From Nitrospirota bacterium (GTDB lineage Bacteria; Nitrospirota; Thermodesulfovibrionia; Thermodesulfovibrionales; Dissulfurispiraceae), in the NCBI GenBank assembly GCA_963790025.1, contig CAWBMP010000005.1:1-64000 (forward strand): DNA of 64,000 nucleotides, given 5' to 3'. Below, piece by piece: positions 1 to 64,000 of the stretch. Under the pieces are notes generated by a model. That model saw only the letters and a list, made by a program, of their open reading frames with translations. It was not told the DNA's origin and did no database searches. Both the position numbers and the translations under genes were made by a program. Position 1 is the stretch's first letter; the number at the start of each line of letters is the position of its first letter.

Positions 1-1
1 T

Positions 2-292
2 GCTTCTGCTGCTCTTGCAGCAGGAAACGTCGAAAAAGGAAAGGCTTTGTTTAATGACCCGACGTTTGCCGGCGCAACGTCGGGCAGGAGCTGTAATTCC
101 TGCCATCCCGCAGGAAAAGGGCTGGAGCATGCCGGCAAAAAGAAAGTGTTTCATAACGCGGGAGGGACCCAGAAAAGCCTTGAAGAGGCTGTAAACGCCT
201 GCATAGAAGGTGCGATTGGCGGCAAAGCCATTGGTCCCAACTCGGGTGCCATGCAGGACATAGTAGCCTATATTAAGTCACTGAAGAGCTAG
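2..292 (+). CDS. small monoheme c-type cytochrome (5' partial)
   Basis: The frame is open from the window start (ASAALAAGNVEKGKALFNDP, the tail of a signal peptide). CxxCH motif CNSCH; ends DIVAYIKSL. Confidence 0.8.
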   Translation, partial: ASAALAAGNVEKGKALFNDPTFAGATSGRSCNSCHPAGKGLEHAGKKKVFHNAGGTQKSLEEAVNACIEGAIGGKAIGPNSGAMQDIVAYIKSLKS

Positions 293-303
293 AGGTTTGA
301 GGT

Positions 304-1203
304 TCATTGCAAACGCTCCAACAGTCGCTTGTTTATATCAATTGCTGCAACGGCCCCCTCTCCGGCTGCGATCACCGCTTGGTCGTTGCCGGTATTCAAA
401 GGACCTACTATATAAAGCCCGCTCAGCGATGATTCGTAATTATGGCCGGTTACATACTTAAAATTGGCGCGGTCCCTTTTCAGATTAAGCTCTGAGAGCA
501 GCGCATCGTTGAGCTTAAACCCTAAATTGGACATGATGGCCTCACAGGGTATTTTCCGGCCATCTTTGAGTTCGACCGCCTCTATCGTATTGTTGCCGAT
601 TATTCTTAGCGGCGTTTCCACTATCACCTGTATATTTTCATCCATTAACCTTTCCACGTAGTCGGGAGGCAGGGTATGAAAATAAAGCAGAAGGACTACG
701 TCCTTCGTATACATGCTTTTCATGGCTAAGGCGAGATTGGCGGTTTCAGTAGAGTTGCCGATAAGCAGCAATTTTTTTCCCCTGGTCCTGTAGCCGTCGC
801 AATAAACACAGGTATAAAAACCGTTTCCCAAAAATTTATGAATATTCTCAACGGGAGGAAAATTATCATAAACCCCTGTGGAGATGATAATAAACAGCGC
901 GCGGTGAACTGAAGGGCCGGTAGAAACCTCAAAGAACTCATGTTTCAGTACTTTTGAGACTTCTCCAGTCAGGACATTGACGTTAAAGCTCCGTGCCTGT
1001 TCAATGCCGGTTTCGACAATCTCCCCGCCTGAAATAACTTTGTGGCCCAGATAATTTTCGATATGTTTTGCATGCCGGGTCCTCCCGCCGCTCCTGTCAA
1101 TCAGCAGGACATCTTTGCTGAACCTTCCGAGATAAATTGCCGCCTGCAACCCGCCCGGGCCGGCGCCGACAATAATGCAATCGTAGATTTTCTCATCTGA
1201 CAT
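304..1203 (-). CDS. thioredoxin reductase-like NAD(P)/FAD oxidoreductase
   Basis: GAGPGG FAD motif, CVYCDG redox CxxC, C-terminal QAVIAAGEG. Start set at the ATG of MSDEK. Confidence 0.85.
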   Translation of the reverse strand: MSDEKIYDCIIVGAGPGGLQAAIYLGRFSKDVLLIDRSGGRTRHAKHIENYLGHKVISGGEIVETGIEQARSFNVNVLTGEVSKVLKHEFFEVSTGPSVHRALFIIISTGVYDNFPPVENIHKFLGNGFYTCVYCDGYRTRGKKLLLIGNSTETANLALAMKSMYTKDVVLLLYFHTLPPDYVERLMDENIQVIVETPLRIIGNNTIEAVELKDGRKIPCEAIMSNLGFKLNDALLSELNLKRDRANFKYVTGHNYESSLSGLYIVGPLNTGNDQAVIAAGEGAVAAIDINKRLLERLQ

Positions 1204-1321
1204 TCTATGCCTTTCTATCTCCAGGATGATTAACTGGTTGCAAACAAGATCATTATTACCCGGCAATCGCTTATTATGGAATTCTATCAGATAAAAAGAC
1301 TTTTTTCATTACGGACATGCG

Positions 1322-1543
1322 ATGTTCTGTGGCGGACGAACGTGGGATGACTACCTTGCATTCTGCAAGGAACGGGGTGAAGCCCCCGATAAGCCATTCA
1401 CAGGGAAATTCGTTGTCCGTCTTTCTCCGGAGTTGCATAGGAAAAATTACATGTCGGCAAAGCTTTCCAATGAAAGCATTAACGCATGGTTGAATGAGAA
1501 ATTGAACCGTGTTCTCGATGAAGAAATGAAATGTGGAGTGTAA
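1322..1543 (+). pseudogene. C-terminal fragment of a HicB-family antitoxin
   Basis: DDYLAFCKERGEAPDKPFTGKFVVRLSPELHRK is the typical HicB C-terminal half. The N-terminal half and hicA are absent. Confidence 0.75.
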
Positions 1544-2136
1544 CGGCATGTTTAGTCGGGAATCTTGACAGAAAATATCTGTCGTCAAGAGTGAATAAGA
1601 GAGTCGCTTAAATCATGTAATCAACAGGGAAACAAGCGTGGCGGATGGCGCGGACCGGTTCGGCTCCAGTGTTTACCTGATACCTGATAGTTTCACACTT
1701 CTGCAACTGACGAGGATTTTGTCCCGAAACATGCGTCCCGTGAGAAGAGAGAACAAAGCGTGACATTAGCCGGCATTGTGGCTTCGGCGATCATCGGCGG
1801 TGTCTGTTTCTTTTGAACATCAACTGAAGAAGGCTCAGTAAGGGGAAAAACCACTTATGTCCCGTAGTACACACAATCCATAGATCGCGTATAAAGCAGT
1901 CTTACCCTCTGGGCTCCACCGACAAGTCCTTAGTTTCAGGAAGACGCAACTTACTCAACATTACGCTGGGAAATTAACGCTGTTCACAGGGCATGCCCAC
2001 TCAGGTGCACCCAAGTACTCAACATTTTAGACATCTCAATGAAAGTGTTGGTTATCAAAATAATGCGTTAAAAGTCGTATGTTTGTTTCTAACTAAATAT
2101 GTAAAAAGATTGGACTGGGTTTTTATTCGCTCTGTT

Positions 2137-3396
2137 CTACCGGAGCTTATTAAGTACAAAATCGAATATTTCGTAATTGCGCAATTGATGCAAGTCGGCA
2201 ATGTTATTGAAGTGATTATTTATTGGGTGTGAAATTATAAAAGATACTTTGCTGTCTGCCACTCCTCCATGAGAGCGAAGGCGCATTCCGCCCAGTTTGG
2301 TCAGGTCATGGTTCTCTTTTTTGGTCCCAAGTACTGTTCCCTTATTTCCTATGACAATCAAATCTCCAATGCGATCGGGTGGTAATTCAAATTTTGTAAC
2401 GGCAGAATCGCGATCCATAACCATCTCTATTCCCGGAAGTTTACCGATGACATTTAAAACATCAGCAATGGATATGTGACTGCGAAAAAAAATCGTTGCA
2501 AATGATCCGAGAGCACCATGATGAGCAACGTATGGATCTGTAATCGGCAGGATAACCTTTGCCTTGCCTTCTCCTATTTCCCGGTCAAGCATTTCCTGCA
2601 GATATATAGCGTTTGGTGATCCATGCGCATTTGATTTATCATTCATCCCATGGTCTCCGGTTAAGGCAATGATGGCTCCTGAAGCGGCAAGCCGGCCGAA
2701 AGCATGGTCAAGAGCGTGATAAAAATCATTCGCTTCTTTTGTCCCGGGGGCATACGTATGCTGTATATAATCTGTCAGGGAGAGATACATTATGTCCGGT
2801 TTTTCTCTTTGGAGAATTCTTATGCCGGCTTCAAGCACGAAAAGTGAAAGGTCACCCGAATAAACATCCGGCAGAGGCTTCCCAACATATTCGAGGCAAT
2901 TGTCGATCCCGTTTTCTTCTTTTGTGCATTTATCGGCCTTCTCCGAAGAAAAAGTAATCCCATTTCTTATCTTGTGACGGAGCAATTTGCTTAATTTGTT
3001 CTTTGCGGTAATCGCCGCCACTTTTGCGCCATGCTCCGAAAATTTGGCCAGTATGCTTTCGGCTCTCATAAATTCCGGCTCAGTCATCATTACTTCTTCG
3101 CCGGTCTCGGGGTTCAGAAAATAATTTCCCGAGATTCCATGCACAGAAGGCGGAACGCCGGTTATGATCGATATATTGTTCGGGTTTGTAAAGCTGGGCA
3201 TAGCCCCGCAGGCTATCGCAGAGAAGCCCTCATCCATAAATTTGTTTATGTTTGGGAGCAAACCTCTTTCGAGTGCGGCAGTTATGTATTCAGGGTCTCC
3301 TCCATCTATGCAAACGACAACCACAGGAGAAGCGGGCCAACTATAACTTTTCCCGTTGACAGTAATCTGCCCGTGATGTCTACTGGAATTACTCAT
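2137..3396 (-). CDS. phnA: phosphonoacetate hydrolase (alkaline phosphatase superfamily)
   Basis: VVVVCIDGG, MPSFTNPNN (Thr nucleophile), TDYIQH, GDHGM, RSHGG. GGAGGA SD before the ATG at 3396. Confidence 0.92.
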   Translation of the reverse strand: MSNSSRHHGQITVNGKSYSWPASPVVVVCIDGGDPEYITAALERGLLPNINKFMDEGFSAIACGAMPSFTNPNNISIITGVPPSVHGISGNYFLNPETGEEVMMTEPEFMRAESILAKFSEHGAKVAAITAKNKLSKLLRHKIRNGITFSSEKADKCTKEENGIDNCLEYVGKPLPDVYSGDLSLFVLEAGIRILQREKPDIMYLSLTDYIQHTYAPGTKEANDFYHALDHAFGRLAASGAIIALTGDHGMNDKSNAHGSPNAIYLQEMLDREIGEGKAKVILPITDPYVAHHGALGSFATIFFRSHISIADVLNVIGKLPGIEMVMDRDSAVTKFELPPDRIGDLIVIGNKGTVLGTKKENHDLTKLGGMRLRSHGGVADSKVSFIISHPINNHFNNIADLHQLRNYEIFDFVLNKLR

Positions 3397-3517
3397 GCAA
3401 TCCTCCAATTTTTGTATGTTATTATGCGAGGATAATAACATACCCGCAAAAACTTCCCAAAGTTTTAAACATTTGATCGATACGCGTATGAATCCGGCAG
3501 AATAGTGGTGAGAAGTC

Positions 3518-3593
3518 AGTTTTAATCAAATTGTAATTCTTCTGTAACGTAGCTGTAACGTCGTTTATGCGATCATTGTCTAGACAACTAGAC
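3518..3593 (+). promoter_or_regulatory. phn promoter module 1: four Pho-box-like repeats plus a PhnF-like operator
   Basis: TTTAAT, TGTAAT, TGTAAC, TGTAAC at 3521, 3532, 3543, 3554 (11-bp period). Perfect palindrome TTGTCTAGACAA at 3576-3587, followed by CTAGAC. Confidence 0.8.
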
Positions 3594-3612
3594 GGCATTT
3601 TTGAGGTGTTTA

Positions 3613-4347
3613 ATGATCAAAAGGGACAATGGCGTTACATATTATCACCAACTCTCTAATATCCTTATTGAGCAGATAGGCGATGGGACTTTCAGAAAAG
3701 GCAATCGTCTGCCGACCGAAAATGAGCTTAGCCGGGCTTACGGACTGAACAGGCATACTGTAAGACGGGCTATTGAACGACTCGAAGACGAAGGTCTTAT
3801 CTATAAAATAAAGGGAAAGGGCTCATTTGTTGCGAATACTAAAATTCCTTTCAAAGTCTCCCAAAAAACGCAGTTTACAACATTGATGCTCTCCGCAGGT
3901 CTGACTCCTGATTCGAAATTGCTGAATTCATACGAAATTGCAGCGGGGAAAGAATTATCGGAAAAACTCCATATCGATCCGCCCAGCAAGGTCGTGGCAC
4001 TGGATATACTGAGGTATGCGGATGAAGTGCCTTTTTGCCATTCAATGTCCTATCTGAGATCGGACATCTTTCCGGGTCTTCTCAATTTGCTAAATGGTCT
4101 TTACTCCATCTATGGCGTGCTGAAAAAACACTACGACGTCGATATGCAAAGGGTATCTTCAACTTTCGAGGTTTCGATGCCGGGTGATCAGGAGATGGAC
4201 ATGCTGCAAATACCGGCAAGAATGCCTGTCCTTGTGGTCAGCAGCATATCAAGAACCCAGCATGGAGATTTGGTTGAATATTGCAAGACATCGTTCAGGG
4301 GAGACCTAAGCAGAATTACAGTTGATTTCGATAGTGAAAGGAAATGA
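3613..4347 (+). CDS. phnF: GntR/HutC-family phosphonate regulator
   Basis: RLPTENELSRAYGLNRHTVRRA winged HTH plus UTRA domain. GAGGTG SD before ATG 3613. First gene of the phn operon. Confidence 0.88.
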   Translation: MIKRDNGVTYYHQLSNILIEQIGDGTFRKGNRLPTENELSRAYGLNRHTVRRAIERLEDEGLIYKIKGKGSFVANTKIPFKVSQKTQFTTLMLSAGLTPDSKLLNSYEIAAGKELSEKLHIDPPSKVVALDILRYADEVPFCHSMSYLRSDIFPGLLNLLNGLYSIYGVLKKHYDVDMQRVSSTFEVSMPGDQEMDMLQIPARMPVLVVSSISRTQHGDLVEYCKTSFRGDLSRITVDFDSERK

Positions 4348-4446
4348 AGTTCAGGATAGGATCGGGAGAGCCGACCGCTTGCTCGATCCCGGTATCGGCT
4401 GTATAAACTCGATATTATTTCACTTTAAAAGGTTAATGGAGGAAAA

Positions 4447-5361
4447 ATGAAAAAGTATTTTCTGGCTTTCGGGCTGGCTGTGGCCCTGATCACAATTGTA
4501 AGCGGGGCGCTCCAGGCCAAACAGAACGGCCTGGTTATGGGACTCATTCCTATTGAAGACCCAAAAGCCATGATGGAGCAAATCCAGCCTATGAAGGCAT
4601 GGCTGGAGAAGGAAACGGGTCAGCATATCGAGCTTTTCACAGCCACTGATTACTCTGGTGTAATCGAGGCTATGCGGGCCAAGAAGGTCGATTTTGCCTG
4701 GTTCGGTCCCTTCTCCTATGTGCTTGCCCACGATCGGGCCGGGGCCGACGCCTTCGCTGTGGGCATCGATCAGAGGGGCAAAAGCACTTATTGCTCATAC
4801 CTCGTTGCCACCCCTGAAACAGCCCGTAAACTGGGCATCTCCACCGAGTTGGTGGGTGAGAAGGGAATGAAGGTGCTAGCCGAGAAGCTTGACAAACATA
4901 AAAATGAATTCACTTTTTCTTTTACTGACCCGGCTTCCACTTCCGGCTATGCTGTACCCAGGTACTTCATGTGGAAAGTTGGCATGGACCCGGAAAAGAT
5001 GTTTAAAAAAGTCGGATTCAGTGGCACTCATGATGCAGCCGAGTTGATGATAAAGAACAAGACGGTTGATATGGTAGCCGACAACGATATGACCAATCCT
5101 GCAATGGTCGCAAAAGGGCAAATATCGCCCCAGACCAATATCATTATCTGGAAATCCATGCCTCTTCCCGGTTCCCCCATAGCTTACAGGAATGATTTGC
5201 CTGAAAGCGTCAAGGCCGAACTGAAAAAAGCGATTGTCACGATCCCCAAAGAGGCGAACAAGGTCAAGGGCTTCGGCAATATAACCGGGTGGAAAATCGT
5301 GGGCGACAGCGACTATTCAGTTATTAAAGAGGTAAAGAAAGTTATAGACAGCCTGAGGTAA
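4447..5361 (+). CDS. phnD: phosphonate ABC transporter substrate-binding protein
   Basis: Signal peptide; DYSGVIEAM, DPASTSGY and SGTHD motifs. Confidence 0.92.
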   Translation: MKKYFLAFGLAVALITIVSGALQAKQNGLVMGLIPIEDPKAMMEQIQPMKAWLEKETGQHIELFTATDYSGVIEAMRAKKVDFAWFGPFSYVLAHDRAGADAFAVGIDQRGKSTYCSYLVATPETARKLGISTELVGEKGMKVLAEKLDKHKNEFTFSFTDPASTSGYAVPRYFMWKVGMDPEKMFKKVGFSGTHDAAELMIKNKTVDMVADNDMTNPAMVAKGQISPQTNIIIWKSMPLPGSPIAYRNDLPESVKAELKKAIVTIPKEANKVKGFGNITGWKIVGDSDYSVIKEVKKVIDSLR

Positions 5362-5442
5362 AAAGTTCGGTGGCGGTGAGGACAGGTTCCGGGCCTGAGC
5401 CAGCTATCTGTCCCCATCTGACACTGGATGGTCGGGGAGGGC

Positions 5443-6231
5443 ATGATGATAAAGATATCAAATCTCAGAAAACAGTTTAATGGCCACGAGGTACTGCGTG
5501 ATATCAATTTGCGGGTGAGCAAAGGCGAATCGATGGCCCTTATCGGCCCCAGCGGTTCCGGGAAAACCACCCTGATCCGGACGATCAACGGGTTCGTGGT
5601 GCCGGACTCAGGGAAAGTTTCAGTCGGCGGACGGGAAATAGAGTTTCACCGTCACGAGTCTATTCGCCAAAGCCGGAGGAAAATCGGCATGATCTATCAG
5701 CTTTTCAATTTGGTGGAACGGACCTCTGTCCACGTTAATGTGATGGCTGGAGCCCTGGGGAGACTGGATCGGGGCATTTCATTGCTCTCCTCCTCGATAG
5801 GCTTTTTCGGCAGGAAGGAAATGGAGAAGGCCAGGGAGCTTCTCAGTTTTGTCGGATTGGAAGATAAGATCGGGGAAAGAGTGGACAGGCTGAGCGGAGG
5901 CCAGAAACAGCGGGTTGCTATTGCCCGGGCACTGATGCAGGAGCCGGAGGTGCTCCTGGCGGACGAGCCAATAGCCAACCTTGACCCCAAATGCAGCCGC
6001 AAGATTATGGACCTCTTGCTTAAGATCAACTTTGAGAAAAAAATAACCCTCATTACGGTCCTCCATCATATTGACTCCGTACGCGACCATTTTGAGCGGG
6101 TTGTAGCACTTAAAGATGGAGCAATATGCTTTGATGCACATCCGCGCAGCCTGAATGATTACCATCTTCAGGATATATATACGTTTGACGAGGAAGCTGA
6201 ATGTCTTATAGCGAAAGCCGGAAATATGTGA
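5443..6231 (+). CDS. phnC: phosphonate ABC transporter ATPase
   Basis: [41 protein letters not shown]. Confidence 0.92.
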
Positions 6232-7757
6232 ACAGGACCACTAAGCTGCTGTTGTGGTCCATTTCTCTTGTCATTCTGGCCCTTTCATTCAGGATTTCGA
6301 AGGTCGATATCGGCTCGCTCATCGACGGATTATCACAATCTTTTGCTTTGTTCAGGGAGATGCTGCCGCCGAATTTCTCGAGGTGGAGGCTTTTTTTACG
6401 GCTTACTGCAGAAACCGTGACGATGGGTTTTTGGGGCACAGTGTTCGGGATGTTTTTTTCCGTTCCTCTCGGATTTCTCGCTGCCAGAAATACGGCCTGG
6501 AACCGATGGTCGTACAATCTTTCCAGGTGGTTGATCACCCTGCTGAGATCGGTCCCCGACATTGTATATGGTTTTTTTTTCGTGACCGCTTTCGGTCTCG
6601 GGCCGCAGGCGGGTGTTGTTGCCCTGACGATGGCATCGGTGGGGCTTCTTGGCAAGTTTTACTCTGAAGCAGTGGAAAGCATAGACGAGAAACCGTTGGA
6701 GGCGCTGAAGGCTACGGGCAGCCACGGCCTCGGTGTTATACGCCATGCCGTTTTTCCCCAAGTGCTACCCTTGTTCATGGGTTATAACCTTTATATGCTG
6801 GACCACAATATCCGGGTTGCCCTGGCGCTGGGAGTGATAGGCGCCGGAGGGCTTGGGGTGGAACTTTTTACGCAAATGCGCGCCTTTCATTATCAGAAAG
6901 CCGCTGCCATCCTCCTGATCATGCTGGCAGTTATCACGATAATCGATCGGGTTTCAGCAAGCTTGCGCAACAAAATCATTAAAGGCAGTTTTTTGAATTC
7001 AGAGACCCGGATTCAGGATATCGCGTTGCTGTTTATCATTGGCCTGTTAACTCTCATCTGCCTTAATTCTGTTCCGTTGGATATCAGGGAATTGGCAGCC
7101 GGGGCGCCGAGGGTTTGGGAATTTATGAAAGAAATGATGCCGCCGGATTTTTCCAGACTTGCGGTTTACCTGAAATTGATGCTGGAAACTGTGGCCATGG
7201 GTATTTGCGGCACATTTATGGCAATTGTCCTGGGAGTCCCGCTGGGCTTGATGGCGGCACGGAATGTCACCCATAATTCAATTATCTATAATCTTGCAAA
7301 GGAGATAACAAATTTATTGCGGGGAACGCCGGACCTCGTTTTTGCCCTCATCTTCGTGGCGGCGGTTGGTTTGGGTCCTTTTGCTGGTGTCCTGGCTCTG
7401 GGCCTGAACACCACGGGTTTTTTGGGGAAATTTTATGCCGAAGCCATTGAAAATGTCGATCCTAAGCCAATTGAAGCGGTGGAAGCTTCCGGGGCCAGGT
7501 TACTTCAGCGGATCACTCACGCAATTTTCCCGCAAGTGTTACCGCTCTTTAACAGCTATAACCTGTATATCTTGGAACGGAACATCCGGTATTCAACTAT
7601 AATGGGCATAGTAGGCGCCGGCGGTATTGGGTTTGAATTGGTCATGACTTCCAGGATGTTTGAATACCGCCAGATGGCGGCTATGCTTTTGATCATAGCG
7701 GCCACCATCATGCTGGTGGACTGTTTCTCTTCTTATCTAAGAAAAAAAGTGGTATGA
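6201..7757 (+). CDS. phnE: phosphonate ABC permease with two fused PhnE domains
   Basis: Two repeats of GKFY(S/A)EA(V/I)E..D.KP.EA..A.G...HA.FPQVLPLF..YNLY and G..GAGG.G.EL. Confidence 0.9.
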   Translation: MSYSESRKYVNRTTKLLLWSISLVILALSFRISKVDIGSLIDGLSQSFALFREMLPPNFSRWRLFLRLTAETVTMGFWGTVFGMFFSVPLGFLAARNTAWNRWSYNLSRWLITLLRSVPDIVYGFFFVTAFGLGPQAGVVALTMASVGLLGKFYSEAVESIDEKPLEALKATGSHGLGVIRHAVFPQVLPLFMGYNLYMLDHNIRVALALGVIGAGGLGVELFTQMRAFHYQKAAAILLIMLAVITIIDRVSASLRNKIIKGSFLNSETRIQDIALLFIIGLLTLICLNSVPLDIRELAAGAPRVWEFMKEMMPPDFSRLAVYLKLMLETVAMGICGTFMAIVLGVPLGLMAARNVTHNSIIYNLAKEITNLLRGTPDLVFALIFVAAVGLGPFAGVLALGLNTTGFLGKFYAEAIENVDPKPIEAVEASGARLLQRITHAIFPQVLPLFNSYNLYILERNIRYSTIMGIVGAGGIGFELVMTSRMFEYRQMAAMLLIIAATIMLVDCFSSYLRKKVV

Positions 7758-7797
7758 CGGCGACTTCCATGACCGAATACAATTGTGAGGATAAACA

Positions 7798-8211
7798 ATG
7801 GAATTTCAACTACTGATAGCAAAAATGGGTCACAGGTCCATAGAAAAGCTTATCGGACTTGTGCCGGCGGATGAAATCGATATTATAAAAGGGCCCGAGA
7901 CAGGCCTCCTTATGATGGCTGTAAAGGATGCTTTTGAAACCGAGTTCTACCTCGGGGAGATACTTGTGACTGAAGCTGAAGTCCGGTATAGCAACAAGAA
8001 AGGATATTCGATGATTATGGGAGATGAACCTGAACGGGCCATTGCTGCGGCTGTCGCCGACGCCATAATGAGAAGCGACAATAATATTTTAAAAACGAAG
8101 ATGAACAAATTGTTTCTATCGTGGGAAAAAAGATTGAACACGAACGAGAAACGACAGGAAAACCTCACAGCTAAAACAAAGGTGAATTTCGAAAATATGA
8201 GAAAAGAATAG
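7798..8211 (+). CDS. phnG: C-P lyase subunit PhnG
   Basis: PETGLLMM...FYLGEILVTEAEV signature. Confidence 0.9.
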   Translation: MEFQLLIAKMGHRSIEKLIGLVPADEIDIIKGPETGLLMMAVKDAFETEFYLGEILVTEAEVRYSNKKGYSMIMGDEPERAIAAAVADAIMRSDNNILKTKMNKLFLSWEKRLNTNEKRQENLTAKTKVNFENMRKE

Positions 8212-8254
8212 GATGCAAGTCCATGATATTTGAGGGTCATTGGTAAGCGGCATG

Positions 8255-8332
8255 AGTTTTAATTAAATTGTAATTATTCTGTAACTTTGATGTAACGTCA
8301 TTTGTGTGATAATCCTGTCTAGACAACTAGAC
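8255..8332 (+). promoter_or_regulatory. phn promoter module 2 (copy of module 1) upstream of phnH
   Basis: The same hexamers at 8258, 8269, 8280, 8291; TGTGATAAT extended -10-like box; TGTCTAGACAACTAGAC at 8316-8332. Confidence 0.8.
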
Positions 8333-8384
8333 AGCTTTTGAGACTTCATAACGAGAAGAGATGAGAAAAGGATAAAAGTTATCC

Positions 8385-8990
8385 ATGGAGAAAATATCGT
8401 TAGCTAATCAGAATACATACAGGATAATCCTCCAGTCAATGTGCCATCCTGGAAAGGTTTACCAGTTATTTTGTGAATGTTCCGACAGGTTCGAACTGGA
8501 AAGTTTGTTGCCCTGTCCGATCAGCCCGGAAGGCCTGTTTTCTGTTCTTCTGACACTTATGGATAACGAGGTGAGCTTTTTTATTTATGGAGATGAAGCT
8601 GTTCACATGGAAGTTGCAATATCCGAAACCACCGGAAGCACTGTTGCCGGTATTGCATCCGCCGATTTCATAATTATTCCCGGAGGTAAGAGCTGGGGAG
8701 AACTGCTGAAGGCAAAGAGAGGAAGCGTCGAATATCCCGATACAGGCGCAACCGCAATTTTTGTAATTGATACCATCGAGAACAGAAAAAATGGGAAAAA
8801 TAATGTTGTACTGAAAGGGCCCGGCATAGAGGATTGTATCGAAATGTCCGCCGGACCGTTGCTGAAAGACGAGTTTTCCTGCATCAAAAGGGTAAACGCG
8901 GAATTTCCATTAGGGATAGACTGTATCTTCGTAGATAAATCTGACCGAATTATGTGTATTCCCAGATCGACAGTCATAGAGGTGAAATAG
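8385..8990 (+). CDS. phnH: C-P lyase subunit PhnH
   Basis: Q..YR.IL.SM.HPG, LLTLMDNEV, GS.EYPD.GAT, LKGPGI, FPLGID, CIPRST. Confidence 0.92.
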   Translation: MEKISLANQNTYRIILQSMCHPGKVYQLFCECSDRFELESLLPCPISPEGLFSVLLTLMDNEVSFFIYGDEAVHMEVAISETTGSTVAGIASADFIIIPGGKSWGELLKAKRGSVEYPDTGATAIFVIDTIENRKNGKNNVVLKGPGIEDCIEMSAGPLLKDEFSCIKRVNAEFPLGIDCIFVDKSDRIMCIPRSTVIEVK

Positions 8991-8991
8991 G

Positions 8992-10116
8992 ATGGGTTAC
9001 GTAGCTGTAAAAGGCGGCACTGAGGCAATTGAGAATGCTGCAAAGCTGTTTTCTTACGAAAGGATAAAGGGCAGGAGCCGACTGCTTGAGATCGACCAAA
9101 TCAGGGAGCAACTTTATCTCGCGGTCGACAAGGTCATGGGCGAAGGTTCTCTGTACGCGCCTGATCTCGCTGCTCTTGCCATAAAGCAATCTGCAGGCGA
9201 CACTTTCGAGGCGTCTTTTATGCTCAGGGCTTACAGGGCCACCAGACCCAGAGTCGGGTATTCAATACCTCAGTCGACAGCGGAGATAAAGGTCATTAGA
9301 AGAATTTCTGCAGCTTTCAAAGATGTGCCTGGCGGACAAATTCTGGGACCTACAACAGATTATACGCTCAGACTCCTCGATTTCGAGCTGCTGGACGAAA
9401 GAGAGGACACGAGACAGGCATATTCAAAAAATCTTTTCAAAGGGGTAATGGATGCCGCATCTCTTCCTGAATCTTTTCCCAAAGTGATAGACCTGATGAG
9501 AAAAGAAGGGCTTTTGACGGAGCGACCGGGGAATTCTGATCCTGGCAGCGCTGGTATATATGATGTGACCAGACAATCCCTGACCTTTCCGGCCTCCCGA
9601 AGCGCAACTCTTCAGTCGATGGCAAGGGGAGAGACAGGAGGTCTGCTTTTACTTGCATACTCCAATATGCGCGGATACGGCGATATTCATCCTACAGTCG
9701 GAGAACTGAGGGTTGGATATATCCCAGTGAAAATAAGGCACCGTCACAGCGGAAAATATTATACGATCGGAGAAGTTAAAGTAACGGAAGCTGAGGTCAT
9801 TGCCAAATTTACGACGGGTGAAGGGTCGCCGAAATTTACTCTCGGTTACGGTCTCTGTTTCGGGCACAATGAAACCAAAGCTATTTCCATGGCTATTCTC
9901 GACAGGGCGATGCAAGCAGAAGAGAAACGGGCGCCGTCCGAAAATCAGGAATTTGTTCTATCCCATATCGATGGAATCGATGCACTTGGCTTTTGTGCAC
10001 ACTGGAAACTGCCGCATTATGTGACGTTTCAATCCGATCTGGACAGGCTGAGAAAGGCCCGGGAGGCCGATCATTTGTCCGCGGTCCGGAAAGCGGGTGA
10101 TCAAAGTGAAACTTGA
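8992..10116 (+). CDS. phnI: C-P lyase subunit PhnI
   Basis: MGYVAVKGG..AI, RRISAAFKDVPGGQILGPT.DY, HWKLPHYVTFQS. Confidence 0.95.
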   Translation: MGYVAVKGGTEAIENAAKLFSYERIKGRSRLLEIDQIREQLYLAVDKVMGEGSLYAPDLAALAIKQSAGDTFEASFMLRAYRATRPRVGYSIPQSTAEIKVIRRISAAFKDVPGGQILGPTTDYTLRLLDFELLDEREDTRQAYSKNLFKGVMDAASLPESFPKVIDLMRKEGLLTERPGNSDPGSAGIYDVTRQSLTFPASRSATLQSMARGETGGLLLLAYSNMRGYGDIHPTVGELRVGYIPVKIRHRHSGKYYTIGEVKVTEAEVIAKFTTGEGSPKFTLGYGLCFGHNETKAISMAILDRAMQAEEKRAPSENQEFVLSHIDGIDALGFCAHWKLPHYVTFQSDLDRLRKAREADHLSAVRKAGDQSET

Positions 10117-10996
10117 CAAATATTTGCGAATAAAAAAAGACAAACATAAGTCTGTCGAATACAATTTTGCATTTCTGGACGAGAGCGCGAAGAAGGAAAT
10201 AAGGCGTAAGATACTTAAGGCAGTGGCCATCCCGGGATACCAGGTCCCATTCGCATCACGTGAACTGCCGATTGCCAAGGGGTGGGGAACAGGAGGACTC
10301 CAGATCACCCTTTCTATCATCGGCAGCGACGATATCCTCAAAGTCATAGACCAGGGCTGTGACGGAAGCGTCAATGCGATGAATATAAAAAAATTTATCG
10401 GCAGGGTAACGGGTGTAAAGACCACAACCAATACCGGTGAAGCCACGATTATTCAAACAAGGCACAGGGTCCCTGAGGAGAAGCTAAGCGGACACCAAAT
10501 CCTTGTTCTCCAGGTCCCTTTTCCCGAAGCGTTGCGCATAGTGGAACCCTCCGAACTCGAAACGCGGCGAATGCACGGAGAGTCGGACTACAGCAGGATG
10601 TGGCTTTATCTTTATGAAGATATAGTACGGTTTAATGAAATAAGTATAGGCGCAAGGTATCCGGTGACAGTAAATGGAAGATATATTATGGACCCAAGTC
10701 CTATACCCAGATGGGACATACCTAAACTGAACATGGCCGATGCAGTCTGTATCTTTGGGGCCGGGCGGGAAAAAAGGATCTATGCGATTCCTCCTTTCAC
10801 CAGGGTTGAGCCCCTGGAGTTTGAGGATTTCAAGTTCAGGATCGAAGATTTCAAAGGAGAGGCTTGCTGTAAGTGCGGCAGCACGGACGTATTTCTCGAC
10901 GAGATAATTGATGAAGCTACCGGCAGAAGGATTTATCAATGCTCGGATACGGGATATTGCGATACAAGGACGCGGTTCGATGGAGCAATTCATTAG
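10097..10996 (+). CDS. phnJ: C-P lyase radical SAM subunit PhnJ
   Basis: YNFAFLDE, AIPGYQVPF, GWGTGG, IIQTRHR and the C-terminal CxxC...CSDT.YC cluster. Exact start uncertain. Confidence 0.95.
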   Translation: MIKVKLDKYLRIKKDKHKSVEYNFAFLDESAKKEIRRKILKAVAIPGYQVPFASRELPIAKGWGTGGLQITLSIIGSDDILKVIDQGCDGSVNAMNIKKFIGRVTGVKTTTNTGEATIIQTRHRVPEEKLSGHQILVLQVPFPEALRIVEPSELETRRMHGESDYSRMWLYLYEDIVRFNEISIGARYPVTVNGRYIMDPSPIPRWDIPKLNMADAVCIFGAGREKRIYAIPPFTRVEPLEFEDFKFRIEDFKGEACCKCGSTDVFLDEIIDEATGRRIYQCSDTGYCDTRTRFDGAIH

Positions 10997-11444
10997 AACT
11001 GATGTGGAAATAAGGGAAGCAACAGAACAGGATTTGAATCCTATCCTTTCGCTTTACGGACAGATCGGCATGGATAACGGAAACGTACTGGCGCTCGATG
11101 AAGCGGAGAGCCTTTTTAGAAAGATAAAATCCTATCCCGATTACAAGTTGTATGTAGTCGTCGATGATAAGCATATTGTAGGAACATTTTCACTTCTGAT
11201 AATGGATAACCTGGCCCACATGGGTTCACCATCGGGGATCCTGGAAGATGTTGTCGTACGTGAGGACTTCAGAAGGCGGGGGATAGGACGATTGATGATG
11301 AATTTTGCAATGGACCGCTGTAAAGAACGAGGATGCTATAAGATTGCATTATCGTGCAATATGCAACGTGAATCAGCGCACTTTTTTTATGAAGCACTGG
11401 ATTTCAAGAAGCACGGATACAGTTTTGTCGTGGACCTTGCATAA
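10980..11444 (+). CDS. GNAT N-acetyltransferase (PhnO-like)
   Basis: EDVVV...RRRGIG acetyl-CoA motif and AHFFYEALDF. Lies inside the phn operon. Confidence 0.8.
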   Translation: MEQFIRTDVEIREATEQDLNPILSLYGQIGMDNGNVLALDEAESLFRKIKSYPDYKLYVVVDDKHIVGTFSLLIMDNLAHMGSPSGILEDVVVREDFRRRGIGRLMMNFAMDRCKERGCYKIALSCNMQRESAHFFYEALDFKKHGYSFVVDLA

Positions 11445-11454
11445 AAGGAGATCA

Positions 11455-12294
11455 ATGTTGAATCTTAGCAGCGGGCCGGTTATGAAGGTGGAAGGTCTCA
11501 CAAAAATTTATGGTGACGGATGTCCTCTGTGCAGCGAATCAACAGGTCCTGACTACGAAACGAATATATGCAGTCACTGCGGTTCTGTGGTAGCATGCGC
11601 GAATATCACATTCGAGCTTTGTCCTGATGAGGTTCTAGGAATAGTTGGCGAGAGCGGATCAGGCAAGAGCACTCTTGTAAAACTGATGCATTTCGATTTC
11701 GAGGCGACCGCCGGGACCATATACATAAACGGTTCGGCGGCTAATGTCCTATCCCTCAGCCCGTTTCAAAAAAGGCAGATCAGAAATGCACGTATGGGCA
11801 TAGTATATCAGAATCCGTACCATGGACTCAGGATGGAAGTAAGTTCAGGAGGCAATATATCGGAACGACTGATTATGGCTGGATGGAGAAATATAAGAGC
11901 GATGCGTGAACGTGCCTCCTATCTCCTTCACAAAACAGAAATCCCTGTTACAAGGATTGATGAGCCGCCGAAGAATTTCAGCGGGGGAGAACAGCAAAGG
12001 GTCCAGATTTCGAAGGCATTGTCGAATAATCCGGTGATTCTTTTTTTGGACGAAGTGACTACAGGTCTTGATCTTTCCGTTCAGGCGAGGGTGCTTGATT
12101 TGATCAGGGTGCTCCAAAACGATCTGCATTTGTCCATTATTGTCGTCTCCCATGATCTCGGCGTTATAAGGCTTCTGACAACAAGGACCATGGTGATGAA
12201 ATACGGCAGGGTTGTCGAATCAGGTCTTACAGACCAGGTATTAGAGGACCCTCAGCATCATTATACACAACTCCTTGTGAGCTCACAATTATAG
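11455..12294 (+). CDS. phnK: C-P lyase ABC-type ATPase PhnK
   Basis: GIVGESGSGKST, VYQNP, FSGGEQQR, LDLSVQARVLD, EDPQHHYTQLLV. AGGAG SD before ATG 11455. Confidence 0.93.
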   Translation: MLNLSSGPVMKVEGLTKIYGDGCPLCSESTGPDYETNICSHCGSVVACANITFELCPDEVLGIVGESGSGKSTLVKLMHFDFEATAGTIYINGSAANVLSLSPFQKRQIRNARMGIVYQNPYHGLRMEVSSGGNISERLIMAGWRNIRAMRERASYLLHKTEIPVTRIDEPPKNFSGGEQQRVQISKALSNNPVILFLDEVTTGLDLSVQARVLDLIRVLQNDLHLSIIVVSHDLGVIRLLTTRTMVMKYGRVVESGLTDQVLEDPQHHYTQLLVSSQL

Positions 12295-12302
12295 GAGGAG
12301 AT

Positions 12303-13028
12303 ATGAGAATAGGCGTCATTTCTGATGTGCATGGCAATTATGAGGCACTTATAACAGTTTTGAGAGAGATGGATAATGAGGGAGTGGATCTGATAATCAA
12401 TTCAGGCGATAACATAGGGTATTCGGCTTTTCCTGATGAATGTGTATCCTTGCTGGCAGAAAGAAAAGTCACTTCAGTTATGGGCAACTATGACGAGGCA
12501 GGCTCCATGTTTCGTATTTCCTGCGGGTGTGGTGACGCGGATGACGAAACTAACAGAATAAGATTTGCTTCACTCAGATGGACACAGGAAAAGCTTTTGG
12601 ACGAAACGAGAAAATATCTGTCCTCACTGCCTGCCAGATATGAATTCGAGACCGGATATGGGAAAGCTCTTATGTTTCATGGAGGCGTTGAAAACCTGAC
12701 GCAATGGATCACGGAAAACGACTCTGAACTGCTCGAAGCCGTTTCCGTCAAATGCGTCGCAAGGCTCGTAATAATGGGACATACTCACAAGCCTTTTGCA
12801 AGGCAAGTAAACGGTACTCTCTTCGTAAATCCAGGAGCTGTAGGCAGGCCTTTTGATGGAGACCCGAGGGCGTCTTTCGCAGTTATCGATGCCGGAGATG
12901 ATATAAAGGTGAAGTTCAGGCGAGTAGGGTACGATGTCGAAAAAAATATAAATGCCCTTGTAACCGCCGGTCTTCCCCCTGAAATAGGAGTTATGCTCAG
13001 AAGGGGGAGGGATTCACACATTGCTTAA
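12303..13028 (+). CDS. calcineurin-like metallophosphoesterase (YfcE/MJ0936-like)
   Basis: SDVHGN, GDNIGY, GNYD, HG, GHTH and NPGAVG motifs; internal CGC. Confidence 0.88.
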   Translation: MRIGVISDVHGNYEALITVLREMDNEGVDLIINSGDNIGYSAFPDECVSLLAERKVTSVMGNYDEAGSMFRISCGCGDADDETNRIRFASLRWTQEKLLDETRKYLSSLPARYEFETGYGKALMFHGGVENLTQWITENDSELLEAVSVKCVARLVIMGHTHKPFARQVNGTLFVNPGAVGRPFDGDPRASFAVIDAGDDIKVKFRRVGYDVEKNINALVTAGLPPEIGVMLRRGRDSHIA

Positions 13029-13722
13029 AGTAGACAACCTTTGCAAGACTTTCCATATTCATATTCTCGGCAACAAAGTTATCAATGCATGCTGCGGCAT
13101 TTCATTTCACGTAAAAAGAGGTGAGTTTCTGGGTCTATCAGGGCCGAGCGGATCCGGGAAAAGCACTATTCTCAAATGCATTTACCGGACCTATTTGTCG
13201 ACAGAGGGAAGCATTTGGTTCGATTCGGCGGCGCATGGAGAAATCGATATCGCGTCTGCCCCCAATCAAGTGGTGCTGGATATCAGGAGAAAAGAGGTCG
13301 GGTATGTTTCCCAGTTTTTAAAGATAATCCCCAGAGTACCGGCAATTGAAATTGTTGCTGAACCTCTGGTAACAAAAAACAGGATGCCGCCCTATGAAGC
13401 GAGGAAAATAGCGGGCGAGCTTTTAAGGAAACTCAATATTCCCGATTATTTGTTTGACGCCTATCCCTCCAGTTTCAGCGGGGGAGAACAGCAAAGGGTG
13501 AATATCGCGCGAGCCTTGATCTGGTCGCCCCGTTTGTTGCTGCTCGATGAACCCACCGCATCCCTGGACAGGAGTTCGATTGATATCGTCATGGACTTGC
13601 TCGGGACGCTTAAAAAGCAGGGTACTACAATGATAGGCATATTTCATGACCCCAAAGTAATGGATATGATTACTGATAGAGCATATGAGATAAAGCGGGA
13701 TGTTGCAAGCCATGCGGCGTAA
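13021..13722 (+). CDS. phnL: C-P lyase ABC-type ATPase PhnL
   Basis: GPSGSGKST, GYVSQFL..IPRV, FSGGEQQRVNIAR, GIFHD. Confidence 0.93.
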   Translation: MLKVDNLCKTFHIHILGNKVINACCGISFHVKRGEFLGLSGPSGSGKSTILKCIYRTYLSTEGSIWFDSAAHGEIDIASAPNQVVLDIRRKEVGYVSQFLKIIPRVPAIEIVAEPLVTKNRMPPYEARKIAGELLRKLNIPDYLFDAYPSSFSGGEQQRVNIARALIWSPRLLLLDEPTASLDRSSIDIVMDLLGTLKKQGTTMIGIFHDPKVMDMITDRAYEIKRDVASHAA

Positions 13723-14875
13723 CCATGCCGTCATAATCGAAAATGCCGACATTGTGACTCCTTCAGGAATACTCGCCGGAAGTTCTATGAAAATAGAAGC
13801 GGGCATTATATCGGAGATAAAGGAGGGAGCCATAACATCGGCAGGCAGAAGAATTGACGCCGGGGGAGCGCACATTATTCCCGGATTTGTGGATCTTCAC
13901 AGCGATGCCATTGAAAAGGAGATCGAGCCAAGGCCCAATACCTGTTTTCCGAAGAATGTCGCAATTGTCGAACTGGATAAAAAGCTTGCAGCATGCGGAG
14001 TCACAACTATTTTTCATGCGCTGTCTTTTGCCGAAGGAGAGATTGGCGTGCGTTCCAACAAAATGGCTACCGAAATAATAAGAGAAATAGACAGACTTGG
14101 TCCCGAGTTGAGCGTAAAAACCAGGGTGCATGCGAGGTTCGAGATTACGGATACGAGCGCTGTTCCATATCTGGAGGAGCTTTTGAACAGCGGACAGATT
14201 CATCTCCTCTCATTTATGGACCATACGCCGGGGCAAGGTCAATATAAAGACGTAGCTTCTTTTAAAAATTACTTTGGAAAGGTTTACAAAAAAAGTAACG
14301 AAGAGTTGGACAGGATAATCGACCGTAAGCTCTGCGCGCAAAAGGACTCCCTGGACTGCGTGGAGCGTGTAATAAATTTATGTGATTCGCTTGGCCGCCC
14401 TATGGCATCTCATGATGATGATTCGCCGGAAAGAATACAGTGGCTTAAGAAGAAGCATATCGGCATATCGGAATTTCCTGTTAATGTAGAAACTCTCAGG
14501 GCAGCTAAAGAGATGGACATTTTTACATGTCTCGGCACCCCGAATGTTCTGAGGGGTAATTCTCAGGTAGGGAACCTGAGCGCACGGGATGCGTTGTCCG
14601 GGGGATATGGCGATATGCTTTGTTCCGATTATTCACCTATGACCATCCTCCACGCAGTATTTGCGATCGTAAACAACGGGATTCGTCCGCTCCACGAAGC
14701 GGTCAATCTGGTGAGTCTTAATCCTGCCAGGGCGGTCGGCATTGCCGGAGAGACCGGGTCTATTAAGGAAGGAAAGGATGCGGATTTTAGTATTGTAGGG
14801 ACAGTTGACGGCATTCCGAAAATATTGAGAACCTTTGTATCGGGCAGGGAGGTGTTTTCCGTATGTGGCTGCTAG
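13700..14875 (+). CDS. phnM: ribose 1-methylphosphonate 5-triphosphate diphosphatase
   Basis: PGFVDLHSD, MDHTPGQGQY, ASHDDD, ISEFP, LCSDY. Confidence 0.94.
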   Translation: MLQAMRRNHAVIIENADIVTPSGILAGSSMKIEAGIISEIKEGAITSAGRRIDAGGAHIIPGFVDLHSDAIEKEIEPRPNTCFPKNVAIVELDKKLAACGVTTIFHALSFAEGEIGVRSNKMATEIIREIDRLGPELSVKTRVHARFEITDTSAVPYLEELLNSGQIHLLSFMDHTPGQGQYKDVASFKNYFGKVYKKSNEELDRIIDRKLCAQKDSLDCVERVINLCDSLGRPMASHDDDSPERIQWLKKKHIGISEFPVNVETLRAAKEMDIFTCLGTPNVLRGNSQVGNLSARDALSGGYGDMLCSDYSPMTILHAVFAIVNNGIRPLHEAVNLVSLNPARAVGIAGETGSIKEGKDADFSIVGTVDGIPKILRTFVSGREVFSVCGC

Positions 14876-15792
14876 GAGCCAAAATAGATGAAATAAGAGT
14901 CGACGGCAACTTGAGCGCTCTGCGGAGAGACCTGGGACTTTTGGCCGGGATGCAGCTCAAGGCGGTTGAACTGCCGGTTCACGGCCTCGATGTGATCAGG
15001 AATGGAAAACCCGACAAAAAGAGAATTCACGAAATCAAAAATATACTCGAGGATTTCGATTTTACTTGTAGCGTGCACGCACCGAACCCTGTGAACCTTA
15101 TGGACAAAGAGCATCCCTCGCTGCATGCTTCTGTTTTGAGGTCGAGCGCCGAGTTTGCCGGGGAGATAGGCTCGAAAGTCCTTGTCTGCCATCCAGGCAG
15201 ATTCATGCCCGAAGAAATATTCCCGCTTGGGGTCCAGGTCCGGATGCCGGATGCCGAGAAAGAAGAACTTCTCGATCGGGAAGCTTCTATTATAGAAAAG
15301 ATTTCCTCTGAATTTCCCGACGTAGTCATTTGTATGGAAAACGCACGTCCCTATCTTTTCCATTCTCCCTATTGTTACGCTGAAAAAATCGATCTGTTAA
15401 GCAAACAGGTACTCAAGATAGGCAGGCAGAATGTGAGAATAAATCTCGATTTCGGGCATCTCTACATGGCCTCCAGGTTTTATGGTTTCGACCCTGTCCT
15501 GGCAGCCTCCGGAATAAAGCATCTGATAGCCCACACACATATACATGACAATTTTGGTATCGTAAATTTTCACCACGAAAAGGTGCAGATAAATTTGCTG
15601 CCATTCGGGAAAGGCGATGCACATATGCCTGTCGGCTGGGGAGAGATTCCAATCTCAGAAATTCTCTCCACTTTTATAGATTTATTCAAGGGAATGCTCA
15701 TGATGGAACTGCGGAGCAGATATCTTGAAGACATCCCGGAATCCAAAAAAAACCTCGAAAGGATTTTGACGGACTATGAACAATTCCACTGA
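14863..15792 (+). CDS. xylose isomerase-like / AP endonuclease 2 TIM-barrel metalloenzyme
   Basis: SVHAP, CHPG, CMEN, LDFGH, HIHDN, DAHMP and MEL metal-ligand pattern. Confidence 0.82.
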   Translation: MWLLGAKIDEIRVDGNLSALRRDLGLLAGMQLKAVELPVHGLDVIRNGKPDKKRIHEIKNILEDFDFTCSVHAPNPVNLMDKEHPSLHASVLRSSAEFAGEIGSKVLVCHPGRFMPEEIFPLGVQVRMPDAEKEELLDREASIIEKISSEFPDVVICMENARPYLFHSPYCYAEKIDLLSKQVLKIGRQNVRINLDFGHLYMASRFYGFDPVLAASGIKHLIAHTHIHDNFGIVNFHHEKVQINLLPFGKGDAHMPVGWGEIPISEILSTFIDLFKGMLMMELRSRYLEDIPESKKNLERILTDYEQFH

Positions 15793-16432
15793 TACGGCTT
15801 TCCACGCATGGAACAGGATATGGATGAATGAGGAAGACCGCGCCGGCTGGACCAGGCCGGAACAGGATGTAATTGACATTGTTCCGCTCCTCAGGTCCAG
15901 AGGCGTGAGAGATGTACTCGACTTGGGATGCGGCATAGGCAGGCATTCCCTCTTTCTTGCGTCACAGAAATTTGAAGTGTGTTCCCTTGACGCAAGCGCA
16001 GCAGGCCTTGAGATTGCACGCAGCAGTGCAGTTAATGCGGGACTGGCGATTGAATGTTGTTTGTCAAGGATGACCGAGCTGCCGTTCAGGGCATGCAGCT
16101 TTGATTATATACTGGCGTGGAACGTAATTTATCACGGAGACCCCAATGTTGTTCAGCGGAGCCTCAATGAGATTTTCCGCATACTACGTCCCGGAGGCAT
16201 CTTTCAGGGTACGATGCTCTCGAAGCAGAATGTGCTTTACCAAAAGGGATGTATGGTTGCGAAGGATACATTCGTACTCGCCGGTATCGACGAAAAGGAC
16301 CACCCTCATTTTTATTGCAATGCAAATGAATTGACGAAGCTGCTGACCGGTTTCGATATATTTCTTATCAGGCATACAGAACACACCGGACCGGGATCGT
16401 ATCACTGGCATTTCAGCGCGGAGAAGTCATAG
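15776..16432 (+). CDS. class I SAM-dependent methyltransferase
   Basis: VLDLGCGIGRH motif I, FDYILAWNVIYH, LRPGG. Confidence 0.88.
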   Translation: MNNSTDTAFHAWNRIWMNEEDRAGWTRPEQDVIDIVPLLRSRGVRDVLDLGCGIGRHSLFLASQKFEVCSLDASAAGLEIARSSAVNAGLAIECCLSRMTELPFRACSFDYILAWNVIYHGDPNVVQRSLNEIFRILRPGGIFQGTMLSKQNVLYQKGCMVAKDTFVLAGIDEKDHPHFYCNANELTKLLTGFDIFLIRHTEHTGPGSYHWHFSAEKS

Positions 16433-16462
16433 AACCGGTTTGAGTGAAAGGAATAACAGGGC

Positions 16463-17461
16463 ATGAAACCAAAAGTTGTTATTACCAATTGGGTTCATCA
16501 GGAAACAATAGATTTCCTGAGAGGTACGTGCGATGTCATACCGAATACGAATCATGTACCGCTCACGAGGGAAGAGATATCAATGCGTGCGCAGGACGCT
16601 CAGGCAATCATGGTTTTTATGCCAGATTCCATCGATGATGACTTCCTGCATAAATGTCCGGTTTTAAAGGTCATAGGCGCCGCGCTTAAGGGATATGATA
16701 ATTTTGATGTGGATGCCTGCACGAGGCGTGGAATCTGGTTCACTATTGTGCCTGACTTGCTGACAATACCAACCGCTGAACTTGTAATAGGGTTGCTGAT
16801 CGGCATAACGCGCAAGATACTCCCTGGCGATTATTCAATACGCAGCGGAAAGTTCACAGGCTGGAGGCCTGTTTTCTATGGCTCGGGACTTTCCGGAAGC
16901 ACCTTGGGTATCATAGGTATGGGTAGTGTAGGACAAGCCGTTGCCAGGAGACTGTCAAATTTCGATCTCAAAATTATTTATAATGATCTGTCGCGCGTGT
17001 CAGAACAAATCGAGAGATCTCTCAATTTGCAATATGTCACATTAGAAAACCTTTTGGAAGAAAGCGATTACATTGTCCCGCTGGTATCATTGAATTCTGC
17101 TACAAGGCATTTGATCGATTCCGGTGCAATTGCCAGCATGAAACCCGGGAGCTATGTAATTAATGCCTGCAGGGGTTCAGTAGTGGATGAAATCGCGGTG
17201 GCAGCCTCCCTGGATTCAGGACACCTTGCGGGATATGCCGCCGATGTGTTCATGATGGAAGATTGGGTCTTGCCCGAACGTCCGCGCAACATACCCAAAG
17301 AACTTCTTGATAATGTCGATCGTACTTTATTTACGCCACATCTGGGTTCTGCTGTTGATAGCGTAAGACGGGAAATCTCAATGGAGGCCGCCCGGAATAT
17401 TATTGAGGCCCTTAATGGCCGGCATCCAAAAGGTGCTGTTAATGACCCGCTAAGTTTGTGA
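16463..17461 (+). CDS. ptxD: NAD-dependent phosphite dehydrogenase
   Basis: PtxD-diagnostic [50 protein letters not shown] (catalytic Lys/Arg/Glu/His present). Confidence 0.92.
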
Positions 17462-17558
17462 GTTTTTAACCGTACTTTGCAATCGCTGGCTGTGCGTTTC
17501 CGTTCCTACTCCACATATAGGTGACTCGAACCTAAACTCTTTAGTATAAGTAGGAGCC

Positions 17559-17633
17559 GAGAATCCAGCTTTTGATAGTTTTTTTCCGAAATTAACATAT
17601 TCAGGAAATTGCGATTGGTGTAGGAGGAAGAAG
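17559..17633 (-). repeat. dispersed intergenic repeat, copy 1
   Basis: The reverse complement of 17559-17621 matches 22627-22689 at 55/63 positions (hand alignment). Confidence 0.85.
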
Positions 17634-17689
17634 CATTCTTTGATCATCGTTTCCCTTTCTTAAGAAGTCTGCTTAAGCTTACCGTAATC

Positions 17690-18166
17690 TCAGCATCCTC
17701 CATGCCAACCCTTTTTTTGCGTAATTACTTTGACAATATCGGACCCCGATACTTGAAACGTTGAGTCCGTTATCGTGCCGACATATTTATCAAGTGAGAA
17801 TACCCGCTTATATCGTCTTGAGTAGAAATCCACAGGCGAATGCCAGGGCTGGTGCCCACCAGAGCTATACATGCCAAATACAAAGAATCTAGAGTCATTT
17901 GTCCATGAGGCGCTACTGACTACCCATCCATGGTTGCCATCGGTAGAGCTATAATCTTTTTTAAAAACAAGTTCTCCACTAATCTTACGTATTTCGATGC
18001 GGCTTTCTGCAATTCCGGTATCGTCTTTGCCAACTGGAATCACAAGTGCACGAAGTCTTCCATCTGGCGATATATATTCCTTCTGATCTTTTGCATGTCC
18101 TTCTACTGGAAGCATAAGAACTATTAAAGCCATCAAAAACCATCTCGACATCGTAATCTTCCCCAT
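17690..18166 (-). CDS. hypothetical secreted protein
   Basis: Signal-like N-terminus; SPDG and WTNDSRF beta-propeller-like motifs. Start and 3' end uncertain. Confidence 0.65.
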   Translation of the reverse strand: MGKITMSRWFLMALIVLMLPVEGHAKDQKEYISPDGRLRALVIPVGKDDTGIAESRIEIRKISGELVFKKDYSSTDGNHGWVVSSASWTNDSRFFVFGMYSSGGHQPWHSPVDFYSRRYKRVFSLDKYVGTITDSTFQVSGSDIVKVITQKKGWHGGC

Positions 18167-18247
18167 TTGACAGACAGTTTCAAAGATGTAATTTTCGATC
18201 AGTTTAGCAAAGGGAACGTTATTTATTATAGGAGAAGAAATAAATCT

Positions 18248-18553
18248 TTATTTATCTCCACCACCACCATCACCCCAGCTGCCCGATGCTCCGGCTCCGC
18301 CGAATTCTCCGCTTCCGCCTATTGGCCAATCAGTACCACCAGTGCTAGTACCCGAAAAATCAGAAGCGGGTCCTATTCCAGGAATCGTACTACCGTAGTA
18401 TGGCTCACTATGACGGTGATGTGGTTTCTGATGAATAAATGAATGTTTCTTCGTTAATCTCTCCAAGGTGCGTTTTGTCGAGAAGAAACGATAAGCGCAT
18501 ATCAGTACAGCAATAACGCTGGCACCCAGAACAACCCAGAGAATTGTTTCCAT
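18248..18553 (-). CDS. small membrane protein with a Gly-rich tail
   Basis: N-terminal TM helix; GGSGEFGGAGASGSW tail like those of TPM-domain proteins; AAGGAG SD. Confidence 0.7.
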   Translation of the reverse strand: METILWVVLGASVIAVLICAYRFFSTKRTLERLTKKHSFIHQKPHHRHSEPYYGSTIPGIGPASDFSGTSTGGTDWPIGGSGEFGGAGASGSWGDGGGGDK

Positions 18554-18814
18554 GGTCTCCTTGATCTAACGACGATGGTTATTAAGTGCTATTTGTACTC
18601 TTCAGCGTGAATCAGTATATCACAGGTACGGAGTATAGCGGAAGGACTCTTGATCTTATCAGGAAGCGTCAACTGTAGTACTGCTATAGTCGTTTTCTAT
18701 AGTGCCCCTGGCTAGACGGCCCTCCATGGTATTCAGTGCTCAAATGCCCTCCAGAAAAGCTGCTTTATTTAACCGCAAGGTGGTTTGAAAGTCAACAAGA
18801 CTGGGAAGAATAAA

Positions 18815-18856
18815 CAAGGGCAGATGTATGGCCAAATCCATATGCACCTGCCCTTG
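18815..18856 (-). terminator. probable intrinsic terminator of the small Lys/Ala-rich gene
   Basis: Long imperfect stem CAAGGGCAG...CTGCCCTTG followed by TTTATTCTT on the minus strand. Confidence 0.55.
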
Positions 18857-18878
18857 GCGAGACTTTAGAAAATTGTTA

Positions 18879-19115
18879 CTATTTTGCCGGAGCAGCCGGA
18901 GCTGTTGCGTCCGTCTTCTTTTCTTCCGTCTTCTTTGCCTTTTTTGCTTTCTTAGTCTTCTTCGCCTTCTTGACCTTCTTCTCGTCAGCCTTTTTCTCAA
19001 CAGGTGCCTTATCTGTTGCTGGAGCTGTGTTATCGGCCGCAAAAGATACCGTTGTCATACCGAGTGCAAAGAGGACCGCGATTACTAATGACATGAGTTT
19101 CTTCATTTGAGTCAT
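18879..19115 (-). CDS. small secreted Lys/Ala-rich low-complexity protein (Asr-like)
   Basis: Signal peptide ending SFA, then KKAKKTKKAKKAKK repeats; AAGGAG SD. Confidence 0.75.
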   Translation of the reverse strand: MTQMKKLMSLVIAVLFALGMTTVSFAADNTAPATDKAPVEKKADEKKVKKAKKTKKAKKAKKTEEKKTDATAPAAPAK

Positions 19116-19150
19116 CTCCTTTTGTCTTCAATTTGCTTCTACTTCGCATA

Positions 19151-19168
19151 TTGCATAGATGATGCCAA
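19151..19168 (-). promoter_or_regulatory. sigma-54-type promoter
   Basis: Minus-strand TTGGCATCATCTATGCAA has GG-N10-GC spacing, about 36 bp upstream of the 19115 start. Confidence 0.65.
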
Positions 19169-19373
19169 GACTGTTTTTCAAAGGTTTATTAAAATGAGCT
19201 AAATCGTAGACTGTTTTCTTCTCCCTTTTTAGGGAAGTGTCGCTTATTTGAGGATAGAATGGGCTATATTTACGAGCGTGCTACGCATATAGTTGCAGGA
19301 ATCTTAAACTGCGGAGTGCAGGAAGGATGTGTTGCCTCAAGCAGATCAGAGTCCCGCGGCCCCGAACCCGGTG

Positions 19374-20060
19374 TTAATGAAAATTGTCTATTTTTCTCCA
19401 TTCTAAAATCTTACTCCAATCATTTTGTTGCTCAGACAACGGGCGGTTCCTATTTACGCTTCCAGCACCACAATGGTAAAGAGGGAAGAGCACTATCGAA
19501 CTGTTCAATGCATATGGTGAGCGGCACATTATATTCGAAAGTTTTTTGTTCTTGGAATATCCAATGTTATAATGATCAAGAATCGATGCGCTCACTTTCT
19601 TGCTCAATGCAAGAATTGCCCTGGGCCTTATGATTTCTACAAGTGGCTTGAAGAACTCTTGTGTGCAGTTTATGAGCCAGGCATCTTCTACCGACGACTG
19701 AAGCCCACCTTGCTTTAGACATAAAATCAGATTTGTAAGAAAAACGACTTGGTCTTGAGCTTCGCGAGGTTTTCCTATTTTAATCCCGATGTGCTCAAGA
19801 AGTTTCTGCAAGTTTTCATTTGTGGGATTTCCAGACCGCTGATCTTTCCCTCCCCATTTTTGAAAATATGATTTATCACCCCAGTCCTGACCCACTACGA
19901 GCAATTCAGCATTCAGGTTTGCTTGCCAAAGAGACCAAGGTCCAATTTCATTTGAGTCATATTTACCATAGGCCACCTCAGCGGGATTGGAGAGGCCATT
20001 GCATAGCCGACAACTCTTTCGCTTCTCAACCAATCTTTTATACGCCTCTGTTTTTTCCAT
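19374..20060 (-). CDS. uracil-DNA glycosylase superfamily protein
   Basis: CRLC N-terminus, VVGQDWG, FLTNLILC, PLYHCG. Confidence 0.78.
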   Translation of the reverse strand: MEKTEAYKRLVEKRKSCRLCNGLSNPAEVAYGKYDSNEIGPWSLWQANLNAELLVVGQDWGDKSYFQKWGGKDQRSGNPTNENLQKLLEHIGIKIGKPREAQDQVVFLTNLILCLKQGGLQSSVEDAWLINCTQEFFKPLVEIIRPRAILALSKKVSASILDHYNIGYSKNKKLSNIMCRSPYALNSSIVLFPLYHCGAGSVNRNRPLSEQQNDWSKILEWRKIDNFH

Positions 20061-20391
20061 TTACCACACCTCTAACAACCTATCGGCATATTATCAGGAA
20101 ATTGTCTAATTCCCTTTTACTCCGTATGATTTTATCATGTCTCGGCTGTGTTTGTTACAGGAAGAAGTTAAAAAAGTTATCCGTCGCCTATGCCGGACCT
20201 TTTTTGACCATGGTGCGGGATGAAATGCGCGTTCTCATGAAAAGGGTGTCCGGCGCAAGCTTCCTTCCTGAAGTCCACGAGTTTGTTTCTGCTATAATTG
20301 TATAGATTTTAATCGGTAATCTACGTTTTGATAGCGGAGAAAATATGGATTTACATGAATCCGCAGAATGCCCTTATTACAATGCAAAGCC

Positions 20392-20465
20392 GCGCCCGTA
20401 ATTCAGTGGATTAGAAATTCACGCTTCGAACGTGAAAGCCGGGGGTTCGAATCCCTCCGGGCGTA
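20392..20465 (+). tRNA. tRNA-Arg(TCG)
   Basis: Acceptor GCGCCCG/CGGGCGT; anticodon arm TCACG-CTTCGAA-CGTGA; T arm GGGGG-TTCGAAT-CCCTC. One D-stem mismatch; CCA not encoded. Confidence 0.88.
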
Positions 20466-20600
20466 CTAATTTATCTATGTGAACGACGATGTTGTGGACA
20501 AAGAGCTAAGTAAATATACTCGACAGTCACGACTGCCCAAACTTTGATCTACATGACCATTGCCAATTTGTCAAAATGATAAAATAAGGAGGCGAATAAT

Positions 20601-20800
20601 TTGAAAATTAGAAAGACCGTTATTATACTTGGATTGGCATTGTCAGGCTGTTCAGGACTTAGGTGACCTGAATTAATTCGTGCCCACAAAATACCGAAAC
20701 ATTCACTCCTTATTCCTGCCCAAGCGGTGAGGAATGAAATTGCGGAAACATTTTTACATGTGCTATCCTCGGCTTGTGGGATAAAGGAAGAATAGAATAG
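20601..20800 (+). pseudogene. remnant of a lipoprotein gene
   Basis: AAGGAGG SD, then TTG start MKIRKTVIILGLALSGC (lipobox) with a stop at 20664-20666. Downstream frames are broken. Confidence 0.45.
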
Positions 20801-21022
20801 TTGATTAGACATAGAACATTTAAAAAACGGATTAACGGCACTAAAATTAACAGTTCATACGGCATGATATAAGAAGATTGCACCGACTATTATATGGATT
20901 AGATAGCTTTCTGTGAATTTGTAGACCAAAATATGACCAGAGACCGTTTCGTCAAATGAATGTGGATTTACAACCAGACCTTCAACCCGCTAAACGGGTT
21001 ACGTCCACGTTGGAAGAATTTT

Positions 21023-21763
21023 ATGCCTAATATTAAACTTGTTTTAGAATACGATGGTAGCCGTTATAACGGATGGCAGCGCCAGACGACTATTAAAAGC
21101 ACGGTTCAGGGAAGGATTGAACATGTGTTGCAACTTATGACAGGAGAAAAAATTGAGCTTCATGGATCAGGCCGTACAGACACCGGAGTTCATGCCCTTG
21201 GTCAAGTTGCAAATTTTCATACTCAAAGTCAAAAGGGACTTTCCGAAATGGAGGACTATCTTCATAAATACTTTCCAGATGATATTAATCTCCTGGACAT
21301 ACAGGAAATGCCTGAACGTTTCCATTCAAGGTTAAATTCAAAAGGAAAAGAATACTTATACCAGATTTGGAACCATCCCTTTAAAAAGAATATTTTCAAC
21401 AGGGGCTATTATTTTCACATAAAGAAACCTTTGAATATTGAAAAAATGAAGGAGGCTGCGGATTTGTTTGTTGGAACCAAAGATTTTCGAAGTTTTACGG
21501 CCTTGAAGTCCAAGAACAAATCGACCGTCAGGACACTCTCAAAGATTGACATTCTCAAAAAAGAAAGTGCAATCACTATCAATTTTTCTGGAGATGGTTT
21601 TCTTCATAGAATGGTCAGAGTGATTACCGGGACGATTATTCAAGTTGGGTTAGGAGAGCTTTCTGTTTCAGAAATTGAAGAAATGTTTGAAAAGGAAAAA
21701 CGCTCAGTGGCCGGCTTTACAGCTCCTCCTCATGCCTTGTTTCTGCTTAAAGTCATTTATTGA
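21023..21763 (+). CDS. truA: tRNA pseudouridine(38-40) synthase
   Basis: EYDGS.Y.GWQ.Q, SGRTDTGVHA, GFLHRMVR, TAPPHALFL. Confidence 0.93.
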   Translation: MPNIKLVLEYDGSRYNGWQRQTTIKSTVQGRIEHVLQLMTGEKIELHGSGRTDTGVHALGQVANFHTQSQKGLSEMEDYLHKYFPDDINLLDIQEMPERFHSRLNSKGKEYLYQIWNHPFKKNIFNRGYYFHIKKPLNIEKMKEAADLFVGTKDFRSFTALKSKNKSTVRTLSKIDILKKESAITINFSGDGFLHRMVRVITGTIIQVGLGELSVSEIEEMFEKEKRSVAGFTAPPHALFLLKVIY

Positions 21764-21922
21764 ATCTGAAAACAGTCTGTTTTCCCGGAATCCTGAAAGA
21801 CAACACTGCTTCCTGGACTCTGCATTTTTTGAACCTGCTATAATTGTGCGGAGTACTACTGGCAAATAGAGATTTCTATTTGTATAGTTTGAGCCGCACA
21901 ATATCTGTTCCGGGAAAAAAGA

Positions 21923-22606
21923 ATGTCATTTACCTTGGATAAAATTGTACCGTGGGGCCGTTCATATGAGGAATACATCTCCATGTTCTCCCTTAGTAAG
22001 GGTGACCTTGATCATGATATCTTAGGATGTGCGGACGGCCCGTCAAGTTTTAATTCCTGGTTAACCAAATACGGAGGAAAAATAATCTCTGTAGACCCTC
22101 TTTATCAGTACGCGAAGGAGCAGATCGCTCAACGAATAAGAGACACGTACAATGAGGTGCTCGAACAGACTCGAAAAAATGAGCATGAATTTGTATGGAC
22201 CACTATTCATTCGATAGAGGAATTAGGTCGGCTTCGTATGTCCGCCATGCAAGAATTCCTTAATGATTATGGAAAGGGACAAAGAGAAAGTCGTTATATG
22301 GCTGAATCCCTACCGTTTCTTTCATTTATTGATAAACAATTTCAATTAGCTTTGTGTTCTCATTTTCTATTTTTATACAGTGATCAGCTCGATCTGGACT
22401 TTCATATAAATTCAATTCTTGAAATGTGCCGGGTGGCGCATGAGGTCCGGATTTTTCCATTATTAAAACTTGGTGCAGAACCTTCGCCATATCTTAAGCC
22501 GGTTATGACTACTATAGAGGGGAGGGGCTATAAAGCAGAAATTGTGGGGGTGGACTATGAGTTTCAGCGAGGCGGAAATAAAATGATGAAAATACTATGT
22601 GCATAA
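21923..22606 (+). CDS. SAM-dependent methyltransferase-like protein
   Basis: ILGCADGPSSFN degenerate motif I, LCSHFLFLY, EVRIFP, YEFQRGG. Confidence 0.75.
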   Translation: MSFTLDKIVPWGRSYEEYISMFSLSKGDLDHDILGCADGPSSFNSWLTKYGGKIISVDPLYQYAKEQIAQRIRDTYNEVLEQTRKNEHEFVWTTIHSIEELGRLRMSAMQEFLNDYGKGQRESRYMAESLPFLSFIDKQFQLALCSHFLFLYSDQLDLDFHINSILEMCRVAHEVRIFPLLKLGAEPSPYLKPVMTTIEGRGYKAEIVGVDYEFQRGGNKMMKILCA

Positions 22607-22611
22607 CTTCT

Positions 22612-22700
22612 TTCTTCCTGAAACGAACACCAGTTGCAATTTCTTGAATATGTTTATTTCGGAAAATAACCTTCAAAATCTGGATTCTCTGAGCTACTTA
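22612..22700 (+). repeat. dispersed intergenic repeat, copy 2 (inverted relative to copy 1)
   Basis: TTCTTCCTGAAAC...GCAATTTCTTGAATATGTTTATTTCGGAAAATAACCTTCAAAATCTGGATTCTC. Confidence 0.85.
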
Positions 22701-22828
22701 CTTCGCAAAACAGACAGCGAGTCAAAGTATGTTTGTTTTTCCCTGAAAGAGCATGAAGGGGTAGCCCTGATTTTTGTCAATTGTACCCGGAAATATGCAA
22801 GAAGGCGCCTATACCAGGCTCGTGATGT

Positions 22829-23320
22829 TCATCTTTCAATATGCGCTCTTGTTCTGAAGTCATTAAGGCGCTGATTCATGAATGCGGCCAGAGCATTTGC
22901 CTTGAATCCGTAATTATCTGCCAATACACATCCGAACAAACTGTTCCCCCATGTCATACGACCGGATTCAGGTGTAAAATTATAGCTCACAAATCTCCTC
23001 GGTATAAACCACGAGAAGTAAATAGTACGAACGTCGAACATAGTGACATCTTTCCACAAAACCTTACATTTTCTAAATAATATGCACGTCTCAAAACCAT
23101 CATCCGTAATCCGCAGATATGAACTTCCAGGTAAAAGTAAAATAAAGGCCACTAACAAACAGCTTCCGCAAAAAATCAGACCGGCATATGCCATAGTTTC
23201 TCTATGACCATTAGCAATCATGCCGGCTACATCAAACAAACAATAGAGAAAGACAGGCAACATTAAAATGGGCTTCCATCGCTTTGATCGATAAATTAAT
23301 TCTTGATTATTTCTTTTCAT
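22829..23320 (-). CDS. hypothetical membrane protein (two TM helices plus a PH-like domain)
   Basis: Two hydrophobic segments followed by the LRITDDGF...VLWKDV pattern. Confidence 0.6.
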   Translation of the reverse strand: MKRNNQELIYRSKRWKPILMLPVFLYCLFDVAGMIANGHRETMAYAGLIFCGSCLLVAFILLLPGSSYLRITDDGFETCILFRKCKVLWKDVTMFDVRTIYFSWFIPRRFVSYNFTPESGRMTWGNSLFGCVLADNYGFKANALAAFMNQRLNDFRTRAHIER

Positions 23321-23890
23321 ACTTTTAAATGATAGTGCCAAATGAACTGTGACATTTTAACAGATAAATATTACAGTGAGCCAGAGTAAAATGCTTATTT
23401 ATTTGGACCAGTACTACGCAGAATTCCAGCTTTTTGGCTTTCAAGATTAGCAGGGTGAAACAAACTGCTCAGAACAAGGTACACACTGCTCCGATTTCTT
23501 GGTCCATCTGAGTCGGCATGCTTCCGAACAGCGTTAGTTTCCGATCGTATTGTTGAGCAAGTTGCTCATTCATGCAACTATCGGTTAGTCGGTGAAAGAG
23601 GTATCCATTGCCGAAAATGCCAGATCACTTCTTTTAAGGCAGTTGTCGATGAAGGTTTCTTCCGGTATTTCATATGGAGGCAAATCTAATCCCTCTCCTC
23701 ACTCAATAGTGGAGTTCATTCCAGGATATGGCAAATGCGTAAAATTATATCCCGTACTCCGCAGGTATAAGAAAAGAAGGCTGGTTTCGAGTACTGTGAG
23801 CAATCCGATTTGGCGTCCGACACCTTCAAGCTGTCGGCGGCAAGCTGAGTGCCGATCACGAGTGTTTGCGGGTATGTTTCTTTATTGTGA

Positions 23891-24931
23891 TTAGAAATAC
23901 CGCAGGATTCCGTAATACGTGTCCCTTTGGGCCGCCCTGAATCCGGCGCTCTGTATTGCCTGTATGATGTCCTCTTTCGATACCCTATAGCTCACACCGG
24001 CCGCCCTGACCACATTCTCTTCAATCATAGTCGAACCGAAATCATTGGCGCCGAACCGGAGTGCCACCTGTGCCAGCTTTAATCCCTGGGTGACCCATGA
24101 TGCCTGGACATTGATGAAATTATCGAGATATATCCGTGAAAGGGCTAACACTCTCAGATAATCTACGGCAGTGGCAACGCTGATTTTCTTCTGTCTTAAA
24201 AGTTCGGTGTTCCCTGCCTGAAAAGACCAGGGGATAAAAGCGGTAAATCCCCGTGACTTATCCTGGAGGCTTCTTATGACATCAAGGTGCTCGATAATGT
24301 CTTCAGGCCCTTCGATGCTGCCGAACATCATGGTAGCCGTAGTTTTCATGCCTATTCCGTGGGCCTCTTCCATGACTTTCAGCCACTGAGAGGATTTGAT
24401 TTTTTTAGGGCTCAATACTTCTCTTACTCTGTCGGAAAGCACCTCTGCCCCGCCGCCGGGGATGGAATCGAGACCCGCAAGTTTCAATGTCATCAGTGTC
24501 TCTCTGATCGTGAGGCGGTGTTTTTCGGCAAGATATGTAATTTCAGGAGGAGAAAATCCATGTACATTAATGTTGTAGAGCTTTTTAATAGACTGCAAAA
24601 TATCGATGTAGTATTCTATTCCCAAATCCGGATGAAGCCCACCCTGAAGGAGAATCTGCGTGCCGCCGAGGGCGATGGTTTCATCTATCTTCCCGAATAA
24701 TTCCTCTCTGGACAGAATGTACGCATCCGGGCTGTCTGCTTCCCGGTAAAAAGCGCAGAACGTGCATTTATTGATGCAGACGTTAGTGTAATTGATGTTT
24801 CGGTCCACGACAAACGAAACCGCGCCTTCAGGATGCAGATCTTTTCTGACAGCGTCCGCCCTTTCGCCAAGTTCAAGCAGATCGGTGTTTTTTAAAAGCT
24901 CCAATGCGGTTACTTTATCGATTCTGTCCAT
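23891..24931 (-). CDS. mqnC: cyclic dehypoxanthine futalosine synthase
   Basis: DRNINYTNVC...CTFCAF, LLQGGLHP, IPGGGAE, QASWVTQG, GANDFGSTMIEENVV. Confidence 0.9.
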   Translation of the reverse strand: MDRIDKVTALELLKNTDLLELGERADAVRKDLHPEGAVSFVVDRNINYTNVCINKCTFCAFYREADSPDAYILSREELFGKIDETIALGGTQILLQGGLHPDLGIEYYIDILQSIKKLYNINVHGFSPPEITYLAEKHRLTIRETLMTLKLAGLDSIPGGGAEVLSDRVREVLSPKKIKSSQWLKVMEEAHGIGMKTTATMMFGSIEGPEDIIEHLDVIRSLQDKSRGFTAFIPWSFQAGNTELLRQKKISVATAVDYLRVLALSRIYLDNFINVQASWVTQGLKLAQVALRFGANDFGSTMIEENVVRAAGVSYRVSKEDIIQAIQSAGFRAAQRDTYYGILRYF

Positions 24932-26023
24932 TTATACTTTCTGTTGTTTGGCATACACCTTCAGGTGATTATAGAACGCATCGCGCTGCACCGGAATCTT
25001 GCCTGTTTTCATTATGAGGTTGACTAATTCTTCACGTGTCATCCCCTCGCCGGTCATACCACCTGCCATGTGGGTTATTTTTTCCTCTATGATCGTTCCA
25101 TCTATATCGTCAGCGCCAAACAGCAGCGCGACCTGGGAAATCTTCTCGCCCAGCATGATCCAGTAAGCCTTGATATGATCGAAATTGTCGAGCACCAGCC
25201 TGCTTACGGCAATGGTCTTCAGGTCGTCGATACCGGATGAATAGAAACCGCCTATCGCGGTATTCTTGGGATGATAAGCCAGTGGGATAAAGGCCTGGAA
25301 CCCTCCCGTTCTGTCTTGCAGCGCTCTCAGCCTCAACAGGTGATCGACCCTGTCACCGATGCTTTCCAGGTGGCCGTACAGCATGGTAGCGTTAGTTCTG
25401 ATCCCCGCATCATGGGCCGCATTCATAATTTCGAGCCAACGGTCGCCTGAGATTTTTTCAGGGCAGAGCTTGTTCCTCGTCTCCTCTGCAAAGATTTCAG
25501 CACCACCTCCAGGCATGAGATCAAGGCCGCTCTCCTTCAGGGCTGCAAAGGTTGCATCAAGCTTTAACCCGCTGATCCGCGACATATAATCAATCTCAAC
25601 TGGAGTAAAAGCCTTGATTGAAAGGGAGGGATATTTTCCCTTGATCGCAGAAAGAAGACTCAAATAATGCTCAAAAGGCCACTCAGGATGAAGTCCGCCA
25701 ACAATATGGACTTCAGTTATGCGATTGTCCGTGCTGAAAGATGCGTCAAGTCTTGAAAGCACATCATCGATTGTCAGTTCAAAAGCGCCTTCCTCACCTT
25801 TTGAGCGGCTGAATGCACAAAACTTGCACCGGTTGACGCATATGTTTGTCGGATTGATATGGCGGTTGATAATGAAATATGCGTGCTTGCCGTTTCTCGC
25901 CTCGGCGCTCCCGGCGGCCAGGCTGCCTATTGTGAAAAGGTCATCGCTCTCGAATAGCGCAATTGCATCTGCCCTGCTCAGCCGTGCGCCTGAAAGAACT
26001 TTATCCCGAATGGATTCGAGCAT
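24932..26023 (-). CDS. mqnE: aminofutalosine synthase
   Basis: HINPTNIC...CKFCAF, EVHIVGGLHP, NATMLYGH, HIKAYW, EEKITHMAG. Confidence 0.9.
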   Translation of the reverse strand: MLESIRDKVLSGARLSRADAIALFESDDLFTIGSLAAGSAEARNGKHAYFIINRHINPTNICVNRCKFCAFSRSKGEEGAFELTIDDVLSRLDASFSTDNRITEVHIVGGLHPEWPFEHYLSLLSAIKGKYPSLSIKAFTPVEIDYMSRISGLKLDATFAALKESGLDLMPGGGAEIFAEETRNKLCPEKISGDRWLEIMNAAHDAGIRTNATMLYGHLESIGDRVDHLLRLRALQDRTGGFQAFIPLAYHPKNTAIGGFYSSGIDDLKTIAVSRLVLDNFDHIKAYWIMLGEKISQVALLFGADDIDGTIIEEKITHMAGGMTGEGMTREELVNLIMKTGKIPVQRDAFYNHLKVYAKQQKV

Positions 26024-26067
26024 GATCAATTATTATAAAACAAAAGTCTAAAATGTTAATATATTAG

Positions 26068-28827
26068 ATGTCAAATTTTGATTTGATAATTGAGGGGGCC
26101 CGACAGAATAACCTTAAGGGGATATCCCTCCGTCTCCCACACAACAATATCATTGCCGTCACGGGCGTTTCCGGTTCGGGAAAGTCCTCGTTGGCATTCG
26201 ATACCATTTTTGCAGAGGGGCAGTGGAGGTTTATCGAATCGCTTTCAACTTATGCGCGGCTGTTCCTGGAGAAGCTCGACAGGCCTGACGTCGACGCAAT
26301 ACACAATATAAGGCCGGCTGTCGCGCTGGAGCAGAAGAACCCGGTCAAGGGGTCCCGCTCTACAGTGGGCACACTCACCGAACTGTATGATTTGTTCCGG
26401 ATATTGTATTCCCGCATTGCCACGCCATACTGCCCGAGATGCGGTAAAGAGATACGGAGGTGGGACACCTCCCAAATTTCATCCGAATTGCTCGAAAAAT
26501 ATCAGAATGGCAGGGCGCTTATTATTTTTGAGACCTCCGAGTCACCCGAGACCTTGCGGCAAAGGGGGTTCCACAGGGTCTGGTTCAATGGGGAGACTGT
26601 TGATATCGGGGACCTTCCGAAAGACACAGCGGGGCCGATCGAGGTTGTACTTGACCGGCTTGTCATAACTAACGAGCCAAGACTGTCGGATTCAATAGAG
26701 ATCGCATGGAAGGAGGGAAGGGAAAAGGTCAAGGTCATTATCATAAGGTTGCATGATACCGCAAGTGAAATAGTATTACGTTTTTCTTCTAATAACACCT
26801 GCGACGAGTGTGCTGTTTTCCTGCCCGAACCTACCCCGTTGCTGTTCTCATTCAACCACCCGGTGTGCGCGTGTCCCGAGTGCAAGGGATTCGGTAATAT
26901 TTTGATTTATGACAGGGACTTGATCATGCCTGATAATTCTCTTTCGCTTTACGAGGGAGCGATAGACCTATGGGAGAAGCCGGGATACAAATGGTGGAGA
27001 GACCAGATGATCAAGGGCGCAAAGAAGACCGGTATCGATATAAACAAGCCTTTCGACGAACTGTCAAAGCAGGACCAAAACATTATCTTCAAGGGAAATG
27101 AGCACTTTTACGGCATAAACAGTTTCTTTGAGGATATGGAAAGCAAGCGTTACAAACTCCATGTGAGAGTGCTGTTGAGCAGGTACAGAAGTCCTGTTAC
27201 CTGTCCAAAATGCGGCGGCAGGCGGCTTTGCGAATTGGCGCTTGCCTACAAGATAGAAGGTATGGATATTGCCGAACTGTCTGAAATGTCGATATCAAAG
27301 ACACTGCGCTGGTTTGAACTACTCCACCTTTCACCGATGCAGGAGGATATTGCGAAAGAGGCGATACGGCAGATTACAATGAAACTGAGGTTCCTGGAGC
27401 GGGTGGGACTTGAGTATCTGACCCTGAACAGGCAGGCGAAAACCCTTTCAGGCGGAGAATACCAGAGGGTCAATTTGTCCAATCAACTGGCGTCTGCCCT
27501 TACCGGCACTATGTATGTTCTCGATGAGCCGACGATAGGGCTGCATCCGAGGGATACGAGAAGAATAGCCGATATAATGAGAGAACTCGCTTCACTGGGC
27601 AATACTATTATTGTTGTCGAGCATGACAAAGATATTATTTCCTCCAGTGACTGGGTGGTGGAACTCGGTCCCGGCGGAGGCCATATGGGCGGTGAGATAG
27701 TGTTTTCAGGTCCTATGAATGAGTTTTTAAAGGCGGACACTCTGACTTCCCGGTATATAAAGGGTACGGATACGCCTTACTTTGCAGGGCTGCGCAATAA
27801 AGATAAAGACTACAGGCTGCGCACCAGGGATTATTCTCTCACTCTTTATGGGGCCACAGGCAACAATCTGAAGAACGTGACTCTCAGGATACCCCTGGAA
27901 TTTCTGACCGTGGTTTCCGGGGTTTCGGGGTCGGGCAAAAGCAGCCTTATCGTCGAAACGCTGCACCATGCATTGGTCCGTCATTTCAAAATTGAACCTG
28001 AACAGCCTCTCCCCTATAAAAAGATCAAGGGCCTTGAAAATGTTAAGGGAGTGCGGCTTATTGATCAGAGCCCCATCGGGAAAACACCGAGGTCAAATCC
28101 CCTGACGTATCTTAAGATGTTCGACCCGGTACGGAAGATCTTCTCTCAGCAACTGGAGGCCCGGGCGTATGGATATACACCGGGGTTTTTTTCATTCAAT
28201 GTGCCGGGGGGCAGGTGCGAATCCTGCAAGGGCGAAGGGTACCAGAAGATGGAGATGTACTTCTTCGAGGACATTTTTGTGACCTGCGAGGAATGCAAGG
28301 GCAGGCGGTACAAGAGCGAGGCGCTGCGGGTGTATTACAGAGGTAAAAACGTCAATGATATTTTGAAGATGACGGTGGACGATGCGATCGAGTTTTTTTC
28401 CGACGTCCAGGAAATCAAGTCTAAACTTGTCCTTATGAAGGACATAGGGCTCGGCTATTTGCGGCTGGGCCAATCGGCGACGACACTTTCAGGGGGGGAG
28501 GCACAGCGGCTTAAAATATGCGCCGAACTATCGGTAAACTCCAGACCTGATGTACGGGGAGTGCTTTACATACTCGATGAACCGACTGTCGGGCTCCATC
28601 ACAATGATGTGATAATGTTGATAAAAATTATCAGAAAGCTTGTGGACAGCGGCAACACAGTGGTGATTATAGAACATAACCTGGACGTCATAGCCCAGGC
28701 CGACTGGGTCATCGACCTGGGGCCCGAAGGCGGAGACAAAGGCGGAGCCATTCTCTTCGAAGGGACTCCGGAAGAGTTGAAGAATGCAGGGGGCTCATAT
28801 ACCGGAAAATATCTGAAGATGCTTTAA
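26068..28827 (+). CDS. uvrA: excinuclease ABC subunit A
   Basis: GARQNNLK, two GVSGSGKSS Walker A motifs, zinc fingers, LSGGEAQRLK. Confidence 0.93.
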   Translation: MSNFDLIIEGARQNNLKGISLRLPHNNIIAVTGVSGSGKSSLAFDTIFAEGQWRFIESLSTYARLFLEKLDRPDVDAIHNIRPAVALEQKNPVKGSRSTVGTLTELYDLFRILYSRIATPYCPRCGKEIRRWDTSQISSELLEKYQNGRALIIFETSESPETLRQRGFHRVWFNGETVDIGDLPKDTAGPIEVVLDRLVITNEPRLSDSIEIAWKEGREKVKVIIIRLHDTASEIVLRFSSNNTCDECAVFLPEPTPLLFSFNHPVCACPECKGFGNILIYDRDLIMPDNSLSLYEGAIDLWEKPGYKWWRDQMIKGAKKTGIDINKPFDELSKQDQNIIFKGNEHFYGINSFFEDMESKRYKLHVRVLLSRYRSPVTCPKCGGRRLCELALAYKIEGMDIAELSEMSISKTLRWFELLHLSPMQEDIAKEAIRQITMKLRFLERVGLEYLTLNRQAKTLSGGEYQRVNLSNQLASALTGTMYVLDEPTIGLHPRDTRRIADIMRELASLGNTIIVVEHDKDIISSSDWVVELGPGGGHMGGEIVFSGPMNEFLKADTLTSRYIKGTDTPYFAGLRNKDKDYRLRTRDYSLTLYGATGNNLKNVTLRIPLEFLTVVSGVSGSGKSSLIVETLHHALVRHFKIEPEQPLPYKKIKGLENVKGVRLIDQSPIGKTPRSNPLTYLKMFDPVRKIFSQQLEARAYGYTPGFFSFNVPGGRCESCKGEGYQKMEMYFFEDIFVTCEECKGRRYKSEALRVYYRGKNVNDILKMTVDDAIEFFSDVQEIKSKLVLMKDIGLGYLRLGQSATTLSGGEAQRLKICAELSVNSRPDVRGVLYILDEPTVGLHHNDVIMLIKIIRKLVDSGNTVVIIEHNLDVIAQADWVIDLGPEGGDKGGAILFEGTPEELKNAGGSYTGKYLKML

Positions 28828-28867
28828 CCTTCCATCAACCCGACTGGACGTCCAGTCAGCGGCAATT

Positions 28868-30082
28868 TCAGATTTTGTCCAGGGCCTGCTTGAGGTCTGC
28901 AATCAGGTCGTCTACATCCTCCAGTCCCAGGGCGATCCGAACGAGGTTGTCCACCATGCCTATGGAGCGCCGGTATTCCTCGGAATAATCGAAGAACGAC
29001 ATTACCCACATCTGCGTCACAAGGCTTTCGGTCCCGCCGAGGCTTGGAGTTATCAGGAATAATTTCAGCGCATCGATGAACTTCCGTGTCTCCCTCTCTC
29101 CGCCCTTCACGAGAAAAGAGATCAGGCTGCCGAAACCGCGCATCTGTTTTCTCGCAACCTTGTAATCGGGATGGGACTTGAGGCCGGGGTACCAGACTTT
29201 TTCTATTTTGGGGTGCGACTCAAGCATAAGTGCAACTGCCATGCCTGTGCGATTGTGGTGCTCCATCCTGAGGGCAAAGCTCTTCAAACCCCGTTCCAGT
29301 AAGAAACAGGTGAACGGGCCCGGAGTAGCGCCTATCATTCTCTGCATACGGTAGAGGGCATCGAGTTTTTTGTGGTTGCCGAGGGCCACTCCTGCAAGCA
29401 GGTCGTTATGGCCGCCCAGATACTTGGTTGCGGAATGTATTACTATATCGACGCCCATATCGAGAGGCTTGATATTGTAAGGGGCCGCCAGTGTAGCATC
29501 TATTATGGTCATCACGCGGTGCTTCCTGGCTACTTTCACTATCGCAGGCAAGTCCAGAACCCGCAGGTAAGGATTTGTCGGTGATTCGGTAAAAATTATG
29601 TTGGTATTGGGGCGGATGGCTTTCCCGATGGCCTCTGCAGTCGGGTCCACCAGGGAGACTTCTATGCCGAACTGCGACAGCAGGTTGTTTGCAAAATCGC
29701 GGGTCTGGCGGTAGCAGTCGTTTGTGAATATTATATGTCTGTCCCGTTTCATATAAGTCATCAGGGTCAGGACCACTGCGCTCATGCCGGAAGAGAAAAG
29801 CACCGCCCGTTCAGCCCCTTCAACAGCGGCCAGCTTCCGTTCGCACTCCTGCTGAGTCGGGTTGCCGTACCTGCTGTATTCGTGCTCCCTCACCAGACGG
29901 CCCTTGCTTTTTGCCGTCATAAATTCCAGGACTTCAGCGGTTGTATTGAAATAGTAGTTGGAAGTCTGCACAATCGGTGTCGAGACCGAATGATAGGCTT
30001 TGGGGACCCGGGCCGTGCCGTGAATAGCGAGGGTTGCCGGCTTCCAGTTTCCCGGGTTTGAAGACTTTTTAGACATCAGCAT
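28868..30082 (-). CDS. metB: cystathionine gamma-synthase family PLP enzyme (plant-like)
   Basis: [33 protein letters not shown]. Confidence 0.75.
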
Positions 30083-31421
30083 TCCTCCTTTTCTGTAAAG
30101 CCTGCCTCAAGGCCCCTTTGACCGCATCCACACTGGGTGGTACCTCGATAGGTTTGTTCGCGAAACGGCAAGGGAACTCCAGTGAGCCTTCGTGGTAGCG
30201 AACCTTGAAGTCAGTGAATTTCAGTCCGTGAGCAGTGGAAATGACTACAACGCGCTCGGATTTATCTATTTTGCCTGCCTTGAGCAGCTTGATCATTGCA
30301 GCAAGTGCAACCCCGGTATGGGGGCAGTTGAACAGGCCCGCAGTGTCCCCCAGGGCAGCTGCGTCAGACAGTTCCTCTTCAGATGCCTGCTCGACGATGC
30401 CGTTAAATTGTTTCAGGGTCCGGATTGCCTTCTGAATGCTGACAGGATTGCCTATCTGGATGGCATTGGCCAGCGTTTTTTGGGCCTGAATCGGCTCGAA
30501 TGTTTCAAAACCTGTGAGATATGAGCGGTACAGGGGGTTTGCCCTTTCCGCCTGGGCAACTACGATGCGGGGCAGCGAATCGATAAGCCCGAGATCTTTC
30601 ATCATCAGCAGGCCGTTTCCGAGTGCCGAGACATTTCCGAGATTGCCGCCGGGAATGATGATCACATCCGGCAAGTTCCAATCGAACTGCTGACAGATTT
30701 CAATGCCGACGGTCTTTTGCCCCTCGATGCGCAACGAGTTCATTGAATTGGCGAGATAGATGGTCTCATCTTTGGTGATTTCCTGCACTACAGCCATGCA
30801 GCCGTCAAAATCGGTGTCGAGAGACAATACAAGGGAACCGTTCGCGATCGGCTGAATTAGCTGGGCGACTGATATTTTGCCTTTCGGCAAAAGCACGATG
30901 GACTGGATGCCGGCGGCCGCACAGTAAACCGCGAGTGCTGCGGAAGTATCGCCGGTCGATGCACATGCAACGGCCTGGATCGGCGCCCCCTTGCTTATCA
31001 TGTGCTTGACCTGGGACACCAGAACCGTCATCCCAAGGTCCTTGAACGAGCCGCTGTGTGAGTTGCCGCACAGCTTGATCCAGAGTTCGCTCATTCCCAA
31101 CATCTTACCGAAACGTTCAGCCCAGAAGAGGTTGGTGCCGCCTTCATAAAGCGAAACTATATTCTCATCGCTTATCTGGGGAAGGACCCATTCTTTTTTG
31201 CTCCACACGCCGGATCCGTAAGGCCACTCAGTGGATTTGTACCGGTCATCGAAGCGTTTCATCCATTCTTTTGAGCTGAACTCCGCGAGGGCCCGGATAT
31301 CATGCTTTACTTCCAGAAGCGAGCCGCAACTCCCGCAGCGATATATAATGGATTCCAAAGGATATGTAGCCCCGCATTGCGGGTCGATACATTGAAACCA
31401 TGCTCGATAAGACATAGGCAT
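30069..31421 (-). CDS. thrC: threonine synthase (plant-like)
   Basis: [12 protein letters not shown] lysine, [24 protein letters not shown]. Confidence 0.92.
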
Positions 31422-31422
31422 C

Positions 31423-32019
31423 CTAAGGTTTTTCCATGATCTTTACTTTTATTTCGATGCGTTCGTCAGGATTGTCCATCCTGTCCCTTGGCTGACTCAC
31501 AATTTTATCGGCCACTTCCATTCCTGTTACTGCCTCACCGAAAACGGTATACTGTCTGTCGAGAAAGGGTGAATCCTTTACGCAGATGAAGAACTGCGAA
31601 CCGGCGCTGTCCGGGCTGGCGGCCCTTGCCATTGAAAGCGTTCCCCTTTTATGGGGTTTGCTGTTGAATTCAGCTTTTAGCTCGTATCCCGGCCCGCCTG
31701 TGCCGTGTTCCGATTTGTCCGGGTTTTTTGAATTGGGATCTCCACCCTGGATCATAAACCCCGGTATTACACGGTGAAAGGTGGTACCGTCATAAAAGCC
31801 TTTTTTTGCAAGTTCAATGAAATTGTTGACGTGATTAGGTGCGACATCAGGGAAGAACCTTATTTCAATATTCCCGAATTTTGTTTCGATAATCGCTTTT
31901 GTATCGGCCATTTTCTTAATCTCCTGGTTAGTGAATTTTTTGTGTCTTATTTCGGCGTAAGCTGAAGCGGCAAGGGCCAGCGCCAGCAGAAGGATAAATG
32001 ATACTTTAATCGATTTCAA
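31423..32019 (-). CDS. cyclophilin-type peptidyl-prolyl isomerase
   Basis: [31 protein letters not shown] start at 32019 after GGAGG gives a signal peptide. Confidence 0.9.
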
Positions 32020-32106
32020 AAGTACCTCCCCGGGAATTAATAGAGTAGTATTATTGCATAATTGCGGTTCTTTCACAACTTCATCTTCTACATGCTCCTG
32101 TTAGCT

Positions 32107-33228
32107 TCACTCGCAAATCACATAAGGTCTGGTTTTTTCGAGTCTTTTGCCTTTCAGTCCCAAATCTTCAAGGCGCATTATTCTCCCTTCCCTCCGCTGT
32201 TTGAGTATTCTTGCAACTGTTGCCGGTCCCAGACCGGGCACTCTCAGCAGGAACTCCCTGTCAGCCGTGTTGATCTTCACGGGGTATAACTCAGGATGGC
32301 TGGTGACCCATAGTTCCTTAGGATCTTTGTCGAGCCGGAGATTGCCGCTTGTGTCCATAAGAATGTCCCCTGATTCGAAGCCGTATTTACGGATAAGAAA
32401 ATCGACCTGATACAGGCGGTGTTCGCGCATAAACACCTCTTCCGGACTTGTCAGGAAATTTTTCTCTCCCGGAATGTCCGGATGCCCCAGGCCCTTCTGG
32501 TATGCGGAAAAATAAACGCGCTGGAATTTAAGACGACGGTAGAAACGAAACATATAATCCACGATCTCCGAGTCGGTCTCATCCGAGGCCCCCACAATGA
32601 ACTGGGAAGTGCATTTGACCCGCGAAAACCTTGTGCCCCGGTCGGTGAGCCTGCTCATGAGCTTCAAGGGGCGGACGATGTCGTTCAGGTAATCCTTTTT
32701 ATTCGAAAGCAGGTCAAAGCGTTTTTTCCCCGGTGTCTCGATATTGAGGGATACGGCGCTTGCAAGCGAGACGGAATCCTCGATTGCGGCATCTGAAGCG
32801 CCCGGGATGATTTTCAGGTGTATGTAACCTTTGAATTGATGCTTATACCTGAGCAGACTTGCAACAGCGTTGATTTTGTCCATGGTATAGTCGGCACTAT
32901 TCATGACGCCGGAACTCAGGAACAAGCCGAAGACCTTTTTCTTGCGTACATATTCCATGAATATGGAGGCCACTTCTTCGGGCTGGAGAGTGCAGCGCCT
33001 TACATTAGTTTCAGAGCGCAGAGGGCAGTATTTGCAGTCGTTTTTGCAAGCATTCGAAAGAAGAGTTTTCAAAAGGACGGAATAGCCGCCCTGCGGCAGA
33101 GAAACAGGATAAAGCCATTTCCCGTCGAGCCCTCTCTTGCGGCGGTCGTTCTCGTTAGTGCCGCATGCGCAGGCAAGATCATACTGAGAATCCTCGGAGA
33201 GCACCCTGAGCTTTTCTGTGGTGTCCAT
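32107..33228 (-). CDS. putative DNA modification/repair radical SAM protein (TIGR03916-like)
   Basis: CKNDCKYC, GLFLSSG, GYIHLKIIPGA, REHRLYQ.DFL and a C-terminal HhH LLRVPGLG. Confidence 0.85.
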   Translation of the reverse strand: MDTTEKLRVLSEDSQYDLACACGTNENDRRKRGLDGKWLYPVSLPQGGYSVLLKTLLSNACKNDCKYCPLRSETNVRRCTLQPEEVASIFMEYVRKKKVFGLFLSSGVMNSADYTMDKINAVASLLRYKHQFKGYIHLKIIPGASDAAIEDSVSLASAVSLNIETPGKKRFDLLSNKKDYLNDIVRPLKLMSRLTDRGTRFSRVKCTSQFIVGASDETDSEIVDYMFRFYRRLKFQRVYFSAYQKGLGHPDIPGEKNFLTSPEEVFMREHRLYQVDFLIRKYGFESGDILMDTSGNLRLDKDPKELWVTSHPELYPVKINTADREFLLRVPGLGPATVARILKQRREGRIMRLEDLGLKGKRLEKTRPYVICE

Positions 33229-33328
33229 GATTAAAAATTATATCATAGTCATAGAAAACCACAGCTGTGATTATGCTAAAATAAATGTGGCCAATAAATA
33301 TGAAGAACACTCACCAGAGGGTTTGAAA

Positions 33329-34057
33329 ATGACAGTGCCAAAAGATATGAACGATGTCGTGCTTAATCCGCAGCAGCAGGCATCCCCTATGAAGAAGCTT
33401 CTTTCCAAAAGCGCCCAGATTACCGGTGGCGGTCCTTTCGATATGTTGCTTGCTGCGTCAATGGCCCAGGTTGAGGGCCAGGCAGGACTTCTGCACAGTC
33501 GCTTGGACCAATCCCCTCAGGGGTCTCTTCCTTCTACGGTTGACAAAAGCGACGACAGCAGGTTCAAAAATATACTTGCCACTGTTCTTAAGCATGAGGG
33601 GAGAACCTACGTGCAAAAAGACGGCTCCGAGTCCTCCAGGTTCGGGATACTGCAGTCAACGGCAGGAGCATTCGGCTACAAGGGAAATGTTAAAAACATG
33701 TCCAGGGCACAGGCAGAAGCTATCTATAAGAAAATATGGGCCAAATCAGGGTCTGCGTCATTGCCTTATCCGTTGAGCCTTGTGCACTTTGATACTTATG
33801 TGAACAGCCCTGCAGCTGCCATGAAGCTGTTGAATAAATCGGGTGGAAACGCAGAGACATATCTTGCAATGAGAGCGCGGCGTTATTCCCGTCTGGCAGA
33901 ACTCAGACCCGAACGGTACGGCAGGTACCTGAAGGGATGGATGAAAAGAATCGCAGATCTCCGCAATATTACCGCCGAGCACACTGTTATCAGCCGTTTC
34001 GCGCAGAATGATATTTTGCCTGCTGACGGGACCAAAAATAGCATTATAAAGGCATGA
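33329..34057 (+). CDS. glycoside hydrolase family 108-like muramidase
   Basis: VLKHEG..., FGI, A.AIY...W, FDT.VN, GW..R pattern. Confidence 0.65.
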   Translation: MTVPKDMNDVVLNPQQQASPMKKLLSKSAQITGGGPFDMLLAASMAQVEGQAGLLHSRLDQSPQGSLPSTVDKSDDSRFKNILATVLKHEGRTYVQKDGSESSRFGILQSTAGAFGYKGNVKNMSRAQAEAIYKKIWAKSGSASLPYPLSLVHFDTYVNSPAAAMKLLNKSGGNAETYLAMRARRYSRLAELRPERYGRYLKGWMKRIADLRNITAEHTVISRFAQNDILPADGTKNSIIKA

Positions 34058-34115
34058 CTTGTTTTGCCTTTCGGACGGTGCTATTATTGGGTATTAACTA
34101 TCATTGGGGGACAAC

Positions 34116-34370
34116 ATGAATCTGCATGACGAAATTGCAAAGGTTGCACATGAGCTGTATGAGAGGAGCGGATGTGTAGCGGGTTGTGATCGGGAGAACT
34201 GGCTGGAAGCGGAGCGGATCGTAAAAGCCCGCCTGGCACAAAAGAGTAGCGGTCCTGCAACGGAGGGGCCGGAAAAGAAGCCAAAAAAGAAGCAGGCAGG
34301 CCAGGCAAGCCTGAAGAAGACTGCAGGGGCCAAAAAAACTCCCGCAAAGAGGAGCTCTAAGACCAAATAA
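34116..34370 (+). CDS. DUF2934-domain protein with a basic tail
   Basis: EIAKVAHELYE..G...D.ENWLEAE. Confidence 0.85.
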   Translation: MNLHDEIAKVAHELYERSGCVAGCDRENWLEAERIVKARLAQKSSGPATEGPEKKPKKKQAGQASLKKTAGAKKTPAKRSSKTK

Positions 34371-34382
34371 ACAGGACGATGT

Positions 34383-35393
34383 ATGTTTGAGGCCAGGCTT
34401 TACGAAAAGCTTGAAGGAGGAAAGGTAAAATGCTTCCTCTGCCCTCAGTACTGTATCATTTCTCCGGGCAAGCGTGGTATTTGCGGGGTCAGGGAAAACA
34501 GTGAGGGGACCCTTTATACCCTGGTGTATGGCAGGGTTGCTGCGAAGCATGTCGACCCCATAGAGAAAAAACCGCTTTTCCATTTTTATCCCGGTTCGCA
34601 TTCATTTTCAATTTCCACAGTCGGTTGCAATTTCAGGTGTCTCCACTGCCAGAATTTCAATTTATCGCAATATCCGAAACATAACAAGGATGTTCCCGGT
34701 GAAGAAATGTCTCCGGAAGACGTTGTCGAAGAGGCTGTGCTCGCAGGATGCGAAAGCATATCATACACCTATACTGAGCCAACTATTTTCTTTGAGTTTG
34801 CCTATGATTGTGCTCGTCTTGCCCATAAGAAGGGGATCAGGAATGTGTTTGTCAGCAACGGCTATACAAGCCCTGATGCCATACGTCTTATTGCGCCCTA
34901 CCTTGATGCCAACAATATTGATTTAAAGGGAGATGATGCCTTTTATAAGAAAGTAGTAGGGGCAAAACTGCAGCCAGTGCTCGACACTATTAAGCTGATG
35001 AGGGAATTGGGGGTCTGGGTCGAAGTGACCACACTTATTATTCCTGATTATAACGATTCCGATGAGTTTCTGACATTCACCGCTGCTTTCATAAAGTCAG
35101 TCGATGCCGCCATCCCCTGGCACGTGAGCCAGTTCTATCCGACCTATCAACTGAGAGATAAGCCAAGGACGCCTTTGAGCACATTGAAAAGAGCGCGTGA
35201 TATTGGTCTGAGGAGCGGCTTGAAATACGTCTACGAGGGCAATGTCCCAGGAGCGGGGGGCGAGAATACGGTGTGCCCGTCCTGCGGTGAGTTGCTGATA
35301 GAACGGATGGGCTATGTGCTGACGCAAATTAATATGAAAGACTCTCATTGTAAAAAATGCGGCGCACGGATTGACGGCATCGGGATGCCGTAA
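34383..35393 (+). CDS. amrS: AmmeMemoRadiSam radical SAM enzyme
   Basis: DPIEKKPLFHFYPG, CNFRCLHCQN, YTYTEPT, C-terminal CxxC pairs. Confidence 0.92.
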   Translation: MFEARLYEKLEGGKVKCFLCPQYCIISPGKRGICGVRENSEGTLYTLVYGRVAAKHVDPIEKKPLFHFYPGSHSFSISTVGCNFRCLHCQNFNLSQYPKHNKDVPGEEMSPEDVVEEAVLAGCESISYTYTEPTIFFEFAYDCARLAHKKGIRNVFVSNGYTSPDAIRLIAPYLDANNIDLKGDDAFYKKVVGAKLQPVLDTIKLMRELGVWVEVTTLIIPDYNDSDEFLTFTAAFIKSVDAAIPWHVSQFYPTYQLRDKPRTPLSTLKRARDIGLRSGLKYVYEGNVPGAGGENTVCPSCGELLIERMGYVLTQINMKDSHCKKCGARIDGIGMP

Positions 35394-35410
35394 GTGTTAT
35401 AATTGGCATT

Positions 35411-36796
35411 ATGGCTGATGAGTACAGAGTCGAAATGGACAGCATGGGGGAGATAAGGGTCCCTGCCGATGCATATTGGGGGGCACAAACGCAGCGGGCC
35501 ATCGAGAATTTTGTCATAGACTGTCTGACTTTGCCTGAGATATTTATACGCTCCGTAGCCACCATAAAGTATGCTGCTGCGGTCACAAATACGTCCCTGG
35601 GATTGCTGAAGTCTGAACACGGCGATGCCATACTCAGGGCATGCAGTGAAGTCATGGAAGGCAGACTTAAAGGGCAATTCCCCCTCGGAGTTTTTCAGAC
35701 AGGGAGCGGGACATCCACCAATATGAATGTAAATGAGGTGGTGGCGACGAGGGCCAATGAATTGCTTACCGGGAAAAAGCTTACTACCGCACCGGTGCAT
35801 CCTAATGACCACGTGAACATTGGCCAATCTTCCAATGATGTCATTCCTTCGGCAATCCGTATTTCGGCGTATCTTGAACTTACTAATACCCTGCTGCCCG
35901 CGCTAAGGCATTTGTTAGATGTTATGTCTGAAAAGCAACAGGAGTACAACACCGTGGTAAAGACAGGGAGAACTCATCTGATGGATGCAGTCCCTGTGAC
36001 TTTTGGCCAGGAAATATCCGGATGGGCCACACAAATCAGGCTTGGCATAGACAGAATAGAAAGCGTCCTGCCCAGACTTGCGGAGTTGCCCATCGGCGGG
36101 ACTGCTGTGGGGACCGGACTGAATGCCCCACGTGGATTCAGCGAAGGGGTAGTCAGGGTGATCGGTGACATGACCGGGTTATCTTTTGAAACGTCCCGTA
36201 ACAATTTTGAGGCACAGGCCTCAATGGATATCGCTGCAGAGCTTTCAGGGCAGTTGAAGACTGTTGCTGCAGGCATAATGAAGATAACAAGCGATTTAAG
36301 GCTCATGAACAGCGGTCCTCAGTCGGGGCTTGCTGAAATAAAGTTGCCGGCTTTGCAACCCGGTTCTTCGATCATGCCCGGTAAGATTAACCCTGTAATA
36401 CCCGAGGCGGCCAGAATGGCATGTGCCCGTGTGCTTGGCAACGATGCCACTATTACAGTCTCCTGCTCTCTTGGTGAATTCGAGTTGAATACTCTGCTGC
36501 CCGTGATCGGACATACGCTCCTGGAATCAATTGAGATTATGTCGCACGCGATCCATCTGCTTGCGGACAAGGCAATCAGGGGCATGGTGGTCAACAGTGT
36601 GCATATTCAGAAATTGCTCAAAAAAAACCCGATGATCGCCACGGCTCTCGTGCCGGTCCTCGGGTATGAAAAGACAGCCGGGATAATAATGAAGGCGCTC
36701 GATGAAGACCGGAATATCAGGGAAGTCGTCCTCGAATCCGGCCTCCTGTCTGAACAAGAGGCTGATGCGTACCTTGATATAAATAAGATGGTATAA
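35411..36796 (+). CDS. fumC: class II fumarate hydratase
   Basis: WGAQTQR, QTGSGTS.NMN, GRTHLMDA, GSSIMPGKINP. Confidence 0.9.
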   Translation: MADEYRVEMDSMGEIRVPADAYWGAQTQRAIENFVIDCLTLPEIFIRSVATIKYAAAVTNTSLGLLKSEHGDAILRACSEVMEGRLKGQFPLGVFQTGSGTSTNMNVNEVVATRANELLTGKKLTTAPVHPNDHVNIGQSSNDVIPSAIRISAYLELTNTLLPALRHLLDVMSEKQQEYNTVVKTGRTHLMDAVPVTFGQEISGWATQIRLGIDRIESVLPRLAELPIGGTAVGTGLNAPRGFSEGVVRVIGDMTGLSFETSRNNFEAQASMDIAAELSGQLKTVAAGIMKITSDLRLMNSGPQSGLAEIKLPALQPGSSIMPGKINPVIPEAARMACARVLGNDATITVSCSLGEFELNTLLPVIGHTLLESIEIMSHAIHLLADKAIRGMVVNSVHIQKLLKKNPMIATALVPVLGYEKTAGIIMKALDEDRNIREVVLESGLLSEQEADAYLDINKMV

Positions 36797-37321
36797 ATGG
36801 GTAACGTAATACAATTAATTAAAAAAGCCTTTGCAGGAAAAAAAGAAGCGGGGATTACCGTGTTGCAGGTGCTTGGCTCGCTCCCGGAAGACTATATAGT
36901 CTTCAGCACTATCCTGTACGACAACAACGAAATCAACCATGTGGTCTTCAGCAAGAGGCAGGGACTGTTCCTCATAAACGTGGTGGCTGATAAAGGAACT
37001 GTTTCTTATGACGGATCACTCTTGCATATAAATAACAAGCCGCGGTCGGATGCCATAAAAAAAACGCTGAAAGATACGTTCTGGCTGAAATCGACTGTCC
37101 GTGAACGTATCGGGCTCGACGTGCCCATTACTCCCATTGTCGTATTCGAACATGCCAGGATAAATGTCAGCGGATTGGTGGTGGGTGTCGCTGTGAAAGG
37201 AAGCGGAGACCTGCTGAACATGGTACTCAATGCCCCGGAGAAGAAAATACTCGAGGAAGGAGTGCTTATTGTATTAAGAGAGTTGCACGGTATGCGCACG
37301 ATCAGCTACAGGAAATTGTGA
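36797..37321 (+). CDS. NERD-like nuclease-related domain protein
   Basis: L..LP..Y.V...EINHVV....GLFLINV pattern; the usual D and ExK catalytic residues look substituted. Confidence 0.55.
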   Translation: MGNVIQLIKKAFAGKKEAGITVLQVLGSLPEDYIVFSTILYDNNEINHVVFSKRQGLFLINVVADKGTVSYDGSLLHINNKPRSDAIKKTLKDTFWLKSTVRERIGLDVPITPIVVFEHARINVSGLVVGVAVKGSGDLLNMVLNAPEKKILEEGVLIVLRELHGMRTISYRKL

Positions 37322-38019
37322 TGGAAATATCTGCGAGCAGTTATAAACTTGTGAAGACAGCCGCAATAGTTGTTAACTTGTTAACGGCAATTCTTATTAT
37401 TATATCGCTTCCGGTCAACGGTGTGGCACTCACACCTTGCAGGTTAACGGACCAGGCCAAGCCGGATAAACCTTCCAGGCCTTCCAGGGCTGTTTTCCTC
37501 GTCGCGGACAAACACATCATGGATTCCATTTTCAGGGAAACGGTCATTTTTTTAATATCACACGATCAGAATGGCGCGATGGGAGTAATAATCAACCGGC
37601 CTTCTGATATAGCGCTTTTTTCTGTATTACCGGACATTAAGGGATTGCAGCAGAGAAATGATTCGTTGTATGTGGGGGGACCGGTTGCCATGAACAGATT
37701 GCTTATACTCATACAATCCGGTAGTTTACCCGAGGCCTCGGTTCAGTTGTCCGATAACGTGTACCTCAGTGCCGGCAGTGAAGCCCTGAAACGCATAGTC
37801 GACAGCCCGAGGGGAGATGAAAGGTTTCGGGTGTATGCCGGTTACGCCGGTTGGGCGCCCGGCCAGCTTGAACAGGAAATTTCCCGAAGCGACTGGCATA
37901 TAATGGAAGCGGATTCGACAGTCATATTCGATAAGGCAGCTTCGTCCATCTGGCCGGAACTCAATAAAATGAAACCGGCAATGGAAGTGAACTCAAGAAT
38001 ACTCCCGTTCTTCTTCTGA
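37318..38019 (+). CDS. YqgE/AlgH (DUF179) family protein with a hydrophobic N-terminus
   Basis: GAMGVIINRP, GGPV, GYAGWAPGQLEQEI...W. Confidence 0.85.
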   Translation: MMEISASSYKLVKTAAIVVNLLTAILIIISLPVNGVALTPCRLTDQAKPDKPSRPSRAVFLVADKHIMDSIFRETVIFLISHDQNGAMGVIINRPSDIALFSVLPDIKGLQQRNDSLYVGGPVAMNRLLILIQSGSLPEASVQLSDNVYLSAGSEALKRIVDSPRGDERFRVYAGYAGWAPGQLEQEISRSDWHIMEADSTVIFDKAASSIWPELNKMKPAMEVNSRILPFFF

Positions 38020-38119
38020 TTTGTAATCATGGGGTCAGGTCCACTATTTACCTTTCCCCACATTCTCGACTGATGGCTCATTTGTTTACTTAATAATGTA
38101 ACAGTGTTTAATGCCTGCT

Positions 38120-39742
38120 CTAAACCTTGAATTGGCTTACCACTGTTTGTAACTCCGTAGCCAGCCTGGCAAGATCAGATGAGGACTGGGCTATCTGTCC
38201 ACCACCGGCTGATATCTCTTTGGATCCCTCGGCGATGCTCTGGATATCTGAACTGATGGTTTCGGAAACCGATGACATCTCTTCAGTAGACGATGCTATC
38301 TGCTGGACCATCGACTGAAGAGTATTAACACTTTTCACGATATTGCCAAGAACATCTCCAGCTTTCAGGCTATATTCAACCCCACTTTCTACTCTTGTGC
38401 TAGAATTGCTCATCGAAACCGCCGCCTTCTCCACTTCCTTCTGGATTGCCTGAATCATGGTGTTTATTTGAGAGGTAGCCTGAGATGTGCGTTCAGCTAA
38501 TTTTCTAACTTCGTCTGCTACAACAGCGAAGCCACGGCCCTGCTCCCCTGCTCGTGCAGCTTCGATGGCGGCATTCAGGGCCAAAAGGTTTGTCTGGTCC
38601 GCAATGTCCTTGATGACATCAACAATATTTCCTATTTCTTTTGAGTTGCTGCCGAGCCGATGCATTACCTCAGATGATTCTGCTACGGTTGCAGCAATGG
38701 CCTGAACTTCCTGCACTGATTGATTGACTACTGATTCCCCTCCCTGTGCCTCGCGAAATGTCTCTGTTGAAATGTCTGCTATATTCGAGGCATTTTTTGC
38801 AACATCAACAACAGTCTGGGACATTTCCTCGGTGGCAGTCGCAATCTGGTTTGAGCGGTTTGCCTGTCCGTCCATGCCCCTCGATATCTCTTCAGCACTG
38901 GCGCTCAATTGATTGCTTCCCGACGCCAGATTGTCCGATACATACTTGATTTTAGCAATGAGCTCACGCAGACTATTGACCATAATACCCATAGCAGCCA
39001 TTAATCTGCCGACTTCATCGTCAGACTTCATAGATATCGTTGCAGTAAGATCCCCTGCCGCAAGGCGATTAGCTACAGATATTCCTTCTTGAAGTGGCCC
39101 GGTTATGCTCTTCATAATCAGCAAGGATATTCCAATCGCCAATAGGATTGCGATAACAAGCAGCACAACAACTACCAACTGGGCCTTCTGCACCTCTGCA
39201 GATGCGCTCCTGCCGGATTCGTCCATTAGATGTCCCTGAAACTTCACAAATGCATCAACGGCTTCAAAATAAGCGGTTTGAGAACTGCGAAAAGTCGTAA
39301 CTAAAAACTGGCCGGCTTCTTTTTTCTTGCCTTGTTTGATTAAATCCACAACCTTGATCTGGTCTTCCTTACATGCAGCTCTTTTTGACTTAACGTCACT
39401 TAACAACATCTTGCCTTTTTCAGTCTTAATCATATTTTCAAGTTTACCCAAAATATCTGTTACTTTATTACCAGCTTCATTTACCCTATCCAGCTCTTTC
39501 TGCATGGTCTGGGGGTCATCATCAATAACAGCGTTTCTGAGTGCCCTGGCTACAATATTGATGTTGACGGTCACCTCGTCCAACTGTTGAGCTTTGGGCC
39601 AACGGTCATACACTACAACGTCAACTTGATGCCCTATTCCACGAATATATACTACAGAAACCGCACCGAGCAGAAGCGCCAAAAGCAGCACAATTCCAAA
39701 ACCGGCAAACAACCTTGTTTTGATTGTCAGACGATTTAACAT
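38120..39742 (-). CDS. methyl-accepting chemotaxis protein (four-helix sensor, HAMP)
   Basis: [38 protein letters not shown]; two TM helices; AGGAG SD. Confidence 0.95.
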
Positions 39743-40081
39743 AGTTGCTCTCCTTTTCGTAAAGCGACCTGCTGTAAAGAAATCATAATGATAGTCGATC
39801 AAACAAATTATTATGATTTCATATGCCTGTCACAATCGATACGTTTAATCTAACTTTACAACTTCTATTTGTATATACGTATGTCTACGTAGTTCGCAAT
39901 AATTTTTTTTGTTAGACCTATAAGATATAGTTATTTTAAAACAACACGAGATCAACCTGGCTGCTCTTCCGGACACTCTTTCATTGAGATCATTCGGCAA
40001 ATCCGGACTTGCTATCGCGTAAAAGATACAGGAATTAGCTATGTATTTGGCCGGCAATAAGTGTCTTCAACGGTCAAATAA

Positions 40082-40738
40082 TCACTCCTCAAGCGGCAAA
40101 ATGTTTTTTTGTATTGCGAAGCGTATGAGATCGGCCTGATTCTGGAGAGAGAGCTTGCGCATCATGTTGGCGCGATGTATCTCGACGGTTCGAGGACTGA
40201 TCGACAGGCGTGTAGCAATCACTGCGCTGCTCATGCCATTAGATACCATATGAAGAACATCTCGTTCACGTCTTGTCAGTGTATCCAGCGGATCTATTGA
40301 AGGGCTTTCCTTCGCCCGCACATAATCTTTGAGTACAACTTCGGAGATTGGTGAACTGAGGAACCTCCGCCCTACGACCACCTCACGTATTGCTCGAATA
40401 AGGTCGCCTCCTGACGAGTCCTTCAGGACATAACCCTCCGCACCATTATTGAATGCTTCGGCGACATATCCCTCATAACTATACATTGAGAGTATGATGA
40501 CGTGCGTCTGTGGAGAAACTTTCCTGACTCGCAGCGTTACTTCCATCCCATTTATCCCGGGCATCATCATATCAAGGACCAGAATATCCGGACACAGGGA
40601 ACGGACAATTTCAACTGTCTGAAGTCCGTCTTCGCACTCACCCACAATCTTAAAGTCCGGCTCTCGCTCAAGCAAGAGTCGGATTCCCTCCCTGACAATC
40701 CGATGGTCTTCCGCAAGGACAATCCTCATTTGTTTCAT
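40082..40738 (-). CDS. NarL/LuxR-family response regulator
   Basis: Receiver (EDH, LDMMMP) plus LT.RE..VL...S.RTVE.HR HTH. Confidence 0.93.
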   Translation of the reverse strand: MKQMRIVLAEDHRIVREGIRLLLEREPDFKIVGECEDGLQTVEIVRSLCPDILVLDMMMPGINGMEVTLRVRKVSPQTHVIILSMYSYEGYVAEAFNNGAEGYVLKDSSGGDLIRAIREVVVGRRFLSSPISEVVLKDYVRAKESPSIDPLDTLTRRERDVLHMVSNGMSSAVIATRLSISPRTVEIHRANMMRKLSLQNQADLIRFAIQKNILPLEE

Positions 40739-43023
40739 ACTTGTATTTTCGATCTGTCAAGAATTGACAAGCTATCGTTCAAGGGAATCTCTGCAAAGAT
40801 CTTAGTTCCGGTTTCTGGAACGCTCTCGATTGTCAGATTGCCGCCCAACAATGCGACTCTTTCATACATACCGGCTATGCCGAGAGTATTCTTACTGCTT
40901 AATGCGGCATCAACATTGAATCCATTCCCTGCATCATTTACCTGGACACAGAGCAAGTCGTTCTTCACAAAAATCACAACTTCCGCTTTAACTGTTGAGG
41001 CATGGCGTACTATATTGGTCATTGCTTCTTGCACAATACGATAAGCTGCTGTTTCAATTTCAGGATCAAAACGTCTGTTCAGCCCTGAATGCTTGAATAT
41101 CAAATCAATATTCGTTCTGCTTTTAAATCGCTTGAAATGCCATAAAAGAGCCTCCAGTAAACCTAAATCGTCCAGCATTGAAGGCCGCAGGTCGAGAGAC
41201 AAGTTCCTTACCATTTCCATAAGATCTCCGATGGATTGATGAACTTCTCGAAGATTTACTGTGATGCCTTCTGAGGTTGTGTCAGCCGCCATTTCCAGAG
41301 AAAGCTTGATTCCGGTGAGTGCCTGGCCGATTTCATCGTGCAGTTCCCGGGCAATAGAACGGCGTTCAACCTCTTGTACATGAAACAGCAGAGCGGGAAG
41401 TGCACGCAACTGCTCTGCATACTCTCTCAGTTTGTTCTCAGCAGCTTTTTTTTCGGTGATGTCCTGGACAACACCGGCAAGCCGAAACACCTTGCCCTGT
41501 ACATTCAATTGTGGGGCGCAAATAGTAATAATAATACGCTCTTCTCCGCTTGGAAGTATAATGCGCAATTCAAGTTCGTATGGTTCACCATTTTCTATAG
41601 CCGCCTGTACCGCATTATCAAATCGCTCCCAATCATCAGGATCAATGTACTTCCTGTGTTCATCATAAGTTGGAGGTCCGAGCTTTGAATCCAGCCCCCA
41701 GACATGGAACATTCCTTCAGACCATGTAGGTTGTTCAGTCGCAGGATCATAGCTCCAACTCCCTAAACGAGCTATCTGTTGCGCCCACAGTAAGTCACGC
41801 TCACTGTCACGCAGAGCCTCCTCTGTTCTCTTGCGATCGCTAATGTCATTTAACAAAGCGACAAAATAATCAACAGCGCCATCTTTGTTCCGAACACAAT
41901 TGACCGACAAATTCGTATATACAGCAGTTCCGTTTTTGCGGACAAACCGCTTGTCCATTGTATATCCTTCAATTTCACCTGCAAGAACACGGTTGAATTG
42001 CTCAACATCAGGCGCAAGATCATCAGGATGGGTGATTGCAGACCATGTAATTCGTGAAAGTTCTTCCCGTGAATACCCCAACATCTCACACAGTTTATTA
42101 TTAAACTGCAACCACCCTTTATCAGGTAAAGTAATAGCCATTCCTATAAAAGGAAGTTCATAGAAAATTCTCATACTCTCTTCGCTCTTCTTCAGTGCCT
42201 TTTCTGCACGTTTCCGCTCTGTGACATCGTGGATAATTGAATGGAGATACTTATGTTCTTTGATCATAATCATGCTGCTATGCACCTCAACGTCTCTGAC
42301 TGAACCGTCTGAGAGGCGGTGCTGGAAATCAAAAACGGTTTGCTCATTACTGGCAGCCGCCTTAATCTGCTCATCGACTTTGCAGCCGGGCAACATGTTT
42401 ATTTGTTGTATTCTCATTTGAGTCAGTGTTTTGCGAGACCAACCATAGAAGGCGGCTGCGGCATCGTTAGCGTTTACTATTACGCCTGTATCAGGATCAA
42501 TGACAAGTTTTACCGTGGCATGGTTTTCAAATAGGCTCCTGAATGTTTCCTCGCTCTCTCGTAAAGCTTTGTCGGCTAAAGTTAACTCTGCCGTTCGTTC
42601 CTGAACGCGCTTCTCCATTTCTGCATTTGCTTGAGTAAGTTTCTCCTGAGCCTGTTTACGCTTTGTAATCTCACGGTGCAATTTCTCAGTTATTACTGAT
42701 ATCATTATGCAACTTACAACGAAAGCACCCAAGGCATGGCGTTCAGGAGAGGACATGAAGCCCAACTGTATCCAGCAGTAACTCAGCGAAGCAGAAAGGA
42801 CAGTGGCCAGCAGTCCTGCATCAACCCCCCCGCAAAGGGCGGCTAACATCACTGCCGGATAATACGTAAGGTAAGGGATGCCTCTGCCAAGACCTGCAAA
42901 TAACGCTGCACGCAGGGCGCTTGCAACGGCAATGATAAGAATGGCAACAAAATACTTTTGAGCTTTGTGGCGAGCTATCTTACTCCAGTCCATGCTTCCC
43001 CATATTTTTGCCATGCCGGGCAT
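40735..43023 (-). CDS. sensor histidine kinase (DUF4118-like TM domain, three PAS, HisKA_3)
   Basis: ERRSIARELHDEIGQ, RIVQEAMTNIVRHA, D.G.GF. Start uncertain. Confidence 0.92.
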   Translation of the reverse strand: MPGMAKIWGSMDWSKIARHKAQKYFVAILIIAVASALRAALFAGLGRGIPYLTYYPAVMLAALCGGVDAGLLATVLSASLSYCWIQLGFMSSPERHALGAFVVSCIMISVITEKLHREITKRKQAQEKLTQANAEMEKRVQERTAELTLADKALRESEETFRSLFENHATVKLVIDPDTGVIVNANDAAAAFYGWSRKTLTQMRIQQINMLPGCKVDEQIKAAASNEQTVFDFQHRLSDGSVRDVEVHSSMIMIKEHKYLHSIIHDVTERKRAEKALKKSEESMRIFYELPFIGMAITLPDKGWLQFNNKLCEMLGYSREELSRITWSAITHPDDLAPDVEQFNRVLAGEIEGYTMDKRFVRKNGTAVYTNLSVNCVRNKDGAVDYFVALLNDISDRKRTEEALRDSERDLLWAQQIARLGSWSYDPATEQPTWSEGMFHVWGLDSKLGPPTYDEHRKYIDPDDWERFDNAVQAAIENGEPYELELRIILPSGEERIIITICAPQLNVQGKVFRLAGVVQDITEKKAAENKLREYAEQLRALPALLFHVQEVERRSIARELHDEIGQALTGIKLSLEMAADTTSEGITVNLREVHQSIGDLMEMVRNLSLDLRPSMLDDLGLLEALLWHFKRFKSRTNIDLIFKHSGLNRRFDPEIETAAYRIVQEAMTNIVRHASTVKAEVVIFVKNDLLCVQVNDAGNGFNVDAALSSKNTLGIAGMYERVALLGGNLTIESVPETGTKIFAEIPLNDSLSILDRSKIQV

Positions 43024-43063
43024 ACTGAAGACGAGAAGCGTTTAACTTCGATGGATTCTTCTC

Positions 43064-44470
43064 CTAAGTCCGCGCAAGCCCCGTCTTTTTTGCTGTTTCC
43101 GCAACTGCATGCGCTACTGCCGGAACGACTTTCCTGTCGAAAATGCTCGGTATGATATAGTCTTCGTGCAGTTCATCATCTTTTACGGTATAGGCTATGG
43201 CTTTTGCAGCGGCCAATTTCACTTCTTCATTCACGCCCCTGGCCCTTACGTCCAGTAATCCCCTGAATATTCCGGGAAAGCAAAGCATATTATTTATCTG
43301 GTTGGGATAATCGGAGCGGCCGGTGGCGAGTATTCTTACCAGCGGGAGCGCATCTTCAGGCGCTATCTCCGGTTCGGGATTTGCCAGGGCAAACACTATC
43401 GGTTCTTTTGCCATAGTGCGTATGTCGTCCTGTGTCATGACATTCGGAACGGAAAGTCCCAGGAAGACATTGGCTCCCCTTAGGGCCTCGGCAAGGTCCC
43501 CCTTGATTTTTCTCGGGTTTGTCTTTTTGGAGAGGGTCTTTTTATAGGGGTTCATATGACTCGTTCTTCCTTCGTAAATTGCACCCGCCGTGTCGCATAC
43601 TATTACGTCCCGTACGCCATAAGCTGATAGCATCCAGGCATTGGCCATGCCTGCCGCACCGGCCCCCGAGATCACGACTTTTAATTTTTTTACATCTTTT
43701 TTGAGCAGCCGCCCGACGTTAATAAGAGCTGCAAGTGCAACAACGGCTGTTCCGTGCTGGTCGTCATGGAAGACGGGAATATCGCAAAGCTCCCTCAGTC
43801 GCCGCTCTATCTCGAAGCACCTCGGCGCGGATATATCTTCGAGATTAATACCGCCAAAGGGTGTCGTAATGGTTTTGACTGCAGCGATGATCTCTTCGGT
43901 ATCTTTAGTATTCAGGGGGATAGGAAATGCATCGATCCCGGCAAATTCTTTGAAGATCATGGCCTTGCCTTCCATAACAGGCAGTGCCGCTACCGGGCCT
44001 ATATCGCCTAAACCGAGCACAGCAGTGCCATCGGTTATGACGGCAACGCAGTTTCCTTTTATCGTGTACCGATAAGCGTGGTCAATACAGTCATGAAGAT
44101 CCCTGCATACTCTTGCAACGCCTGGCGTATAGACCTTGGAAAGATCATTTCTATCCCTTACGGGAATTTTCGGGCGGATCTCGATTTTGCCGCCTTCGTG
44201 AGCGGAAAAAGTGCGGTCCATAACTCTGAGGACTTTTACCCCGCTGATGTCTTTTATTGCTTTGACGATTCTTTTTTCATGCGCCTCATCGCGGGCATTT
44301 GCAGTTATGTCTCTGATGATCTTTCCCTTTTCCGCCCGGACGATATCAATGGAACCGAGATCACCCCCTGTCTGGCTGATTGCGGTGGCTATTTGGGCGA
44401 ACATACCGATACGGTTTTCAATTTCTGCTCTAATCGTGATGCTGTAACTTGGACTCGGGACGTGTGCCAT
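43064..44470 (-). CDS. NAD(P)-dependent malic enzyme with an N-terminal ACT domain
   Basis: YTPGVA, DGTAVLGLG, MEGKA, HDDQHGTA, ATGRSDYPNQINN. Confidence 0.92.
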   Translation of the reverse strand: MAHVPSPSYSITIRAEIENRIGMFAQIATAISQTGGDLGSIDIVRAEKGKIIRDITANARDEAHEKRIVKAIKDISGVKVLRVMDRTFSAHEGGKIEIRPKIPVRDRNDLSKVYTPGVARVCRDLHDCIDHAYRYTIKGNCVAVITDGTAVLGLGDIGPVAALPVMEGKAMIFKEFAGIDAFPIPLNTKDTEEIIAAVKTITTPFGGINLEDISAPRCFEIERRLRELCDIPVFHDDQHGTAVVALAALINVGRLLKKDVKKLKVVISGAGAAGMANAWMLSAYGVRDVIVCDTAGAIYEGRTSHMNPYKKTLSKKTNPRKIKGDLAEALRGANVFLGLSVPNVMTQDDIRTMAKEPIVFALANPEPEIAPEDALPLVRILATGRSDYPNQINNMLCFPGIFRGLLDVRARGVNEEVKLAAAKAIAYTVKDDELHEDYIIPSIFDRKVVPAVAHAVAETAKKTGLART

Positions 44471-44589
44471 TGTTACCCCCCCCTTAAATGTGTACTGCAC
44501 AGAGCGTTCAACCTTAAGCCAAAAAACAAATCAGCACAATACCGATGTTATTTACGCGGGATGCCGGACCCTGTACGCTGTACGCTTTC

Positions 44590-44619
44590 ATTATAGTTTT
44601 CGCAGGATTTTTTAGTCAA
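44590..44619 (-). promoter_or_regulatory. sigma-70 promoter of the malic enzyme gene
   Basis: Minus-strand TTGACT-N18-TATAAT. Confidence 0.65.
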
Positions 44620-44802
44620 TCTACTATAAGGAGACGAATAATGCTAACTATAATAAAATAAATTTGGCACTGCAACAGAAGTAGTTTCAGCGCGTCGAGA
44701 AACGAGTCATTCCCCTTCTTACGCCTTCATCAAATGGATTTTTTTGAACAAATATGTAATTATGTAGTACTCTGTTTATAATAACCTAATGAGGAGGGTT
44801 TT

Positions 44803-45993
44803 ATGAAACGTCTGTCGCTCTTTATGATTGGGTTTTTCGTTTTTAGTATGCTTTCCGTCAGCGTATATGCTGCAGAGCCTATTAGTCTGAGCATCCCGCT
44901 GCCGCTGACCGGATCAGAGGCCAAATTCGGCGACATACAGAAAAGATCGTATGAGATAGCTGCACAGGAGATTAATGCCAAAGGCGGCGTAAAGGGAAGG
45001 AAACTTGTCTTAACTTTTGAAGACTCAGAGGGGAAACCGGAAATCGCCCGGTCGATTGTCGAGAAAATGATAGATGTAAAAAAACAGCCTGTCATAGTCG
45101 GTGAGTATACATCGCAATGCGCCAAGGCAGTTGCGGCAGTTGCGGAAGAGAGAAAGGTGCCTTACCTCGTGGTTGCGAGCGCATCAGATGATATCACACA
45201 GAAACATTATAAATATGTTTACAGGCTGAATCCTACCAATGCCCACTACGCAGATGGCGTTATATCGTTTCTTCAACAGGTGGTGAAGCCCAAAACTATG
45301 GCAATATTATATGAGAGTTCCGACTTCGGGACTTCCGGGGCCGAAGATATGGCGAAGCAGGCGGCAAGGATAGGCATAAGGGTCCTGCTTAAGGAGAAGT
45401 ACGCAAAAGGAGCTGTAGATTTCAAACCCATACTCTCAAAGGTCAAGTCTGAGAGGCCTGATGTTATTTACATGGTTTCTTATGTCATGGATGCCGCCCT
45501 GCTTATGCGGCAGATAAAGGAGCTGAGGATCGATGCAAAGCTTTTTGCCGGTGGCGCTGCGGGATTTGCCATCCCTGAATTCATTGAGAATGCGAAAGAC
45601 GCCGCCGAATATGTTATTACTGCCACGCTGTGGAGCCCTAAACTCAATTATCCCGGTTCGAAGCAATATGCTGACAAGTATAAGGCAAAATACGGCACCT
45701 ACCCGTCATATCACGGGGCAGCAGCTTATTCAGCGCTCTATGTGATAAAGGATGCGCTCCAGAGGGCAAGAAGCATGAAACCCGACGACATCCGTGATGC
45801 GCTTAAGGCAACAAACATGATGACAGCTTTCGGTCCGGTAAAATTCGAGGACAAGGAAGGCTACCAGAACCAGAACTTTATCAATACCCTTGTCCTGCAG
45901 GTCATTAAGGGTGAACATGAGACGATATGGCCGCTCAGTATTGCGACCATTAAATATATTTATCCTATACCTTTATGGAGGGATAGGAAATAA
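44803..45993 (+). CDS. branched-chain amino acid-type ABC substrate-binding protein
   Basis: Signal peptide, PLTG, EINAKGGVKG..L...ED. Confidence 0.9.
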   Translation: MKRLSLFMIGFFVFSMLSVSVYAAEPISLSIPLPLTGSEAKFGDIQKRSYEIAAQEINAKGGVKGRKLVLTFEDSEGKPEIARSIVEKMIDVKKQPVIVGEYTSQCAKAVAAVAEERKVPYLVVASASDDITQKHYKYVYRLNPTNAHYADGVISFLQQVVKPKTMAILYESSDFGTSGAEDMAKQAARIGIRVLLKEKYAKGAVDFKPILSKVKSERPDVIYMVSYVMDAALLMRQIKELRIDAKLFAGGAAGFAIPEFIENAKDAAEYVITATLWSPKLNYPGSKQYADKYKAKYGTYPSYHGAAAYSALYVIKDALQRARSMKPDDIRDALKATNMMTAFGPVKFEDKEGYQNQNFINTLVLQVIKGEHETIWPLSIATIKYIYPIPLWRDRK

Positions 45994-46014
45994 GCTGCCG
46001 AGGGTAGAAACGCA

Positions 46015-46953
46015 ATGTCAACGGGTGATCTTGAACTCTTTTTGCAGACGCTCATAGCGGGCTTTCTGCTCGGAGGACTCTATGCACTGATAGGACTCGG
46101 AATGGCGCTCATACTGGGCGTGATGAAGATCATCAATCTCGCCCATGGCGACATGATGATGGTCGCCATGTACATCGCATATGTGCTGTTTCAGTTTATT
46201 CACATAGACCCTTACATTTCAGTTTTTATTGCAGTACCGATTCTCTTTATATTGGGTGCCGGGCTCCAGAAGTTTCTCATCACCCCCGTGCTTAAGGTGG
46301 AATCGATACTGCCTCATAACCAGGTCATTCTTACGGTCGGGATCGGGATCGTGCTGTCGAATCTTGCGACGGTAATTTTCAAGTCGGACTATCTCTCAAT
46401 CCCTGTTTCTTATGCAACAAAGGCATGGTATCTGAGTGATTTCTGGAAAGGCTCTCCGATTGAACTCTCTCTTTCATTTGCATGGTCGGTCTCATTTCTG
46501 ATTTCAATTGCCTTAACAGGAATGCTGTGGTTTTTTCTTTCCAGGACCGATACGGGAAAGTCCATCAGGGCAACGGCCCAGGATCTGGATGCCGCGCTGC
46601 TCATGGGTGTCAATGTAAATCGTATGCGTATGCTGACCTTCGGTCTCGGCAGCGCCCTTGTCGGCGCTGCCGGTTGTCTCTTTATTCCCATTTATTACCT
46701 TTATCCATCTCTCGGCAAGCAGTTCACGAATATTGCCTTCGTTATCACTATCCTGGGCGGCCTTGGCTCGACCGAAGGAGCTATTATCGGCGGCATTATA
46801 CTCGGTATTTTCGAGTCCATGACCGCAACTTATCTCGGCATGGGTTGGGCTCCGGTCGGCAGGTTCGTCATATTTGTAGCGGCCCTTATCTTCCTGCCCG
46901 GAGGGGTGGCGTCGCTGATGAAGCGCCGGAGGCTAAGTGTGATAGCCAAATGA
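46015..46953 (+). CDS. livH: branched-chain amino acid ABC permease
   Basis: YALIGLG...INLAHG, G.SIRA.AQD..AA.LMG. Confidence 0.88.
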   Translation: MSTGDLELFLQTLIAGFLLGGLYALIGLGMALILGVMKIINLAHGDMMMVAMYIAYVLFQFIHIDPYISVFIAVPILFILGAGLQKFLITPVLKVESILPHNQVILTVGIGIVLSNLATVIFKSDYLSIPVSYATKAWYLSDFWKGSPIELSLSFAWSVSFLISIALTGMLWFFLSRTDTGKSIRATAQDLDAALLMGVNVNRMRMLTFGLGSALVGAAGCLFIPIYYLYPSLGKQFTNIAFVITILGGLGSTEGAIIGGIILGIFESMTATYLGMGWAPVGRFVIFVAALIFLPGGVASLMKRRRLSVIAK

Positions 46954-47888
46954 AAAAGTTCGGCCCCTTTATAGTTCTCGCCCTGCTGTCGCTCGTGCCT
47001 TTTTTGGGACTTAGCAGCTACATGATGCACATTTTCATCCTTGTCATCATGTGGTCGGTAATAGGCATGTCGTGGAACCTGCTGGGCGGCTACTGCGGCC
47101 AGGTGTCGTTCGGTCATGCCGCATTCTTCGGTATGGGCGCCTATACAGCGGGGATATTTTACTATAAGCTCGGGTTGTCCGCATGGTGGGGATTGCCTTT
47201 GAGCATAGCTGTCGTGGCGGTTTTTTCTCTGGTGTTCGGATTTATTGTTCTCAGGCTTCGGGGCCCTTATTTCACTCTTTCAACCCTTGCGATAGGAGAG
47301 GTGATGAGAGTGACAGCGGAAAACCTGCAGGATTTTACGCAGGGCAATCTCGGGATAATGATACAAGAGAGAACATGGGTAACTAAAATATGGTACTACT
47401 ATATCATATTGGTCGTGGCCGCGTGCGCCTTCTTTCTAGTAAGGAAAGTGATAGGGTCGAAACTCGGCTACTATTTCGTGGCGATCAGGGAGGACATAGA
47501 TGCGGCGGAATCGCTGGGCATCAATACCACTTTGTATAAAACTATCGCGCTCTGCCTGAGCGGCATTCTTACCGGGCTTGCCGGCGCGTTCTACACAAAT
47601 TATATGGGGTATATTGACCCGGAGGTGGTTTTCCCGCTTTATGACATATCGATTGTCACTGTAATGGTTGTCATGATTGGCGGGGTCGCGACTTTCTGGG
47701 GGCCGTTTGTCGGCGCGGTAATTATGGTGTTGTTCTCCGAACTTATCCGCTCCCTCCCTTTACTGGGTCCGGCACACCAGACCTTTTTCGGGATACTTTT
47801 AATAATTATTATAATCTTCCTGCCAAACGGTATCGTCGGTGATTTTAAAAAGCTGAAAAGGCTTGTCGGCCTGGGAGGCACTCCGTAA
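46950..47888 (+). CDS. livM: branched-chain amino acid ABC permease
   Basis: GQVSFGHAAFFGMGAY, LRGPYF, AIRED..AA. ATG overlaps the livH stop. Confidence 0.88.
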   Translation: MKKFGPFIVLALLSLVPFLGLSSYMMHIFILVIMWSVIGMSWNLLGGYCGQVSFGHAAFFGMGAYTAGIFYYKLGLSAWWGLPLSIAVVAVFSLVFGFIVLRLRGPYFTLSTLAIGEVMRVTAENLQDFTQGNLGIMIQERTWVTKIWYYYIILVVAACAFFLVRKVIGSKLGYYFVAIREDIDAAESLGINTTLYKTIALCLSGILTGLAGAFYTNYMGYIDPEVVFPLYDISIVTVMVVMIGGVATFWGPFVGAVIMVLFSELIRSLPLLGPAHQTFFGILLIIIIIFLPNGIVGDFKKLKRLVGLGGTP

Positions 47889-48604
47889 TGCTCGAAGTGA
47901 AAAATATTTCGATGTTTTTCGGCGGCCTCGCGGCAATCAGCGATATTTCTTTTTCCGTCAATAGAGGGGAAATACTTGCTCTTATCGGACCGAACGGCGC
48001 CGGGAAAACTACGCTCTTCAATGTGGTTGACGGCTTTTACAAGCCCTCAAAAGGAGAAGTATTCTTTAACGGTACAAAGATCTCGCATTTGAAGACACAC
48101 CAGATATGCAAACTCGGCATCGCCAGGACATTTCAGGTCGTAAAGCCGCTTCAGAGGATGACGGTGCTCGACAATGTGATAGCCTCGGCCTTTATCAGGG
48201 CCGCAAATAAAACACAGGCCAAAGAAATTGCCCACGACATACTTGAATTTACCCAGCTCTACGATGACAGGGATGTCATTTCAAAGGGGCTCCCGCTCGG
48301 CAAACGCAAGCGGCTTGAGATTGCCAGGGCACTTGCCACACAGCCTGACATGCTGCTGCTTGACGAGTCTTTTGCGGGGCTGAACCCCTCAGAGCTGAAC
48401 GAGTCGATAGAGATTATTAGAAAAATAAATGCAAAAGGGATCACCATGATGATTATCGAGCACCACATGAAAGTCGTTATGGCTATATCGGACCGGATAG
48501 TCGTTATTAACTACGGACAGAAGATTGCCGAGGGCACCCCACTCGATATCGGCCACGACCCGCTTGTAATCGAAGCATATCTGGGCGAGGCGACCGTTGC
48601 TTGA
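47888..48604 (+). CDS. livG: branched-chain amino acid ABC ATPase
   Basis: GPNGAGKTT, GIARTFQ, IEHHM, AYLG. Confidence 0.9.
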   Translation: MLEVKNISMFFGGLAAISDISFSVNRGEILALIGPNGAGKTTLFNVVDGFYKPSKGEVFFNGTKISHLKTHQICKLGIARTFQVVKPLQRMTVLDNVIASAFIRAANKTQAKEIAHDILEFTQLYDDRDVISKGLPLGKRKRLEIARALATQPDMLLLDESFAGLNPSELNESIEIIRKINAKGITMMIIEHHMKVVMAISDRIVVINYGQKIAEGTPLDIGHDPLVIEAYLGEATVA

Positions 48605-49301
48605 GATACGGAATATAGATGTTTTTTATGGGGACGTCCAGGTCCTATGGGATGTTTCATTTGAGGTGAAAAGGGCCGAAGTGGTTGCCCTGATAGGCGC
48701 AAATGGGGCTGGAAAGTCAACCATACTCAAGACCATTTCTGGAATTCTTCGGCCTGTAAATGGGGCTGTGATTTTTGAGGACGCGCCTATACACGAGGTC
48801 GAACCTTTTATGCTTATTGAAAAAGGGATAGCCCATGTGCCCGAGGCTAGAAGACTTTTTGTGGACATGACAGTCGAGGAAAACCTCGATATGGGATCGT
48901 TGAAGGGAGAGGCAAAGGCACGGAGAAGCAGCAACAAGAATATGGTTTTTGAAATTTTTCGGAGGCTACGGGAGAGGAGAAGGCAGCGGGCCGGAACGTT
49001 AAGCGGCGGGGAACAGCAGATGCTTGCCATAGGCAGGGGCCTGATGGCAATGCCCAAACTTCTTATGTTTGATGAGCCGTCGCTCGGGCTGGCGCCTATC
49101 CTTGTCAGGGAGATATTTAACGTTATAAAGAGAATCAGAGAGGAAGGCACCACTGTGCTTATTGTGGAACAAAACGTCAAACAAACCCTCTCCATAGCCG
49201 ACAGGGCCTACGTACTCGAAAACGGGAAAATAGTGCTGCATGGTACCGGCAAATCCCTGCTGGGTGATGAACACGTTAAAAAGGCATACATGGGAGTATA
49301 A
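48597..49301 (+). CDS. livF: branched-chain amino acid ABC ATPase
   Basis: GANGAGKST, LSGGEQQML, DEPSLGLAP, VEQN. Confidence 0.9.
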   Translation: MLEIRNIDVFYGDVQVLWDVSFEVKRAEVVALIGANGAGKSTILKTISGILRPVNGAVIFEDAPIHEVEPFMLIEKGIAHVPEARRLFVDMTVEENLDMGSLKGEAKARRSSNKNMVFEIFRRLRERRRQRAGTLSGGEQQMLAIGRGLMAMPKLLMFDEPSLGLAPILVREIFNVIKRIREEGTTVLIVEQNVKQTLSIADRAYVLENGKIVLHGTGKSLLGDEHVKKAYMGV

Positions 49302-49327
49302 AAAAGGTAAAAGGTGATTTTTAGGAG

Positions 49328-49978
49328 GTGCACGTGTTCGTATCTGATTGGATGACAATAAGAGTATATACGGTCGAGATTGACGACAGCGTTATGGATG
49401 CAGTGAAGGTGATGAAAGAAAAAGGCATCAAGCACCTTCCCGTGGTAAAAGGAGAGAAGATTAAAGGGATACTATCGGACAGGGACATAAAGGAATTTAC
49501 CCCATCGGCTGCGACCTCGCTCGATGTATATGAGCTGCATTATCTTCTTGAAAAAACCAAGGTCAAAGACATCATGAAGGCCGATGTTTTAACCACAACG
49601 CCTGATACCCCTGTGGAAGAAGCGGCAATGGTGCTTTACGACGAAATGATAGGATGCCTGCCCGCAGTGGAGAACGGCAAAATCGCGGGGATCATTTCGG
49701 ACAGGGACATTTTTCGTGCCCTCATCGACATCACCGGTGCCCGCTACGGCGGCAACAGGATATCCCTGGTACTTGAGGACAGTCCAGGTTCCATAAAAGA
49801 GGTTGCCGACATTATAAGAAAATACGGTTTTAGGCTGCAGGGCATCCTTACCTCCTATGCGGGTGTGCTCGAAGGACACAGGAACGTAGTGATTAGAACG
49901 AAAGGGAAGGGCAGTTTCATCGGGCTTAAAAATGAGCTTGAGAAAAAGTATTCTGATGCAAAGATAAGAAAAGGCTGA
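49328..49978 (+). CDS. CBS-pair plus ACT domain protein (AcuB-like)
   Basis: HLPVV...GILSDRD, IGCLP.V...GIISDRD, ACT EDSPG. Confidence 0.85.
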   Translation: MHVFVSDWMTIRVYTVEIDDSVMDAVKVMKEKGIKHLPVVKGEKIKGILSDRDIKEFTPSAATSLDVYELHYLLEKTKVKDIMKADVLTTTPDTPVEEAAMVLYDEMIGCLPAVENGKIAGIISDRDIFRALIDITGARYGGNRISLVLEDSPGSIKEVADIIRKYGFRLQGILTSYAGVLEGHRNVVIRTKGKGSFIGLKNELEKKYSDAKIRKG

Positions 49979-50029
49979 CTTGCGTTTTCTGTGTTATAAT
50001 ATCCGAAAAGAAAGGAAAGGGTTAACTCT

Positions 50030-50443
50030 ATAGAAAGTAAAGCCATAGCAATAAAGGCGGCGCAGGTGTCTTTAGATAAAAAGGCAAAGGATGTCCTGGT
50101 CCTAGAACTAAAGGCCCTCACAGTTATAGCAGATTACTTTGTCATCTGCTCCGGTGAAAGTACCACCCAGGTCAAAACAATCGCTGAACATATCAAAGAA
50201 ATTCTGAAAGAGGATGGAGCAAGTCCTTTGCGCGTCGAGGGCTTTGCGTATGCCCGGTGGATCTTAATGGATTACGGAGATTTGCTGGTCCACGTCTTTG
50301 AGGAAGACACAAGGCGTTATTATGAGCTTGAAAAGCTTTGGCTGGATGCGCCGAGGATACCGTTTGCCGATGAAAATAAGGATACTCTGGATAGGGAAGA
50401 CAAAAGAGCGATATCTAAACGAAGGGATAGAGCGTTACCTTAA
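50030..50443 (+). CDS. rsfS: ribosome silencing factor
   Basis: DKKA.DV, ADYFVICSG, WILMDYGD..VHVF...R.YYELEKLW. Proposed ATA start at 50030; first canonical start is GTG 50066. Confidence 0.9.
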   Translation: MESKAIAIKAAQVSLDKKAKDVLVLELKALTVIADYFVICSGESTTQVKTIAEHIKEILKEDGASPLRVEGFAYARWILMDYGDLLVHVFEEDTRRYYELEKLWLDAPRIPFADENKDTLDREDKRAISKRRDRALP

Positions 50444-50807
50444 AATGTTGGGCACCATGGCCCGGGTTTCCATTATTGAGATCAAAGAGCAGAAAGGCAA
50501 GAGCAGGGAAGATTCCCTTTCGGAAGAAAAGAGAAGAATATTGAAACAGACCCGGTCATACACTCTGCTTGACTTGGCGGGCAAGGAATTCACCTCGCCG
50601 GGGTTCGCCCGTTTTCTGCAGAAAAGAGACAGTATAGACTTTCTCATCGGTGGTCCTTATGGAGTTTCCGATGAGATAAGGGACAAGGCTGAACAGGTTA
50701 TCTCGCTGTCAAGAATGACCTTTACTCACGAGATGGTAAGGGTTTTTTTCCTTGAGCAGCTCTTTAGGGCCATGACGATTATTAATGGCAAGGAGTATCA
50801 CCATTGA
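50370..50807 (+). CDS. rlmH: 23S rRNA m3Psi1915 methyltransferase
   Basis: MKIRILWIGK, FLIGGPYG, SLSRMTFTH, EQLFRA...YHH. Confidence 0.92.
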   Translation: MKIRILWIGKTKERYLNEGIERYLKMLGTMARVSIIEIKEQKGKSREDSLSEEKRRILKQTRSYTLLDLAGKEFTSPGFARFLQKRDSIDFLIGGPYGVSDEIRDKAEQVISLSRMTFTHEMVRVFFLEQLFRAMTIINGKEYHH

Positions 50808-52120
50808 TGAGTAAGTTGGCAATGCTCGTATTTCTGGTTTTCCTTGCAATACTCGGAGTTTTTGCGATGGAAAATAAGGACATGATCGTCGTCAAGGTAC
50901 CATTCAGCAGTCTGTATGAGATGCCGAAAATAGCCCTCATACTTTTGTCAACGATTGCCGGTGCGCTCGTTATAATGGCCTTCTCTTTTATACGCGATAC
51001 CAAGCGCGTCTTCGACAATATGCAGTTTCAGAAGCGGCAGAAGAAAGATGCGAGGATACATACGTACTATTCCAAGGCATTGAATGCCTTATTGGGAGAT
51101 AAAGAAGAGGATGCAAAAGAGGCCCTTGGAGACATACTGAAGGAAGACCCCGAGCATATCGACGCGCTTTTGAGGTTGGGCGATATCGCATTGAAGAACG
51201 GGGACTACAAAGCCGCCTTTGATTACTATAAAAAAACCTGGGACATAAATCCCTCCGACCTTCGGGTGCTCCTATCCATTGAAACGGTCGTGGAAAAAAT
51301 GGGGCGCTTTGAGGACGCGATGAAATATCTTGACGACATACTGGATATCGATGCTGAGAACCTCACGGCCCTTTACCGAAAAAGAGAGCTGCTCGAAATG
51401 AGGGAAAAATGGGACGATCTTCTGTCGCTGCAGAAATCGATTGTCAAGCTCGAACAAAACGAGAAGGACAAGGAAAGGGAAGACCGCAGGCTGTTGGGAT
51501 ATAAATATGAGTATGCGCGTGCAAGCCTTGAAAACGGAGAATTGGAAAAAGCCGAGAAGGCCTTCAGGGCGTTGCTGAAGATCGACAGCAGGTTTCTTTC
51601 GGCTTATCTTGGCACCGCAGAAGTTATTTTGACAAAGGGCGAGATTGAGGAGGCGATAAACTTCCTCGAAAAAAGCTTTGAGCAGATGAACTCGGCCATA
51701 TTGCTCATGCGTCTCGAAGACCTGCTTATCAGTGTCGGCGAGCCAGGCAGGCTCATACGGTTTTATAAAAATGCGATAGCACGGAGCCCCCAGGACAATG
51801 GTTTAAAATTCCTGCTGGGCAAGCTCTACTACAGGCTGGAGATGGTAGATGATGCCCTTGAGGTCCTGAATTCGATAGACACCGGCGCATTTTCCAGTAC
51901 TGAACTGTACGGTTTGCGGGGTGAGTTATATATGAAGAGGCAACAGGACTCGAAGGCAATAGAAGAATACAGGCGGGCATGCGGAATAGGGAGTGCTATA
52001 AATGTCCCTTACTGCTGTTCACAGTGCGGTTTTAAATCAGTAGACTGGTCGGGCAGATGTATCAGCTGTCACGAGTGGAATACATATAAGCTTGATCTCT
52101 ATGACACCTGCAAGGCTTAA
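50807..52120 (+). CDS. LapA-LapB-like fusion (TM, TPR repeats, rubredoxin-like CxxC domain)
   Basis: N-terminal F..EN between two TM helices, TPR repeats, C-terminal CSQCGF....W..RC.SC..W. Confidence 0.75.
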   Translation: MSKLAMLVFLVFLAILGVFAMENKDMIVVKVPFSSLYEMPKIALILLSTIAGALVIMAFSFIRDTKRVFDNMQFQKRQKKDARIHTYYSKALNALLGDKEEDAKEALGDILKEDPEHIDALLRLGDIALKNGDYKAAFDYYKKTWDINPSDLRVLLSIETVVEKMGRFEDAMKYLDDILDIDAENLTALYRKRELLEMREKWDDLLSLQKSIVKLEQNEKDKEREDRRLLGYKYEYARASLENGELEKAEKAFRALLKIDSRFLSAYLGTAEVILTKGEIEEAINFLEKSFEQMNSAILLMRLEDLLISVGEPGRLIRFYKNAIARSPQDNGLKFLLGKLYYRLEMVDDALEVLNSIDTGAFSSTELYGLRGELYMKRQQDSKAIEEYRRACGIGSAINVPYCCSQCGFKSVDWSGRCISCHEWNTYKLDLYDTCKA

Positions 52121-52121
52121 G

Positions 52122-52850
52122 GTGAGTGAAAGCTCACCCGAAGGGTCTCTGGTCGAAGATACCGGTGAGGGGCCTGAAGCCACAGTAGTGCGCGAAGAGG
52201 GCCCTCACGAGAAGTTTCTGAAAAGGAACACTCGCAGGTTGAAGAAGGTTGTTCTTGATACGAGCTTATTTGTCAATCCCGACGTCAGGGCAAGGCTCGG
52301 AGCTACACCCCAGGAAGCCCTTGAAAATTTCCTTTTCCTTGCATCGCAGATAGGAATCCTCGAATTTTATATGCCGCCGTCCATCTTCGATGAACTCCTT
52401 CACTTCGTCGAAAGAAATAAAATCCCGGAGGACCTCCTGATCCTTCTTCACCAGAAGCCGCCCAAAAAGCACGAGCTGAAATGTCCCGCGTTCCTCTTAT
52501 ACGAGCTCATTGAAGACATAAGGGAGCGGGTCAACAAGGGGTTGAGGCTTGCTGAAAAAGCGGTCAGAAGCGCCGAGAATAAAAAACCGGACGAGATCGT
52601 GCAGGACCTGAGGAAGAAATACAGGGAGGCCTTGAGGGAAGGTATTATTGACAGCAAGGAAGATGTGGACCTCCTGCTCCTTGCAATGGAGCTTGACGCT
52701 CTTTTGATCACCGCAGATCACGGGTTGATCAAATGGGCTGAAAAGCTGGGTATAAAGTGGCTCTTCCCGGAAAGATTCAAGGATTATCTTACAGCGGCGG
52801 TAAAAAGAACAAAGCAGCTTGCAGGAAAAAGAAAAAAGTCGACCACATGA
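52122..52850 (+). CDS. protein-only RNase P (HARP / Aq_880-like PIN protein)
   Basis: VLDTS.F.NP, FYMP.S, R.NKGLR.AE, LR.KYREALR.GIIDSKEDVD.LLLA.EL, ADHGL..WA.K.GI. Start uncertain. Confidence 0.88.
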   Translation: MSESSPEGSLVEDTGEGPEATVVREEGPHEKFLKRNTRRLKKVVLDTSLFVNPDVRARLGATPQEALENFLFLASQIGILEFYMPPSIFDELLHFVERNKIPEDLLILLHQKPPKKHELKCPAFLLYELIEDIRERVNKGLRLAEKAVRSAENKKPDEIVQDLRKKYREALREGIIDSKEDVDLLLLAMELDALLITADHGLIKWAEKLGIKWLFPERFKDYLTAAVKRTKQLAGKRKKSTT

Positions 52851-52941
52851 CAACCAATGATGTCGAGCAGTAATTTGTATAAACGTAGTTCCTTTTCTTT
52901 TTCCATATTCCGGTTTTTATGCTTGCGCACCGGCAGACATA

Positions 52942-53898
52942 CTACTTCACCACTGTTGCCATGTGCAGCACCTGCACCGGAATAGTTACACCGATTTTTT
53001 TTGCGGTCGTAATGTTCACCAGGAGATGAAAACGTTCAGGACGGCTGGAGGGTATCTCATCCGGTTTCTTTCCATCAAGAATAGCCAGTGTTTTGACAGC
53101 AGCCATTCTCCCTAATTCTTTGTAGTCCGGTCCTATTCCCATAAAGGCCTTGGAATCACTCACCATTTCCGGGAGTGAGGCAACAGTAGGAATATGATGA
53201 TCGTTTAGCTGCGGAATAATAATTTTCCCCCTGGACATGATAAAAGAATCAGCCGGAAAAAGCACTGCATCTACTTTTTCATTAAAAGCCTTCTGAACAG
53301 CAATGGGTATTGCCTTGTCGTCCTCAACAGGAATAGGTATTAATGTATACTTAAAGTCATTCTGAAATAACAACACCTCGGTAAGCTGAACTGCCGCATT
53401 CGGCTCCCTCGGGCTGTACATAAAGCCAAGGCGGTCAATGCGCAACACCTTGCGCATAGTGATAAAAAGTCTTTCTATTGTAACGGCATTAGAAACCCCA
53501 GTCAAGTTGTTGCCTGAATGTTCCCAACTCTTGATTAGTCCGACTTCGACCGGCCGGGAGACGGCGTTGAACACAATAGGTGTGTTTTTGAATTTACCTT
53601 TTAGTACATCAGCAACCGTTGTTCCAAATGCATAAATAACCATATATTTTTTGTATTCGAGGGATTGAATGATTTCGCTCAGTTTGTTCCTGTCTTGTTT
53701 TGCATCAATGACAGTGAACTGGAAGTGATACTTATCGGATTTCTTCAACCTGTCCTGATACGCTCTTTCCGCGTCTGTCATCCCGCGCCACAGGACCATG
53801 GCGATATTTATATTCTCTTTCGCCCATGATGGAACAGCGCCGACTGCAGTCAGCATCACGGCAATAAGCAAAACAGATAATCTTAGATGTAATTTCAT
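52942..53898 (-). CDS. ABC_sub_bind-type periplasmic binding protein
   Basis: Signal peptide, P.VF..V..PV..GL, GNN.TGVS, G.DY..LG, L.VN..TAK.IG. Confidence 0.8.
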   Translation of the reverse strand: MKLHLRLSVLLIAVMLTAVGAVPSWAKENINIAMVLWRGMTDAERAYQDRLKKSDKYHFQFTVIDAKQDRNKLSEIIQSLEYKKYMVIYAFGTTVADVLKGKFKNTPIVFNAVSRPVEVGLIKSWEHSGNNLTGVSNAVTIERLFITMRKVLRIDRLGFMYSPREPNAAVQLTEVLLFQNDFKYTLIPIPVEDDKAIPIAVQKAFNEKVDAVLFPADSFIMSRGKIIIPQLNDHHIPTVASLPEMVSDSKAFMGIGPDYKELGRMAAVKTLAILDGKKPDEIPSSRPERFHLLVNITTAKKIGVTIPVQVLHMATVVK

Positions 53899-54056
53899 AC
53901 AGCCTCCACCGTATTTTGTCGACAATTGACCCGGGGCATATCTGCTTCTTATTTATTCCTGATTTGTGCCTATGTCGTCTTGGTCCCGTTCCCGCTCAGA
54001 TACTGAAGCATAGCACTACACGGTCCTGATCAAACCGGATCCCGAGGCTTCTTTAA

Positions 54057-54533
54057 CTACCTAGGCATGGCGCACCCGATCACAAGGTCATCAATCCTCT
54101 CGAAATATGCAGTCCTGTTTTCGATTTCATTTGACTTTGGCTTTCTAAGCCTATAATCAATCCAACAGCTTCCCTTTTTCTTGGCTACGGTAATAATCTC
54201 TTTGCGGAACAGTTTGCCATCTTCATCAGGCACATTCATGACATTCGTTCCAACGAGGGCAGGGAATGACAAATTTGCCAGTGAAGTTCCCTTTAAATCG
54301 TAAGCAAATACGTGCATTGCCTTTGATCTATCCACAAACTTTCCATTGGGATTGTTAAATTCTTCAAGCGTTTTTTTCAGGGTGTTGACCTTATAGTAAG
54401 ATATGGCTTTCTTGACCATAGCAATTGCCATCGCCTTTTCATCACTCTTCTCCCCGGCATGGACAATACTTGCAAACGTCATCAGCAAAGCAAACAACGC
54501 TGCTGATGCCGAACAGTTCATTATCTTCCTCAC
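54057..54533 (-). CDS. secreted single-Cache domain protein
   Basis: A..MV.KA, F.NP.GKF, D.DGK.F..EI, W.DY pattern. Confidence 0.8.
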   Translation of the reverse strand: MRKIMNCSASAALFALLMTFASIVHAGEKSDEKAMAIAMVKKAISYYKVNTLKKTLEEFNNPNGKFVDRSKAMHVFAYDLKGTSLANLSFPALVGTNVMNVPDEDGKLFRKEIITVAKKKGSCWIDYRLRKPKSNEIENRTAYFERIDDLVIGCAMPR

Positions 54534-55021
54534 AGTACACCCCGCTTTTTATTCATTTTCAAAACAACTCCCTGCATGTCATTTAATTGTCACTTCAACT
54601 AACAAATTATGCTAAAAACCGCCATTCCCAGGCTTGCCTCGCACCGGTTCATGATATAGAGGTTAGCTCCACGAGACACATCCTACGAGAGGATAATAAC
54701 ATATCCAGTACGTCTCTATGGAGATTATTGAAAAAAATCTGTCACCTTCTCAAGGAATTGCGATAACGAGACCTCATATATGAATAACGCATAGACTAAA
54801 CCGCGGGTTATGGTCATTCAATCTTGCTCGTCTACCAAACTGGATAAGAATCTCTTGTTTTGGTTTTCTTTGGGGTCTGAATCTCATGGATTGGAAGCAA
54901 TACAGATACGCTGAATCCTCTGCACTCCATTACAATCGTGTCTACTTCAAAATCACTGGCAGGGATAGTGTCCTCCTATCGAGTCACTATCCGCAATGCT
55001 CCGGAATACGCATCCCATACT

Positions 55022-55243
55022 TTATGGTCTCTTTCCTCTGTTTCGGATGATGAGGCCGTTAAGGAAATTTCTCAATATCTGATCACCGCATTCTTTATAG
55101 TTTCTGTGGTCCGGGTTTCTGAAAAGAGCGGATAGTTCAGCTTTGGTAATTTCAAAATCTGCGAGCTTCAGGATCTCAATAATATCAGTGTCCTTAAGTT
55201 CCAGTGCGATTCTAAGTTTTTTCAATATGTCATTATTAGTCAT
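55022..55243 (-). CDS. DUF1456 (YehS) family protein
   Basis: MTNNDILKKLRIAL, ECGDQILRNFLNGL. Confidence 0.88.
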   Translation of the reverse strand: MTNNDILKKLRIALELKDTDIIEILKLADFEITKAELSALFRNPDHRNYKECGDQILRNFLNGLIIRNRGKRP

Positions 55244-55270
55244 TGTACTATCAATAATTTTATTTGATCC

Positions 55271-55459
55271 TTATATTTTTTTAACTCGTCCAATTTCACC
55301 GCTTTCCAACCGGACTTTTATGCCATGCGGGTGAGTTGGGGATTTTGTCAGAATGTCTTTTACTATCCCCTCGGTCAACTTACCGGTCCCCTGGTCTTTT
55401 TTTAAAACGATCGAAACCCTTAACCCCGATTTTATATCAGCACGATTTGTACCGTTCAT
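55271..55459 (-). CDS. YwbE (DUF2196) family protein
   Basis: LKKDQ.TGKLT.G.V..ILT.S..HPHGIKVRL..G..GRV. Confidence 0.9.
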   Translation of the reverse strand: MNGTNRADIKSGLRVSIVLKKDQGTGKLTEGIVKDILTKSPTHPHGIKVRLESGEIGRVKKI

Positions 55460-55461
55460 AT

Positions 55462-55677
55462 TCAGTGCTCCGGCGCCTTAAGCGTGTCTGTCGTTATCTC
55501 TGCACTGTAAGTGCGTTTGCAATGCTCACACTCAAGCAACAGCCTTATCCCATCGGCAATCTCTTTTATGCCTGCATTGTGCTGTTCTAATATATTCTCC
55601 AGGATCTTTCGGATGTCCTGCTCTTGCTCTGTTTTAAGTTGATTTTCCTCTCCGCACCAGCTGCAAGTCGTTTCCAA
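55462..55677 (-). CDS. small hypothetical protein with two CxxC motifs
   Basis: CSWC and CEHC; GAGGAGG SD before a TTG start. Confidence 0.6.
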   Translation of the reverse strand: METTCSWCGEENQLKTEQEQDIRKILENILEQHNAGIKEIADGIRLLLECEHCKRTYSAEITTDTLKAPEH

Positions 55678-55796
55678 TTATTACCTCCTCTATATTGTGA
55701 ACCTATCATACCACTTCCGGGTAGTGTAGTAAAAACGGTGCTACATTGAACGGCAGACTCATCGGCGGCGAAAAGATTCGGACTACCGGGGTCACT

Positions 55797-56781
55797 GGGG
55801 TCAGGCTTGCGTTCATGCATTTAGCATGTGAAATATTTGTTTCATGGCTTTTCGTCCTCTTTCACTCTCTGCGATTTTTGACAATCTTGAAAGCACTGAT
55901 AAGTCCCTCCTCAGTTGGGGCTGTAAGTTCACCATCCGATGCCCCGCCTCTCTCCATACCCCAACTAATAATCCTCGCGCAAATATTACTTCCTTGCTCC
56001 TGCTTCGGGAGCTTATCTCATCCCAAAGTACCCCTGTCACTTCCTCAACTGCCTTTATGGCCTTTTTCAACGTAAGCTTTCTTATCGGCCTGTCCAATTC
56101 GTCAATTATATCTTCTACTATTTCTAAAAACTTATCGCCTCCTACTATCTGCTGATCTACAGCCTTGTAAAACGAGTCGTCTCTTTCAGCGCCTATCGCC
56201 TCTTTTACAAAACCTCTGTATCGCTTCCGAGCTTCTGATACTTTCTCCGAAAAAAGCCTTAAAACCCTGTCAGCGTCAACTATCCCATTACCTTCCTTTA
56301 AGTATTGATTATGACTGCTCCATTTGTAAGCCTCCGGTCTGCTTACTATTCCTGCACGTACCGGATTCAGATGTATATTTCTGAGCAGCCCTAAAAGATA
56401 TTCCTCCCGGTCACACAGAAAAGACTTATACCTGCCCTGAAAAAGATGCCCGACCTTATTGTATTTCTTATTAAAATACTTTGTGTATGTGAAATTTATA
56501 AGTTGCATTATCTTTGATAAAGGCGCTTTGGGGGTCTCAATGAGTAAATGTACATGGTCTGTCATAAGGATGTATGCATAAAAAATAAATCCGCATTTTC
56601 CTTTATAACGTTTTATACGCTCAAGATACTCAAGCCTATCTTGTTCATCTATAAAAATGTCCTGCTTCCGATTGCCACGGACTATTACATGATAAAATGC
56701 TCCGGGATATTCTATGCGTGGCGGCCTTGCCATGATGCCAAAATATTGCACACTTAAATGCACGTATGCAAGCCTGACCCC
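55797..56781 (-). mobile_element. RAYT-type (Y1 HUH) element bounded by 27-bp inverted repeats
   Basis: GGGGTCAGGCTTGCGTTCATGCATTTA at 55797-55823 matches the reverse complement of 56755-56781 at 24/27. Confidence 0.8.
55813..56733 (-). CDS. REP-associated tyrosine transposase-like protein with a C-terminal DnaA_C-like HTH
   Basis: MARPPR...YHV..RGN, HVH (HUH), GHLFQGRY, IHLNPVRAG, WSS. Confidence 0.9.
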   Translation of the reverse strand: MARPPRIEYPGAFYHVIVRGNRKQDIFIDEQDRLEYLERIKRYKGKCGFIFYAYILMTDHVHLLIETPKAPLSKIMQLINFTYTKYFNKKYNKVGHLFQGRYKSFLCDREEYLLGLLRNIHLNPVRAGIVSRPEAYKWSSHNQYLKEGNGIVDADRVLRLFSEKVSEARKRYRGFVKEAIGAERDDSFYKAVDQQIVGGDKFLEIVEDIIDELDRPIRKLTLKKAIKAVEEVTGVLWDEISSRSRSKEVIFARGLLVGVWREAGHRMVNLQPQLRRDLSVLSRLSKIAESERGRKAMKQIFHMLNA

Positions 56782-56935
56782 ATTGTTTCCATTGTTTCCG
56801 TTTTTTATTCCTTAGCATTTCAAGCGCCGATTCGCCGTCCGTTACGGAGCGGACACACACTTCTCGCCCTGTCGCTTCCAGTGAGATTGTTGTCAGTTCA
56901 ATATCTTTGGGACTGTCATCAACAATAAGAATCAT
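56782..56935 (-). pseudogene. truncated response regulator receiver domain
   Basis: ILIVDDSPKDIELT...VTDGESALEML stops at the element end, before the phosphoacceptor Asp. Confidence 0.75.
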
Positions 56936-56962
56936 TCTTTTTTTCTCATCCTTATATAAACT

Positions 56963-59900
56963 TCAGGATAAACTGAAATAGATAGTCGCACCTTCCCCTT
57001 TTATTCCCTCTGCCCAAACTTTTCCTCCATGGCTGCGGATAATACGGTCGACAATGGCAAGGCCTATTCCGGTGCCCTCAAACTCCTGTTCTGAATGAAG
57101 TCTGTGAAACGGCCAAAACATCTTTCCTGCATATTCCTGATTAAACCCTGCCCCATTGTCCTTTACATAATAAATGATTTTACCATTCTGCTCAACGGTC
57201 CCGAATTCTATACGTGGTTTCACGGTTTTCGATGTGAACTTCCAGGCGTTCTCGAGCAGGTTCGAAAGGACGATCTCTATTAACCCAGAGTCCGCAAAAA
57301 CGGTGAGCCCTTCCGTGATGTCTACCTCTACGCTCCTCTCCGGATAAGTCTCGCGCAGCTTGGCAATAATCGATGCTGCCATTGCGCTCATATTAACCTC
57401 TGTCCGCCGGATTTCCTGCCTTGATATCCTGGAAAGATTAAGAAGATCGTCGATAAGACGACCCATTTTTTCTGAGCTGCTACGGATGTTAGAAAAATAT
57501 TGTTTCTCTTTCTCGTTGAGCTTGCCTGCAATTGTTTGCATCAGGAGGTCAGTGAACCCAGACATGTGACGAAGCGGCGCGCGCAGGTCATGGGAAACAG
57601 AGTAGATAAAGGCTTCAAGTTCTCTATTGGCGAATTCCAGGTCATATGTTCGTATTGCTACCCGCTGTTCGAGTTCTGCGTTTATTTGCCTGAGAAGCCT
57701 CTTCTGCTTCGACACGCTTTTTCTCACCGGCTATGGCATCCAGGGCATATGAAATGTTATTGGCAACCGAAAGCAGAAGAGAAATCTCCTCCTCTGTAAA
57801 AAAGCTTGGCTTTTCGGAATAAATAGTTATCTCGCCTATCGCCCTGCCATTGCTAAACAAGGGGAAAACAGAAGAAGAACGGATGCCGTGGGCACGAGCT
57901 CTTTGCCGCCATGGGAGCATCCTCGATTCTTCTTCAAAGTCAGCGCTCACAATATGGCGACCCTCCACAATCGCCCTGCCCGACGGGCCCATGCCTTCAG
58001 GTTCGTCATTTGCAGTTAGCCGGATGCCATTTAGGTAAGATGTTTCTCCCCAACTGGCCTCAGGCCTTATTTCCCTGCTTGCCTCATCCAGTGTACCGAT
58101 CCATGCGAGTCTGAAGCCTCCCGTATCAACAAGTATCCTGCACACATTGTCAAGCAATTCCTGCCTGTCACGATATCTGACAATTGCATCGTTTACACGT
58201 GCAATGAGAGTATAGAACCTGGTCCGTTCAACTATCCGCTGTTCCAGCTGATCATTAAGTTCGCGTAATGCCTCCTCCGCCAACTTGCGTTCGGTGATGT
58301 CCTGGAAAGTTCCACTGACTATCTTACGTTCTCTATCCCCTTTTCCTATTGCCTGGACCAAACGATGCTTGCCTTTTGCAGTAATAATTTCCAAGCTTAG
58401 ATCGAAAGGTTCTCCAATCTCAATGGCGCGTTGTACTGCTCGTGCAATTACAGGTTTGGAATCGGGGGCATAAAAGTCGATGGCTTCACTAACTGTTGGC
58501 TTATATGATAATTCAACTTCATGAATATGATAAACTTCTTCTGTCCATTGGAGTTCCAGCGTTTCAGTGTTGAATTCCCAACCGCCCACCTTTGCAATTT
58601 TCCCCATTTCATTAAGCAGGTTTCGGTTCTTTCTGAGTTCTTCCTCTGCCAGCTTGAGCGCAGTAATATCGAGAAAAGCTCCAACGCAGCCGCGAACTCT
58701 GCCATTGACATCGCGCAACGGATTAGCACTACCATACATAGTAATCCTTCTACCACTCCGCAGTTGCACTTCCAGTTCGTCTGCGGTGACTTTCACGTCA
58801 TTTGCAGCGGCCTCCTGCATAGGCAGTTCGGAGGCCGTCAGTTCCTTCCCATTTCGAAAGAACCGCCGCGGCGGTATCGGATGGCCGTCAGCAGGGCCAG
58901 CAGAAACGTTCTCCCCTTCTCTGGCCTCATAGAACAGATCAGCAGTAAGGTTGCCAATGATTTCGTGGCACTGCGGATCGTGAGACACCCATATGGCAAC
59001 CGGGGCCACGGCCATTATTGTCTGCAATTCCTCGACTGCACGGCGCAAGGACTCCTCCATCTGCTTCAGCGCAGAGATGTCTGTATTGGTTCCAAACCAC
59101 CGGAGAACCACACCGGCAGAATCCTTCAAGGGCATTACACGCGTAAGAAAGAGGCGGAAGACTCCGTCAGCTCCACGGAGCGGAAATTCCATGTCAAACG
59201 GCTCACCCGTGGCAATCGACGCTTTCCATCGCTCCAGTACCTTCGGCAGCACCTCCGGGTCATGTACACTCTGCCAGCCCCAGCCTTCCATCTGGTCAGG
59301 AGTTGTACCGGTGTATTCATACCAGCGCCGATTGTACCATGTGATATAGCCATCACCATTTGCCCACCACGCAAGGTTGGGAATAGAATCAGCCAGAGTG
59401 TGGAATTGCTCCTCGCTCTTGCGTAGGACCTCTTCTGCCTGCTTGCGCTCGGTAATGTCGTGCACCATTCCAACTGACCGAATTATGGCGCCGGACTCAT
59501 CCCTGAAATGTTCACATTTTTCATGGACTATGCGTACCTCGCCATTCGATTTTCTGATCACCCGGTGCTCGATGTCGTAAGTGTCCACTGAATCGCGCAG
59601 TGAACCTGAATATGCCTCATCAACTGCCTCACGGTCGTCAGGATGAACCCGTTCAAGGAAAGCTTCATAGGTCGCGCCGAACTCCTGAGGCTCTAATCCG
59701 AATATCCGGTAGACTTCATCCGACCAGTTAAGAACATTATTTACAAGGTCCAACTCCCAACTGCCAAGGTGTGCGATTTCCTGTGACCTTTTGAGTCGTT
59801 CTTCATTTTCCTTAAGCGCCATTTCTATCCGTTTAAGGTCGTTGATATTCTCGGAAAATATTATCAGTCCTCCAATTTCATCACCGTGCGTATACCATGG

Positions 59901-61367
59901 CCTTAGCTCCCAGCGGATCCAGTCTGTGTGACCATCTGCCCGAACCCATGGGTCTGCCTCGTTTCTCTCTACAGAACCGGCAAGAACCCTGCGATGAATA
60001 GCCTTCCACCGATCTGGGATATCCGGAAAAATGTCGTAGTGACTTCGTCCGATAATATTCTGTTCTTTAATGCCATATTCCCTGAACCAGCGGCTGCTAG
60101 TGGCAAGATATTTCATATCGCTGTCAAACATTGCGATTGCGGCAGGGGCATGTTCAATGAAAAGTCGTAATTTGTTTTCACTCTCCAAAAGTGCCTGCTC
60201 TGCCAGCTTGCGCTCGGTGATGTCCGCGAGGAAGGAGTAGTAATACAACGGTTTTCCGTCTTGGTCGGTTACAAGATGGACTAGCAATTCAATTGGCACT
60301 CGGGAGCCATCCTTCCTGATGTACTCCTTTTCATATCGTACCGGTTTACCAGTACGCTGTAGTTCCTCAAGCTTATGCCTCTCAAATTCCTGCCATTCAG
60401 GCGGAGTGAGAACCCTTGCCCAGTCCATTGACTTTAGCTCATGTTCGGAATATCCGGTGAGCTGTTCAAACGATTTATTGAAAAGCCCCAGACGACCATC
60501 CGGAAATCCCTGACCGAAGGGCTGGGATGAGCTCTGGAGAATGTTCGCAAGAAAATCATTCTGTTGTTTGCTCTCCCGTAACGCCTCCTCACCCACCTTG
60601 CGCTCTGAGATGTCCATGACCACGCCGAGCATGCGGTTGGCTTTGCCATCGCTATGGAGAAAAAAAACACCCTTGGTCTCCACCCAGTGCAGGCTACCAT
60701 CGGGCCAGATAATCCGATACTGTACCTCAAGCGGACTGTGATCCTGCATGCAACGGCGTGACTTCTCTTCGAAGAGCTGCAGATCCTCTGGATGTATTCG
60801 ATCAGTCCATCTGCTAACGTCGTGTTCCGTAGTAGTAGTAGGGGCGTAGCCGAAAATTGCCTCTTGAGTCTGCGACCAAAGTATGCTGTTCCTGGTGAGG
60901 TTCCAGTCAAACATTCCGATCTGGGTAGCGCTGACCGCAAGGGCAAGTCGTTCCTCGCTCCCGCGCAGGGCCACTTCACGGTCGTAAGCCGCAGCCTTAC
61001 TCCTGTAGCGACGAGTAAACTCGGCAACTAAGCTGATGAATAAACCGAAACTGGAGAACAACACTATCCCCACGCGGTCTACGGGGGATGCAATAAAAAA
61101 CTGTCCGGTCGGAGGCAAAAGCCAGTAGTCCACTAAAACGCTCGCAAATGCTGTAGCTACCAATCCAGACCAGAAACCATACAATAAAGCCACCACCATA
61201 ACTGCCGGATAGAAAGTTATGTAGGTTGGCAATCCGGGGCCGATCCAAGTTGTCAGCGCTAGCCGCAATACCATCGCCACCACTACCGCCACGATCGCCA
61301 GGATGAAGCTGAACACCCAACCCAGTGGCGTCTCTGGCCGTGTCTCAGGATGTGTTTTATTATTCAT
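56963..61367 (-). pseudogene. multi-PAS/GAF sensor histidine kinase split by a frameshift
   Basis: 1241-aa DUF4118-like/PAS/GAF ORF and a HisKA-HATPase ORF (SVSHDLRAPLR) overlap out of frame near 57695. Confidence 0.82.
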
Positions 61368-61680
61368 TGCGCCTTCTCAAAATCGAGACGAAATAGTGCA
61401 GCAGATGACCGATGACGCACAAATCATTGCCCTGCTTCTTCAAATCAATAATCCGCACCTAAATATCTCGTACCCATCTTTTTAGATAATTCCCCCCTCC
61501 CGCATTTGTATCAAGTTATTCAGACGTTATATTGATAATACTTAATATTTTGTTAAAAAACCACCGTTTTTCAATAAAAATCATAATCACGCGTCAAGAA
61601 CGAATAGAAGTCCGAGTTTTCTGTTTGTTCTGAGAATTCAGTGAATGAGGGTTGTTCAATTCTGGTAGCACCCCGCATTC

Positions 61681-61725
61681 AACATATTCAGGAAATTGCT
61701 GTCGCTCTCGGTTACAGGAAGAAGT
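61681..61725 (-). repeat. dispersed intergenic repeat, partial copy 3
   Basis: AACATATTCAGGAAATTGC is identical to 17594-17612; GTTACAGGAAGAAGT is identical to 20154-20168. Confidence 0.75.
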
Positions 61726-61809
61726 AAATGAATAAGCTAAGGACAGTTTGGGAACACTATTTCTTTACATAATATCTGGTTATCTCATTGATAGTAATGG
61801 AAAGAAAAA

Positions 61810-61893
61810 TGCCGAAGGCGGGACTCGAACCCGCACAGCCTTGCGACCACTAGACCCTGAACCTAGCGCGTCTGCCAGTTCCGCCACTTCGGC
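61810..61893 (-). tRNA. tRNA-Leu(CAG)
   Basis: GCCGAAG/CTTCGGC acceptor, CTAGG-TTCAGGG-TCTAG anticodon arm, long variable arm, TTCGAGT T-loop. No CCA. Confidence 0.95.
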
Positions 61894-62010
61894 TATATTG
61901 CTTTCTATTATAGCAGGTGCAGCATGTTTTTATAAATGCTTAGCGAATTATTATGTGTTAAAATATTAACCGGCTGGCACTGTTATCAAATGGATGAGGT
62001 AAGGAGATTT

Positions 62011-63702
62011 ATGGAAACACCGGCACCGGTTTCTAATTTTATTCGCTCTATTGTTGCTGAAGACATGAAGACAGGAAAGTTTGGCGGACGGCTTATGACA
62101 CGTTTTCCACCTGAGCCTAACGGATACCTGCATATAGGACATGCCAAATCTATCTGCCTTAATTTCGGCCTTGCTGAAGAGTTCGGCGGCGTCTGCAATT
62201 TTCGTTTTGACGATACGAATCCGAGCAAGGAGGAGGTCGAATATGTTGAATCAATAGAGGCGGATGTCCGCTGGCTCGGGTTTGACTGGGGCGACCGGCT
62301 CTACTATGCATCGGACTATTTCCACAAACTCTATGAATATGCAGTGCAGCTCACCAAAAAGGGCAAGGCATATGTGTGCGACTTGAGTGCTGAACAAATC
62401 AGGGAATACCGTGGCACGCTGACAGCACCGGGCAAGGATAGTCCTTACCGCAATCGTTCCGTTGAGGAAAATCTGGACCTTTTGGAGCGTATGAGGGCGG
62501 GTGAATTTGAGGACGGTTCGAGGGTGTTGAGGTCAAAGATCGACATGGCTTCGGGTAATATCAATATGAGAGACCCTGTAATGTACAGGATAAAGAAGGA
62601 ATCGCATCACAGGACAGGCGATGAGTGGTGTATTTACCCTATGTACGACTTTGCGCACGGTCTTTCCGATTCCATTGAAGGTATTACCCACTCTATCTGT
62701 ACTATGGAGTATGAAGACCACCGTCCCCTTTATGACTGGTATATAGATGAACTGGATGTTTATCATCCGCAGCAGATCGAGTTTGCACGCCTCAATCTGA
62801 GTCATACTGTGCTTAGTAAAAGAAGGCTGCTGAAGCTGGTGAATGAACACTACGTGAGCGGTTGGGATGATCCCCGCATGCCTACACTCGCAGGCATACG
62901 CAGGCGCGGTTATACGCCGGAAGCAATACGGAATTTTTGCGAACGCATAGGTGTGGGTAAAAAGGAGAGTACGGTTGATATGGCGTTGCTCGAATATTGC
63001 TTACGGGAGGACTTAAACAAACGGGTCCCGCGTGCAATGGCGGTATTGCGTCCGCTCAAAGTGGTCATTGACAATTACCCCGAAGGCCAGGTGGAGTATC
63101 TCGATGCGGTGAACAATCCGGAAGACGCCGCTGCCGGAACACGTCAGATTCCCTTTAGCCGTGAGGTCTATATCGAGCGTGATGATTTTATGGAAGACCC
63201 GCCGAAAAAGTTTTTCCGCCTTGCGCCAGGCCGTGAAGTACGGTTGCGGTATGCATATTTTATCACTTGCGTGGGTTCTGTCAGAAACGAGCGAACAGGC
63301 GAGGTTGACGAGCTTCATTGCACGTACGATCCGGCTACCCGCGGCGGCGATGCCCCTGACGGACGCAAAGTCAAAGCGACTCTGCACTGGGTTTCCGCCC
63401 CGCATTCCTTTGAAGCCGAGGTGCGCCTCTACGATACACTCTTCACAAAACAGAACCCTAATGACGCGGAAGAGGGCAAGGACTTTACCGATTACTTAAA
63501 TCCCAGGTCGCTGGAGGTGCTCAAGTCTTGCCGCATGGAACCGGGACTGGGAAGCGCCACAGCGGGCAGTATGTGTCAGTTTGAGAGAATGGGTTATTTC
63601 TGCGTTGATTCCGTGGATTCCACTCCTGGAAAGCCGGTATTTAACCGGACTGTTACCCTCAAGGATGAATGGGCCAAGATACAAAAAATAAGTAAAAAGT
63701 AA
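62011..63702 (+). CDS. glnS: glutamine--tRNA ligase
   Basis: [44 protein letters not shown]. Confidence 0.95.
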
Positions 63703-63770
63703 AAAGTTCAAAGCGAAAAAAGAAAATAGGGTCTGTTTTGTCTTTACTTTTTACTTCTCACTTTTTACTT
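63690..63770. repeat. palindromic heptamer-repeat hairpin
   Basis: AAGTAAA-AAGTAAA-AAGTTCA-AAGCGAA ... TTTACTT-TTTACTT-CTCACTT-TTTACTT. Confidence 0.75.
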
Positions 63771-63839
63771 TTCTTCGCGTGTTGACAGTAACACTTTGAC
63801 TCTGTTATTTTTAACCATTGTCGTATATTCCGACAATTT

Positions 63840-64000
63840 ATGAAATTTTCACTTACACAATTATTTCCCCGATTTTTCAGGGGACCTTGCAGCAGGAGAG
63901 TGTTACTCCAGACCTCTCTTGTGGGAATGGTTTCTTTTCTATGTAAACCCGCTTTTGCGTCGCTGACTGCCGGGGATATTCCTGAAGGCAGGTTGTCGTT
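63840..64000 (+). CDS. Tat-signal protein, 3' partial (possibly YcbK/DUF882-like)
   Basis: MKFSLTQLFPRFFRGPCSRRVLL...PAFA|SLTAGDIPEGRLS is open to the window end; TTGACA upstream at 63782. Confidence 0.5.
   Translation, partial: MKFSLTQLFPRFFRGPCSRRVLLQTSLVGMVSFLCKPAFASLTAGDIPEGRLS

Follow-up and report, generated by a model that had tools for sequence, protein, structure and literature searches.

The analyzed window, a stretch of 64,000 nucleotides, carries a gene cluster at positions 2137 to 17461 that we read, with a probability of about 0.6, as a phosphorus-scavenging system predicted to be under Pho control and PhnF repression, in which a TIM-barrel protein (TIM) would replace both PhnP and PhnN. 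On this reading, the locus is a composite assembled around a widespread, anaerobe-type C–P lyase operon in a Nitrospirota-type host lineage. We propose that the TIM protein acts on 5-phosphoribosyl 1,2-cyclic phosphate (PRcP), the cyclic phosphate that PhnJ produces. The first-pass annotation had proposed a candidate undescribed system with three uncharacterized enzymes, a metallophosphoesterase (MPP), the TIM protein, and a methyltransferase (MTase). The undescribed part of the locus is the TIM-barrel enzyme and not this trio, and our literature search found no published description of such an enzyme handling the PhnJ product.

Gene content and regulation of the cluster

The gene content and order read earlier, including the divergent phnA, were confirmed for 17 of 17 genes by ORF calls, Pfam, and NCBIfam. 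While phnA lies on the reverse strand, the forward strand carries phnF-phnDCE-phnG and, after a 173-bp gap, phnHIJ-GNAT-phnK-MPP-phnLM-TIM-MTase-ptxD. The overlaps or spacings of at most 30 bp claimed from phnH to ptxD likewise hold, with all intergenic gaps between −23 and +30 bp when the most plausible starts are used (ATG 10980 or GTG 11004 for GNAT and ATG 11455 for phnK). No sigma-70-like promoter was predicted on the forward strand from 13031 to 17572.

The forward genes begin with phnF (3601..4347), encoding a GntR/HutC-type repressor (TIGR02325, 162.5 bits against a cutoff of 156.8; Pfam GntR and UTRA). The periplasmic binding protein encoded by phnD (4447..5361; PF12974, 185 bits; TIGR01098, 206 against 112) has its equivalog model as best match by far, though just below the cutoff (253 against 261), and is equally far from solved PhnD (96–100 bits), PtxB (88–93 bits), and HtxB (88 bits). 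The ABC ATPase gene phnC (5428..6231; TIGR02315, 275 against 266) is followed by phnE (6201..7757; TIGR01097, 552 against 217, in two matching stretches), a fused double permease of 518 aa with both halves in a single protein. The C–P lyase core comprises phnG (7798..8211; TIGR03293, 91 against 89), phnH (8385..8990; TIGR03292, 123 against 91.5), phnI (8992..10116; PF05861, 480 bits), phnJ for the radical C–P bond-cleaving subunit (10097..10996; PF06007, 474 bits), phnK (11455..12294, ORF open from 11305; TIGR02323, best match at 237 bits, cutoff 303), phnL (13021..13722; TIGR02324, by far the best match at 256.0 against 256.3), and phnM (13700..14875; NF011990, 420 against 233). A Shine–Dalgarno sequence, AAGGAG, precedes the phnK ATG at 11455. 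Identities to the Escherichia coli proteins are 59% for PhnJ, 45% for PhnI, 50% for PhnK, and 43% for PhnL, and the five PhnJ radical and cluster residues (Gly32, Cys241, Cys244, Cys266, and Cys272) are all kept.

At the two ends of the cluster lie phnA (2137..3441), encoding a phosphonoacetate hydrolase (TIGR02335, 559 bits against 407.6) with Met16 at 3396 as its likely true start, and ptxD (16463..17461), encoding an NAD-dependent phosphite dehydrogenase. PhnA has no signal peptide and is therefore cytoplasmic. Against solved PtxD structures, the protein scores 460 bits for Ralstonia (6ih2) and 366 bits for Pseudomonas stutzeri (4e5k-type), and its best match outside PtxD is a glyoxylate reductase at 193 bits. 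By these profile and structure scores, the three routes claimed earlier (PhnA, C–P lyase, and PtxD) are all real.

Searches of the host genome (3.45 Mb, 98.8% complete) returned, at E ≤ 1e-10, no permease of the PhnE/PtxC type besides PhnE itself, and just one other PhnD-like binding protein. The latter appears to act in sensing rather than transport, since its neighbors are a sigma-54 response regulator and a PAS histidine kinase. PhnDCE is the sole importer of its type in the genome, in keeping with the single transporter suggested earlier, and PtxD, judged by gene content, would have to rely on it for import. The reported lack of partner genes was also upheld: PhnP has no match in the whole genome, the best genome matches for PhnN (53 bits against 156), PhnY (278 against 636), and PhnW (100 against 401) fall below their cutoffs, and PtxE and ptd genes are absent from the locus.

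A module of ~85 bp, composed of CTGTAAC phased repeats and the palindrome TGTCTAGACA, is present upstream of both phnF and phnH. Module 1 (3519..3605) occupies the phnA/phnF divergent region, with Pho-box-like phased (C/T)TGTAA(C/T) repeats at 3531 to 3559 and the palindromic operator TGTCTAGACAACTAGAC at 3577 to 3593. Similarly, module 2 (8258..8345) sits in the phnG–phnH gap, with repeats at 8268 to 8296 and the operator at 8316 to 8332, and the two modules share 86% mean column identity (alignment A2, two sequences, 114 columns). The two modules contain the sole copies in 3.45 Mb of three elements: the strict repeat CTGTAAC-N4-[AC]TGTAAC, the 17-mer operator, and the 10-bp palindrome. Tandem phased repeats with up to two mismatches occur at four sites genome-wide, one of which is 55 to 85 bp 5′ of pstS (406 bits against 339 for PstS) in an operon of the canonical pstSCAB-phoU type. 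The motifs are presumably those of PhnF and PhoB, by likeness to consensus sequences. Both promoters thus probably carry the same predicted Pho box and PhnF operator, and the whole gene set would therefore respond jointly. The co-regulation claimed earlier is directly supported by this duplicated module, whose elements occur together nowhere else.

Distribution and structure of the TIM-barrel protein

The TIM gene (14863..15792, forward strand) encodes a member of the AP endonuclease 2/xylose-isomerase-like superfamily (PF01261, 80 bits). Relatives are encoded in 110 genome stretches, and we kept the best 80 of the 110. Among these 80 loci, TIM lies directly 3′ of phnM in 61, phnM is present in 71, and phnJ is present in 60, while four, each with 10 kb of sequence 5′ of TIM, lack any neighboring phn gene. 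Conservation of the accessory genes with C–P lyase, a point raised by the first-pass annotation, is thus seen for TIM, whereas MPP and MTase are narrowly distributed. In one related locus (L005), a weak PHP-domain ORF lies immediately 3′ of TIM and could be the true cyclic phosphate hydrolase there.

We then compared 31 genomes with PhnJ, drawn from two phylum samples; these are small, related sets made up mostly of MAGs. Of the 31, 18 are TIM-positive, including G000 and G003, which were chosen as such, and 13 are TIM-negative. In 17 of the 18, TIM is on the phnJ contig at a distance of at most ~7 kb. PhnN-like proteins, PhnP over the cutoff, and the TIGR03223 2H esterase are each absent from all 18, whereas the 13 TIM-negative genomes include seven with PhnN-like proteins (four over the cutoff), one with PhnP, and five with TIGR03223-like proteins. 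At least one of the three is therefore encoded in 0/18 TIM-positive and 7/13 TIM-negative genomes, and in TIM-negative loci, these genes fill the slot 3′ of phnM. That TIM excludes PhnN as well points to a route bypassing the passage through ribose 1,5-bisphosphate to PRPP. The other six TIM-negative genomes, two of which have closely similar operons (L093 and L095), encode none of the four, so no dedicated enzyme is strictly needed.

The structure model of the TIM protein (pLDDT 81) has MJ1311 and ketose 3-epimerases as its top fold matches (Z 24–26), with endonuclease IV (1qtw) at Z 22; on this predicted model, fold searches do not separate a phosphoesterase from an epimerase. A MAFFT alignment was built from 18 members of the TIM family, two sequences of endonuclease IV, and UlaE. 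Eight of the nine endonuclease IV metal ligands correspond to invariant TIM residues (H72, H110, E159, D196, H199, D252, H254, and E282), and the ninth (Nfo H216) has no aligned counterpart in the family. UlaE, the one-metal epimerase control, lacks four of these ligands (positions 110, 199, 252, and 254). An hhalign profile comparison of the TIM family with E. coli endonuclease IV (Nfo) was not significant, the CbiR model scored 29 bits against a cutoff of 105, and the host genome encodes a separate Nfo homologue. The loop at residues 231 to 259, modeled at low confidence, is the most conserved family-specific insertion. CbiR, of the same superfamily, hydrolyzes the ribosyl phosphodiester of a small-molecule substrate, according to the accessible text of PMC7733943.

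Accessory genes and alternative explanations

The GNAT acetyltransferase gene (10980..11444, ORF open from 10908; PF00583, 69 bits) has homologues with ≥40% identity in 28 of the best 80 of 110 related loci. Its product scores 32 against a cutoff of 142 with the PhnO model NF007530 and has no blastp match to E. coli PhnO at 1e-3; it would be PhnO-like in role without being a PhnO orthologue. MPP (12303..13028), a YfcE-type protein encoded between phnK and phnL (TIGR00040, 72 against 56; PF12850, 100 bits), matches PDB 3rqz at 82 bits. MTase (15776..16432), a TehB-like class I SAM methyltransferase (PF13649 and PF08241), has generic PDB and Atlas matches. Both genes are on the forward strand. 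phnA occurs in one of the 31 PhnJ genomes and is unique to the present locus. ptxD recurs as a sporadic addition, found intact in two and fragmented in one of the best 80 of 110 related loci, and also in G495 and G202.

The reading of MPP, TIM, and MTase as one new three-enzyme extension, which would define a separate pathway linking the three routes, draws on their translational coupling in one operon in the window and on the presence of MPP with TIM in L004 and of TIM with MTase in L037. We consider it improbable and, as one set, largely refuted, since the distributions of the three are independent of one another. Among the best 80 of 110 loci, all of which contain TIM, MPP takes the phnK–phnL position in two (L004 and L005, 60% identity), MTase is present in four, and none has all three. 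MPP is confined to three loci, its homologues elsewhere being unlinked to phn, and in the genome sample, MTase appears in only one Nitrospirota-type genus, where it is phn-linked in 4/4 genomes (52–53% identity). A more serious, though still unlikely, alternative takes the TIM protein at its public name, as a one-metal isomerase/epimerase acting either on a phosphonate substrate resembling a sugar or on a ribose-derived product (e.g., a phosphate of ribose or ribulose), with PRcP opened by a housekeeping enzyme of an unrelated kind. The best fold matches fit such an enzyme, six of the 13 TIM-negative genomes cope without a dedicated enzyme, and all public names read "sugar phosphate isomerase/epimerase". 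However, these names are automatic and putative, the family keeps the four endonuclease IV-specific ligands missing from UlaE, and the joint exclusion of PhnN, PhnP, and the 2H esterase would be expected if the whole end of the pathway had been replaced.

A role of ptxD in energy metabolism, through dissimilatory phosphite oxidation, instead of in phosphorus assimilation is very unlikely. The lineage of the host, like its relatives, consists of sediment anaerobes, and dissimilatory phosphite oxidizers (Desulfotignum) use a PtxD, as stated in the accessible part of PMC4046663, but in the locus no ptd-type genes adjoin ptxD, which is last in an operon whose promoter has the Pho-box-like repeats also present at pstS, and the closest PtxD relatives are encoded in ptxABC-ptxD uptake clusters. 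Least probable of all, and hardly credible, is an assembly chimera. Although the window begins at a contig end of a genome derived from a metagenome, contigs of the public run X1, possibly the source sample, span 30/30 bins from 2000 to 18000 at ≥99% identity with no joints, and one of them bridges the phnM/TIM junction. Moreover, the phnK-MPP-phnL and phnM-TIM junctions recur in L004, TIM-MTase in L037, and TIM-ptxD in L029, all independent genomes, and the GC content of the locus is 46.95% compared with 47.4 ± 1.8% genome-wide.

Proposed working and comparison with known systems

In the scavenging cluster that we favor, phosphate starvation would act through the Pho system, with PhnF as repressor, and PhnDCE would bring in reduced-phosphorus compounds. 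In the established pathway, PhnGHIJKLM, with PhnI and PhnM, joins an alkylphosphonate to ribose, and radical C–P cleavage by PhnJ gives PRcP, which the core would also yield here. The new step would be the opening of PRcP, possibly with full dephosphorylation, by the TIM protein in place of PhnP and PhnN, acting as a putative three-metal phosphoesterase with endonuclease IV and CbiR among its relatives. GNAT may acetylate aminoalkylphosphonates, cytoplasmic PhnA would hydrolyze phosphonoacetate after import, and PtxD would convert imported phosphite to phosphate. MPP and MTase are lineage-restricted additions; MPP may take off the second phosphate, and the TehB-like MTase may detoxify co-imported oxyanions.

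The PhnCDE transporter, PhnF, and the PhnGHIJKLM core are shared with E. coli phnCDEFGHIJKLMNOP, an operon that is Pho-controlled, as the present locus appears to be from its motifs. E. coli has PhnN and PhnP, whereas the present genome has neither, its GNAT is not a PhnO orthologue, and the locus differs further in a second, internal promoter module before phnH, in MPP, TIM, MTase, and ptxD, and in the divergent phnA. The ptxABCDE operon of P. stutzeri and ptxABCD of Ralstonia sp. 4506 have PtxD itself in common with the locus, which, unlike them, has no ptxABC or ptxE and places ptxD last in a C–P lyase operon. The P. stutzeri htx operon reportedly also joins hypophosphite/phosphite genes to C–P lyase homologues.

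PhnP has a metallo-beta-lactamase fold, and PhnPP of Eggerthella lenta has a PHP fold. PhnP, PhnPP, and the 2H phosphodiesterase act on the PhnJ-made cyclic phosphate, the same role that we propose for TIM, which shares the slot 3′ of phnM with PhnP and 2H esterase genes but differs from all three in its AP endonuclease 2 TIM-barrel fold and in also excluding PhnN (0/18). Likewise, TIM shares PF01261 and the barrel fold with Nfo and CbiR, yet it belongs to neither family and is set apart by its conserved insertion. The earlier premise that C–P lyase comes with phnN/phnP describes one known layout among several, as the accessible text of a 2023 review reports phn operons in which a 2H phosphodiesterase (TIGR03223, there named rcsF) replaces PhnP and others with none (PMC10574752). 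Similarly, the anaerobe Desulfotignum phosphitoxidans, compared here by description, has phnGHIJKLM without PhnN/PhnP and grows on phosphonates, with no TIM-barrel gene mentioned in the accessible part of PMC4046663. Across the loci compared here, the TIM barrel is a widespread C–P lyase accessory, common to many anaerobes.

Gene content and regulation of the locus

ORF listing with Pfam and NCBIfam scans places phnA at 2137-3441 on the minus strand, phnF-phnD-phnC-phnE-phnG at 3601-8211 on the plus strand, and phnH-phnI-phnJ-GNAT-phnK-MPP-phnL-phnM-TIM-MTase-ptxD at 8385-17461, also on the plus strand, in agreement with the gene list and coordinates of the first-pass annotation. A 173-bp gap separates phnG from phnH, and all intergenic gaps from phnH to ptxD lie between -23 and +30 bp when the GNAT gene and phnK are given their likely starts. 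By Pfam and NCBIfam, all seven core subunits of C-P lyase (PhnGHIJKLM) are encoded together; PhnK and PhnL score slightly below their equivalog cut-offs and are 50% and 43% identical to their Escherichia coli counterparts. PhnJ shares 59% identity with the E. coli subunit, and its Gly47, Cys257, Cys260, Cys282, and Cys288 align with Gly32, Cys241, Cys244, Cys266, and Cys272 of the E. coli protein, which we take to be the glycyl-radical glycine, the three cluster cysteines, and the thiyl cysteine. PhnA belongs to the phosphonoacetate hydrolase equivalog (TIGR02335, 559 bits against a cut-off of 407.6 bits). It has no signal peptide, and its substrate must therefore be imported. Among the 31 PhnJ genomes sampled, a true PhnA occurs in one, that of the window itself.

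A regulatory module of about 85 bp is common to the region before phnF, which also serves the divergent phnA, and the phnG-phnH gap, with a mean column identity of 86% in the two-sequence alignment. Its first element consists of three (C/T)TGTAA(C/T) 7-mers at 11-bp spacing, and its second, about 20 bp further on, is a perfect palindrome, TGTCTAGACA, after which comes ACTAGAC. Genome-wide, the 17-mer, this palindrome, and the strict repeat pattern are each confined to these two sites. When up to two mismatches are allowed, tandem phased repeats are found at only four sites in the genome: the two phn modules, an ORF pair on contig 4, and a position 55-85 bp upstream of pstS in a canonical pstSCAB-phoU operon. 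Because the same array precedes pstSCAB-phoU and both phn promoters, we read the repeats as the putative Pho box of the host, shared by pstS and the two phn promoters. The contig 4 site (C4:1677491-1677520; about 4992-5020 of the fetched locus L107) lies between divergent ORFs of 201 and 172 aa, which have no NCBIfam match at E<=1e-10 and may be unknown Pho-regulon genes. The palindrome resembles GTnTAnAC, presumably the operator type of HutC-family repressors, and is thus a putative PhnF operator; it is present in one of 108 fetched loci (L044), so the operator sequence is not conserved among relatives. No convincing terminator was found within the long phnH-ptxD operon, and a consensus scan of the plus strand from 13031 to 17572 returned no promoter-like sites.

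Missing partner genes and a single importer

The host genome comprises 3.45 Mb in five contigs and is 98.8% complete. As the first-pass annotation had stated for the locus, the usual partners of these genes are missing. In the whole host genome, PhnP has zero matches and the best match to PhnN reaches 53 against 156 bits, and there is no full C-P lyase operon of the E. coli type with a PhnN kinase and a PhnP phosphodiesterase. Likewise, the best genome-wide matches to the PhnW transaminase (100 against 401 bits) and the PhnY dehydrogenase (278 against 636 bits) leave no PhnWAY set in which these two enzymes would supply phosphonoacetate. The locus carries neither a ptxABC transporter nor a ptxE regulator and does not constitute a ptx operon.

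In tblastn searches of the host genome, each of the 17 locus proteins was found once only, and no second PhnE/PtxC-like permease was detected. The duplicated module and the lack of a second PhnE-type permease support the earlier view of a single reduced-phosphorus unit under shared control, supplied by one importer. Comparison does not separate PhnD among the phosphonate, phosphite, and hypophosphite binders. A second binding protein of the PhnD/PtxB family is encoded on contig C3 of the same genome (C3:235218-236330; L106:5218-6330), where it adjoins a PAS-HAMP histidine kinase, a sigma-54 response regulator, and a cytochrome c7. The arrangement is that of a sensor rather than a transporter and resembles the AioXSR/ArrXSR oxyanion sensors; ArrX and AioX are among the PDB matches.

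The TIM-barrel protein downstream of phnM

The gene at 14863..15792 encodes a TIM barrel of the AP endonuclease 2/xylose-isomerase-like superfamily, with the (beta/alpha)8 fold (PF01261, 80 against 31 bits). Its AlphaFold model (pLDDT 81, pTM 0.84) is a xylose-isomerase-like barrel in which residues 231-259 are poorly modelled. Structural matches have Z scores of 20-26 and include ketose 3-epimerases (Z 24-25) and endonuclease IV (Z 22), while the nearest, MJ1311 (Z 26), is itself a protein of unknown function. The predicted fold, compared by Foldseek on the PDB and by VIA-align, places the protein in the superfamily and does not tell a phosphoesterase from an epimerase.

An alignment of 18 family members contains many invariant histidine, aspartate, and glutamate residues. 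For comparison, we used the nine His/Asp/Glu residues that we take to be the metal ligands of E. coli endonuclease IV, with residue types checked on the E. coli K-12 sequence. Two endonuclease IV sequences were aligned with the 18 members by MAFFT, and UlaE, a one-metal epimerase, served as the control. In this alignment, eight of the nine ligands fall on the invariant residues His72, His110, Glu159, Asp196, His199, Asp252, His254, and Glu282, and the ninth is unaligned. UlaE shares just four or five superfamily-wide positions and lacks those at 110, 199, 252, and 254. Moreover, the family and endonuclease IV have in common the local motifs H-x5-NL, HPG, x-E-N, D-x-x-H, and FG-x3-D-x-H-x3-G-x-G, as well as a glutamate after the last strand. 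Between the family and E. coli endonuclease IV, hhalign gave a misaligned match without significance. Despite these shared ligands, the protein is not the endonuclease IV repair enzyme, since the host genome has a separate homologue of that enzyme. It is not CbiR either, scoring 29 bits against the NF041277 cut-off of 105. CbiR belongs to the same superfamily and is described as cleaving a ribosyl phosphodiester in cobamides (PMC7733943). No fused, longer form of the protein (542-2000 aa) was detected at E<=1e-20, which is weak evidence.

A database search returned 628 homologues; among the 120 matches listed, those with a name are annotated as 'sugar phosphate isomerase/epimerase' or 'xylose isomerase'. 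A pattern search with the 18-sequence alignment in species-representative genomes yielded 110 stretches, of which the best 80 were kept; these come from Desulfobacterota-, Nitrospirota-, and Geobacter-type MAGs and isolates and from Methanocella. In the best 80 of 110 loci, phnM lies immediately upstream of the TIM gene in 61 and anywhere in the locus in 71, and phnJ is present in 60. Nine of the 80 fetched stretches contain no phnI-M gene; three of these have less than 500 bp upstream of the TIM gene and two have phnD or phnC adjoining it. Four loci (L021, L034, L039, and L055, the first and third from one Nitrospirota MAG) have 10 kb upstream of the TIM gene and no phn gene; their homologues, 49-55% identical, may have a second role in the family or may be paralogues. 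On one Methanocella MAG contig (L009), phnM stands in a row with two TIM homologues, which have a hexapeptide transferase between them; C-P lyase genes are described as very rare in archaea (PMC12704751). A PF01663 protein of the alkaline phosphatase superfamily adjoins several TIM-type operons, following the TIM gene in L011, L012, and L014 and occurring also in L050, L053, L054, L060, and L072; at 27-30% identity to PhnA, it is not PhnA.

We then compared genomes with and without the family for known enzymes of the pathway end. PhnJ is rare in the phylum of the window (6 of 301 genomes sampled, 0 of 23 in its own family), which points to acquisition of the C-P lyase locus by transfer and makes this sample of little use for the comparison. 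The second sample, 401 genomes from the phylum of Desulfacinum, contains PhnJ in 25. A PhnN-like protein (E<=1e-25) is present in 0 of 18 TIM-positive genomes, whereas 7 of 13 TIM-negative genomes have one, four of them over the cut-off. The corresponding counts are 0/18 and 1/13 for PhnP over the cut-off and 0/18 and 5/13 for the TIGR03223 2H esterase (E<=1e-10); six of the 13 TIM-negative genomes have none of the three. The TIM gene lies on the phnJ contig within about 7 kb in 17 of 18 TIM-positive genomes. In six TIM-negative loci, the known genes take up the same position after phnM or lie just past it; a TIGR03308 hexapeptide transferase precedes them in three of the six. This pattern is suggestive, a tendency rather than a statistic, because many of the 31 genomes are MAGs, they are related, and two (G000 and G003) are TIM-positive by construction. 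Two 1.8-Mb genomes (loci L093 of G103 and L095 of G335) have phn operons much like that of the window, with PhnJ 75-77% identical and a fused PhnE, and genome-wide they have no TIM, PhnN, PhnP, or 2H esterase.

Taken together, the ligand alignment, the example of CbiR, and the mutual exclusion make it the best reading, at close to an even chance, that the TIM protein is a three-metal phosphoesterase handling the cyclic phosphate left by PhnJ. As such, it would hydrolyze 5-phosphoribosyl 1,2-cyclic phosphate to ribose 5-phosphate and free phosphate, or to a bisphosphate finished by housekeeping enzymes. Since PhnN is excluded as well, the route probably bypasses the step from ribose 1,5-bisphosphate to PRPP. 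By analogy, it may resemble the two-step hydrolysis carried out by PhnPP of Eggerthella. In L005, a weak PHP-domain ORF (4577-5272, 28 bits) directly follows the TIM gene and may be a PhnPP-like enzyme; the same locus carries the MPP insertion. We assign a probability of about 0.45 to the broader reading that the family is a new enzyme class of the C-P lyase pathway, replacing PhnP and PhnN as the standard pathway end in anaerobes of the Desulfobacterota, Nitrospirota, and Geobacter types, and perhaps Methanocella as well.

Accessory genes, phosphite dehydrogenase, and significance

The remaining accessory genes are distributed differently. The product of 10980..11444 has the GNAT fold by Pfam, and homologues occur between phnJ and phnK or before phnG in 28 of the 80 loci (best 80 of 110). 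It is not a PhnO orthologue (NF007530, 32 against 142 bits; no blastp match to E. coli PhnO), and we infer a PhnO-like role. The product of 12303..13028 is a YfcE-type metallophosphoesterase (MPP; TIGR00040, 72 against 56 bits), whose position between phnK and phnL is otherwise seen only in L004 and L005, two Nitrospirae MAG loci (60% identity); homologues from other genomes are 33-40% identical and lie away from phn genes. The methyltransferase (15776..16432) has phn-linked homologues, 52-53% identical, in four of four PhnJ genomes of one genus in the phylum of the window and in none of the 25 PhnJ genomes of the Desulfacinum phylum; the gene also occurs in L024, L026, L028, and L037. Its PDB and Atlas matches are only generic class I or TehB-like enzymes, so no substrate can be proposed with confidence. 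With the MPP confined to three loci, the methyltransferase to one genus and four loci, and the TIM gene widespread, these three enzymes do not form the single unit that had been proposed.

The last gene, judged by its sequence, encodes a true PtxD: its score reaches 460 bits against the solved phosphite dehydrogenase of Ralstonia (6ih2) and 366 against that of Pseudomonas stutzeri, compared with 193 for the best non-PtxD dehydrogenase. In the alignment with 6ih2, the stretches around the conserved Arg, Glu, and His, the residue types of the catalytic triad, are identical or nearly so. Its closest genome relatives lie in canonical ptxABC-ptxD clusters (L083-L085). A locus search by PtxD protein alone gave four loci. 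In L029 and L072 the gene comes right after the TIM gene, as it does in fragmented form in L044; in genome G202 it lies about 5 kb from phnJ. In G495 (L099), ptxABC-like genes and ptxD are directly upstream of phnH-M, and the genes after phnH-M encode a TIGR03308 hexapeptide transferase, a PhnN-like protein, and a 2H esterase; here phosphite oxidation is joined to C-P lyase in another manner, with no TIM gene. Three PtxD genes were found among the 31 PhnJ genomes, and all three are phn-linked. According to a 2025 PNAS survey, 1.2% of bacterial genomes have ptxD and 10% have phnJ; the part of its text available does not discuss their physical linkage (PMC12704751). A second point of interest is that ptxD has repeatedly been joined to C-P lyase operons that have no ptx transporter; this bears on gene-survey counts of phosphite users, since ptxD without ptxABC would be overlooked as non-functional.

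The arrangement is unlikely to be an assembly chimera. Contigs from a public DNA run, possibly that of the source sample, span the whole stretch with an identity of at least 99% and without joints, and each unusual junction of the locus recurs in independent genomes. The MTase/ptxD junction is bridged by none among the 13 pieces listed from the two matching runs, whose contigs are short. The GC content of the locus (46.95%) is typical of the genome (47.4 +/- 1.8%).

C-P lyase is the main broad-range route to phosphonate phosphorus and, with methylphosphonate as substrate, a source of methane. A known gap is the way in which the pathway is completed by organisms that lack PhnP and PhnN. One such organism is the sulfate reducer D. 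phosphitoxidans, which grows on phosphonates and whose cluster, lacking PhnNP, is called 'atypical' by Poehlein et al. (2013; PMC4046663). A 2023 review treats PhnP, PhnN, and PhnO as accessory; it reports that, of 54 operons that lack phnP, 16 carry a 2H phosphodiesterase, and that there are operons with none, and its available sections have no mention of a TIM-barrel enzyme (PMC10574752). A search of the main text of openly available papers turned up none that connects phn genes to this family of proteins. The phn-linked family, which excludes PhnN, PhnP, and the 2H esterase, is a concrete candidate for this gap and is testable with known substrates.

The overall interpretation offered by the first-pass annotation thus stands as to one co-regulated unit with one importer and falls as to three unknown enzymes acting as a unit. 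The locus is a variant of a known C-P lyase-type system with the TIM family as its new part, and its main interest lies in this family, which probably accounts for the missing last steps of C-P lyase metabolism in anaerobes. Such a locus would let anaerobic sediment bacteria couple phosphite oxidation and phosphonate cleavage under one phosphate-starvation switch, via PhnDCE.
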